Shown here: positions 1 to 64,000 of the stretch, one piece after another
How positions within the stretch are numbered: the first letter of the stretch is position 1
Layout of the letters: each line of letters begins with the position of its first letter
Source of the DNA: Oculina patagonica
Lineage: Eukaryota
Direction: 5' to 3'
NCBI RefSeq assembly: GCF_052425735.1
Contig: NC_135758.1
Coordinates: 45,508,001-45,572,000, forward strand
Length of the DNA: 64,000 bases
Position numbers and translations under genes: made by a program
The notes under the pieces: model-generated
Seen by the model: the letters and a program-made list of their open reading frames with translations, nothing else
Told to the model about the DNA's origin: nothing
Databases searched by the model: none

Positions 1-145
1 GCCATTATCTAGTAAATCGAAACACATTTATATCATTTTAAGGTTGTTTACAGAATTTAATTATGTCGAGTTGAAATGAATTTAATTACAGCTGGGGGCG
101 ATAGAATAAAAACATGTTTATTCTTTTCTTCCTTTTTTGTATTAG

Positions 146-3100
146 GAATTTCAGAAAATCTACAAACAGTTCTTTCCATTTGGAGATCCGTCAAAGTTTG
201 CTTCGTTTGTTTTTAATGTGTTCGATGAAAATAAGGTAAGAGTGTGTTTCTTTTAATTTCAGCCCCAGAAAATTTTTTAGGCAGATTTAGGGTTTTTATA
301 CAAACGAACTGCGAAGTTGAGAGATCATATCCCAAAGCTGCGCTGTTTTTTTATGAGTTTATTTTTTTTTCGAACAGCATGCGTCGTATAAATTGTCAGT
401 AGGTAGCTATACATATTTCCATACAATACGAGTTAATACGGATCAGTGTCTTAAGAGTGTGGGTAGCTTTAATTAATGATATACTTTATGTGAGCTTAAA
501 ATCCTTAAAATTGCTTTGTAGATGCGAATTATTTTTTAAGCTGGAACTCACTATAATTTGATCAGAGTTTCTACTTTATATTTCTTGACGCTTAAATTAT
601 GGAAGAATATCATGTATTTGCCCAAGGTAGTTCAGAAATTAAAAATACAGTGACAAATTGCATAAACAATACCATATAATGTCGCATCAAATCTATTGCG
701 CGATTTCTTATTTTTTTAATTATTTTATCTTTTTCACCCTAGTTAATTTACGAGCGGGATTTTCAGTTCGAAAATCCATACAAACTCTTATTTAATGCTT
801 GCTTTTGCTGTGGCGAGAAGGGCTGGGGTGTAAAAAAGAAATAAGTTGATAATTAAAATAAAGTTTCAGGTGAAACTGAAAACGATTAAATTACAGCTTT
901 CATTTAAATACGATCGCATCAAAGCAAGCCTTGGATTGGTGTCTGCAAATCAACAAATTGTGTTTCTCTCTGATATACTGATTGTTACAAAAGATATCTG
1001 TCACACAAGACATCGGATGTCAGTCAATCTCATATTTATTTCATATTTTATGACAGTGATATCTTGTTGCTACTAAGATTTGGATTAAGAATTTTAAAAT
1101 ATATATCACTTAATTTATTTCAAGGGTGAGATGTGGAAAGACAAAAATTAACTTTCAATGCAGTGATGTTTAGTCTTCAAGAATAATTAATATTTTCATT
1201 GTTATTAAAATAAAAAATAAAAATGTCCAGCAGTGGCAATAGTCATCAGACATTCATCGCCACAATAATGAAAGATGTTTCATATTGTATTACACATCCT
1301 GTTGTGACTGAGATTTAGATTCAACGGTTTCCTCATTCTTACATGTATAATGCAACCCACGTGAGATTAGCCTGAATTTCAGTTATCCCTCTGTGGTCAG
1401 GCTAACATAAGGTGTGCAAATTTTACGTTTTAACAGGTTTATTTTTCATCCCTAAGATAATTCTTTTACAATCAAAACCCCTTAAATTGTTATAAAATGC
1501 ACAAAAAAATAATTTAATGTCTTCCTGTAACATCTAAGCATTAGAAAATTATCTGAGGTTTTAAACCACAATAACAGAAAATTAATTTCATTTTATATCA
1601 TGACTTGTTACTTTTAAATATTTTACCGTACATATTTATATTTTTGATTATCACTTAAAATTTGCCAAAAATATATATATTATTTTAGCATACACATGTA
1701 ATTTTGAAGTATATCTATATTTCTTGAGACATCCATAAAATCCAAGTACCCAAACAATGCAGCTAATCTGTTTAGGTTTCCATTTAATTATTTAACATGT
1801 ATTTTTATTGTCCTGTGTAACAGTAGTGGTTTGAGGGAGATAGTGGGGGCTCTTACAGTCAATAGTATTTTTACCATTCACAACAGTTATTTCCCAAACA
1901 AGACAGCACCATGGGGGCTTATTGACTGTGTGGGAGGGTCAAATGTGGGAACTGCTGGGTCAAGGTTATGGCGTACTGACTAACCACAGTGAGATCAAAG
2001 CAAAATGACCAAGGGCAAAAAACTGCAAATATTTTATCATCTGGTGAACCTAACTAACTCAAACTCTGTTAATCACCATCACACATTGAGCTTGATTTTA
2101 CACTGTCTAGCCCCCCTGGGGGGGCACACTGTATATTTTCGGGTGGGGGTGTGCCGCTGGGACTCTGAAACCCTCACCCTATACCAGACCATCTTCAGCT
2201 GGTTAAAATAATTACATCCCTATACTAGACTAGATACCGAAAATCCCTACCCCATTCCAGACTTGCTTCTTTTTAGACTGCATCACTATGAGTGTTTTTA
2301 ATGGAAAACCATCTGTAAACAAACATTGTCACAATGATTTTATTCATGTCTACAGAAGTCTCTTTCTCTTCGGAGTTCCTATTCCTATTCTGGACTTAAT
2401 TCTTCATACCACTGATCAGTTTCTCGGCAAATGATACCCTACTCTAGACCAAAACTCTCAGATTTCTATACCCTATCCCAGACTAAACTCCTTGAAAACC
2501 ATACCCTTCACAGCGGCACATACCTATGTAGCTCATATATGGGAGTGCCCCCCCCCCCCAGTCTAGCTCTTGCACTTTAGCTACTTAGTGCACCCAGTAT
2601 TGTTTTTCATAAGACTGTCAGTGGGTCGTATAATAACGGCCCTATTTCTAATATTAATTTTGCACTTCTACACTTCTGAACAATGTACAACCATTGGAAA
2701 TTAAACAGTGGTAGCAAACTGTGTATCTCGCACTGAATTTTATTTGTCTGATTTAAATTATAGCATTGAACTCTTTGCATTATAAAAAACTGCTCAGGCT
2801 GATCTTTGCACTGTTTTCATCTTAGGATGGGACAATAGAATTTAGAGAGTTCATTTGCGCTTTATCAGTAACATCAAGAGGAAGCATTGATGAAAAACTT
2901 CAATGTAAGTCTTTTGTATTAACACATATTTTGGGATCATCTAAGCGGGGGGGGGGGGAAGGGGGTCTAAACCTCCTACAGTATTTCTTGCACCTCTTAC
3001 TCTTGTTCCCATAGCTTTTTCTTTTGCTTCCTGCCCCCTTTTCCATAGTGGTTTCCTCCTCTTTGTCCAAAATGTAACCAAATGTGGCAAAAAAAACTTC

Positions 3101-6033
3101 AATTTCTCCTGGTTCCTGCCACCTTAGGAGTCCAACGTCCCACCCTCTCTTCTCCAGGCCCTTTCCTCCCAGGCTCCCGCCCCTGCTGTCCCCCTCCACA
3201 TCTAAAAGGGATTTTCGGTGGGTGTATGTCATGCATGACTACTCAGCTTTTAATAATTAGATTTAAGAATTTGGTGGTAGATCAAGATTGACAGTGAAGT
3301 TATAATCTTGAAACAAAGTCTGGTACAAGATTTAGACCTGTAGTGAAATGGCATGTAAGTGGTTGTATTTCATGTATGTTTAGTCCGAAATAACATTTTG
3401 TGACCTTGATTTTTTTTTGCCAGGGGCATTCAAGCTGTATGACTTGGATGATGATGGTTATATAACCAAGGAGGAAATGCTTCACATAGTGGATTCTATT
3501 TATAAGATGGTGGTATGTCTGTTTTTTCCTGCAAAATAAAAGATTAATCATTGATGGGAAACTGTTCAATACTTTCACTGATAGCACTTTGCTATCAGAG
3601 AATGTAGTGCCTTACCTAAAGACAAAACATGGTAATTGCATAATCAGATGAAAAGAGAATAGAAACGTTGAGTTTGTCTAGCAAATTGTGTAGCCTCTTT
3701 GACATAAGTTCACTTTTATTGTAAATCACAGCCCTATGTACAGCACTGTTGAAAAAGTGTTACACTGTAATGCCACACCTTTTTTTACCTTCCACTGTGT
3801 GCAAGAAAATAATAATTATAGTTCATTATTTAAGTGGATTGTATGTACGTACATGTAGTATGTCAGATTTCAGGTCATAGTGGTCTGCGTTTGAGTGCTG
3901 GCCAGGGATAAACTCAGGCACAGTGTGGGCCATTACGGTTTACACTGTAGGATTACAAGTAATCTCAGGGTTGGGAAAAATAAGAAAATGCTCCAAGTTT
4001 ATATCAAATCAACCTACAAAAAGTTTAATCATCAATGAAGATACACATAATGTATCTTGTACTTTGTTATCACAGGCCAGCATGGTGAAGTTACCAGAAG
4101 ATGAAGACACTCCAGAAAAGAGGGTCAATAGAATCTTTAATCAAATGGACACGGTACTTATACTTACATATGTTTATACTGGCTCTTATAAATATTCCCT
4201 ACATGCAATTTATACGGGAGCAATACACTTAAACTGAACTTTTATGACTTCATTCTATAAAGTTCAGGTAAAGATGATTAAAATTGGCTCGATTTATACT
4301 AGAGACAGATGATCCGTCGGACGAACTTGCATTTTAATTAGGTGAGCATTTTTGCCCCTGCACGTAGGTAGGAAAAATGTGTGCATTCAGTGAACGGTAC
4401 CGGAAAAAATCTCGATTTTGGTCAAAGCGGCTCGCAAAGGATTGCCCAAATGCTCGCAAAGGATTGCCGGAACAATCGTAAAGGAGCAATGGAAGTCAGT
4501 GCCGCAAAAGATAAAATTAGCCGTCGCACTGTGATCACAAGCAACATGTCTTGCTTGAAGAAATATGTAAAACATGTACCTAAATTTGAAATGATACCGA
4601 AAATGACATGGAAAGCATAACAGGCGTATAATGCGGGGACGAAGAGTTTCTTATCTTAGTCAAACTGAATGTAGTGAAAACAAGTGGAAATCGTATAAAT
4701 ATTACGACGAGTAACAAACAAAAGCGTGAACTTTGTCATGCAATACAATTCGTTTCGCTAACGAACTGTCAGTTTATTTGATCCAAAGAATGGTTGAATA
4801 AGGATCAAAAATTGTTTACCCGAATCTTTGAATTTGCCATAATTATTTTGTTACTCGTGGAATTGTCAGGCTTTTTGGCCTGGAAATTATTATAAGTTCA
4901 TTATAAGTCAGGGAATAAGCTTGCGTGTTGTCACCACGAACAATGTGTTATGTGTTATTTCCGCTAGGTAATATATTCGACTTGAACTTGTGAATTTTTT
5001 TAGGACGCAACGGTGTCACACAACAAGAAATTCCACAGCAAACAATGTCGTGACGTACATGGCACAATAAAAAAGAAGCCTAATTTTGTGGTCTATCGGC
5101 ATCAATAATTAAAGGCCGAAAAAAGACTCCACTTATCTTAGATTATTGCTGTAGAACAAATTATGAAAAGGCGGGGGCAGTTTACTAGTGAGAACTATTA
5201 CTAGTTTAGTTCGTCTGATAATTCGTCTGTGTATAAATGATTATGGGCAAACAGATGGATTATCCGTCCAGACGAACTATCTGGCAAGTTTGCCTTGGCA
5301 GATGAATTACGAAGATAGTTCGTCCGGACAGATGATCTGTCTGTTTGCCCGTATTTATACACAGACGAATTATCAGACGAACTAAAAAATGCTCGCCTAA
5401 TTAAAATGCAAGTTCGTCCAGACGGATCATCCGTCTCTAGTATAAATTGAGCCATTTAAAGATTCTTCCTTAACAAAAGTGACTTCTAGTAAGAACACAA
5501 GCTACTGTATTGTAATTTACCATTATTTACCACCTAACAAGTTCACAGTCCATTGATATTTTTCTAAATTATTGAAATATTTACATGTGGGTTCACAACT
5601 AGTAAAGTTTTTCTTTCCCTCGGATTTTTGGAAATTTTAAATATCCTAAACTGTGTATTCACAGATAATTAAACACAAATTTACAGAAGCACTGCAGTAT
5701 AGAATTATTCTTTACAGTGCAACTACAATCAATGCTTCCTTGACTCAACCTTGAATTTCCAAAAAGATGTACCTTTAAAACATACTTGATTTGACTTGAC
5801 AATTCAGTAGTATCAAATATCTGGCTTTGAACAGTTTTGTTTATTTTGCATGTAGTACTCAATTCTTGGAACATTGGTGTTTTCTTTTCCTTTCTTTTTG
5901 TACATTTTGCTTCAATATGACTTGTTTTCTACAGAATGCTGATGGCAAGTTGTCAATGGAGGAATTCCGAGAAGGCTCCAAGTCTGATCCGTCCATTGTA
6001 CAGGCACTATCACTGTATGATGGACTGGTGTAG
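146..6033 (+). CDS. NCS1: Neuronal calcium sensor 1 (frequenin), 5'-partial; exons 146-235, 2826-2904, 3424-3512, 4076-4153, 5935-6033
   Basis: All exons bounded by AG/GT and phases join to give [86 protein letters not shown]...[46 protein letters not shown], with three EF-hand loops and the characteristic NCS-1 C-terminus. N-terminal exons lie upstream of the window. Confidence 0.97.
2113..2560. mobile_element. Non-autonomous DNA element (MITE) with CCC/GGG-rich termini; same family as 60012-60437, opposite orientation
   Basis: Internal sequence is the reverse complement of 60012-60437 (e.g. cccttcacagcggcacatacctat); flanks gtctagcc / gtctagct form an imperfect 8-bp TSD. Confidence 0.8.
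4286..5453. mobile_element. Non-autonomous TIR DNA transposon (PIF/Harbinger-like, GGC...GCC termini) in NCS1 intron
   Basis: ~68-bp imperfect TIRs ggctcgatttatactagagacagatgatccgtc... / ...gacggatcatccgtctctagtataaattgagcc; ATT duplicated at 4283-4285 and 5454-5456; subterminal cgtccagacgaact repeats at 5205-5420. Superfamily assignment is inference. Confidence 0.85.
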
Positions 6034-6849
6034 AGCATCTTTAGTCGCACCACGATTGGCAATCCTTGCCTTCATCAACACAACAGACAAGCACCCACAC
6101 ATAACACGTAGTTCCATTATGATCCTTGCGTCATCTGAAGAGCAAACATAATGGTGGTTCAGATCATTCTAGACACTATACAGTAATACTTGACAACACT
6201 TGGTTTGCGCACTGTAAAGTGTGTTTAAGTGTGTTAATGATCTCCCAGCACTCAGGACAGGACAGAACAGGAAATTTTTAGATTGTTCCATACAATGTGT
6301 TGAACAAAATTATTTAAAAACAGATACATTAATATAATTAAAAACGTAGTCCCACATGTACAGCATAAAGGGCCTTGTTCGCAAAAGCTCGGCTGGCTTG
6401 TGAGTTTTCTCATTATTATGCAAGTTGATGATTAGACTTGAGTTCTGTAGTGTAAAAGCATTTTCAACTGACTTTTTTTCCTGATAGCTTTCCACAGCAA
6501 CATGTATAGATGATTTTGGCCCTTTTGTAAAATTCAAACAGCTTGTTAAGTTAACAAGTTGGGATACATAGTAATGGCTATTCCAAACTAAACATAATTA
6601 TAGTTAAATTAAATATTCCATAAGCGCTACTCCTCTCCCAACAGATTAAAGTGCATGAACAGTATCGACATACATGTTATGTCTTGATTACAAACCAAAT
6701 TCTCCCAAGAATTGTAAAAAAAACGATGAAAAGCAGTACATGGAAGTTTTATGCTTATCTAAAAGAAGCGTAAAAACACAGTTTCTTTATTGCTACCATC
6801 ATTGACAAGACAATACCCAGATATACATGTACACATATTAAATCGTTGT

Positions 6850-7012
6850 ACAGTAGAATCCCGATTTCTCGAACCGTCAGTTTCTCAAACTCCCAATTTC
6901 TCAAACCCTTGGATGGTACTTCTCTGCAATTTTACCTCAATTTGTCAAACATCCTGATTTCTGGAAGCAATAATCATTTCCCCTTGATTTTCAAGAAATC
7001 AGAATTCTACAG
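6850..7012. mobile_element. Degenerate Tc1/pogo-like MITE
   Basis: tacagtagaatcccgatttctc ... aagaaatcagaattctacagta form imperfect inverted ends flanked by TA. Confidence 0.5.
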
Positions 7013-7282
7013 TATCTGCTTAAATGCACATAGCCGAATTGCCAACATGGCTGTATGATGCTATTGTCAAAGTGAAAGACCCAATAAGACATAGATTTTG
7101 AGATAGGTTTGATGCCAACAGTTTGATCAGATAAGGATAGTTTTCGGACAGTTTTCGCTAGAGTGACACAGGCACCCCACCCAACTTAAAAGGGATGTAT
7201 ACATGTACATTGTTAGGCAGCCTGTTTGCAGATGGTACATGTGCAAACAGTAATTAACAGGCTAGTATGCAATAATAATTAT

Positions 7283-7500
7283 CAACCCTCCAAGTTTATA
7301 TTTTTCCTTAGTGGCAATTTGGCCACCAACTGCTCAAGTTTGGTTGCCTGTGAAAAATTTTAGTTGCTTAATTACGCTCACTCTTTCAATCCTTCTTCTC
7401 AATTTTAGTCACCAGGCTGGCGCCTTAGGTTCAAATTTAGTAGCCAGCTCCAAAATTTTAGTCGCCATGGCGACTAAAAAGGTCTTAACTTGGAGGGTTG
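7283..7500. mobile_element. Short MITE with 14-bp TIR caaccctccaagtt
   Basis: Perfect inverted ends caaccctccaagtt / aacttggagggttg; no clean TSD visible. Confidence 0.65.
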
Positions 7501-7669
7501 AATATTGTCAAACATGAAAGACAGCATAAATTCATTGTATTTCCAATATTTAAAAATACAATTTGCAATACCGGTAAGTAATTTTTGAAGAAAATATTAC
7601 ATTGAGGCCTTTGGAAATGTGGTGAAACTCTACTGTCTCAATGGTTTGGCAATACAGTTAAATCCTGAC

Positions 7670-7832
7670 AACATGAGCCCTCAATAACTTGAACCTCCCG
7701 CTAACTCAAACCTTGTTTAATTCCCCTTTAGGTCATTTTCTTACTAATTTTACCCTTGATAACTCGAACTCCCGTTAATTCGAACCTTTTTCAATTTCCC
7801 TTGAAGGTTCGAGTTATTGGGATTCAACTGTA
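7670..7832. mobile_element. Degenerate Tigger/pogo-like MITE
   Basis: Repeated aactcgaac motifs and the end ...gttcgagttattgggattcaactg|ta, inverted relative to ...caataacttgaacc at the left end. Confidence 0.5.
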
Positions 7833-8532
7833 TTATCTTCTCAATCAAAACTAAAACTAAAGAGAAAATCGAGAAGTAAAATCATTCAAATGTATTTTAA
7901 TAATTTAAGATCAGATATTGTAACCACCGTCATGGTTTGTGATATCTTGAGTTGTTTTAATTTATTGATTTGTTGATGGGTTTGAAAAAGTATGATTTAA
8001 CATTGCTAATATATTTTTGTATAAAGCTGTTGTGATGATTGAATAAAAGCTGTTAATTAATATATTCTATGCACAAATTTTGTATAAAATATAAGTACCA
8101 GTTAAGTGAAGTGTTTCCACTGAACATGTTCCAATAGCCCAAAAAAACCGTTAACCACATCGAACAAAAATAAATGTAAAAACTGGTTTCTGTTGTTGAC
8201 ACTGCAATTGAATTAGAACATAATCTATTGACCTATAATGTACATGTACCATGTACATTGCCATTTTATCCATCCATGGTAAATTACTTACAAAGTACTA
8301 GCAGCTTGCCAAATGCACAGGTTGTTCAGTTGGGTAATGGATAAGTGTACAGGCAAAGCTTCCCCTGACAGACTAAACCCCTGGGTAGAGGACCAGCTTC
8401 CATTCTACAGTCATTAAGAATTTTAAGAGAGCTGGGCAAACATGGCATTCTGTTGCCCCCTTCTTAATCTAACTCATGACCAGAGAGTTTGTTCTCAAGC
8501 TTACATTGTGCTGCACATGTTCTTTTCATTAC

Positions 8533-11500
8533 CTACCTCCATACTGGGTCCAAGTGTTCACTGATAGTGTTTACTGTCTGCAAACTGTAACAAAATAAAA
8601 CCATTATTTACCAACTGGTCTCCTGGGCAAAGATAGTCAAAGCTCCCAGATAAGAAGGAAAAAGCTAAAAGTTCAGGTCAATTCAATAATTTCAACTCTA
8701 ATTTGGCCGATTTATGGCAATTTCAGAGAAGGATATTTTTAGCTCATTCTCAAAGAATGAGTATTATAGTGGATCAGATGTGGATGGAAGCGGAAGTCGT
8801 CTAGCATGTGGGCAAAAAATGTGTGGACAAAAATTGTGTAGACGGAAGTTGCAGAACGGAAGTAATTTTACATGCTACCCCTCCCCCCTAAGTAACGTTA
8901 AAAATAACTTCAATGAAGCTCATGAAATGAAATCCTTTTATCTCTCATTTTAAATCTCACAAATGAAATCCTTTTATGTTGTAGTAAATAAATTTACATC
9001 AAATCACAAATTCGGAACTTCTAAAAAGGCAAATGTGAATCAAACAGTGGAAATGTTGACAACCTGGGGGTTCATTTTATCATGTGCTGACACACGTAAT
9101 CAAGGTTTATTTTAACGTGCGCTGTTGCATGCTATTAAGTCCCTTCAGGTAGCCGGAAGTAATTTTAGTATGCTGCCCTTCTCCCGTTAGTAAAAGTCAA
9201 AAATAAGTTCCATGAAGAAATCTCAACATGGAGTTACGCTTGCCACATGACGTGTTCTCACATCATCCGTTTTACACGACGTGTTCATGGGCATCTTTCT
9301 CAAATTTCATTTGCTGCTCAATCCATGAACAATGATTGTCACTGCCCGGTAGATGCGTACTGACAGAAAGGTAATTCAAAACGCAATTCAGTAATCTAAA
9401 ACGGTAACAAATATTCATTTGATTTCTTTTCACATGTGTATCTGAGCTTCGTGGAGGATGTGAACTATATACACACTATCCAACCAGAAGAAAGCTCGTA
9501 ACCACAATGTCCACACGTTTTAGCAGTTAAAACATGTTCTTCGAATATCGAAAATATATTTGTCAGGAAGACGAAAAGCTTTGCAGTTTAATTACAAATA
9601 GAAATACCAAACGACTGCGATCCTTCTAAGATCGATTAAAGCAATGTATTAGTGAAAAATATTGTGAAAGTCCTTTCCGTGTTTAATTGTTATGTAAATA
9701 TTCTAGCTTTTCTGTCTATGTTGTTGTTGACTTTGTACATTTTCCATCAATAATAGCGCTAAGAAGAGCAAACAAGACTGGATGTCTTCGGATGTCTCGT
9801 GTTTGCTGGCACGGAAGGGTAAAGGAATGTGCATGCATGCAAAAAACTTGACTGTTTTGCACTTCCTCCCCGCGTAATACTGATTCTCGACCTAGGATCT
9901 TCCCTTCTTATAATTTATATTTTTATTCTACTTATCGTTCCGCGATCTGGAAACAAAATACTATTTCTTTTTGAAATAACTGCTTGTGGACTTTTACGTA
10001 GCAGGGAATGGGGCCATGTAAAATTACTTCCGGCTGCCTCGATGGACTTGATCGCTTGTGTCAGCCCGTGTTAAAATACGTTTAGGTTCCCTAAGGTCTA
10101 AACAGCTTGGCAACTTGATTCACGTTGCACCATTTTTAGAAGTTGTGAATTTCATTTATTTTCACGTGCGTATCTGATTTTGACTTTACAGGGGACTGCA
10201 CTTGACTTAAGTGGAGCGTATCAATACATTTTCATTACCCACCACCACTCCCAAACACTACCCCCCCCCCCCCACCCCGAAAAAATGCAGAAGAATGAGC
10301 TGGGTCTAAGGGCCCTTTGATTTATGATGGAATCAGCGTAGTGTGTAGAGGATCCTGCAGGTGAAAACAACAATCTTCCAGATTATGATTTTTCTTTTAG
10401 TGAGCATCACTGAAAAGCATAATTTTATGGCCAGTTGGTTTAAGTTTGGCATCTAAAGACAGTTTTCCTGGTTACAGCAACACATATTTTCCATGACTTC
10501 TAACTAAGGTATTTAAAGGTACTTTTCTTTGCCTTGTTGTGGTCCACAATTTTCCAGCTTGTAGTCCAAGTGGTGCCTGGCACAACATTGCATTCACTAT
10601 TTGCACCGGTCAGTAACTTATACAAGTAAGGCCAGACAGCTTATTAAGTTACTCTAAAAGGGAGTTTATGCCAACTTAAAAGTAGACTTCTCTGTGAAAT
10701 CAATTCTGTTAATTAGGAAAAATACAAATTTAATGTGTAATAGTTATTACTGATCCACCTACCTGTGCTGAATATCAGCAAACCTTTAAAAAATAGAAAT
10801 TGAAAAGTTATCAGAATGTAACAGTAAATGATTAAAAGCTCTAGCTTACCAGGTAAGTAAAAATACAATATATATTTTAACACATTTTGATGTACAAGTA
10901 CATTAATATTTTTTCAATAAATCTTTAGTCATTCAAAGTTCAAAAATCCCAAGCGTAATGGTCCTGGCTAGGTAAAAACTAATGGGGTAATTTATAATGT
11001 CACTAAAAGCAGAAGAATCAGTAAGATATTAAATTTACCAAATGTGCCATGCAGAAACAGTCTTATGAGTTACAAAAAGTATTTCAGATGCTGCACACTA
11101 AGAGTGAACATAAGTGTTCATTGAGCAGTGTAACAAATATATTAATAAACTTACTGTGATTCCATGTCTGCTATGATTTTTCCAGACTGTTTTATGAGCT
11201 GCAAGAAAATTGCCATTAACATTTATTATTATAGACCTGAGTTCTTTACTGGATAATAAACCACTGGCTAAGTTCATACAAAACTACATTGTACATCCAG
11301 GTCCCTAGTGGCATACAGTACATGTCCTTACTAGTGGGGATATCAATGATGTCATTTCCTGCCTTGGCTGGCAAGCTGCCAAAATGCCAAGTGAAAAGGG
11401 TGAGCAATAGATTAGTGATTTAGTTCACTTAAGCCAACATTAAATCACTCACCAAGGGAAAGAAATGCTAACATGAAGATGAAAACCTCATGTGACTTAA

Positions 11501-12676
11501 AACCTGTATGTGTATTCAAGAGATTTTCTCAGTAACCAGACTGATTAGAATTTAGTAATATTCAAATATCGTTATTGTCCAGTAAGTCTGGAGGATAATC
11601 AGGTTTGTACAGATATGATATTCAAATATGTTTAGGAAACACTACAAAAAATTGTGTTACTACTACACGAACCCTTAAGTTCAAAACCTAACTGAAAATT
11701 GCATATTTTTGTTTCCATCGATTATAATTATGACAAACAATGAAACTTGAAAAAAAGAAACAAACAAAATGGATTTAAATCTACAAAACACAACCCAGAG
11801 ACATGGCCCTTTGAACCTGCTAGTATAAGTGAACTTCTGTTTCCTGAGAGGTCTGCTAAGATGATTGACGGAAGCAAAAAATGCAAACAGTTGATTGAGC
11901 TGAGACGCTATTATTTAAAGGCACAGTAAAATGTAATTTTATTGATTATATGATATCTATATGAACAAAAAATAGCTTTAATCCTATACCTCTTGTGAGT
12001 TTGCCAGAGCACCTTCCTGGCTAACAAACTGCTTTGTAGTCTGAGCCAAGATCTGATTTAAAATAATGAAAGTGACATGAGTTCAGCTAATCTAACAGAA
12101 GTAACTTACAAGTACAGAATTAATATTACCTCTTGAATTATGGAAAAAAATTATAAGAGATTTATTTAACTATCATGGTCTAGGGTAATAGGATGCTCTT
12201 GTATTTTGTCTATCATTATCATCATCATCATCATCATCATCATCGTCATTTTATTAATCACTTTAGACTTTAAACTATATAGCATTATCGTTATGGTAGG
12301 GCAAGGAGTCCTCCAAGAAACCACCAGGCTGAAGAAGAGCCAAATTGGTTATCAATAAAATAATTATGTTAGCAATTTTTTGTGGATGTGCGGCTAGGTC
12401 AATTCAAAAGAAAGGCTAAAAACGCCAACCATACAGTGCAAAGGTTCCTGACTCTGCCTGCGAAACAACTCGGTGTTCTCGAACAAATGTTCTAGCGTCT
12501 CAGAGGCCCAGGTAGACATAAGACAGTTCATTGGTTCTATTTACCTCGTGTGATCGTGAGCTCTTTAACAACTGTTGAGCTAGTTTTCCTGTTTCTGTAA
12601 CATTTACATGAACTTTATCCATCAAACGTTCCCTAAATTCGTTGTTTGGTCGAACTCGGCCACTCGGATCCGCCAT
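8533..12676 (-). CDS. BORCS7: BLOC-1-related complex subunit 7-like (103 aa); exons 12676-12545, 12052-11990, 11198-11155, 10783-10763, 8584-8533
   Basis: GT-AG exons join in frame to MADPSGRVRPNNEFRERLMDKVHVNVTETGKLAQQLLKSSRSHEILAQTTKQFVSQEGALANSQELIKQSGKIIADMESQFADIQHSLQTVNTISEHLDPVWR*. Length and motif (L.K.SRS.E.L.Q....V.QE) match BORCS7 as I recall it. Not in the ORF track. Confidence 0.85.
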
Positions 12677-13025
12677 ATTGAATTGTTTGCTGACCAGTGC
12701 TTACCGCTGGCGATACGATTCGTTCCCAGGTTGTGCAACGGGGGTGGGGGAGGGGGGGGGGGGGCGGAGTTGGGATCATTTTAGACCGGGTATTGTGTCC
12801 CGAATGATCCCCCGCGAATTCGTTCATTGTAATGGCTTACAAAAGTGAAAAAATAAACTCGACTTTTGTAAAAAAAAACCTCTCGTGCTTTTTTTGGTTC
12901 GTAAAACAACGTTTGGGAGTTCTTTTCCGACCGAAACACCAAGTGGGTCCTCGGTCAGAATCTCGTTCTTTTTAAACTTTACACTTTCCCCTTATATCTC
13001 TAAAAATTATTTAAATCGTGTAACA

Positions 13026-13150
13026 TATCTTTTATTAACCAAGCTTCCTCGAGACCGTACTGGGAAATATCGGCCCTCGGTCTTTTCTGTACGGACCGTG
13101 CACAAGACCTTGGAGGCAAGTACAATATCCCGAATGAAGACGCATTCTAC
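13026..13150. repeat. Interspersed repeat fragment with internal inverted segments (possibly Crypton-like), next to the gap
   Basis: ttattaacc start; ...gggaaatatcggccctcggtc...gacc...aagacc...aatatccc inverted arrangement; similar organisation at 43908-44050. Confidence 0.35.
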
Positions 13151-13181
13151 GTTGATTACTCTACTTCGTGTGCAAGTTAAT

Positions 13182-13318
13182 NNNNNNNNNNNNNNNNNNN
13201 NNNNNNNNNNNNNNNNNNNNNNNNNNNNNNNNNNNNNNNNNNNNNNNNNNNNNNNNNNNNNNNNNNNNNNNNNNNNNNNNNNNNNNNNNNNNNNNNNNNN
13301 NNNNNNNNNNNNNNNNNN
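13182..13318. other. Assembly gap (137 N)
   Basis: Run of N. Confidence 1.
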
Positions 13319-14843
13319 GTTTTCCATACACAATGCGATTTTAATTTGTTGTTTTTTTTTAATAAGAAATACATGAGCTACGTGTCAGAATGACAATACT
13401 TTGCAGATGACACATTCGCAGGCTCCACAGGACCGTAGTTGTGTTTTAACTGGTTTCTACCAATGCAACTGAAAACCACTTGACTGTTTATCACGATGTG
13501 TAAAAATAACACTGAAAATGGTGCAATCAACTTCGTCTTTTTCGATGATTGTTGTTAGCAACAAGTAAGTAACGTGGGAGCCTGCGTCACTGAGAAATTT
13601 AATTAAACAGACGAAAAATACTATTATCTACTGGGAAAAACACGAGGCATTTATCAGAGGGGCACTGAAAACAAGTGGAAAAGATGAACGCAGTTTAACA
13701 GGGACATGTCCCGAATATTTTGATCAATTGGATCATATATGCATCCCATTTGTGCTGTTTCATTCTATTTTTATTTGATTCAAAAATAAACGCGCAATCC
13801 CAAAAAAAGAGTATGGAAGAAAAACAGTATAAATATCTAATTAATTTCTATAGAATTGACATCTTAAATAAATAATGACTTCTGTTTAATTTTTTTATAC
13901 GTTTCACAAATAAAACAGTGTCTACTCAATAGCTCAAAATATCTCAACAGTCAATCAGTAACTTCTTTAGAATTAACTTCTTAAATAAGTAATGATTTCT
14001 TTACAAGTACAAGGCCACGGTCAGCTATAAATAAAAAGACTATAAACCCAGTCACATTCCTGTTAGTAATTTCCAATCTTTTCAACATCACATTATATAA
14101 AGCCCGAGAAGCATGCAGAGGAATACAGTGTAAAGTAGGTAGAGAAATGTTTTTTGAAAGAAAATATTAACTGTTTTTACTTTAATCTTAAAACGTTATT
14201 AAAGAGAGTTTACTTTCGGCGATTCCATGACTCAATTCTTGGACGTTATTTTACTGTCGGTTTTATATTCTTACTGAGTTGGGAAAATCGCTTTGAGGTT
14301 TAAATGTTTCATCAAAGTGACTAGAAAGAGACTTCGAATGCGCGTATAAATAATCTAATGTCAACGGACAGAAGCATCTTACATACGGATGAGAAAAGTA
14401 AAAGTTGTATTGATTTAAAAAAGTGGTTTTGGGCAGCCGCATTAGTTCTGAGCTTTCGTGACGTTTGATAAACCCGGGCGTCGCCACTTGTAACGTCTTG
14501 TATGTCGAAATCGCAAAATAAACGTTTTCCATTCTTTTAACGTCCCAAGAGTAGAAATTCAGTTCATTCATGAAAATGACGAATTTATTTTAGGCAGAAC
14601 TATTACAAGACCAGGGAAAAATTTATTTGACTAATCGCGAATATTTATGGTTTCTCCTACAAAGACCTCTCTTAGCTAAGATAAAATGCAAAAGGTATAT
14701 AAAATTGTTTCCATTAGGCCACAAAAGAGTAAATTTTCAGATTTGATTATTAACTTAAAAAAGAAACGGAACCATGATGCATCTAGAAATTAAAATTTCT
14801 TTGCTTATAATTTTTTTGCTTTTTTTCTCTCTCTCCAGTTGCA

Positions 14844-16453
14844 ATGACTCCAAAACTGTTGCTAGCAGTTTCGGTGTTTGTGGTGTTTTTCTGTTGTGGT
14901 GCAGCCGCTGACCAATGCCCCGCACAACAAAAAATCCATGGAAAAGCTTTGAAAGGTTACACATTCAAGACTTTGGTGTCGCCAACTGCTTTTGGATGTT
15001 TAGTAGATTGTCATTATGAAGACAGATGCCAGAGCTACAATTATGTTATGAAGACAAATATCTGCGAGATGAACAACAGAACCAAGGAGGCTAAACCAGA
15101 ACAATTTGTGTCAGATCCAGATCGGTTCTACGTAAAGCGAGAAGCACACAGAAGTAAAGTTATTGTGATTATAAATGTGAATTACTTGTGACTACTTTAA
15201 TCAAAGGTGTTGGTTAATATTGTTGAGTTGACACTCTCTTTCCACTCATCAGAGCAACTAGGTTCCATTCCCGCTCTTCCAGCTCAATCATGCAAGGAGA
15301 TCAAAGCAAATGAAGACGGACAAGCAGTCAGCAGTAATTCGTGGTTGGATCCTAGCGGTTCTGGAGAGGTTATCTTGGCTTACTGTGACATGAACACAGA
15401 AGGTGCGGTTTGGGAATGTTTCATTTGAGTGCCATTTTAACTGTGAAACAGTGCTTCACTCATGTGTTACGACTTTTTAGTGGCAGATTTCTGCATTGGG
15501 CATCACTGCCAGAATGGTGCTTCGTGTGTGAATGGTCACGTGAACTACACGTGTCTGTGTAATGCAGGGTGGACTGGTACCCACTGCGACTCATCTATGA
15601 CAGGCAAGCAAACTTTTTTGCCATTCAAACAAATCAAAACAAAACTTAACACACTTGCAAAACTTACATATTTCTTTCAGGGATGCTCGTTGTCTCGCTT
15701 GGAGTGTAAATTTCGGATCTTGGTCTCAATTAGGGTGTTCCACCGTCAAGATCTTGTTTAGGGTTGCAAACGAAGATATATACAAATAAAATTTATAATT
15801 GTAGCATGTTCGTATCTTTTTAGGGGCAAAAATAGTTTATCCACGCCCAGATTGGTCTTTTTTAGGCATTCTTTTCAAAATTTTCGACGAGCATCCCCGC
15901 CCCTTTTACATGGAAATACCCATTCGGGTATATTGTACGTGTCATGTGCTTATGTTTGCGTGTTACATATAAACTAGGCTTTAAGATGAACACAGAAGTT
16001 ACACTATCAAGTTGTCATTCCTTCATTTTGCTTTCTCCGAGCTTATCTTTTGGTTAATAAACTGAAATGTTTTGTTGCAGGTTTTTGTCTCATCACTCGC
16101 TGCCAAAATGGAGGCACGTGCGTTAATGATCACATGAGCTACACATGTGTATGCAGCTCAGGGTGGACTGGTGCCCACTGTGAAATCATGTTAGCAATAG
16201 CAAGTAAGGGCCTCGTAATTTTGTTAATCATTCTCGTAAAAAAAAAGATCGTTAATATGGTGGAAACAGGAGAACACAAGTACATTGTTGTAAAGCAAAC
16301 AATTCGACGAACATATCTAAATAACGAGTAAATTAACCTTTGCCCGTTATAATGTGAAGAATTTTATGGTTCCCAGCATCACTTAAAACGTTTGCAATTT
16401 ACAAACTCTTCGATTTCATTTAACATCTCACCATTTATTTTACAGTGCCTTAA
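14844..16453 (+). CDS. Secreted PAN/apple + short fibrinogen/COLFI-like motif + 2 EGF protein (paralogue 1, lacks the CNTNAP-type domain); exons 14844-15153, 15253-15402, 15481-15603, 16081-16203, probable terminal 16446-16453
   Basis: Hydrophobic signal peptide; PAN cysteine pattern (C..C....C.SYNY....CE.N); PAQSCKEIK...WLDP...YCDM motif; two 123-nt phase-1 EGF exons (CQNG..C..YTC.C..GWTG.HC). Intron 15604-16080 is GC-AG. The terminal exon (ttacag|TGCCTTAA) is tentative. Confidence 0.75.
15680..15930. mobile_element. Degenerate MITE related to 59119-59410
   Basis: Shares gacgagcatcccc and (reverse complement) agaccaatctggg with the 59.1-kb element. Confidence 0.45.
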
Positions 16454-17447
16454 GTGGCGACACCCAAGACATGAACATTAGACGTTTTTTCTGATTTTTT
16501 TTAATCACGAAGTCACTTCATAACGAGGCCAGTACATACATATCTGTTGAATCATATTGAAGGATCCTGAGAGTGAAGCAAAGCGGTCATGGGTGACAAG
16601 AGTAAGGTGATGATGATGATGACAACCGCAGATTAAACCGTAAACAGGAAAACTGGACTTACACGAGGAATATATCTTTCAACAGCACAATTATCTCGAG
16701 CCTTCTCTTAAACCTTTTCTTTTTGTCACAACATGAGATATAGACGACTTTTAAGGACTTCTTGTGAGAAATTTTTCGGGAAGAAAGTTCTGTCTCGCTC
16801 CTTTTACTCGCCTTTCATTCAGCCTCAGTACACAGTAAACACCGTGCAACAGATTTTGCCGCGTTTTTATACCATAACTTTGTTTATATCTAACTGAAAC
16901 GTTCATATCATCCAGCCAATAAAAATAGTCAATTACTCGTTTTAGAGTTACGAAAAATGCGACCAGAGACTAATAAAATTAAATTTTAACAGTTCAAATG
17001 TCAAACGGGAGCAAAAAAAATTTTTGAGTAAACACCAAATTTAAGTGATAAAAAAAGCAAACAAAATAGAGCAGTTGGATAATAAATCTCTTAGATGTTT
17101 TGTTGTGTAATGTCGCTGAGTAACTTTACTCGTTGTCTGTGTTTTGATTTGCCCTGCGAGGTTTATTTGCACTTTATAAATTCTCACTTCAAGTTCTTTT
17201 ACCTACCGGCAACCTCGTTCCCCGGCCTAAACCGTGCATACTCGATGCATACCTACGGACACAAGTTTTAGGCGTAAGTAAGCGACTACCAAAATTTCTC
17301 GGCTCGAGAAATAAAATAAAATATAATATAATACATTTGCATTGGGTTTACCAATTTTGCTTAGGTATGGATGCTTTGCTCGCGCGCGCCGGGAACTCTG
17401 CCATTTGCTTAAATCCGGTGAACCTATTCCGTTGCTTGCCTACCACC

Positions 17448-17770
17448 GACCGGATAGCTCAGTTAGTAGAGCGCCGGACTACCGTGAGAAAGGTCTCGGG
17501 TTTGAGTCCCAGACCGGACTAACACTCAGGGTCTTAAAATAACTGAGTAAATATGCTGCCGTTGCAAATGGAAAAAGATATTCTAGTGTTCTTGGATAAG
17601 GACGATAAAGCGTAGGCCCCGTCTTCTGTATCTACACTTATCGTAAAGAGAAGGGCATGGAGTTCCCGGTGTTTTGGTCTTGTCTTTGCCTGTTGTACTG
17701 TGGGTACTGTTGAAATGCTCGGAAATATTAGCTATATTAACTTCGCTTCAAATCCGAGGGTAAATAAAAG
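17448..17770 (+). mobile_element. tRNA-derived SINE
   Basis: Pol III A box (tagctcagttagtagagc) and B box (gggtttgagtccc) followed by a non-tRNA body (ggactaacactcagggtcttaaaataactgag...); no acceptor stem. Confidence 0.8.
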
Positions 17771-17799
17771 TGATATTATACTGGTGTCTATTATATTGC

Positions 17800-18120
17800 C
17801 GGCACTGACTAGCCATCACACTACTCCCATTACATCCCTTGGTTATAGCTCATGGTCTGTCATATCATTTCTATGCTGACGACTCCCAGCTATACTGTTC
17901 TTTCAAGCTTCGAGATCACGCAACCTCAGTTGAAGCAATCGAATCCTGTTTAAATGACATTAATGCATGGATGCTCTTGCAAACATGCTAAAGCTGAATA
18001 GGGAGAAACAGAGCTTCTAGTAATAGGACCAAAAAACAAAATTTTACCACCTATTGAGGGTATTCATGTGGCCGGCGAATACATTGAAGTCTCTAGTAAC
18101 GCCAGAAATATGGGAGTAAC
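17800..18120 (+). mobile_element. LINE (L2/CR1-like) reverse transcriptase fragment, frameshifted
   Basis: YADDSQLY at 17872-17895, followed by IESCLNDINAWM..NMLKLN..K.TELLVIG with frameshifts. Confidence 0.8.
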
Positions 18121-19289
18121 TTGGGTTTTGGGACACACTTCATACGAACTTACTACGTTTCACTAAGGCCGGGACTTTTAGTAGCGTATTAGTATCCGCA
18201 TAGTAATTAACATATGTCTCTCTGCATTAAACTGTAGGCTGCTTAACTGAAAGCAGAAAATAACCAGAATATTACGTAATAATTTTTTTCACGAACCAAA
18301 ATACTGAAGTGGTTTTGATTGCATGTGTAGCAAACAGGAGAAAACAATGGCAATCATTAGGAGGCTGAGAATGGGTCATCTGCAAAGAAGATGTATTATA
18401 ATTTCACATTGTATCTCGCGTATTTTGAGAAATACAAATTAGAATTGTGTTGAATGTTTAACAAGGGCTGGTGGGGTATTTTAACAACCTAAAAATTAGA
18501 GCTCCCTTTCATGTTTTCAATTTTCCAGCAAGTGGTAGATATATGGCACGTAGTGTCAGGCTTCATGGCAGCAGTAAGAAAACCACTATTTCTCCGGAGA
18601 GTTGGATGTAATTTTTAGGGGAGAAACGTTTAACCTTTTTAGCAAAAAGAAGTAGTTACACTGTAAAGATCTGTGAAGACTGACTCATTTCAAACGTTTT
18701 CGAGGTTGTCTAGAATGGAATAGTTTGAATACAAGTGGTTTTACCAAAGTTATTTGAGTTTTAGCTAGAACATACTGTATATTCTTTTCTCCATTTAATG
18801 ATGTAGGCAGAATGAGCCAACATCTTAAAATACATTTTGATTAGCCTTGCTTCAGTTTGATCAACAGCAAGACGCATGAGATCCCAGTGTGAGTGAAATA
18901 AAATATTTTTCTTTGCAAAACAATGGAGTACTCGTTCTGGATGCTCAAATAACAATAATAATAATAATAATAATTATAATAATTTTATTAAGCTCGTATA
19001 AATGTGTACAGTTGGTTTTCGTAGTCTTAATTAGATGGAGAGAAGGTACTACAGGTATTTGTAGTTAAGTAAGTATTGAGCTGGGGAGCTAAATGAGAAA
19101 AAAGAAATGCAAACTGAAACACGACCATGAGTAAAGCAGGAATCTCCTTTGTACAAAGGAACAGATGTGTCAGTGAAAACTGTTTAGTTTGACTTCTTGT
19201 CCCAAATTTTGTTTGAACAGGTACTTATGTTGATCACTATTACTGCTGTTTATATTTATTTTTTTTCCGTGAAACCCAGAAAACAGTGT

Positions 19290-20100
19290 ATGGTCTTCAA
19301 TGGAGTAACCAAAACATATAAATTATTAGTTCTTTGAGAAAATATGGGACATTGTCCCATTTTCTATTCTTAAATAAGTAATGATTTCTTTAAAAGTGAC
19401 TCGAGTAATCAGTTTGACATAAACATGCCAGCTCTTAACTAAATAAAAAAAACCCTGTCCTATTATTGTTATTATCAGTTAACGTTAATCCAAATACTCA
19501 TTTTCGTTGACTTCTCGTAATAAATAAGTAATGGTTTTTTTCAGGTGACTCGAGTTAAAATCTTAACAAATTTATGTCAGTTGTTAACTAAATTCAAGAA
19601 ACAGTATGATGTAAATAGAGCAACCAAATATATCAATTATTAATTATTTTTTTAGAATTCTCCTTTAAGATAAGAATTGATTTTACTTCATTTTTTTGCT
19701 TGAGAAAAAGATGTCAGTTGTTTACTAAGCATAGAAATACAGCATACCTATTAACTTCTTGTAATTTTCTTTTAAAAAAAGTAATACTTTTTCAGGTGAC
19801 TCGAGCAATCGGCACGAGAAAAAGATTAATGTGTTTTCTAAATAGAGTAACCAAGATACATCAATTGTAAATTAATTCCTTTAGAATTCTACTCTTAAAT
19901 AAGTAATGATTTTTCTACATCTCTCGAGGTATCAGCTTGACAAAAAGATGTCAGTTGTTAACTGAACACAGAAATAAAGAACCCATGTCATATTTTTGTT
20001 ATTTCCAATTACTTCCATTATTTTCCTTAGAATTCTCTTCAGTAAATGATTTGTACAAAAGGTGACTCTAGTAAACAGCTTTACCAAAAGTTGTCAACTC
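19290..20100. repeat. Degenerate AT-rich tandem repeat array
   Basis: Recurring ttaaataagtaatgattt / ggtgactcgag / atgtcagttgttaact / agagtaaccaa blocks; related motifs at 13850-14070. Confidence 0.7.
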
Positions 20101-20359
20101 GTTGAATACGGAACTCCCGTAATACTCTGGTTGTTCTGTTATAGAAATCCGAGATCGGCAGACAAACCCTACTTTAAAAAGGTGAGAAAATAACAGTTTG
20201 TAAGAAATATTTGACCATTTCTTTTTTGTTTGCTTGTTTTACTTTTACAGTAACTTTTAAATGCATTTTACAATTGCGAAGATAATTTTCAGCCTCTAGA
20301 TCGTCGTAAATCGTTGCCTAAGCAGGTAAAATTTTTTGATCCAATAAAATAAGATTTAT

Positions 20360-20801
20360 GTTCAAGTTTATGGGAACAATAAACTGATGTTAATGAGACC
20401 TGAGAGAAACCACTCAAGACAGCTAGGCACATTTGGTTTAGTAACACTTTATTCATAAACTACTTGTATGTTAAACGATAAACACTCCTATGTTATCCGA
20501 TATGTAATCCCATAGCTCTAATGTCTCGCATACCTAGGAATCTCATGATGCTCCGATCTCTCTAGTATCACTCGATCCCAAAGTCCAAGCACGGGCGACA
20601 ACAACGAGCTCCTATGTTTAACAATGCATCCTTTAATATTTTAGCTGATCCAATGTAGATTTATATCTGTAAATGCAGGCCTTACAATGGTTCCAATCAG
20701 CTCTCTCACGTGCCCTCTGCATGCCCCTTACCTCTAGTTCGAACACACACGCCTCTTGCAATCATTGTTTGCTTCGTGCAGATCCTCACAAGTTCCTTTT
20801 T
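20360..20801 (+). repeat. Split direct repeat A1
   Basis: Matches 24837-25278; no mismatch seen by eye. Confidence 0.95.
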
Positions 20802-20865
20802 TCAGTTCGCGCCGAAGCTCTTATTGGAAAATAACCTAAGCTCAACTCTCCGTATTTTTATCATC

Positions 20866-22149
20866 ATGCCAAACCGAGGAAGACCCACCACTCGGAAATC
20901 AGCCAGGACCCGCCAAGGTCCCGCAGCAACCCCACAAACGCCTGCACAGACTAACTTTCGGTCGATGGCCACCGAGGCCCTTCGCCTCCTGCTGGCACAA
21001 TACAATCTTACTCAGACGGGCACACGCCAACAGCTTATAGCTCGTCTCGAAGCGAACCAAGAAGTTCCCAACCCGCAAAGCGGCTCAGACGTTCCTGTAA
21101 TTCGTACGGTGCAAGACAGCACCCTGGCCCCACAAGCCGAACTGGCGCAGTTAATCGCGTCCATCATCGACGAAAAACTGGCTTCCCGACAAGATGGCGG
21201 TCATCTACAAATTCCACGCGCGACGACACGCGCGACGCCCCGCGAAGGCCATGCTGTGGAACCCAGTCTCACGCCGTTTCAAGATGGCCGCCAACAACTT
21301 CAAGATGGCCGTCAACAACAACAAAGCCTCCCCACGCCTCAATCGGCCTTCCCTGCTCTCCCACAACCTGGTGCATTATTCAACCCATCCGATCCAGTCA
21401 CCGTCGCTGCCCTCCTTCCGGATTTTCGCCAACCGTCCATCGCAAGCCACCTGACGAAGACCACGACGACAGCCATCACGAACGGTGAGTACGTGGACTT
21501 TGCTACTCTCCTCCCCATATCGTCTCTCCTAGAGGACGCCCTGAGCTCCCAGCTCAACCTCAAGGTCGGGGAACAAGGTCTCACCATTCCCCTTCCCTCG
21601 GCATCCAAACGCCCCAAAATCACCACCATTGATAAATGGCTCGATGCTTTTGCCATTTTTTCATCAGTACTGGTCGCCTCTTACCCCTCGCGCGCCACCG
21701 CGTTAATTGCTTACCAGCAGCTAATTCGGGACGCGGCGAGGAAATTCCCCGGGATGTCCTGGTACGTCTACGACGTCGAATTTCGGCGCCGTGCCTCCCA
21801 CAACCTCTCCCTCAACTGGGGGGAACGTGACGTCCAGCTATACCTGGATACATTCACGGGTCTTCAAACATCGGGCTGCAGATCCTGCAGCAGTTCCGAT
21901 CACCATGCTGACTCTTGCCCTCTGTCTACCCCCAGGACAAGGAATGCCCCCACCCAGTCTGACCTGTGCTTCAACTTTAACAATGGCCGACCCTGTGCCC
22001 GCACCCCATGCCCTTTCAAGCATCGATGCAACCACCCTGGATGCTATGCCACTCACTCAGGCCAGGAACACTCAAAACTCTCCCGCTACAGAGAAGACCG
22101 CCCTAAGTCATCTTCAAGCTCTAGCAGTTCCTCCCGGAGCCACCCCTGA
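20866..22149 (+). CDS. Retrotransposon Gag-like ORF1 (N-terminal SAP-like motif, C-terminal Cys/His fingers)
   Basis: First ATG after A1; YVDFATLLP / W..AF.IF / W..YD..FRR motifs typical of DIRS/Ngaro Gag; C..C.S.DH...C and CFNFN...C....C.F.H.C clusters. Confidence 0.9.
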   Translation: MPNRGRPTTRKSARTRQGPAATPQTPAQTNFRSMATEALRLLLAQYNLTQTGTRQQLIARLEANQEVPNPQSGSDVPVIRTVQDSTLAPQAELAQLIASIIDEKLASRQDGGHLQIPRATTRATPREGHAVEPSLTPFQDGRQQLQDGRQQQQSLPTPQSAFPALPQPGALFNPSDPVTVAALLPDFRQPSIASHLTKTTTTAITNGEYVDFATLLPISSLLEDALSSQLNLKVGEQGLTIPLPSASKRPKITTIDKWLDAFAIFSSVLVASYPSRATALIAYQQLIRDAARKFPGMSWYVYDVEFRRRASHNLSLNWGERDVQLYLDTFTGLQTSGCRSCSSSDHHADSCPLSTPRTRNAPTQSDLCFNFNNGRPCARTPCPFKHRCNHPGCYATHSGQEHSKLSRYREDRPKSSSSSSSSSRSHP

Positions 22150-23760
22150 GTACCTCTCCCAGCTCTCTCCCCCGACCCCTATTAACATCACCAAGCTGGC
22201 ATCCTATTTCCATGATCACCCCAACCAGTCATTTGTCCAATACCTTCTATCCGGTTTTTCCCATGGCTTCAAAATTGGTTACTCGGGTCCCCGGGCTCCA
22301 CAAGAATTTCCCAGTTTACCCTCCGCTAAAGAAAACCCTTCAATCATTGACAAAAACATGTTGAAAGAAGTGTCATTAGGTCACACTGCAGGCCCTTTCC
22401 TTTCTCCCCCTTTTCCAAACTTTCAAGTTTACCCCATTGGGGCTATCCCTAAGAAACACTCCTCTGACTGGCGGACAATCTTCCACCTCTCCTACCCGAA
22501 ACACCGCCCCACTAGTGTCAATGCCCACATCCCACCGGAGGATTATTCCCTCCATTACATTAAAGTAGATAATGCAATTACCATTCTCCAGGATCTCGGT
22601 CAGAACTGCTTCATGTCCAAACTAGACATCAAAGCAGCCTTTCGGAATATCCCTGTCCACCCTACAGACTGGGAACTCCTGGGAATGAAATGGCAAGGCC
22701 TCTATTTTTTCGATATGGTTCTCCCCTTTGGCTTGCGCAGTGCCCCTTTCCTTTTTGACCAGTTCTCTTCTGCCCTTGAATGGATCATTCAACATAAGCT
22801 TAATGTTCCCCAGGTCATCCACATTCTGGATGATTTTTTCATTGCGTTACCCTCACCCCGGTCACACTGCGCAACAGCCCTTTGCAAAGTTCTTCACCTG
22901 TTCACTGAGCTTGACATTCCTATCGCCCCAGGGAAAACCTTTTCTCCCTCCACCTCCCTGGAATTTATGGGAATCTTTTTAGACTCCCATACCATGGAAG
23001 CCCGCCTTCCTCAGGACAAACTCACCCGAACCAAACATGCCCTTCTCCAATGGTCCCTGAAAAAATCAGCCACCCTCCGGGATCTTCAATCCCTTATAGG
23101 CACCCTCCAGTTTGCATGCAGGGTCATTGCTCCCGGTCGCCCCTTCCTTCAGCGTATCATTCATCTAACCAAAGGCCTCAAGCTCCCCCACTGGCACATT
23201 AAACTCAATGCCGGCTTTCGTAAGGACATTAAGATGTGGATAGAATTCCTCGAACACTGGAACGGGGTAAGCATTTTTCTCGACTCCGACATCTCTTCCC
23301 CCCGGAACTCCAACTTTTCACCGATGCTTCCGGGACCTTAAGTTATGGAGGTTTCCTAAATGGGCTTTGGTTCCAAGGCCGCTGGCGGCCCGAACACACC
23401 TTAAGCAAACAACGGGGCATCAGTATTGAATGGCAGGAGCTTTTCCCCATCTACCTGGCTTGTGTGTTATGGGCCCCTACCTGGACCGGGAAACGTATCC
23501 GCATGTGGTGCGACAATCAATCTGTTGTAGCCATTATAAACTCCAAATATTCCAAGTCTCCCCGGGTGATGGACCTGGTTCACGCTATCACTCTCCTGAC
23601 CTTGGCCCACAACTTCACATTTAGTGCTACCCACATCCCTGGGTTGGACAATGCTATTGCTGACTCCCTTTCCCGTTTTCAGATGGTCCGGTTCCACACC
23701 CTGGCTCCCACAGCCTCTCCCACTCCCTGCTGCATCCCTCCATCAGCGATGCTCATCTGA
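21791..23760 (+). pseudogene. Reverse transcriptase/RNase H (pol), broken by a 1-nt frameshift at the C6 run 23298-23303
   Basis: KLDIKAAFR, LPFGLRSAP and HILDDF RT motifs (ORF 21791-23341); RNase H motifs FTDAS, ELFPI, CDN, HIPG.DN.IADSLSR continue in a different frame (ORF 23236-23760). Confidence 0.88.
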
Positions 23761-24265
23761 CAGCCTCAGTACAGCAATACTTCCAGGCTTCCCTCGCCCC
23801 ATCCACAAGGCGAACCTATCAAGCCATTCCCCCACCCATATGCTGGTTAGGATAAAACAATCCAAAACCGACCCCTTCCGCCAGGGATGCACTCTCACAG
23901 TAGCTAAGTCCACTTCTCCCATCTGTTCTGTGATGGCTCTGAAAGACTACATCCTCCAAGCTCAGCCTCCAACAAGCCAGCCTTTGTTTACCTTCTCTTT
24001 ATCTGGCTCATCGCTAACTCGCACAAGCCTTACGAGGGAGCTCCGGACAATTCTACATCATTGTGGCTTTCGATCCAACAATTACTATTCCCACAGCTTC
24101 CGAATCGGAGCCGCTACTTCCGCAGCCTCAGCAGGCATCCCGTCATGGCTAATTAAAGTCCTGGGAAGGTGGAGCTCAGACTGCTACGAACGCTACATTA
24201 AGACTCCAAAATCTTCTATTTTAGCTGTACCAAAACTGTTAGTAAGCACTTGTAGCTCTCACTAA
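23757..24265 (+). pseudogene. Tyrosine recombinase, internally deleted
   Basis: N-terminal LTASVQQYFQASLAPSTRRTYQA jumps out of frame at ~23826 directly into IKQSKTDPFRQG...HSFRIGAAT...LGRWSSDCYERY; the core-binding domain and box I Arg region are absent. Confidence 0.88.
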
Positions 24266-24438
24266 TCCTTCAATTATGAGTATAGCTTCGCGAACAGTCC
24301 TATGTAAGACCAAAAAAAAAAAAAAAAAAAAATTTTTTTGAAAGGAGCAGGAGGCTCAACTCTCACCTGAGCATTGGGTCTCCACTCCCTATTACTGTGG
24401 GGGAACTGTGTCCCCTTGCTCGGCAGGCTCCACAGTTT

Positions 24439-24836
24439 GTGGCAGGGAAGTGCACCCTTTGGCTGCACTTTACCCCACAGTAAGCCTCTAGCCCACTGGA
24501 GACAGGTCTGGAGAAATATCCATTCCAGGGTGGCTACCCCCGGTACCACCTGATCTGTACTCCCCCCAGGGGGGCTCCCCCTCCTGGTTCCCACAATCCC
24601 TCGGGACTGTGGGATATGGGCCTCACCCCTGGAGGCAGGTCCGGAACATTTAACCCAGGGTGGCTACCCCCGGTACCACCTGATCTGTCCTCCCCCCAGG
24701 AGGGCTCCCCTCCTGGGCCCCTAGACCCAAGTCACGCTTCCCTGCCACCCTTATTTTACCCACAACCAGTGTGTCATTGTCACTTGTGTATTGCTTTAGC
24801 AACAACTCAACCAGCCCTCGAAAAGAGGATCATTAA
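24439..24836 (+). repeat. Split direct repeat B1
   Basis: Matches 25492-25889 with two substitutions seen. Confidence 0.95.
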
Positions 24837-25278
24837 GTTCAAGTTTATGGGAACAATAAACTGATGTTAATGAGACCTGAGAGAAACCACTCAAGACAGC
24901 TAGGCACATTTGGTTTAGTAACACTTTATTCATAAACTACTTGTATGTTAAACGATAAACACTCCTATGTTATCCGATATGTAATCCCATAGCTCTAATG
25001 TCTCGCATACCTAGGAATCTCATGATGCTCCGATCTCTCTAGTATCACTCGATCCCAAAGTCCAAGCACGGGCGACAACAACGAGCTCCTATGTTTAACA
25101 ATGCATCCTTTAATATTTTAGCTGATCCAATGTAGATTTATATCTGTAAATGCAGGCCTTACAATGGTTCCAATCAGCTCTCTCACGTGCCCTCTGCATG
25201 CCCCTTACCTCTAGTTCGAACACACACGCCTCTTGCAATCATTGTTTGCTTCGTGCAGATCCTCACAAGTTCCTTTTT
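24837..25278 (+). repeat. Split direct repeat A2
   Basis: Copy of A1, directly abutting B1. Confidence 0.95.
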
Positions 25279-25491
25279 CCCACCCTCCCTCCCATGATTG
25301 GAACCCTTGTGTTTCGCCATTTTACCCACATATTCAGTTCTTTACGGTATACTTGGCGTTTGCTTTTATATACAGTGGTTGCTTAAGCCTACCATTCCTG
25401 TATTAATGAAAACTAGTGATTTACGTTGTTACTCAGACTTTTGTCCTATTTTCTTTACCTTAATCGTATTGGCGTTTGAGATTAAAGGTCG

Positions 25492-25889
25492 GTGGCAGGG
25501 AAGTGCACCCTTTGGCTGCACTTTACCCCACAGTAAGCCTCTAGCCCACTGGAGACAGGTCCGGAGAAATATCCATTCCAGGGTGGCTACCCCCGGTACC
25601 ACCTGATCTGTACTCCCCCCAGGGGGGCTCCCCCTCCTGGTTCCCACAATCCCTCGGGACTGTGGGATATGGGCCTCACCCCTGGAGGCAGGTCCAGAAC
25701 ATTTAACCCAGGGTGGCTACCCCCGGTACCACCTGATCTGTCCTCCCCCCAGGAGGGCTCCCCTCCTGGGCCCCTAGACCCAAGTCACGCTTCCCTGCCA
25801 CCCTTATTTTACCCACAACCAGTGTGTCATTGTCACTTGTGTATTGCTTTAGCAACAACTCAACCAGCCCTCGAAAAGAGGATCATTAA
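25492..25889 (+). repeat. Split direct repeat B2
   Basis: Copy of B1; forms the right end of the element. Confidence 0.95.
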
Positions 25890-26728
25890 CAGTTTCTTTT
25901 CACACATACACAGGCCTAACACAGGAAATGCTTTCTCCAAACCGTTTAGAGATGCGCTGACAAAAATAAACCAAAGTAACTGCTTTGATTTATTTCTGTT
26001 ACTTTGTTCTAATTTAATTCGCAAGATAATAATTTTTTTATTCGGTTAATGAAGGACAGACTTGTATTCCATCCTGCAGTATCAGGATCCGATTTACTGG
26101 CATAAATCATTCCAAATAATAAGCTGTACCTTGCGCAAGAAGAACCGTCTTTACACATAAATGCCAACTTTTAACGAATTTGCCATTTCAGTGTTATCCA
26201 AATAATTAACATCATCTGAATAATATCGCATTTAATTTTTTTTAAGAAAACGTAGGAAAGCTTTTTCCAACGCTGTACAGAGATTAGATTTCTATCTTGC
26301 CTCCCCACTGACCTGCAGTGATCTTGTTATCAAGTGACAATCATTGCCAAATGAGTTAAAAATCAAAACAAGAGAGATATCTTCATGCTAGCCAGCCAAA
26401 ATTAGATAACCTGATAATGGCCCCTCTTTTCATGGTATGAGGAATAACATTGGGTGTAAGTTTTTTCTCGTCAAGTGAGATTTTATTTAAGGCTAGAAAA
26501 TAATATTATTTTACAGTGTCATAAACTAGAAAAGTAACAGAGTCAAAGTAATCATGCAAGCTGGTACAATTCCTTTGCAGAACTCCTGTAATATTCTTGT
26601 TGTTCTTGTTGTATAAAATCCGAGATACCCCAGTTGGTATAGGTAAGAAAGAATCGAAGAAAAGTTACAGAGTCAATTATGTTAATTGGTACATTTCCTT
26701 TGCATTATATTTCCTTTTTCTAGTTGCA

Positions 26729-28941
26729 ATGCGTCCAAATCAGTTGTTTGCAGTTTGGTTTTTTCTGGCGCTGTCCTGGAAGTGTAATGGTGAAGCCGCT
26801 GACCAATGTCCGGCACAGCAACCAATCTATGGCAAGGCTTTGAAAGGTTTCACATTCAAGACTTTGGTGTCGCCAACTGCCTTTGGATGCTTAGTAGATT
26901 GTCATTATGAAGACAGATGCCAGAGCTACAATTATGTTATGAAGACAAATATCTGCGAGATGAACAACAGAACCAAGGAGGCTAAACCAGAACAATTTGT
27001 GTCAGATCCAGATCGGTTCTACATGAAGCGTGGAGCACATAGAAGTAAAGTTATTGTGATTGTAAATGTAAATTCAGATCTGTACGATGCTATTTAAGTT
27101 ACTAGCAAAATATTACATTTTTGACTGACACTCTTTTTTTACTCACATCAGAGCAACTAGGTTCCATTCCCGCTCTGCCAGCTCAGTCATGCAAGGAAAT
27201 CAAAGCAAATGAAGGAGGACAAGCGGTCAGCAGTAATTCGTGGTTGGATCCTAGTGGTTCTGGAGAGGTTATCTTGGCTTACTGTGACATGAACACAGAA
27301 GGTTTGGCAATATTTTATTTCATTTGTGTAACTGTGAAGAAGTGACCTCACTGGCGTATTTTCTTTCTTAGTTGCAGATTTTTGCATTCGGCATCGCTGC
27401 CAGAACGGTGCTTCGTGTGTGAATGGTCACGTGAACTACACGTGTTCGTGTAACGGAGGGTGGACTGGTACCTTCTGCGGATCAAGCGTGACAAGTAAGA
27501 TATTTAGTTGGATCAATGCACTTAGCTATAAAGTTTATGTTTTCACTTGCTGTGATGCAGAGGTAAAAAATAATTCTCAATGCAAGTAACAATCTTGAAG
27601 AAAAATAGTCAAACAATACGTTACTTATAATGCTAAGAAATTAATTATGGCATTTTGTGCAGTTGAAAATAAATAAAAAGCGAAAAACGGAAAAGTGCAA
27701 AACAAAACAATTTAAATGTAACATATTAAACTACAACGTAAGTAGGTCCCTACAACAATTGTAAGATTAAGGGGGTTTTTTAACAGAAAAACTACCAGGG
27801 TCACGCCGCTTGGATTTGATTGAAGAGTTGTGTTGTGTAATGTTATTTGCTCTTAAATATTGATCAAAGTGGCTAAAAGGGAAGGTTTTTATATTTGAGA
27901 TGGAAAATTGAGCCCTTTTGTTACGCTTTCGTAAACTTTTTCTTGGAGACGCAAAAATGTGGAAAATTGGGATTTTCATTTTTTAACTTTACAGACCCAA
28001 ATACAATATTTACTAGTCAGTAGATAAGTGATAGTGATGTCGTAGGCTGTGATCACTTTGTAGTTTAATTAGTTCGCGCTTTTCTGTTGAATTTACAGAA
28101 GGATTTTCCTTTTCTTCTATTCAGTGCCAGTTTGATTCCTAGTAAAATGTTGGTCTCAAATTCAAGACTTTTAAGGGACTTAACCATTTCTTATTGCCAC
28201 GGAAGCGTACGCGTATTATGACTTAGTTAAAATCTGGCTTATTTACTCATGGATGTTTATAGAAAAGTTTAATAAATTGCGGTTATGTTGAACTTTTATT
28301 ATTTCTTTCCAGTGTTAGTAAAGTCTTGTAGTCACTTAAAGAAGCTCGACCCTACAGCGGTAAGTGGCACTTACGACATTGACCCTGACGGTGAAGGAGG
28401 CTTGCCGCCCTTATATGACGTCACTTGTGACATGACTGACAAAAATGGTGTTGGCGTGACTGTCATAAGTCACGACAGCGAAGACAGAACGCTGGTGAAA
28501 GGGTTTGAAGATCGAGGCTCCTATTCACGCGACATTCAATACAGGGCGAATTTTTCTCAGCTGGCAAGTCTCGCCAATGTCTCTTTACACTGTGAACAGT
28601 TCATAAAGTATGAATGCAAAGGTTCATACATGTTATTTGGCAATCATGCCTGGTGGGTGTCACGTGATTCTATGAACATGACTTACTGGGGCGGAGCAGA
28701 ACCCGACAGTGGTAAATGCGCATGCGGGATGACCAACTCATGTGTAGACACCAGCAAACCTTGTAACTGTGATGCGAATGACCCTACATCAGCTACATGG
28801 CGCGAAGACAGCGGTCTCCTCACTGATAAGACGCATCTTCCAGTTAAACAGCTCAGGTTTGGAGATACTGGAGGTTCTAAAGATAACGACGAAGAGGGCT
28901 ACCATACACTGGGAAAGTTTAAGTGTTATGGAATTGCCTGA
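26729..28941 (+). CDS. Secreted PAN/apple + fibrinogen/COLFI-like motif + EGF + CNTNAP/neurexin-IV-type fibrinogen-like domain protein (paralogue 2); exons 26729-27044, 27152-27301, 27372-27494, 28313-28941
   Basis: Signal peptide; same first three exons as paralogue 1; last exon SC...SG.Y.IDPDG...V.CDM...T.ISHDSE...CEQFIKYEC...WWVSR...YWGG...CACG...CNCD...WREDSG.LTDK..LPV..LRFGD...G..TLG...C.G, the CASPR-type fibrinogen-like domain. All junctions GT-AG and in frame; TATAAAA near 26612 and a likely non-coding exon ending at 26642. Confidence 0.9.
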
Positions 28942-30504
28942 TTGTAAAGATTTTATGTCCTCAGGTTTTCCAGTGCCTTGAACTTTCATTTTTCTATCTG
29001 AAGCAAACAAACGAAAGGAATTGTAATAACAATAATAACCGGCTGTTTCACAATTGCAAAGTAATGCGACAGTGACTCTAGAAAAAAAATCATTTTTTTA
29101 TTAGTTTTAAGATATTTGAATGATAATAATATAATAACAGATTTTTAGATCATTGTTATTTGTAGTTGTAATTAAAGAGGATACGGCTGAGTACAATTGG
29201 TCATCCTCTCCTGTTATAAAAAAAGTGTGATCAGTTTTCGATCTTGCTATTTCAACTTTCTTGTGCGTCACAAAATTGGTTAGAGGCGAACCTGAAGATC
29301 TCATTACATTCTATTTCAAGTGCCGGAGATTGTCTAATTTTTTTAAGGTGCTGGTCTGTTTCAAACTTTTTACAATAAGGACGTAGTTATAACTTGTAAA
29401 TAATTCCTTGCGAGTCGTTTTAAGAAACTGTGAATTACAATTATTACAAACGTTTCAATGCCGAATACTGTACAAAAAAACAAGTTTTGTTTGGTTTTTG
29501 TTGTTGCTTGTATGTAAAAAACACAGGTGAACGACTTGACTCCATGGAGACGCATGTAAATAAACTATTTGAAATGCCTCTCTATTAAAACTGCACTAGC
29601 TAGTTCTCATGCAGGAGGAACAAATCCTTTGTAAAAAAACATGACAGCTACTAGAATTTGAATAGATATGTCACGAACATGATGTGGAGGTGCTTAACTT
29701 TTGTTAGTTTACATTTTTAACCATATTAAACGAATGAAATAGCTCTTAAGTATAAAAGTATACCAATGAAACTGATTTCACTGCATTTTCTGGAGTCTTA
29801 GTCAGTCTCAGTACACGTATTTGTTTCATTACCTATATAAGTATTGTATTTTAACAGAAGCTCATGTGGGTTTTTGTTTTTAAGCGATATAAACTCATGT
29901 AAATATTTGTTCTTAAATAAACTGATGGTGTTGTCAACATGTCGATTTTGTTTTAAATAATCATCAGTATTAACGTTCTTGTTATAAGTAAAGGAAATAC
30001 ACTGTTCAGTGTCTAATGGTGGTACAACCCTGGTGTACTAGTGTCAATTAGTCTTTATATTTAATCTTTAATCGATAATATTTGACTCTAAGATGAACAC
30101 AGCTTTAGTTTGGAGACTTGACAAGGGAAGTGAGCCTGCGCCTCTTTCGTTCCTTCTCGAGACAGAAAGAAGACCGATTTCTAGAGAGTGCTGTTGAAAT
30201 TGATTCAACCTGCTCCCTTACTCTGTTAACAGTTCAATTTACCTTAATTTCAAACTCTTTGTCGCGAACGTAAATACTGGAGAACACAATTCTCGAGCCT
30301 GTTGCACAACTAAAGTTTCAAGGTACGCGTGAATTAGCCCAAGATGCTCAAGTCGCATCCACATAAAGAAAAAACTAACAAACAAGCGACAAGCCATAAG
30401 TCGCCCCCAGTTGCACAAAATATGATCAGCTGAACCCTATTTTTCTTTTTCTCGATACTGCTTGTTTTCTTCACTTTGGCCATTTTCGTCCCCATAGCCG
30501 CTAT

Positions 30505-30750
30505 GCACAAGAAACAAGTGGCTCTGGGGACACATGATTTGATTGGGTAAATTTTTAAAAAAGGAAATTTAAAACTAGCAAAACAATTTAACCGTTTTAA
30601 AATCCTTTTGGCGTAAGGGATTTTAAAACGGTTGATTTGATTGGCTAGATTTTTTTTTCTACCCAATCAAATCATGTCCCCAGAGCCACTCGTTTTTCGT
30701 GCCTTTCGCTCTGCCGGTTAGGAGGGACAAGTGGCTCTGGGGACGAGGAT
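30505..30750. repeat. Palindromic interspersed repeat
   Basis: aagtggctctggggacacatgatttgattgggta is inverted against tacccaatcaaatcatgtccccagagccact; a third copy aagtggctctggggacgag lies at the right end. Confidence 0.65.
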
Positions 30751-32039
30751 GCACTTTGGCGAGTGAAAAGCACTAGAAGACTAAAATTAAACACTAAAAA
30801 GTGTTTAATTACGTTTTATTGTACTTTAGTTTTCAATCATATTTCTAATTTTCTTACAAAACATTTTTCAATGACCAAGAAATGGTTAGAAAATAGACTT
30901 GAAATAAGTTACAATTACAATAAATTAACTTACAGATGTACTCGTATGAATCAATGAGTGTACACCTGAATTAACCAGGTCTGAATCCACTTGCTTGCAA
31001 AACGAGCGTTGTCACGTTGTTTGAAGTAATTTCCACTTATCTTTAAATGTTAGTTAGCTAAGAAAACGCAACGGATGGTTTAATCTAGGGAATATTGACC
31101 CGGATGACAAACAGTCTTCCTGACGGACCCAAGTTGAACCCTTTAAACGAATCTCGAGTAAAACTCAAACTACCAACTAACATAAACGTATGCAGGGAAT
31201 GTGATTTTCTTTTTCTTTTCATCTTGAAATAATTGCTGCAGCCTGCATCTTGTCTCCATACACTCCTGTAGGACGCTTGTTTCATTTCTCCGATGTGGTA
31301 GCACCTGTAGGAACCGCATAAAACGTAACAAAAATTCAGTTTCATGACAACATAAATCAAACCAGTTCTCACAGATTAGTTTGTTCCTGAGTGAATGACC
31401 GCAAAACGGCCTGTAAAGTGAAAAACGTTATTTTCACGTTTATTCACTACACTTCAGTCTCAACACTATGCAAACACACTCGGGTTTCACTTGATTGTAC
31501 AGCGTAATGGCTAAGTTGATTTTACTTTTCAGCGCACTTTTCACTTCAATAACGTGTTACTGGCAAAACAGTGAAAAATAAATTCCGATTTCAATGTGCG
31601 ATCACTTTGTGCAGTCGGTGGCTTGGTTCTTTGTCCTATGGAAACCTTTGTCAGTCCCCATTTCACTAACCTACGTCAAAAAAGGTTCACATTGTTCTTT
31701 GCCTCCCAATGAAATTTCCGTTGCACCAATACTTCACGCACGGACCGTCTAAGATGAGCCTTTATACGTCGACCATTTTGTTATAACCAGTATTTCTACG
31801 CGCGCAGCCGGAAATTATTTATTCAAATGGCGCCATAAAGACCAACGTCGAAACTACTAACCAACCAATCAATCACAAATCCAGCTTTCTCCTGGAACTC
31901 AACAAAAATGAATATCTGTTCCCTTACTTAGTTACAGCCCAGCCATAAAAAGCACTAACTAGAACCTTCGGACGACAGAACCATGTCAGGAAAATTCCGA
32001 CACCTTTCCTTGAAGGTTCCCGCTCATTTGCCCGTTATT

Positions 32040-35000
32040 TTAACACAAACCTGAAAAAACTCGGCCTCTCACTCGTTCTACAATCTTCTTGGCTATCCCT
32101 AAGGCCTCTTGCGCCATCTGGGCGGAGTACACGTCATGTGGGATATGAGGATAGCACATGCTGTCCGGATAGCGCATTCGTGCTGAATCACCAATTAGGC
32201 TTTCCAGTTGACCAGCCAAATCTGTTAAATCGGGATCACTCAAACTTAAAGAATTCTCGACCAGGTTGTGAATGTTCATCTTTTTGGCATCTACCATATA
32301 CTGCGCAGCCTTCAGAGCCTTCTCTGCTGCCTGTCAAGATATATTACAGGGATGTATTCATGCATGTGCCAAGAACTTTATACACCTTATTCATAACAAG
32401 CTATTATGTCATCCATATCCAACAGTATCGTACCTTATCCGTATCGTAAACGTCTTCTAAGTGAAACACAATGAGACCTATACCCATTGCTCGTCGACAT
32501 ATAAATTTTAGTTCATCAATGCAAGCCAGAAGTTTACTTCTTAAAATCGAGAATAAAAATGTTACCTGGTGGCATTTAAAACATGCCCACTCGTAAGAAG
32601 GTTTGTTGAACGCAATTTCGTCTGCACCAGCTACAAGGTCAGCTTCAGCTTGTCTAAACCAGCGCCTGGCCTCTCCTGGTTGGGAGTTCACCTTGCAGAA
32701 ACTTGGAGGAACATTGTGCCATGACTTCTGATCCGTTGTGCCTCCCCAAGACCCATACTGTTGGGAAAAGCGCATTCGGTATTCTTCACGCTGTGAGCCA
32801 TGTTCTCTGGCACGTGCTCCCCAGGAAACAAAGAAATCGTCGTAAACGCTCCCCAGTCTACAAATCTCACTCTGTATGTGCTGAAATACCTGTGTGCAAA
32901 ATTCTTCATTGCCCTTGTTCTTGTCAGGATGCCACCGTAGAAAGAGCCGCTTTACAATTTGCCTTCTTTGTACTTCTTCTTGCCTCCATGCATCCTCTAG
33001 CAGGTCGGAGATCTCACTAAAGACCACTTGTCTTGTCTCGTTTGTTGAGCGTTGTGTTTGCTGGTCAGATATTTCTTTAACTCGATGAAATTTGTACAAG
33101 TCGGCAGCAACCACAACTGGTTCTTTGTTATGCCCGATATTGATTCTGTACATCTTCGTTGGTAGATGTTCTGAATCTTCATTTATCATCTCCTCAATGA
33201 TAACAGCGTAGATGTACGTTGCAACTCCATCCTCCAGGTGCAGACTTGGGTCATCCAGCTGGTATCCTACATATTCTTCAGGTTCAAATTCTTCAAAGGC
33301 GTCATTCAGCAGATGATGGTCTTCGATTGGAATAAACGAACCTGGCTCCGGAAAGATATCCATTTCTACTGCTTTGTAGGTGTCATCTTGTCGAATTCCC
33401 ATATTATCCAACAAGGACCAAATCTTGCTGAGAGGACAACGCAACATCTCAGGAATTAACACCGCCTTCTTCCCAAGAAGCTCTCCATACATTTCTGCAA
33501 TCACGTTGGAAACCAAAGAAACGGCCGAAAAGGGTTCGTCCATTTCTGTTACGGCGTTGATGTAGACTCTCCACATCTCCTTGCCAGACACCAAAAGCCG
33601 CTGTTGGAAGAATGGTACTTCTGCTTCACTTCCTGGAATGAAGTTCCCATTGTAAAAAAGTGACGTTTTGAGATTTTTCACTGCACATAGATCGATGCTG
33701 CGAAGACTACACTCGATGTTTGCAATCACTTCTTCATCGAAATCTTCCTCCTGAGAGTTTACATCTCGAATCAGTCTTGCAATCCCACAACCAAACTGAC
33801 CGGAAGAAATCTGTTGTCTTAATATGTTGACTGTTCCATCCGTCACTGTCTCGGTATTCTCTGGATTACTGAGTTGTTCTTTCACCACAGAGGATAGCAT
33901 TCTTGGCTGTACACCTTCAGGTAATTTCATCATCAGCTCTTTATAGTTCATCATGGCAGACTTGCAACTGATATCCATCATGCTGAGTTCCAGCACACAT
34001 GGTTGGGTAAGTCCCCGGATACGACTTACGTATGCAGGTTGATCAACAAATATCAGATCAGCTGACTTCTGCAAAGTGACAGGGATTGTGTTTAGTGGCG
34101 AATTTGGAGAGCTGCCATGTCCTGGACACACCGCTGGCAGGTACAGCTTGGAAATAGTAGCTCCTTCTTCAGGATGCTCCTGCAATCTTTCAAAGAATCC
34201 TTTCACCGCTTTGCAGCAAAGGCTTACCTCGTTTGGGTGTAGTTTGACATTCAGGCAATTCTTGTGCAACATCGCCAAAACCATTGCATAATGAGCAGGT
34301 CTAACAGATCTGGAGCAGCCTAGGTACTCAAACAAAAGCTGAAACTTGCCAAATTCTGGAGGAACTCTGTAAAGATATGGCTTAATCTCCAGATCTTCAT
34401 AAAGCTCGAGGACCGCTTGCCTAGGCAAAACGAATTTCTTTCCTCCCTCAACCAAAATACAGCATGCTGTTTGAAGACGTTTCTTCAATACACTGTTTTT
34501 GATCGCATTTCGTTGTAGAAATGTGTAAATACGCTCCATGACCCCCATTATCGTGTGGCACTGTTCCGGTGAGACACTTTCTCTCTTGCTGTTGCTTTGA
34601 AGTTGAGAGCAAATAGTTATGCAGTGATCAACTACAACATCTACTGAAGGGTCCTCCACAATTTGAAGCTGGGCGACAAAACACTTACAGTGGTCGACAA
34701 TGTGGATATCGGGAGGGCAACCAAGCTTGTCACGATTACACGTTGGATCTGCCCACTTTGGAAGCAAAGGTGCTTTTGTCCAAACAACATCTTCATGATC
34801 AGAGCAAACTGATCCTTTATAGGCAATGAAGGGAGTTATACCATCTTTCTCTTTCACAAATGGAGGACAAATTTCTTGCAATGGTCGGCGAACAGGATCT
34901 GCGGCCACAAAGGGGATGCCACACACAATCTGTAGAAGACCTCCATTCAGGACATTTTTTCGAGAGAAAAGATGCTTGACAAGAACTTCAGACTTCTTGC

Positions 35001-38000
35001 GTGTATTCTCAGTTTGCGCCGTAGCAGCTTCATGTGCCACTTGTTTGGCAAATCTCTGAAAATGGTCAGAAGACACCGTGTGAACCAGGCCTATCTCTTT
35101 CAAAAACGATAGCCATTCGTCTGAGGCGAAAGACTCTGGTGGGAACTTGTCATCTGTTAAAAGCAATTTGAAAACATCGTTTCGAGGGTCGTAGAAACTG
35201 GACGCTGTCATTAACTTGCCGTCCTTTGTTGGAATGAATTCAACTGTCTTCAAGTGGTGCAACAGTCTCTCTTCATCAACATCTCTCTTTCTCTTTTCTC
35301 CACCAGTCAAAAACACCAATTGCCGAATATATCCAAGGTGAACCAGCCTTCCCTCTTGACTGAAATACTGAAAGCATTTCAAGACAAACTTACGATAGGC
35401 TTCCACACAAGATACCCGTTTAACCTCCAAGAACTCATAAAGGCCAGTCAGGCTTGGATGAGACTTTAAGAACAAACAACCCAGTCTGGATTCAACAACA
35501 TTTAGATCCAGTGTAGGAAATTCTTCAGGCAGGATGTAGCCCTTCCTACTCTCGAGTCGTGCAGTGCCACCACTTGCTGTTGTATAGAACGGTAATTGTC
35601 TCAAGGGTTCTCTGTGCACATCTGTGAGACTTTGTCGGTTGTCACTAAAGTACTCCAAAACTTTAAGGAAATCTGAGGACTTCAACTTGTCTTCAGGGGA
35701 GCGAAGATTCATCTCCAGCTTCTGGTCAAGTGCCATAAGGAGGAAGGTGGGCGATTTCAGAGTAGCTACGAGATTACGTACAAAATCGTACGAATCCTTT
35801 TGGAAGGGAGATGTTGTGCTTGTCAGTACATCTAAGTTGAGCTCCGGTAAGCCCAAACTTCTTAGAATCTCAATCAACTTTGGACTTGGTATACCGCTTT
35901 CAGCAAGGTCGACAACACACTTTGCTTTATCAAGGGGCACCAAGACATGCTCTAAGACTGTTTGCGTGTTGTCCAGAGTCTTCAAAGTACAAGAATTGTG
36001 TGGACCTCCCCCTTGGGTTGTCTTAGTCGCTGGTAGAAGGCACCATCCAGAAAGCGGCGAGAGAAGTTGAGTAATAACGGATTTTGACTCTTCACTTTCC
36101 TCTGGTCTCCTTACAGCATCTCTGCCAATCTCTTGTAAGAACCTCCATACCTTGTTTATCCAGCAGCGATTAGGTAAGATGGTGGGTGGGTTGTCTGGAC
36201 GCCATTCCACGAAAACATCTTCACCGTAAAAATTTGGAGGCAGGGTTTCATACAGGTAAGAAGCGAAAATTTCCACATCCAAAGGTCGGAAAACAGAAGC
36301 ATTTCCGCAATCCACATCTTCAAAAATGTTCTCATGAAGTTCATTGTGGACAAAAATGGACGGAGAATATGGCAAAATATCTGTATAGTGACTCAGACAT
36401 CGTGGTTTACTCGTACTAAATGTACGCAAGAAGTTGTCTTGGGTTAGAAGTAATGGAAGTCCTTCCAGATTCTCGACAAATCGTTCAGCATCTTTGCAAT
36501 ACTTAAGGACTCTAATCACTCGTTTGGAATTCTTGAATGGTGTCTTGTCAACAGAGCATGGAATCTGTCCGATGTTACAAAGTGAATCAGGATCGCTGAA
36601 GGACTTGTAGAAATCCATAACGGCAGAAGGCGCAATGCAGCAAACATCCACCCCGGCTTTCCTCAGCGAATTGAAGATGTCCACTGAAAATGCTACAAGG
36701 TTGAAGCCCGTTTCGATCAGGGTTTCTACAAACCTTGACTTTTCTTCATTTCTCCTGCTCTTGTTCTCCTGATCGTCATTACTTTCTGGTTCACCTCTTT
36801 GGCATGGAGCAGCGAAACAACCTTCCTTTTTTAGATTGCTGAAGTATGTTTTATCCTTGCCCGTTCCAGTCGGAGGGAACCATGTTACTTCAGCAGAGTC
36901 CCTCACGCCACAAGTAGAACTTTTCACGGATGGAATCAACCGCATTTCTTTGTTGCTCATTCCTTTGTAGACCGCTTCAACCAGTATCTTGCAATGGGGA
37001 TCTTTAGCAGAATACTTCGGAAAATATTCTTCATAGGCACGTAATCGTTTGAATATCGTACCTTTGCTGCAACTAGGACTACCAGGTGTTGTATAATCCT
37101 GCATCATTGGCAATTGGAGAAAACCACGCACTTCTTCCAAAAGTGTCAGGTAGCATAACGCAATGACATCACTTAACAAAGCGGTGTTCCAATCACTCTT
37201 ATAGCCGCCAGCTTCGTCTCTCCATAAACTTCGTCTTGCCTCATGGTCCAATGCAAAGTGTCCATTGATGTGAACTGGCAAATCTGTTTCAAAAGGAAGT
37301 GGAAGAAAACAGTATACTTTCTTTTTCCTGCTTGCTCGAGCTTGCTCGCCTTTTCCTGCTTGCTTGAGCTTGCTCGTCTTTTCCTTCTTGCTTGGGCTTT
37401 TGCTCTCTAGAAGGCAGGCAACACCTCCACGAGGTAGCAGCACTAACTGGTGCTCCTTAAAGGCATCCACAATACTATCTTCCACTGACGTCTCAAAGCC
37501 TACCCGTTGGACAACAAACCACTTTTCCTCCCTGCCACAGTTGTCTCTCAACGTCATGATATAGCTACACTTGGTGACATTGATGCTGGTGGGTAGGAAG
37601 TTGTCCTTCTCTTTAGCTTGAATTCCTAACTCTTTGATACAGTCAGCAAATGCTTGCCTTTTCTCATCGTCTTCGTGGGACATCAGCACTTCAACAGAGT
37701 AAGTATTGACTACGTTACCACTTGGTTCGTCGATCGTGCAAAGGCTTATTCTCTTCACGTTGTTCAGGAAGAGCAGAACCTCGAACAATTCCTTCTTCAG
37801 ATCTTCCATCATCACATTTAATTTCTTCACCGTTACTGGGGCTGATGATATGTTGGATACTTCTGCCATCTTCTCAGACCTTAAGGGAAACCTGAATATG
37901 GTTGCATTCCGCATTGGGAAATGATCCTCTAGATAACAAGGGAAGACATCTGGGAACTTTTGTTTCAGCATCTTGATGTCTCTGAACATTCTGCCCGGTT

Positions 38001-41000
38001 CTTTGTCACTTGCGTTCGGAACATATCTGCAGTTAGGGTCAAAAACGCACAAAACATCCCCAATTTCGTCACTCCTCGACCTAAACGATGGTACATCAGT
38101 CAGGTGGTAAACGGCATTGAAGCCAACGCCATACTGGCCAGTTGTGTTACTATCATCTCCCTTACTACCCTCGCCAAGGTTTTGCACACCTTTGATATCA
38201 GCTTCGGTGAATGGGCTATTGTTGTAAACACACAATGCAGGACCTTGAAGTGGCTTCCAGCTGTCTTCGAACACTTTTTCATCAGCATGGTGCCTGGGGT
38301 CTTGAATGAAGCAAATTTCAGTTGCTTCTGCGTCATCTGCATTTTGAAGAAGTTCTTTCAAAAGTTCTTTCTCGCATGGGTACGCTGTCAGAATCCGTTT
38401 AAGACGATTTGTCAGTTTCTCTCTTTGCCCAAAGGGAATCCCAACTTCGTGGTTTTGCAGGGCTTCTTGTCTTCGAGTTTTAACACCCAAACCGTCGCAC
38501 GTTGGCCAAGGAATTTTCTCATTGACAAAATGTACGCCTCTATCATCCGGCATCCATGGACAATCTTTCATACATAGCTCAGGCACTGGTCGCATCACGT
38601 CTCTAGAATCGGGAAGATAGACAGGTCCCCAATGACTTGAAGGATCACCACTTGATTTTTCCAATGTCTCCCCAAGTTGGATTGCCAAATTAACAGATAC
38701 TTCCTTTGTTTTCTTATCAAGTGGCATCTCCCGAAATTGTTTCTTTACTTGCTGAAGACTTGAAATGTAATCCTTCTCCTCAAACTGCTCTTTAACACCT
38801 GCATGTTTCATGACTTTCCAAAACGCATCAGCTAAGTCTTCTGGTAGCTTGTAAAGGTACGGGGAACAGTCCTTCTTCATTTCCAAAGCTACGCGATTTG
38901 CGGAGAGAAATCTTCTTCCGATGAGAATGAATCTTTTGTCAAGTAAAACTTCTTTGACCTGCTGATGGTTTCTGGCCATGGCTTTCTGAAAAAAGGAATA
39001 CGCCGCTAAGCAAATGCGCTTTACTTCATCATAACTGTTACGATTCAGGGAATCGATATTGGAAGCGATGGCGTCTTCGAGTTGCTTTAACACATGATTT
39101 ACAGTAACATCTTGTCTTTCAAACTTCAATAACTCTTTCACATTTTTGGACACGTCGAAGGCAACAAGCGGCTCGGTACAACACACTAAGTTCTTCTTTT
39201 CCTTCAGAAAAGCATCTTTAGGTGCCAGTAGAAACTTTCTTCTTCCTTGAAATTCGTCGCCTTTCCAGGTAAGAGGGAAGTTCTTTGGTCTCTGGAGAAC
39301 GGGCAGAAATTTAGCCTCTAGAAGACGTGCACAAATGGAATTTGAGGGGCCTTTATCATCGCTCTTCATTTTCGCTTCTATAAATGGAATTAACACCTCC
39401 ACACGCTTGACGGCTGCCTTACTGTCGACTTCGTTTACTCTTCCAATGCTTTCTGCTCTTTCTGCAATCTCTTTCCAAGGAAGACAATTGGACGCCATTC
39501 CCAACTGCTCAAGTTTGGCAAGTCGTTGAGGATTGCAAAAAGTATCATTGCTGCCAAAAGGAAACCTGCCATCGGCAGCACAAAATAGAGAGGAGGCTTC
39601 TCTGTTTGGGTTAACAAGTTGGCCTGGACACTTAAGAGTGCTTCCACTTGGTGATGCTGGAATGCAGGCATGCCGCATTATCAAATCATCGAAATCTGAC
39701 CTGCTGTTATCCAGGACATGTAGCACCAGTACATCTCTCAAGTCTGAACGAACTTGCAAAATGTTTGGAAAGAAAAGCTCACGGAAAAATCGACTCTTAT
39801 CATAGATCCGAGTCTTTATTACATCCCACAGACCACAAGCGATAAAAGACTGGAATACATCAGCTGGTAAGTCGATGACCACTTCGTTTTCTGCCGCCAA
39901 CTTCTTGAAAATAGCAAATGAAGCATCTCCTACTTGCGGCTCCATGCGGAATTTTGGATCAAGAAAAACTACTCGACCAATGTCAACCCACACACGTCCA
40001 TCTGAGAAAAGAGCATAATCTCCACTGGCTAGTTGTGTATAGAATGACGTCAAGATAGGGCTGCAGCCTCGATGTACTTTATCAACCTTTGGCCACAATG
40101 AATGGAACTTGTACGAGCCATCATCAGGAGCAAATGACTTCAAATCCTCGAGAAGACCAAAATATGCAGACACAATGGTATCTTGCATGAGAACATTGTT
40201 CCAGTCCGCTCCCTGACAGTTTTTGTCATCTGCAAGTTTTTCCTGCAAGCAGCGTCTGTTGGCAGCTACTGCGAAAGCTCCATTAATGTGCAAAGGTAGA
40301 CCACTATGGATTGGAAGCGGAAGGTAACAAAAGATAGTGCCACTGTGATTGGGTTCCTCTGGTTCTTCCACAACAGGTAAAGGCAAAAATTTGTTACTTC
40401 TGGTTGGCACCAGCTGAACAGCTACTCCTCCTGATGGAACGCAATTAACATCATTCCTTGCAAACTGCACCGCCTGTCCATTGCCCATTGAGGACACGAT
40501 GAGCCAGGTTACACGCTCTTGACCAAAACACTTGCCGACATCAAAGAAATTCACACCCACCCTGGTTAAAGTACAATGAATGTCGACTCTGATCGAGGTT
40601 TCGGGAGATTTACTTGGGTTGCCTTCTGGATATTTGTTTGGATCCCTTGAATCCCTTGTGAACTTGGATGATGCTTGAAGAAAGTTAAATTGCTTCAGGA
40701 AACTCTGCTGAGCTACATTCAATTTCTCTGCGGCAACGGGTAACGTGATGGGAAAAGACATCTCTCGAAGCGTTCCTCCTTGTGGAATAGATTTGCAGAC
40801 TTCAAACATTAATAATGGCTTTGGATCTTGAGTTGACAATTTTGACAGAGTGTAGATTCCAACGCGAAAAACATTCTGCGTGAACAGAAGCAACGAGTGC
40901 GCCTTGTGTAGAAGCATTTGTAAAAGTTCTCGCATCTCCTGATCATCATAACAAAGTTTCTTAATCTCACTTTTCATGGCTTGCTCTCTCGTTCTCAACG

Positions 41001-44000
41001 GAAATCGAAAAAGTGTCCCATCAAATGAGTTGTCGTCCTTGTCTAGATGCAAATCACAGCCAAAGATGCCATTGAATGGTTTGAACTGGTTTGAAAATTT
41101 CCGAAGGTTCTTTACATCTTTGTTGACGTCGATCTTCATTCCTGGCTTTCCCTTGTTTCTTACGGCCTTGCCAAGGTACGACATGTGAGGATCCAAGATC
41201 ACAAAATAGTTCTGACTTAACAACATGGGTACATCTGTCAGATTGTACACTGAATTAAAGCCAAGTCCAAACCTGCCAATCTTTTCAGTGTTGTGCACTT
41301 TGGTTGCTTCGTTCAGCTTTGTGATGTTCACAAAGTCTTCATCTTTAAATACGGCATCGTTGTAGACCCACAACGCAGGACCTTGGCAATGTCTCATGCC
41401 TTCGTTAAACAAACAGGTCAAAGCATCCTCGTTGGTTCTTTCATCATATAGGAATCTAACTTCAGTGCCACCGGCATCATCTGCATTTTGAATGAGCTCT
41501 TTGAGTACAGCAAATCCATCTGTATACTCCTCCAGAAGCTGGCTAAGTCGAGTGGTAAGTTTTTCTTCTTGCCCAAACTCTTCTCCTATGGACAGCTCAT
41601 CGGCATCCAGCATTCGATTAGTGAGGGTTGGAACACCCAAACGTTCAGCAACAATATTGGGAACAATGGGGTGGACATAAAAATAGTCGACATCTTCATC
41701 GTCTCCTCTCTTCAGCCATTCACGTTCACAGTACATACAGTGTTCAACTGGTTCGAGCTTTACATGTGAGTTGCCTTCAATATGAATAGGAAGAAGAATC
41801 TTTGCTTGAAGCTCGGTCGACAATTCCTTACTAACCATCACATTCAGGATGTTGACAGTTAACTGGAGGTCGTGCTCCACCTCTGATGCACTGAACTGGA
41901 CACTTCTGTTGTCGTGCTTCTCTTTGATCATGCCAAGGACTTGCACAAGAACAGCTGGATCACTTTCTTCTCTCATACCAAAATGGTGGAACAGATCTGA
42001 ATGTTTCATCATTTCAGATGGAAGAGAGCATATGTAGGGTGTGAGATCAATGAGTGGCTTGCTGGAAAGCACATGGTTAGGTGAGGAAAAGCCATCTCCA
42101 TTCCATATCCAGTCAGTCACCTCGATAGAGGCAAATGCTTGAGCCACAGCAGCGTACTTTGCATGGTTCAGAAACGAGTAAATTTCATCTACCATGACCA
42201 TGTAAAACGGTTTCTCTTCTTTGGAGTAACATCTGGTCACAGTTTTGAACTGCTTTACAACGTCAACAACATCTGGTTGATTTTGCCATCCAAAATACTT
42301 GGAAACTTCATTTGATGGCTCTACCTCTACGACAGGCATGACTGATCCAATCAGATTAACCAACTGGTGGCTCTTCACTTCATCTGGCCTGAAAAAGTAC
42401 CTCTCTTCTGTGTCTCCTGTTTCCCACCAAGGAAGAGATTGGGGGTAGTTAGGAGGCACCTTTTGCAATCTTGGCACCCATTGACAGCTGTTTAGTAATC
42501 GTCCAAGTGGTTGCCCATTGATTGGTTCCTGCAGTTTTTGGGGATTGTCATCAAGATACTGTAAAATTGCTTTCGACTTCTGTACTGCAGTTGAATGTCG
42601 AGTGAGCATGGTAACTACCTTGGCACTTTGGTACAGACCGTTTCCAGTGATGTTGTGCTCACTTTTCATTCCGAGTTCTTCCAACACGACGAGGACAGCA
42701 GGGGTGGTGTAGAGTGCACCAGCTGGAAAGATATTTTGGCCCACAAATATTTTCCTCAGAATGTCACTTCTTGGGTCAAAGACGTCCAACGGCCTCACAC
42801 GACCTCTATGCTTGGAGACAAATGACAAGGCTTGCAAACTCTGCTTGAAAGTAGGATTTCTATGAACGTCACTTGCAAAGCGCTCCAGCACATAGGCCAT
42901 CAACTGATCAATCTGCTTTTCAGAATATTTTCCTTGTTTGATATCTGGAAACACCATTTGGCAGAGCAATTCAGTGGGCGTTAGACTTTTGACCTCTAAG
43001 AAACGTGCCAAAGATTTGGAATCATCCTGGGACGCATCAATAAGTTCATGTCGTGGAGCTACTGGAAGAGGCTCGTCAGGCGCTGCATACAGACCATCTC
43101 CTGCTGACACAAACTTCTTTGACAACGTCTCAAAAACCGGAAGGGAATGCAAAAGATAAAACTCCTCATTCCGTAGGGACGATGGGCGGACATTGGCAAG
43201 GAAAGATCTCAAAAGCTGCTTCCCTTCTGGCGACACTTCTCTTTGTAGGATTTCCACAAGTTTTCCAACTGCTACCTTGGACGAGGAGACCACCATTGCT
43301 TTCAAAACACCTTGTACGGACGGTGGATTAACAACTGAGCCCAGCACAGCAGGGTGTTGGCTGATAAAAGTGGGAAATTCACTCATGATGATCAGGCCAA
43401 GCTTCCTTAAGACATTCGTCAATGCGTCACTGAGACAATCATCATTAAGACATTTCACAACTACTCTGGAGGGATAGCAAAGTCTTGCCAAGGCTATAGG
43501 TGTTTGCGACATGCTGAGTGGAATCAGGGGTAGTTTACAAAGGGTCACAATGCTCTCTTTCGAAACAAAGTGTTTCTGTAGATATCTCCACAGGTCCTTT
43601 ATCCACTCCCTCGGAGGATGGTTGCGGTTACTGTCATCAGGGTACCACAGAACAGTGTCATATCTCTTCCAGTTGGACGGGAGTCCATACCAGAGAAAGG
43701 CGGCCACGACTTCTTCATTAAGGAATCGTAATTGTGTGCGCCCTACGGTATCAAATAAGAAATGGTAATGTTTAGAAAAAGATGCGAAAACCTATAATTG
43801 ACGTTTCCTACGAAAGCCTTTCGCCAATTTTCCCAAACAAACACCTGAGGCTTGAAACGCCTTCTTTCCTATTTCACCTCAGTGATTAATTCACTTTTTG
43901 GAATACCATTAACAACGTATTAGTCGTTTGGTCTTCAAGGGAAAATCTTAAACTTCGGCCTTTCTGTATTTTCCTTTGCTATCTCGCTCAGTCAATACAG

Positions 44001-47000
44001 CAAGGCCTTAGTTTGAAATGTTCCCATAAAGACCTCACTCTCGGTTAATTAGTAGTTCTTAGCAATTTCATTTTCATTAGAAACTAATTGTTTTACTTTC
44101 CTGCTGTCTTTGTACAGTATTTTTTTTTAAATGCTACGAGATTCATGATAGTACGATTATCAGTTGAGTGAGGCATGAAGGAAGTTTGGTGATGGTGTTT
44201 TTACATCAAAACGACATTGTTGTCAAGGGCAACTTGCTGCGTTAGTAATAGTATATTGTCGATCACACGAAACCATCTAACTGACCGCCATTGCCTTTTT
44301 ACGCAACAAGGACTTCTCGGGAAACAGAGCAGTTCTTTGATTGGCTAATTTCGATCCAAAATGGCGTAAGTTTTAACTGAACAATTTTTGATTGGCTAAT
44401 TTCGATCCAAAATGGTGTTAGTTTTATTTGAAGCGCCAAATATTCTTCATTTCAATTCGCAAGTTATTCTGTTTGCACTTGAGAAAGAAAAGTAATATTT
44501 AAAGCCCCAAGCCAACTGGCTCATCGCAGGGTTTACCCCCCAGCAAAGGCACTATAAGAGTTAAGTGTATTGCTCAAAAACACAAGTTAGTGACCCCAAC
44601 CAGGCTTGATCTCGAACCGTTTCATATGGAGTCTGACACGCTAACCATTGGGCCATTGTGCCACCCATGGAGCTGCTAGAAAATTCTTGGAGTTGGAAGA
44701 CCATTATTGGTTTGACTAGACTCTATGTAAGAAGGTGAACTCTATCTGTTGCTTAGTAAAATTACATGTCAAAGTTCTTAGACAGGAAATCAGGCAGCCT
44801 ACACAACCTACCCTGTAAAGCTGCAGCTTTGAGGTTATCAAGAATGTCTTCATCAACACTTTTATCCAAAAATCGGTGATGTAGAGCTGGGAACAGGTTT
44901 TGTGGATGTTCCGGCGAGTCAATGAAAATGCTGGTTGCACGGTTTCCAAATTCAGCAAATGTCCCATTGGCGAGTGGTAGGAGCTGCAATCCATAAAGGT
45001 CTGAGAAGTGACGGTCACGAAGACAACAGCGCAGTAGAAGCAGCTTCTCTTTCCTGCGAAGATTCGTATAGCTTGAAGGCACTTGCCTTAATAAATGTCT
45101 AACCATATAAGGTGTCAGTTCTTTTCTACAAGATCCGTAGACGTCAATAGCATTGAGAACGTGACTGGGTACAGTGACAACTGGCACATTAGCTGAAAGC
45201 AGTACTCGCAGGAGCAGGTCTTTCTCTCTGTCTTCTGGTAATCGATGAAAGATGGCTTCATTCACTGTCAGCCATTTCCCACTTTGTGCTCTGGTGTGAA
45301 TAACTTTCTCAGTCAGGAGCAGTTTAAACAAAGGTTTCTCAAGCCTCTTCCACTTGTGGTCTATGCTGCTAATATCTGGCCATGCTCTGACAAAGACAAA
45401 AATACAAATTAATGAAGCTACTAATGCCAAGCTATCAAAAACGTACGTTGCTTTGTTTGCCTTTGTACACAATGACATTTACGTACTTAGAGCAATTATG
45501 ACAGCAGCAATTCGCCTTGCTTGGCCTGGTATCTAGGTGAGTCACCACCAGCAATAAAACAAGCAACATTTTCTTAAAGGCAACGACCATTTAGTTAGCA
45601 AAACAACATCGAATGCTTATCACTGAGCAATGACGGGCAAACAACACAGATGAACAATTTTCTTTTGTTACTTGATGGAAAGAGACTTTTTAAAATAATG
45701 TTTTCCTCCTCTTTGTGATACAAATAAATTGCTTTTGTTGTTGTTGACAACTCCACTGTAAAAAGCATTCAAGCAAAATCAAATATTCGGCATACAAAAT
45801 ACTTTTTGGCAATTGTTATTTAAAAAGGTAGTAAGGTACTTATGGTGGCAGTTGCAGTTGACGAAGTTGCCATCAACATGGATTAGGACATATCAGGTTC
45901 ACTTACTTGTAGATGGCTTCCAGTGGTATGTTAAAGGGTCTCATGTTAATGGCGGCCATTATCATCTTGACGTACGCTCTGGGTAAAGCCTCCCCCAGGA
46001 GACAATTATTCCACAACAAGGCCTTGTCAGTAAGCACACGACCTGCCCTCTCCTCATCTACTTGATATGCACTTGGCATCTTTACATGACATCTGTTCTG
46101 ACTCAAAGCAAAGAAGCCATTAATATGTACTGGCAGACCGGTCAAGGTTGTCTTTTGTACTGGTAATGGTAGGAAGCAAAATACATGGCCTTGGATGTCA
46201 GGTGTTAACTGCTGTGGATCGGTTGGCAATGGCATTGCTACACTTACTGTGGGCAGGTAGCTAAGTTCCTTGTCTGTGATTAGCTTTTTGAACTCTGAAG
46301 AAACTTCTTCACCACAAAAGTAGTTGGTAACAAGGAAAGAATGCTGCTTGACCCCTTCATTATTGTTTGAGTCAAAGTTTATGACCTCTATGGTAATCGG
46401 GTAGGTCACTGTGATAGATTCTGAATTTAGTTTCCTCTGTGTGATCTTCTCGCGAAACTCTTTCCTCTTATTCCGAACTGTCATAACGTTATCATCAGCA
46501 ACCTTCACTTGAAAGATTCGTCTAGGTTTAGACTCCGATTCTTCTCTGACATAAAGCTCAATACATTCTACATGTGTAAGAAACAAAAGCATCAAGTGAG
46601 GGTAAGCCTTAAAGCTTTCAAACAGGGCGTCCATCTTCTCAGGAAAGCACAGTGTCTGTGACAGCTCAGAGGGTTTGGTGCGCAGTGGAAACCGAAACAG
46701 TGTCCCATTGTAGAATCCCTGTGAGAACACATCATTTGTGCAGTCGAATACTCCATTGTAAGGAAGGAACTGATCCCGAATGTCTGCTATGACTGAACAG
46801 TCTTCCTTTAGGTTCCAGTATTTTCCTGTTCTTCTGTGTCGTCTGTCAGAAAAGTACACTCCATGTGGATCGATAATCCCAATCTGTGAACCACTGAGAA
46901 TACTTGGCAAATCTAAAAGAAAACATCAAAACACTGAAAAAAGGCACTAAAAACCGAAACTGGTATTAAAACAAATTCTGCAAACGACTATAATAAACTT

Positions 47001-50000
47001 TTGTTAACTTTGCGCAGCTTTTATCTTCCTTTTGAAGGAAACGTCTCTTTCTTCGGATAAACTTGTTGGAGGTTTCCACTGATAAACCTTTGTTATTGCA
47101 ACTTTTACTCTTCCATTTCAGTTTGACTTCTCTTTACGTCATGTTGTCATAATAAATTAGGGTTTGAAATCATGGTTAGTGTTCAGTGCTATTGTTAATT
47201 AAGGTGGCTCGATCGGATTTTTGAGTGTCGATACCTTTCAACTTTGAGCAACTTGTACGCCACCGTAAACAATCCGACTAAAAATCGATCAGTATAGCTG
47301 TACTAAAGAAAGATGAAAGTTTCGAATGAGATAAGTTTCATCGAAATCGGAGTAACCATAGCAACATAATGACGTCACCACCCATTTTACACGAGACCGA
47401 TTTTCTTGTAATAGAGGGATAATTTTGAAAAAAGGCTTCTAGATCTTGGACTTGACATAGTTTTCTCAAGGTCTGCAAAATTTGAAGAATTTCTATGAGA
47501 GCGTTTTCGAGAAAATTTTGGATGAAGTTTTCAGGTGCTAAAACACAACAAAAACAAAGCAGTCTTAAAACATTATTGAGAAAACGTTCACCAGGCCCGA
47601 TCAAGTAACATTTTGGCCTTAAGTGAATCTTGTACTGTCCAATTACCTTGGGAGAAAATCTCAGAGAAATCGTTTCATTTGATTTCTTGAAACATCGGCT
47701 TGAATATGAACTGGCATGAAGTGTTATTTCGCTCTTTTATCGAAAAAGGGCCTTCGCTTACTAAAATGATCGCAAAATAAAAAGCGCTCGATAGAATTTT
47801 TTTAAACTTGGCAGTCAAAAAGAAAAATAAGTTTGTAATGAAATGTCTGATTTTCAAAATAATTGAAACATTCTTAGGCGGTTAATTTAAAGCCTTAATT
47901 CGGGTAAACATTGCGCTGTTTTTCACCCTACATCGGATCGCTGCCTCATTATAAGTCTCTATTGTGTCGTGCCCCGTGCATTTGTAAATTTCAGCATATC
48001 TTGAATATGTATAACAGCTGCTTGTTTTCCGAAAACTGCACAGAAACAAGCTAATTTAACAAGCCAAAATACAATAACAACGAAGAATAGGCTAGTAAAG
48101 CACTTGTATTATCTTCAGTCTCCTAATAGTTTTAAGGCCAAGGCAGAATTGTCATAAAAATCTCCAGTAATAAATAATTAGTGATTCATGATCTACTGGA
48201 ATTTACAAATGCACGCGGCTTGAGACAATGGAGACAGATAATGAGGCAGCGATCCGATGTAGGGTGAAAAACAGCGCAATGTTTACCTGAATTAAGGCTT
48301 TATATTAACTGCCTTAAAATGTTTCAATTATTTTGAAAATCAGACATTTCATTACAAACTTATTCTTCTTTTTGACTGCCAAGTTTAAAAAAATTCTATC
48401 GAGCGCTTTTTATTTTGCGATCATTTTAGTAAGCGAAGGCCCTTTTTCGATAAAAGAGCGAAATAACACTTCATACCAGTTCATATTCAAGCCGATGTTT
48501 CAAGAAATCAAATGAAACGATTTCTCTGAGATTTTCTTCCAAGGTAATTAGATAGTTCAAGATTAACTCAAGGCCAAAATGTTACTTGATCGGGCCTTGT
48601 AAACGTTCATCTCAGTAATGTATTAAGACTGCTTTGTTTTTGTTGTATTTTAGCACCTGAAAACTTCATCCAAAATTTTCTCGAAAACGCTCTCATAGAA
48701 ATTCTTCAAATTTTGCAGACCTTGAGAAAACTATGTCAAGTCCAAGATCTAGAAGCCTTTTTTCAAAATTATCCCTCTATTACAAGAAAATCGGTCTCGT
48801 GTAAAATGGGTGGTGACGTCATTATGTTGCTATGGTTACTCCGATTTCGACGAAACTTATCTCATTCGAAACTTTCATCTTTCTTTAGTACAGCTATATT
48901 GATTGATTTTCAGTCAGATTGTTCACGGTGACATACAAGTTGCTCAAAGTTGAAAGGTATCGTCACTCAAAAATCCGATTGAGCCACCTTAACAGGCCAC
49001 AGATCTTTTGTTCAAAAGGACTCTGATAATACTTGATCATGATTTCGTTCTTGCTCGTATTACTCGGAATAAACTCTTTGAAATCAGGTATTCAAGAATT
49101 TTTCTCTTCAAAGCAGATTTTAAGAGAGAGGTCAAGAAAGTTATTGCTTCTCCCAAATTCAGGTTGAGCTCAGAATCTGATTCTCCATACATGTTCAGTG
49201 AACAAGTAATCTTGACAAAAACAACCTCAAAATTCCCAAGAACAAACAATATACTGTAGAAATCCTATCCAGCAAAGTTATGCATCTTTGATAAATAGAG
49301 CTTTATATTACATACCTGTCAAATGAAATACAGACTTGAATCCCAAGCCAAACCGACCAACCTTCGTGGGATCTTCCACTTTGATACTAGACGAAACCAA
49401 ACGAATCCCCTTCCAGTCTTCTTTGGTAAACATTGCATTGTTGTAGGCATAAAGAGCCGGACCCTATTTAAAGACAAGAAAGCAAATTTTGAAACAAATT
49501 CAGTTTTATTTGTAGGATAAATGTTAATCCTAACAAGAACATTGAGAAGCTTGAGAAGCTTAAAATCGGGCGCTTTGCCTTGAAAGGCAGGGTTCAGTAC
49601 AGCAGAAACCACGAAGCAGTTACTTAAGTAGCACTCAGTCCGACTGTGTTTGTGTAAGTCACAGGGCTTGCATGAGCTGTATTAGTGTGCATAATATAAT
49701 ATCTAGAACGTTGTCGAGATTGCATTATTACTTAATGACATGATGGTTTCAATTTATAAATGTATCTCACAAAATACAAATAAACGATTGAAGTAGACGA
49801 CTAGACAATGTAAAGTTTTAAGACTTAGCAAAGTGCAGTGTATTGGTAATACTGTAAGGTGCGGTTTCACCTGAAGGTCGTGTGCTTTTCGGTATTTTCC
49901 AGGCATTGCACTTTGATGGGACAGTACTACAACTGTTTACCGGGGAACTACTATTGTCAAGAAAATGATCACAACTTGTTGATGAATGATTGAACATTTG

Positions 50001-53000
50001 TTTCATACCATTACTGTAATAGCAATTGATGAAGGCTTTTAGTCCTGAACCAAAGTATAAGGACTGGGAAATACTGAAACCCATTATCAGCCACCTTAAA
50101 CGGAAATATCTTGTTGGTGTTCAAGGAATCCAAGGAAACTTCACTCATCCCATGTATCTATGTATTGCGGTATTTTGTAATTTTTTGAGTGATTTTTGGG
50201 GATGTTTGGCAGGTGATAGTTTTTTTAAAAGAATTAGTAAAATTTAGACAACTAAGAAATATTGAAAATTTAATGTGAATTTAACATTGGAATTTGAAGT
50301 TAGAAATTGGCAGACGGACACCAAACAGTCCCGTGACATCCTGGAGTGTTTTTGCATGGGGGTCAACTGTGTGATGATGTTTCCATTTTTTTCTTCAATC
50401 CCCACTGATAAAGAACTGTTGTTGGTGTTATGTTGGTGTTATCACATGTCAAGCCTTTAACAAGGTATGAAAGAACACAAGGATTTAAATTATTCTGGTG
50501 CTCAATTTTTGCGTAACTAAAATTAATGTTACTCAAATTCCTGATGGATTCTGTCTTAAACTGTTACGAGCTTAGTATTTCCAAATTATTGCATGTCAAT
50601 GTAAGGCAAGACAAGACATGCCTTGGTTCTTATGTAATTCTCTTAAAAACACATAAGATATTGACTATAATTTTGTCTGTGCTATGGCAATTCACAGTGG
50701 GGTGGTCTTGATGTGTCTTTAACTTGTAGACTGGACTGGACTAGTAAAACGCGGACTAGTAAAACGCGGACTTGTAAAACGCCTCTAGACACTTCGAATT
50801 CCTTGGCCACAATCATCTTACGGCTCTCTTCAATACATAATGTCTCAAAAAAACAGTAACCTCAGAAAGAAGTCAGAAGCAAATAAGGTCGAAAGACCGA
50901 ATTTGAACATATAACGGCAAATGTTCTAATGTCACGAACGTAGGAGTCGTGTAGGCCCGTCACCTTTATTTACCACATACTGCCCCCAAAATAAAACAGT
51001 ACCCTCAGAAAGAAGTCAGAAGCAAATAAGGTCGAAAGACCGAATTTAAACATTTAACGGCAAATATAATATTCTAATGTCACGAACGTAAGAGTCGTGT
51101 AGGCCCGTCACCTTTATTTACGATTGACTGTTGATTTCTGGACGGGCCCCGTTCTACCTCGTGCGAGCAATACAAACGACTGCACTCAACAGACGTCAAG
51201 TAGTGGAAAGAAAGAAACATATGCACACAACTCATAGCATCAATCCCGTTGTTTTAGTAGGGGTTTGCAGAACGAACATGTGCTATACTGCAAAAACATC
51301 TCCACGCTAAAACAGACCATAGAGTGCTCAAAAAAGCTAGAAATATGCCGTCGAAGAAACACACAAGAGCTTCAAACAAATTGTTTCGCTGGCTAAACCG
51401 TTTAGTTTTATCCGATTTACAAGCGCTTGTTTTACAAGTCCGCGTTCTACAAGTCCGTGCTTAACAAGCCCTCGTTTTACAAGTCCGCGTTTTACAAGTC
51501 CGCGTTTTACTAGTCCTCGTTTTACAAGTCCGCGTTTTACTAGCCCGCGTTTTACTAGTCCGCCTTTTACAAGTCCGCGTTTTACCTGAGTCCGCGTTTT
51601 ACTAGTCCGCGTTTTACAAGTCCGCGTTTTACTAGTCCGCGTTTTACTAGTCCAGTCCAGTCCTCGAAATACAGTATGCCAAAACTCCCCGCCCTCTAAA
51701 GATAAGTCCTTGACGGTTCTTGTCGTTTTTCGGTGCCTATTCATCTTCGGCATCTTTCTCATCCACCTCTCGTTCTGTCCTGTGTCTGTTATCACACGAA
51801 AGAAAAGCTGATTCTCAAAAAATCTGCCACAAAAGGAAATTGACAAAAACAATATGAAAACCTTATATCGAAAGTTTCTTATTCTAAAATTTTATCATAC
51901 GTCTTAATTCAGAGCTACAAAAAAGTTCCTCCTTTTGAGTTATTGATACTGTTCTTACAGTACCCTCTTTCCACTAGCGAAATTTTACAAAATTCCTTCG
52001 CGGCGAAAAGGTAGCGCGAATCCAGAACAGACTCCAATCGAGAGTGGGTTAATTCTAGATTACTATTAATTAACTATTACAACATTCATTTTTAAAATAG
52101 TTTCCCAAGCCGACTAAGCTAACTAAACGTCGAGTGTATCTTTCAGTAAACAAAACATGCCGTTATGACGCCGGAAATCCAGCTCACGCATACTATACTC
52201 CGTGACTCACGCAAACCTCCGACTTACGTGCTACTACAGTCATTCCTTTCTAAACATTTTTTTTTGACCACCACCGTACCTTTCTACCCAAAAAACTCAT
52301 GAAACCGCCCGGTTTTAACCTGTTTTAACCTTTCAAAAATTAGAGCGTTCGAAACTAAATAAGATCCGTAATCACAAACAACATACAGCCGTTTACCAGC
52401 ACTCTTTAAAACTCCTGAAACCCTTCAAAATCAGGCAAAATAAATCTTTGAAATAACCTTTATCAATGTTTCTTATTTTTTATTCAGTTCTATAAAATGC
52501 CTTTCATACACTACTGTCAAACAAAAATTTCAATTTCCTCAAAGTTTCAAGACAAAAGAATAACAAATATTTCGTGCACAATGTAATTTGATTAAGCCAA
52601 TATTATCACGTCTAAAAATACTTCAAGCAATTCAGTGAAAACCCGTTTTTTTTTCGTATCAACGAAAACTACTTTCGAATAATCAATACATGGAAATAAC
52701 AATAAGATCAAAAGGAAGAAAGGAACCTTTCTAATTATTTGAAGACTTTCAAAGCCGTGATATTATGCATCCAATCCGCGATAAAATTTAATTACAACAA
52801 AATCCAAGTTCTCATTTTGAATTCCATTTTTTTCAGTTGATACCTTTATCCAACTTGTGAAAAATTCTATTCAAGTTCCTATTAATACTGTACATTCCCA
52901 ATGTTTTGCTCAGGTCTTCAGAAGCGTCTTACTAACCAAATCTAAAATAATTCCAAAACATGCTGTACAAACATTCTACTCTTTGTGACAAACGACTTGA

Positions 53001-56000
53001 CGACCAATTGTTCAGAAATGAAAATCGACACAGTTCTTGCTAAATAAAAAAAAAGTTTTACGGCGGAGTCAGGCTCAAAAAATATACCGCAAGATCACAC
53101 CCCCATTCATAGTCAGAAACCAGCAAACCATCTAGTTTGCTAAAAAAAACACTGCGTGACATCAATGACGTTACCTTTTTCATTTACAAAAATAACTTTA
53201 ACTTGTCAAAGTAAGTGCAATTTCACAATGGTGAATATCAGTACAGTATGGGGCCCAGTTCTCGGCCACTTTGTGTTTAACGCGTTTTTCACACTCCAGT
53301 TGAATCAAAAGAAAAAGGTATTTCCTTCAAACGATAGACTGATTCATGTGCTTTAAGTATCTTGAGTTTGATCGTTCAATTCGATATAGAAAGCTCACAC
53401 GTCGAGTTTACGCGGAGGTAGGTGAATTTGCATTCCCGAAAAAGTTGTTTGTTTACGGCTCCAAATTCATGGATGTAGTTAAATTCGTATTTTATCCAAA
53501 AGCCCCCACCATACGAGCTAATTTTTGGCATGTGAAACGTAGAATAATTCAGCTTTCTGCTTTAGTTAACTTTTCGTTGAACCGTTGTATTTTTTGGTCT
53601 TAATTTACTTCGAAATTTTTTCTTGCGACGTTTGCGTATTTGCCAGTTCTCGGCCACCCTGCTCGCTATCACAGCTTAGCGCTTGGTTTTTAATATAATT
53701 TCATCTGCTGCTGCCAGAATGAAAGAAATAAATGTTTTAAAAATAAAGTTCAATCTTATCTCTAAGTTTTGAGCTGACTCTTGTCTTGTCTATTATTTCT
53801 ACAACACCTAAATCTTTCAAGACCTTTTCACTGCAAAATAAACCATCTAAATGCACGGGTCACACAATGCGGTTTTGCCAGAGCCTGCACATAGGCAACT
53901 AGGCGCGTTAAAATCCTTCTTTTCTAAAGTAAAACAAAGCATCATAAAAATAATTTGGGATCGATATAGTATAAATAGGTTTACAGAGTGATTTTATGAC
54001 TGTGAAAATTAATTGAGCATTTTTTTACAGATAATTACGCACAAGCTTTTTAGTGGCCGAGAACTGGGCCAAGGTGGCCGAGAACTGGGCCCACAAATGG
54101 AGCTTTTATTTTTATTATTGCTCGGGCAAATTAATTTTTGACCGGTCGAAAGCTTTACACCAAAAAGCTGAATAATGTAGCTAGCTCTGGGAGAAATTTC
54201 AAGTTCCTGCGGTTCTTCTGAGGTAAGAAATACAAGTTTACGTCAAAAGTGGCCGAGAACTGGGCCAAGGTGGCCGAGAACTGGGCCCACAAATGGAGCT
54301 TTTATTTTTATTATTGCTCGGGCAAATTAATTTTTGACCGGTCGATAGCTTTACACCAAAAAGCTGAATAATGTAGCTAGCTCTGGGAGAAATTTCAAGT
54401 TCCTGCGGTTCTTCTGAGGTAAGAAATACAAGTTTACGTCAAAAGTGGCCGAGAACTGGGCCCCATACTGTACTTTGCCCCGTAAGCTTTTTTCTCTGTC
54501 CTTCCGCCGAAGCAAAAAAACACAACCTGATTACACATTAACCCAAAAGTCGACCAAGTGTGCCTGCAACGATTTCCTGTCAAAACTAAAATGAAAACCA
54601 TTGCGGTATGCGTCACCCGTAGCGGTTTTGTAGCAACCCCAAGCTATCCCCGTCTTTTTGGCCGCGCCAGGAGACTACGCTCTAGGACGACTAAAGGGTA
54701 AACTATAAATCGGCCACGCCCGATTAATAATTTCATTGTGTTCCTTGAATAAGAGAAAAGGCTAAAGTATTGCCTTTTTCCTTGTTTTTACCTTTGTTTG
54801 TTTGTTTGTTTTCATTTGTAAGTAAGCATGTACATTCCAGCATCCACTAATGGACACTTCCTGCAGGCAGACACAGTTCCCATAAGTGGACAGTCAGTCA
54901 TTGTCTTAGCCACAAACAGTAGGTTATGGATTTTACAGTACTGAACGAGATGTAATATATTAAACATGACGGGCAATATTTCAGACACATCTTCTCGATT
55001 GAAACCAATGATTAGCGGTATTATTCCCTTTGTTCTTAATTGATGAATTATTAGACAAGTTTGAGATGGTTGTTTGCAAAACAACTGAGCAGAGCAAAGT
55101 TCTTGAGAAAAAGAGGGGCATAACTACAAAAGAGGCAGGAGTACTGAAGAGGCATGATGGCCTAATGGTTAGTGTGCTGGACACTGGATCAAGCAGACTG
55201 GGTTTTTGCCCTGGCCAGGGTCAGCATTTTACTCTTGCCCTGGCCAGGGTCAGTGTTTTACTCTTGAGCAAGACACTTTACTCTCACTGCATTTCTCCAG
55301 CCAGGTGAATAAAAGGGTACTGGCGACTTTCAAGCTGGGGGTTAACCCCAGCATCAAATAAAGAATGTAAAAGGGAGGGCTAATACAGGGGGTAATTAAG
55401 GGGGTGGGGATAAAGAAGAGGTAACAGAGCAGGGTATCATAGAGGGGGTTGTTAAAAAAAAGAGGGGTAACAGAGAAGGGGTAATAAAGAGGGAGTAATA
55501 GAGAGCGGGTAATTGAGAGAGTGTGACAGAGAGGGGTAATAAAGAGGGGGTAATTAAGAGGGTGGTAATAAAAAAGAGGTAATAGAGCAGGGCGTAATGC
55601 AGGGGGTGGTAAAAACAGGGTTATAATAAATAAGGGGGATTATTGAGAGGGGGTAATAGAGAGGGAGTAGTGGGGCTTAGGAGAAAAATTGAGCTTTATT
55701 GAGCTTACACATACATGTATCAGTATATTTAGCATCTTGGGATTGAAGATAAGAAAAAGATCAAGCCCATTGGCCCATTAGGTCAAAGCCTATCCCTGTC
55801 TCTATTCCCCACCGGATTGGATGCTAGTCCATCCAAGGGTTACCCCCAGCATTAAATTTGTCAGTACCCATTTACACCTTTGCAGAGAAAGGCACTGCTA
55901 GAGTAAAATGTATTGTCCAAGAACACAATGCAGTGCTCCGGCCAGTCTGGGCTCGAACTTGGACCACTCAATCCAGAATAGAGTATAACTAACCATTAGG

Positions 56001-59000
56001 CAACCCCATAACCCTGGGGGCACTCAAAAAAGTGTTATACGGGGAGGCTCCGCCTGAGGTCCAACTCCTTACCCCTTTATATACCATTTTGACAGAAAAA
56101 GCACCCCTTTTATATACCTTTTTTAGAAAAAAGGTACCTCTTTCATATACCTACACGACACGACATATACCAGTACTTAAAACAGGACGTTTTCTTGGCA
56201 TTTTTATGTAGCACTTAATAAATTAAGACGATACAGCCATAAGTTACGTCTATTCGAAATATATGATTTAAACGCCTTTTTAAATATCTCAATGACAGAA
56301 TTTCCTACAATTTCATATACCTTAACTTGTGAAATCACTACCTTTTAATATACCAGAAGCCTGAAAAAGGTACCCCTTTAGGGCAGAGCCTCCCCGTATA
56401 GGCCATTATAGGGAATAGCCCACCCCCCTTGGGCCCATTACTAGACATATAAAGTAAACCTATAATCAAATTCTCCCAAACTAAGTGAAACAATAGAGAG
56501 ATATGGGATAATTGACATTGCAGTGTATCTGCGTGTGTACCTGAAACTGAGCAAGCTCATCATCATAAAGATGTGCTGTTCCATAGGTGTGTTTGTCATA
56601 AAGAAACTTGTTGTCACTGGCACCTGCATCCTCAGCATTTTGAATAAGTTCCTGAAAAAACCCATTGAGATATTTTCAGTTTTACTCCCAGCAGTGTCAG
56701 CTAAAAAGAATTGAGCATGGATGTTAAAAAAATCTGAATTAAAAAGCTGACATGATAGCATGCATGCATTAACATATTCACCGATCTCTGACATTTACAC
56801 TAATGACCCATTTTTGGACTGACATGTCCTGATAAAACACAGACACAGCTTGACTGATATACCACCAACACTTATCCATTTTACCACCAATATGTGACTG
56901 GTGGCACATCAGTTGATATTCAATCAATACTCTGTCAAAAATGGACTGACATATTGGTCAACTTGATTATCAACTGATGGTCTATTGAGTAATACACTAG
57001 GAAAGGTTAACTCTATCTTTAAGCCTATTGGGCTATTACTGCCTTACCACGCTAGTGCTATACTCAAGTTTCATTGTAATAGACTTCAAAGTTGCATTGC
57101 ACCGTTCCCCCCCCCAGCATTAAATTTTGGTACCAATTATACTATCCATATCAAATTAAAACTGTGGAATTGGTATGGGATATTATGGCCCAAATCTGGC
57201 CGATAGATGGGAAAAATAATTATGGGATGTCTGAACTATGATACTGAAATGACAAAGTTTCCATACCATTCATATATTTAAATCTTCCATATATATCAAT
57301 ACCACAATTCCATATCATTTCCACGTATGGGAATTTTATGGAATTTTATCAAATACAATTAAGAGCAGCAATTCAATGCAACATATGGGTATATTTAACA
57401 ATTATTCGCCAAAGGCGAGGTGAATCACGGCGAATATTTGTTAAGAGATTCACTGAGCCTGAGGCGAATAATTGTTTTAGTCTAATTTTCAGAGGTAAAT
57501 ATCAAGAACTATAAAATAAAGAACTAAAACACAGAACCAACAAACACAAGTCTTCGCTTGAATACTTGTAAACAAGTTTAATTCATCGATTGTAAATCGG
57601 AAATATTTACAGTTAAGTTTAAGCAATAAAACGAAACAAAACAAAACACTACAAAAAAGACAGATATCTAGTACCTTTGTTTAATCGTTGGCGGCTTCTG
57701 AGCAATTGTGTAAATCCTCTTGAAATAAGTCGAGTAGCTCTGATGTGAAGAGAACTGAGTAATTTTTGGTCAATTGATCTGCCACTGAGTTTCTTGTGGC
57801 CGCCATGTGATCTCCAAAACCACCGTCCTTAGCACAAATTCTAATTCCTTGAGAACCATCTCTTGAAAATATTTTTGGTTCAAAAGCCTTGGTAGCCAAT
57901 TTTAAAAATTCCAACTGTTTTGAATACCCCGGACTTGACGTGATTTCTTTCGAATGAACAAAAGTTTCATTCATCAAATGCCGCCATGTTTACTTGCCTG
58001 GATGGCAAAGTTGGCGTGGCTTAGTAACCAAGCCCTCAACTGCTTTATTCACCTCTAAGCGAGGTGGATATAATGTCATTAAAACCAGAGCTTCTTGACC
58101 AATCAGAATGTCACATTCTTATATTCACCTCTTGAAATTAGACTAATATGGAATATCATATGCTGTATCAAAGCCATATGAAATCCATATATTGGCCATA
58201 GATGAACCCATACCAAATCCATACATGGGCCATATATGTCCCATACCAAGGGCTGTAAGGGCTGGATGAAGAGGCATAGTGAGCTAGAGTAACAATTGTA
58301 TTACCCCAGACACAGCACACAGACTCCAGCCAGGGCTTTAACTCTGACCCCTCAATTAAGGTTTCCAGCAACATAATCATTAGGCCTAGGTAACGTCAAC
58401 CTCAACCAATATATGGGTGGATTCTTGACCGCAATTTCTCCCCCAACTTAAACCCAACAGCTAAAACTTGATCACTGGATGTGCATGCTATATTTAAAAA
58501 TTCAAAATGAAAGGAAAATAACCTCCAAAATTATGGTAGAATTTAATTTAAGGGCCCCATGAAATTGATCCATGCACTTAACAGTATCAGTACACAGGAA
58601 TGCAATAAAAATCCAAGAAACAGAAATTAAATGTGCCATTACATAACTAAGTACAGCAACAACTATAACTGATCTTTAATATCAGTTAAATAATCAGGGA
58701 ATTAATTTGCAAACAAATTGTAAATATTTCCTTACCTTTAGTATCTGTCCATCATCTGGATACTGATCTAAGATCTTTTTTAGATGCTGGATGAGCGACG
58801 GCTCAATCAAATCAAACCCATCATCATCATTTTCTGCTAAAGGACAAAAAGAAATATTTATATAAAAAGCTTTAAATTCCTTTTGAAAAATGTCTAGTGG
58901 AGATATTTGTAAATTGCATTTCCAAACTTTTAAGAGGTGAGAAAAGATTTGAACTGTGTTATGAAAGGTGTACCAATTTTTCTATAAAAAGGGCTGTTTA

Positions 59001-60531
59001 GTACGCACCCACCCCCCTACCACCCAAGACTGTGTCCAGGAAGGCATACACCCTAAGGGTTGCAAAATATGTTAAAGTAGGCATCAGTAACTGAAAGAAC
59101 AGAGAGCTGTGGCAATTACCCTGGGGGGGGGACTCCTATATGAAACGGACGGGGATACTCGTCGGAAATTTTGAAAAGAACCCCTAAAATAGACCAATCT
59201 GGGTGTGGCTCAAGCTTTTCTTGACCCCTAAAAGATACCAAAAAACTAAGAATATAATTTATATTTGTATATTTCTTCGTGTGTAACCTTAAACAAGACC
59301 ATTATGGCTAAAAATATTGGTGTTTTTCCCGGGACACCCTAAGCGAGACCAAAAATCCAAAATTTACACCCCTAAGCGAGATGACGAGCATCCCCCCCTC
59401 CCCCCGGGGCGGCAATTAATGTTCTAAAATAAGGTAATTTATTTTATAAAGTAATTTTATCTAGAGTAACCAGTGACATACTGATACACCTAATTGAAGA
59501 AACTTTGACCATGTGAAATGCATAAACCATGAACGATGCAGCCAAATAAGATTCTGGGTAGACAGCATTGGTAAGCTTAATAAAATTCATTTTATTAATA
59601 ATTAAGATATTTTCTTTCTTTGTGAACCTCAAGAGTATGATTCAAGAAACCTGTCTTATTCTGTCACAGATGACGATAACATTTTTCCGATTATCCAGTA
59701 AACTTTTGGGTCGCATTGTTCATGGATTATGTCTCTCATGGCTCACTGATTCTTCAATCCGGTGTATAATCAAGTAGCGGAACTCTGACCGCCTCCGGCT
59801 TATTTTTGATAACCTTGTAAACCCCAGACACAGATTGACAGTATTAAGCCTAACTACAAATGCATTACACAACCACATAAGCATCTACTTCCAAAAGCAC
59901 TAAAGTTACAGGACTCAAGCAATCAACATTGATGCTGGTGTGAGGAAAAGTGACTAAGAGAGTGATTTCAGCTGGTACCCAGCCCCTTCAATTATAGAAG
60001 CGGATAATTACCCCGGGGGGGGGCACTCCCATACATGAGCTATATAGGTATGTGCCGCTGTGAAGGGTATGGTTTTCAAGCAGTTTAGTCTGGGATAGGG
60101 TATAGAAATCAGAGAGTTTTGGTCTAGAAAAGGGTAGCATTTGCCGGGAAACCGATCGACGGTGACAAATATAGTCCAGAAACTCGGAAGAGAAAGAGGC
60201 TTTCCTAAACGTAAATAAAATCATCGCGGCAGCGTTGTTCACAGATGGTTTTCCATTAAAACACTGATAATGATACAGTTCTAACAAAATGCAAGTCTGT
60301 GATAGGGTAGGGATTTTCAGTGCCTAGTCTAGTATAGGGTTGCAAAAATCAGCTGAACATGGTCTGGTATAGGGTAAGGGCTTCAAATTCCCAGCGGCAC
60401 ACCCCCACCCAAAAATATACCGGGTGCCCCCCCCGGGATAATTACATAAAAATCTATAATAAAATAATATATAATCTGCATAAAAAATATAAAAAATAAA
60501 AGAAGATCTATAATTTATAATACATACCCAT
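32040..60531 (-). CDS. SACS: Sacsin-like protein (~4470 aa); coding exons 60531-60528, 58836-58736, 56651-56541, 49463-49316, 46912-45907, 45386-44812, 43742-32566, 32330-32040
   Basis: All junctions GT-AG and phase-compatible (13413 nt = 4471 codons). Three sacsin repeats with GHKL/Hsp90-like motifs ([11 protein letters not shown]...GRFGLGF; [11 protein letters not shown]...GRFGLGF; [11 protein letters not shown]...GQYGVGF), J-domain RWHPDKN, and C-terminal HEPN (ARRWFRQA...FKCHQ|AAEKALKA...HNL...RYPD). The ATG exon is the least certain part; orthologue versus paralogue status is unresolved. Confidence 0.92.
32566..43742 (-). CDS. Giant 11,177-nt exon of the sacsin-like gene
   Basis: Uninterrupted ORF (track 32404-43707); acceptor tag|GG at 43742, donor CAG|gtaac at 32566. 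Confidence 0.95.
44500..44668 (-). mobile_element. tRNA-derived SINE, degenerate
   Basis: Reverse strand reads ...tggcccaatggttagcgtg...ggttcgaga...ttgagcaatacactt; same family as the 55.1- and 55.8-kb copies. Confidence 0.65.
47203..48988. mobile_element. Foldback non-autonomous DNA transposon (Kolobok-like; TTAA TSD; ~790-bp inverted arms)
   Basis: TTAA|GGTGGCTC...GAGCCACC|TTAA; left arm 47203-~47993 is the reverse complement of ~48196-48988, so the ORF track shows mirror-image ORFs on both strands. Confidence 0.9.
50729..51662. mobile_element. TIR element with subterminal 15-bp minisatellite and an internal ~120-bp duplication
   Basis: gactggactggactagtaaaacgcggact... / ...agtccgcgttttactagtccagtccagtc; (gttttacaagtccgc)n at ~51410-51655; direct repeat ~50852-50970 / ~50994-51120. 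Confidence 0.75.
53244..54470. mobile_element. Tc1/mariner-pogo-like non-autonomous element (TA TSD) with a 196-bp internal tandem duplication
   Basis: ta|cagtatggggcccagttctcggccacttt ... aaagtggccgagaactgggccccatactg|ta; near-identical units 54052-54247 and 54248-54443. Confidence 0.88.
55149..55350 (+). mobile_element. tRNA-derived SINE
   Basis: A box tggcctaatggttag, then cttgagcaagacactttactctcac...gggtactggc. Confidence 0.75.
55370..55675 (+). repeat. Purine/G-rich minisatellite
   Basis: Repeated agaggggtaat-like units. Confidence 0.8.
55770..56002 (-). mobile_element. tRNA-derived SINE, inverted relative to the 55149 copy
   Basis: Reverse strand gcctaatggttag...gttcgagccc...gttcttggacaatacatttt...aaatgggtactg...ggactagcatcc. 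Confidence 0.75.
56013..56433. mobile_element. MITE with CC(T)GGGG-type termini and 8-bp TSD
   Basis: TSD cccataac / cccattac; subterminal inverted tatacggggaggctc / gagcctccccgtata. Confidence 0.75.
57390..58146. repeat. Interspersed repeat with internal aggtgaat/attcacct inverted motifs (possibly Crypton-like), apparently nested in a catat-rich repeat
   Basis: aacaattattcgcc...aggcgaataattgtt hairpin at the left end and attcacctc motifs at the right end. Classification uncertain. Confidence 0.4.
59119..59410. mobile_element. MITE with CCCTGGGG/CCCGGGG termini and perfect 8-bp TSD
   Basis: ggcaatta at 59111-59118 and 59411-59418. Confidence 0.85.
60012..60437. mobile_element. MITE with CCCGGGGGGG termini and perfect 8-bp TSD
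   Basis: ataattac at 60004-60011 and 60438-60445; second family member at 2113-2560. Confidence 0.88.
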
Positions 60532-61007
60532 GTGCAGTTAGGGATCTTATTATCCCAGGAAAGTCATCTGAAATTTAAGAAATCACATACGACAATTAGG
60601 TCAACATATGAATCATTGAGAGAAACACAAAACAAGACCACAACTGGGTCCACCCTTGGCCAGTTAAAAATGCTTAAATCACTTGAAGACCTTGTCAAAC
60701 AAATGCTGAGACTTTGTCAGCCCTTTCCTGTACCCTTTTTTTGTCGGCATGCATTTTGGGGGGTGTCCGGATTACAACCTTATTCCCAGGGTCCTGTCCT
60801 TCTATGCACTGGGATCAGCAACTGGTGCAGTGTAATTTTAAAAATACATTGCATGTGGCACTGACTCCAAGTTCTCATTTCCCTGGGGTATTAAATTTTG
60901 TGAAAGAGAATACTTCTTTGCAACTTGTATTATCGGCCAACGGAGTTTGCTTTCTTGCTTTAAAAACAGAGATTTCAGGCAAGGGGAGAGTGTTGAAAAA
61001 CCACTTA

Positions 61008-61822
61008 CCGTAAAGTTCCGTGTATAAGCCGCACCTTTTTTCTCTAAATTCAAGTCAAAAATCGGGGGTGCGGCTTATCTACGGAAACATCTCTGGTTGG
61101 AGTTCTCAAAGGCCTATTAATATTCATAAAAAACTTCTAAGACGTCATTGAATAAACATATAAATGATATAACAACCTGAAAACTTTGTTGTTGTTCACT
61201 ACCTTTTAGTTTCTCTGCAAAGCTGTTTGCAGTGAAGCTTGCCAGTCACTTGGAATCATGTCTTACCGCCGCGTGCGAGAAGGCACCAAGATAAACGCAA
61301 ATACTCACAAGGCAAATTGCTGACCGCTTCGGTTTTTTATTGACCTTCACAGCAAATACATCTGCTGGATTAACAAACTCTTATTCTGCATGAAGTTTTA
61401 ATCCTGTTGTGGGTAGCAGTTTCCAAGAATCTTGAAATAAAAACGTGGTTTCTTCCGAAGAAAATGCCGCCATGTTTGTTTTTAATGCCCAGACTCCTCT
61501 CTACAATATTCAGAGCTTGGCTACTAAGCATTCATCATTCGCGTACGATTCGAACGAATTACAAGTGTTTCAGGAGTGTTTAGAAGTGATAATCTCGAAA
61601 AAATGCTATCAAGAGAGACTTAATTTATATTAAACATTGCAACAACCACCGTGTCAGTGTCTCGAAACTGTACTTGTTTGCCCTTGATTGTTTACCAATA
61701 GAACTTCACTTGAAGACTTGAACTTCAAACTTTATGGTCTGTATTTTTTTTTTCAAAATTTGAGCTTCCAAATCGGGGGTGCGGCTTATCTACGGGTGCG
61801 GCTTATACACGGAACTTTACGG
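61008..61822. mobile_element. Pogo/Tigger-like non-autonomous element (TA TSD)
   Basis: ta|ccgtaaagttccgtgtataagccgcacc ... ggtgcggcttatacacggaactttacgg|ta; subterminal gggtgcggcttat repeats. Confidence 0.88.
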
Positions 61823-62116
61823 TATTAGATTCAAATTAGAAAAAATTCACATAACCATAACATCCAAAAAAATCTAACGATCACAGTTAGCTTATTCGAA
61901 GATAATCTAAAGTGTATTTTCCAAATATAAGTGAACAGAATTTGAAATCAATGAAGCAGACAGCTCTTCATTCAAGGCGGTGTAAACAAGACAGCATTTG
62001 ACCTTAGTACTACTAGCTTATACCCACGCCAGTACCGAATCTCGTTTATGAACTGTGACTGTTAAATGTAACACAAACTTTGTTAAACAGCAAAAAACAA
62101 CAACAGGATATCTTAA

Positions 62117-62787
62117 GGTGGCTCAACTGGATTTTCAAGGGGTAACACCGCTCAAGTTTGAGAATAAACTACGTCGCCATTAACAGTGCTATCGAAAAAC
62201 GATCACCACAGTTGTATTAGATAAAGATGAAATTTTTTCATGACCAGTGTTTTATTGGCATCGGAGTTGCCATAGCAACGAAATGACGTCATTACGTTTT
62301 TTACGTTCGCTCGTATTCCTCGGCACCAGGAGATTTTTTCGAAAATCGCTCAAAGGAGCTTGTACCACATATGGCTGCCTCGATGTTGGCAAAGTTTGAA
62401 CAAATTCTATAAGAGCGTTTTCGAAATATTTGGGGATGAAGTTTTCAGGGCTATAAATACAGTCAAAAACATACTAACGAGAAAATGGGGTAATATCTAA
62501 AGAAAACGAAGCGCTTGTGAATTGCAATTTCATCTTATAGTAGTTTGATTCCATTTAAAATCGTGGGAAAACAGTGGTGGGGATTGCTTTGGTCGATTGC
62601 GAGAAAAAAGAATTTGATGAGCGTGCGTTCCAGTGCTCTTGTTGAACAATAAAACACTGGTCATGAAAAAATTTCATCTTTATCTAATACAACTGTGGTG
62701 ATCGTTTTTCGATAGCACTGTTAATGGCGACGTAGTTAATTCGCAAACTTGAGCGGTGTTGCCCCTTGAAAATCCAGTTGAGCCACC
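62117..62787. mobile_element. Kolobok-like MITE (TTAA TSD, ~140-bp TIR), relative of the 47.2-kb foldback
   Basis: TTAA|GGTGGCTCaactgg...ccagttGAGCCACC|TTAA; internal catagcaac, atgacgtca, gagcgttttcga and gatgaagttttcagg are shared with the 47203 arm. Confidence 0.88.
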
Positions 62788-63279
62788 TTAAAATAAATGT
62801 GGGACTCCTGTAAGATTAAATTTAAATTCCTGAGATTAAGTAAGTCAAATGGCACTCTTCACATGTTGACAGCTACTTCTATTTACGTTAACTTTTTTTT
62901 GCAAAAATATTAGAGGAGGGGCGCTTGTTAAACCTCATCGCTTCTGCATGCATTGCGTGCCCTTTATTTAACGGGTTCAACACCAGTTACCCCGGGCCAG
63001 TTACCCGCATGCTTCCGCACATTTTAACGATCATAGCCCAACATTTTGTTTTTGTAATACAGGTAATATGAAGAGAAATGAATAGGTTCGCTGTTTAAGT
63101 CATCTCCTATGCCTACAACAGTCCAAACCCATGACAGCGACTTAACAAGACTCGTAATTAATCCAGAAGCTCTGTCAGACCGAACTCACTCGTTCGGCCG
63201 CCAGCAAAATTTGCGAAAAAGCAAACTAACATAACAGACAAGCACAACGCTAACATAATCAAACTGTCGTAAATTTTAC

Positions 63280-63410
63280 CTTTTCTTCTTTCACTCTTCA
63301 GAGTCGCAGAAAGACACAGTAGCTGAACGTTTTTTCCTTGCTAGTCTTGTTCCACGTGCTGACCTTTCGCACAACAACTGGCGTGAATGAAATTCCGGAA
63401 AATCCCAGGC
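63280..63410 (-). promoter_or_regulatory. Putative promoter and non-coding first exon of the sacsin-like gene, with NF-kB-like sites
   Basis: Minus strand GGGATTTTCC (63406-63397) immediately followed by GGAATTTC; CACGTG ~45 nt further; donor AAG|gtaaaa at 63280; CpG-richer than surroundings. No transcript evidence. Confidence 0.45.
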
Positions 63411-63470
63411 CTCCCCAGGGTGCGGCGATGAGCGTAACAAGGGGGGTGGGGATAATCTTTGAATTTTATC

Positions 63471-63535
63471 AGCCTGCAGAACAGGCTGTTTATTTTGCGG
63501 GCCGCGCACAAAATTAAACGCCTGTTCTGCAGGCT
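63471..63535. repeat. Short hairpin/mini-MITE
   Basis: agcctgcagaacaggc ... gcctgttctgcaggct perfect 16-bp inverted repeat. Confidence 0.7.
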
Positions 63536-64000
63536 AGAATTTTATTCCCAAGGCTACTATTTCAAATTCAACGAGTTTGCTTTAAATTTGAAAAAAAAAA
63601 AAAAACAGAAGCCGTCAGATGAGATCACCCAAAACGGTAAAATCATAAAAACCTGAAAAACTGATGGAAGATTGAATCTTCAAAAAGCCTAAAGCCGGGT
63701 GTTGAACTAACACTGTTTCGTAGTAGTAGTAGTACTTTAGTAGTAAACTAAACAGAAAACCTTAGTGACAAGTTACAAAACTAGCTAAGACTTAAAACAA
63801 GTTAGGACGCAAAGGTCAGCCATTAGGACAAGAGGGAACGCGAAGAGTAGGATAAAAAGGCAGATGTGAAAGATATTACGTACGTGATCATTTGGCCAGG
63901 ACCTCTTATGCGCGTTTTCGACTGGATAAAATTTTAACTTCAAATTAGAGAACAGTGTGAATCATAATAACGAAAACGAGATACAAATAACTGCCGACAA

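Follow-up and report, generated by a model that had tools for sequence, protein, structure and literature searches.

The 64,000-nt window analysed here (Oculina patagonica, contig NC_135758.1, positions 45,508,001 to 45,572,000) very probably contains an intact and transcribed sacsin-like gene of about 32 kb, which encodes a protein of 4474 aa with an architecture usual outside vertebrates and which has a plausibly Rel-responsive element in its promoter. The gene and its architecture add little by themselves because both are already known, being annotated in RefSeq and covered by the literature. The new point is the conservation in related corals, as judged from aligned promoters, of the NF-kB-type motif. 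The conserved promoter element, the micro-exon carrying an upstream open reading frame (uORF) and the split ATG are not described in the coral sacsin literature that we examined.

Gene structure and transcript evidence

The gene lies on the minus strand, as do all the features given below by their positions in the window, and all of its introns have GT-AG ends. As stated in the preliminary description, eight exons are spliced into a single open reading frame of about 4470 aa; the exact length (4470-4474 aa) is set by which 3' end is used. Ten exons were found in total, i.e. a non-coding first exon, a 40-nt micro-exon, seven more coding exons (one of them giant, with 11.2 kb) and a terminal exon derived from RefSeq. 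The 3' end of the first exon (63280-63349) is exact and its 5' limit is a minimum extent deduced from contig depth; its donor, AAAAGG/GT, is kept in four species. Micro-exon A (60528-60567), with transcript joints on both sides, is conserved in six loci. Exon B (58736-58836) encodes residues 2-35, the start of sacsin repeat 1, and is placed by the joint from 60528 to 58836 and by a contig from run X1. The ATP-binding motif of repeat 1 is encoded by exon C (56541-56651), where a match to PF25794 is located, and the remainder of the repeat-1 ATPase domain by exon E (45907-46912). Exon D (49316-49463) includes the internal Met at which the RefSeq model starts, and exon F (44812-45386) precedes the giant exon G (32566-43742; 11,177 nt, 3,725 codons). 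The repeat-1 solenoid, repeats 2 and 3 and the J domain are all encoded by exon G. The HEPN domain has its first third there and the remainder in exon H (32051-32330).

Two 3' ends can be proposed. Read-through past exon H to a TAA at about 32040 gives a protein of 4470 aa ending in FSGLC, and the RefSeq splice from 32051 to 31304 gives, with the corrected N-terminus, a protein of 4474 aa ending in FSGATTSEK. The coding start of this last exon (31282-31304, ending in ATTSEK) is that of the RefSeq model. In exon H, the ancestral stop of the orthologues is TCA in O. patagonica. The RefSeq entry "sacsin-like [Oculina patagonica]" corresponds to the same gene with a start placed 82 residues too late; the corrected start, a useful result, restores these 82 residues, among them the ATP-binding motif of repeat 1.

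The read-derived contigs cover positions 57700-63600 only, at a low depth (about 4x). The "RNA" label of the runs is a guess, and the RNA origin of the contigs rests on splicing itself. A contig from run X6 shows the spliced joints 63280 to 60567 and 60528 to 58836, with GT..AG ends that match the predicted 5' exons exactly, and a contig from run X1 shows exon B flanked by non-intronic sequence. Because of these joints, the exons at 63280 and 60528, for which the preliminary description had called for confirmation, are both real. A promoter near 63.3-63.4 kb is supported.

The start ATG (60531-60529) is split by an intron from the second codon, micro-exon A ending with the first base of codon 2, and is preceded by an in-frame TAA (60540-60538). 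The N-terminus of the protein and the stop upstream of the ATG are exactly those initially reported. Since an in-frame TAA stands ahead of the split ATG in a micro-exon confirmed by transcript contigs, and since the protein from residue 2 onwards corresponds to repeat 1, the reported absence of a ubiquitin-like (UBL) domain is also correct, and a UBL exon is ruled out for this transcript. Micro-exon A encodes in addition a 5-codon uORF (60567-60550); in the six loci, the ATG of the uORF is found at the first base of the micro-exon and ATGG/GTATGT at its end. The N-terminus MA..DD.F.LIQPSLIQQL is common to the paralogues and to the Acropora and Montipora proteins. This conserved 5' architecture, in which a non-coding exon is followed by a micro-exon bearing both the uORF and the split ATG, is also useful.

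Domain architecture of the protein

The protein matches the SACS family of Pfam (PF25794, E=1.4e-204) over three stretches. Each of the three sacsin repeats possesses a Bergerat-type ATP-binding motif (E..QNA.DA, GxGF) and is a predicted ATPase, motif I of GHKL/Bergerat ATPases (ExxxNxxD) as well as the glycine-rich motif being present in 3/3 repeats. The ATPase domain of repeat 2 (40828-41565) matches PF25794 with 282 bits and the Hsp90-like domain of human sacsin (5V44) with E=1e-47, and that of repeat 3 (37708-38424) matches PF25794 with 261 bits. The J domain (32851-33030), with its HPD (LRWHPDKN), aligns with that of mouse sacsin (1IUR, E=6.6e-15), WHPDKN included, and its match to the Pfam DnaJ model is below the cut-off. 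The HEPN domain (32067-32670), split by an intron (32565-32331), was detected with PF05168 (E=8e-13; 49 bits vs. a cut-off of 22) and with the HEPN domain of human sacsin (3O10, E=3e-15). The features of the sacsin family are thus all found: Hsp90-like repeats, a J domain with HPD after them and, at the C-terminus, a HEPN domain. Between residues 3300 and 4150 of the protein (P0001), no match to a PDB sacsin XPCB domain was obtained at E<=1, which is a weak negative from a sequence search only.

This HEPN domain does not contain the Rx4-6H motif of RNases. It reads RMRYPD (KTRYPD in human), with no His 4-6 residues after either Arg, and the position of its own His is occupied by Q, R or K and N in other members of the coral family, so that no His is conserved there. 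The role of RNase effector that had been attributed to this domain is therefore not indicated, Rx4-6H being absent as in human sacsin. The protein would rather act as an ATP-driven, Hsp90-like clamp recruiting Hsp70 via its J domain, and the C-terminal HEPN domain would dimerise and bind nucleotide or RNA, not cleave it.

Orthologues and paralogues

The census of the family in the O. patagonica genome gave a single copy on contig C1 (the present gene), a tandem cluster of seven genes on contig C7 and two copies on contig C13. The gene shares 71-81% identity with its orthologues vs. about 57% with the C7 paralogues of the same genome. In the tree, its clade includes genes of Acropora and Montipora, and the C7 paralogues stand apart; for the Acropora muricata protein P0028, a near-identical ENA protein (P0045) was used as a stand-in. 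The gene is a member of an old scleractinian subfamily, and its presentation as a lineage-specific paralogue does not hold, given this grouping with Acropora and Montipora orthologues at 71-81% identity. Nor is the absence of UBL a special feature, this domain being a vertebrate addition to sacsin (PMC3710099). UBL-less sacsins have already been described in corals and fish (PMC8626496; bioRxiv 10.64898/2026.09.30.754977), and three repeats followed by J and HEPN domains, without UBL, are the ordinary architecture of non-vertebrate sacsins.

A conserved kB-type element in the promoter

A decamer with the kB consensus, GGGATTTTCC, is located in the proximal promoter (63397-63406), about 115-117 nt upstream of the first-exon donor. 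Taken alone, as a motif in a single sequence, it is at chance level: the window contains 9 occurrences of GGGRNWYYCC vs. 4.1 +/- 2.5 expected, and 5 out of 100 shuffles reach 9. The strict kB consensus is found in 4/4 close species, i.e. in O. patagonica and in its three closest orthologous promoters (L005, L013 and L014), which carry GGGATTTCCC at the aligned position. Moreover, the decamer lies within the most conserved 14-mer of the four-species alignment (13/14 positions invariant vs. a background of 31%). It forms part of a conserved composite core-promoter element, CTGGGATTTYCCGG(AATTTCATTCA), which in the four closest species begins with ten bases matching the NF-kB consensus. At the more distant locus L026, the kB consensus is interrupted by a 1-nt insertion (GGGTATTTTCCC), with the remainder of the element intact. 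The Acropora-type locus retains only an 11-mer, GGGAAAATTCC, and the donor downstream of it is unverified.

The decamer is abutted by a second kB-like site, GGAATTTCAT (63387-63396), which is kept in L005 and L026 only, GGCC... being found instead in L013 and L014. Of the tandem kB sites initially proposed, the location of the decamer, the abutment and the conservation in the three closest orthologues stand, and the second site is missing in two of these three. Two further motifs are shared by these promoters: an upstream block, GATTATCCCCACCC (63444-63457), with 11/14 positions invariant in four species, and an E-box, CACGTG (63353-63358), located inside or near the first exon and present in 4/5 aligned orthologous promoters.

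The decamer is probably a real cis-element. Relative to the transcription start site, it may be located either at about -10 to -50 or within the 5' UTR. A promoter shared among paralogues was rejected: neither the promoter nor the micro-exon has a similar counterpart in the C7 and C13 paralogues, whose exon B has no kB site nearby. A transposon origin was also rejected, the exact 18-mer being unique in the genome. A form with one mismatch, GGGATTTACCGGAATTTC, belongs to a repeat dispersed in about 45 copies; beyond the motif (about 26 nt), this repeat and the promoter do not align, and the A of the mismatched form is at odds with the kB consensus.

Regulation and function

Rel-homology genes are present in the O. 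patagonica genome, that of NF-kB on contig C4 at about 57.03 Mb and that of a second protein with a Rel-homology domain on C7 at about 20.84 Mb, and cnidarian NF-kB binds kB-type sites (PMC5700166). Together with the conserved uORF, the element would make expression regulated and, plausibly, responsive to stress or immune stimuli via a Rel-homology factor. We tentatively suggest that the conserved GGGATTTYCC site and the uORF micro-exon may mark the subfamily as a direct target of such a factor (NF-kB or NFAT-like), a suggestion that may well not hold. A stress or immune role of coral sacsins has already been proposed in the literature, in which these genes are described as heat- or immune-responsive and as diversified in corals (PMC6208414, PMC8626496, bioRxiv 10.1101/867754). 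The main text of Weiss et al. 2013, cited by PMC8626496 for an effect of poly(I:C) on a sacsin-like gene, does not contain the word sacsin.

It is quite possible, if short of probable, that the gene encodes a constitutive co-chaperone of proteostasis and that the factor bound by the conserved promoter block is a general one (ETS/GABP-, E2F- or STAT-type), the fit to kB being incidental, as the chance level of the single kB match would allow. The bases invariant in 5/5 aligned species, TTYCC(C)GG, resemble an ETS/E2F core, and TTCCGGAA is palindromic. However, the four closest species also share an invariant 5' GGG in the decamer, which neither an ETS nor an E2F core requires. A GAS/STAT match, TTCCCGGAA, was detected in L005 and L026; as these are only 2/6 loci, the STAT/GAS reading was rejected. 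At the protein level, the J domain with HPD and the Hsp90-like repeats, as in human sacsin, argue for a co-chaperone, whereas the stress response repeatedly reported for coral sacsins (PMC6208414) does not fit with constitutive expression.

The preliminary description had proposed a lineage-specific, NF-kB-responsive ATPase/HEPN paralogue acting in innate defence or stress; read as an NF-kB-induced effector of innate immunity, it would have its HEPN RNase driven by GHKL ATPases. The kB decamer conserved in four species, within the most conserved promoter block, is consistent with this proposal, as are the relationship between the sacsin ATPase and the antiphage protein Tiamat (bioRxiv 10.64898/2026.09.30.754977), the virus response reported for fish sacsin-like genes (PMC8913943) and the long-term balancing selection on an Acropora sacsin (bioRxiv 10.1101/867754). 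Nevertheless, such an effector is unlikely here: the gene is not lineage-specific according to the tree, its HEPN domain is devoid of Rx4-6H with no His conserved there across the coral family, the more distant loci have a disrupted kB consensus, and the paralogues lack the element. As for the block TTCCGGAATTTC being an HSF1 site that drives heat induction, this is most improbable although heat induction is reported for coral sacsins (bioRxiv 10.1101/867754) and nGGAnnTTCnnGAAn is a possible reading of the O. patagonica sequence, and it was rejected because the register is not conserved, the spacing in L005 and L026 being TTCccgGAA, with a 3-nt gap, and the GAA unit being absent in L013 and L014.

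Should a Rel-homology factor directly target the subfamily, a Tiamat-related ATPase would for the first time be tied to the innate-immune signalling of cnidarians at the cis-regulatory level, and this would support an ancestral role of sacsin in defence or stress, later exapted in vertebrate neurons. A promoter element that is short, conserved, uniquely placed and fitting the NF-kB consensus is useful as well. The genetics of bleaching and heat tolerance has pointed to coral sacsins repeatedly, and a link of sacsin to antiphage ATPases has recently been reported; the 25-nt element therefore provides a cheap and concrete test of immune or stress wiring.

Comparison with known systems

The O. 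patagonica protein shares with vertebrate sacsin (SACS, the ARSACS protein) the three repeats with Hsp90-like ATPase, the J domain with HPD, the C-terminal HEPN domain and its non-canonical motif, (K/R)xRYPD...IPxD; in both cases, one giant exon encodes most of the protein. In contrast to vertebrate sacsin, it has no N-terminal UBL and no detectable XPCB, which lies between repeat 3 and J in the vertebrate type. The O. patagonica gene also differs by the intron splitting HEPN, by seven small 5' exons and by the split start codon, and it is one of about 10 paralogues in its genome, whereas vertebrate sacsin is a single gene.

Among the "sacsin-like" genes of corals (e.g. that of Acropora millepora, which is under balancing selection), the combination of Hsp90-like, J and HEPN domains without UBL is the same (PMC8626496), and the tree places the O. 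patagonica member in a clade with an Acropora muricata sacsin-like protein. The O. patagonica member is distinguished by its location on contig C1 and by a RefSeq model short of the first 82 residues. Bacterial Tiamat proteins are different, with a PD-(D/E)xK nuclease in place of J and HEPN (bioRxiv 10.64898/2026.09.30.754977). The same study describes the Tiamat-like type XI-A, i.e. SACSIN homologues without UBL and XPCB, in which three ATPase domains are followed by J and then by HEPN. The O. patagonica protein presents this very arrangement; type XI-A was described from aquatic chordates, whereas the present gene is that of a cnidarian.

Results

The window (C1:45508001-45572000 of the 529-Mb coral genome G000) contains on its minus strand an open frame of 3767 codons at 32404-43707, which matches Pfam SACS (E=6e-160) and shows 100% identity to P0001, the 4392-aa NCBI protein "sacsin-like [Oculina patagonica]". 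P0001 was mapped back onto the window and the splice sites were read. On the minus strand, the resulting chain comprises a non-coding first exon (3' end 63280) and exons A (micro-exon, 60567-60528), B (58836-58736), C (56651-56541), D (49463-49316), E (46912-45907), F (45386-44812), G (43742-32566) and H (32330-32051), followed by a terminal exon starting at 31304 in the RefSeq model. Every intron is GT-AG. The ATG at 60531-60529 gives a product of 4474 aa, whose first 45 residues are exactly those of the preliminary description. Two C-terminal versions are candidates, a read-through form of 4470 aa (...FSGLC*), i.e. the ORF of about 4470 aa proposed initially, and the RefSeq-spliced form of 4474 aa (...FSGATTSEK*). 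P0001 begins at Met83, within exon D, so that the ATP-binding motif of repeat 1 is missing from it. Since paralogues and orthologues from Oculina, Acropora, Montipora and Porites share the same upstream start, the longer N-terminus is, from these sequence comparisons, the norm for the family.

Then, we checked four runs for transcripts of the region 57700-63600, where contig depth is low (about 4x). A single contig of sequencing run X6 skips 58836->60528 and 60567->63280, both skips ending CT..AC on the plus strand, i.e. GT..AG on the minus strand. The two predicted exons ending at 60528 and 63280, for which an RNA check had been suggested, thus have their junctions precisely in this contig. 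In the first exon it covers about 70 nt and ends near 63349, as estimated from depth in a bin, which does not map the TSS. From run X1, a contig of 251 nt has exon B as its middle 100 nt, with flanks that do not continue into the introns. In addition, an in-frame TAA (60540-60538) precedes the ATG in the transcript-confirmed exon A; an upstream UBL exon therefore cannot be in frame in the X6 transcript, and the claimed absence of a UBL holds.

Exon A opens with an ATG at its first base, giving a uORF of 2-6 codons (60550-60567 in the window), and ends ATGG|GTATGT, so that an intron splits the main start from codon 2. Both features were found in 6/6 loci (the window and orthologous loci L005, L013, L014, L025 and L027), Acropora type included. 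At the other end of the gene, orthologues L004, L011, L012 and L024 have a stop (TGA or TAA) 1 nt ahead of the conserved GT donor after exon H (ACT TGA G|GT). The O. patagonica sequence has TCA at this position (32049-32056); its ORF is therefore 4-8 codons longer, either running through to a TAA or continuing across the former 3'-UTR intron.

The introns also carry repeats. Between exons D and E, a large inverted repeat (47199-48992) has arms of about 810 nt (47199-48006 and 48184-48992), 94-97% complementary around a centre of 177 nt, and resembles a foldback-type element or the product of a recent inverted duplication. Tandem arrays lie at 51429-51653 (15-nt unit, 15 copies), 54052-54462 (196-nt unit, 2.1 copies, 99% identity) and 55464-55669 (14-nt unit, 14 copies).

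We then examined the protein. Three SACS ATPase stretches were identified; repeat 2 matches the Hsp90-like domain of human sacsin (5V44, E=1e-47), the J domain is similar to that of mouse sacsin (1IUR, E=7e-15), HPD included, and the HEPN domain to that of human sacsin (3O10, E=3e-15; PF05168, 49 bits). Exon chain and domain matches together confirm the UBL-less architecture of repeats, J and HEPN first noticed. A sequence search of residues 3300-4150 of P0001 for XPCB gave no match at E<=1. The motif region of the HEPN domain has no Rx4-6H. In the motif, MRYP alone is shared by all ten coral family members compared, D being nearly invariant, and the two His of the window protein become Q/R/K and N in the others. 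Human sacsin likewise reads KTRYPD...IPND at this place and is without the motif, and in the HEPN-T family the catalytic H is often replaced by D (Anantharaman et al., PMC3710099). The sequence thus gives no indication of the suggested RNase role.

A PF25794 search of the genome found one gene on C1 (the window gene), seven on contig C7 (11.75-12.15 Mb) and two on contig C13. The repeat-2 units of 28 proteins were placed in a tree rooted at midpoint only. There, the window gene groups with P0002 (support 99), then with P0003-5 (support 100), within a 20-row clade including Acropora muricata and Montipora foliosa proteins. The second main clade contains Porites and Montipora capricornis proteins together with three O. 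patagonica C7 proteins. Identity is 71-81% to the relatives in other corals vs. about 57% to paralogues of the same genome. Because the former are closer, the gene is, on this sequence evidence, a member of an old subfamily and not the lineage-specific duplicate initially supposed. One of the C7 paralogue regions, C7:12064345-12084364, has a normal set of 5' exons and a 3721-aa frame, and between them shorter frames of 1462 and 1499 aa with extra SACS ATPase matches; either a single gene with over three repeats or a copy that is broken or duplicated may account for this.

Finally, we looked at the promoter, where two adjoining kB-like sites had been proposed. Taken alone, the kB decamer motif (63397-63406, minus strand) does not stand out (9 occurrences in the window vs. 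4.1 +/- 2.5 expected), and orthologous promoters were therefore fetched. The three closest orthologues (L005, L013, L014) have GGGATTTCCC, a strict kB consensus, at the aligned position. The second site (GGAATTTCA, 63387-63396) is kept in L005 and L026 only. In the four-species alignment, with 31% of columns invariant, the best 14-mer is CTGGGATTTTCCGG (13/14 invariant), which includes a 9-nt stretch that is the longest without a change. Also conserved is the donor of the first exon, AAAAGG|GT, about 105-125 nt downstream of the block. In the more distant L026, the block reads GGGTATTTTCCCGGAATTTCATTCA, a 1-nt insertion breaking the consensus and the 3' part being nearly identical. An Acropora-type locus has the 11-mer GGAATTTTCCC, or GGGAAAATTCC as its reverse complement; it precedes the candidate donor AAAAGGTAAG of a putative exon by about 140 nt. 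With such conservation, the element very likely has a function. The leading single candidate for binding it would be a Rel-family factor, with a probability approaching an even chance. Rel-homology proteins are encoded in the genome, and cnidarian NF-kB binds kB-type sites (PMC5700166). The element can also be read as an ETS/E2F-like core, TTYCC(C)GG, in 5/5 aligned loci and as a GAS-like TTCCCGGAA in two. An HSE reading was rejected, its register not being conserved among loci.

The exact promoter 18-mer occurs at one place in the genome, and a near-copy with a consensus-breaking A, GGCTGGGATTTACCGGAATTTCTTTACCGG, lies within a dispersed repeat. This repeat family, with about 45 sites (e.g. 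C1:46969782, C2:3940338), resembles the element over about 26 nt and does not align with the rest of the promoter. The paralogues share neither this promoter nor the micro-exon. Elsewhere in the window, a GC-rich block at 20360-25889 (48-51% GC, strong negative GC skew) holds 5 of the 9 kB-pattern matches. Two further matches (59127 and 60020) fall in the intronic stretches 59079-59472 and 59867-60457. Each of the three contig runs shows summed depths in the thousands over these stretches, which belong to element families that are highly repeated and transcribed. On the upstream side of the kB site, at a distance of 65 nt, is a near-perfect palindrome of 65 nt (63471-63535), its 32-nt arms separated by 1 nt. 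C3 and C5 carry similar copies. Since it aligns poorly in the closest orthologue, the palindrome may have come into the O. patagonica promoter as a small MITE-like insertion.

Discussion

The window gene itself is already known, and our additions are modest: a corrected N-terminus, a conserved uORF/split-ATG micro-exon and a short conserved promoter element, the last of which makes the question of regulation directly testable. NF-kB responsiveness and immune function would be candidate roles only. The proposal of an inducible immune or stress effector restates a published idea for an annotated gene, since the literature already holds it. The UBL is a vertebrate-specific fusion (PMC3710099); SACSIN homologues without UBL and XPCB have been described as Tiamat-like type XI-A, their antiviral function being raised as a question (2026 preprint, bioRxiv 10.64898/2026.09.30.754977). 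Fish sacsin homologues were reported in antiviral responses (PMC8913943), and Acropora sacsin is under long-term balancing selection and was reported to be heat-induced (bioRxiv 10.1101/867754).
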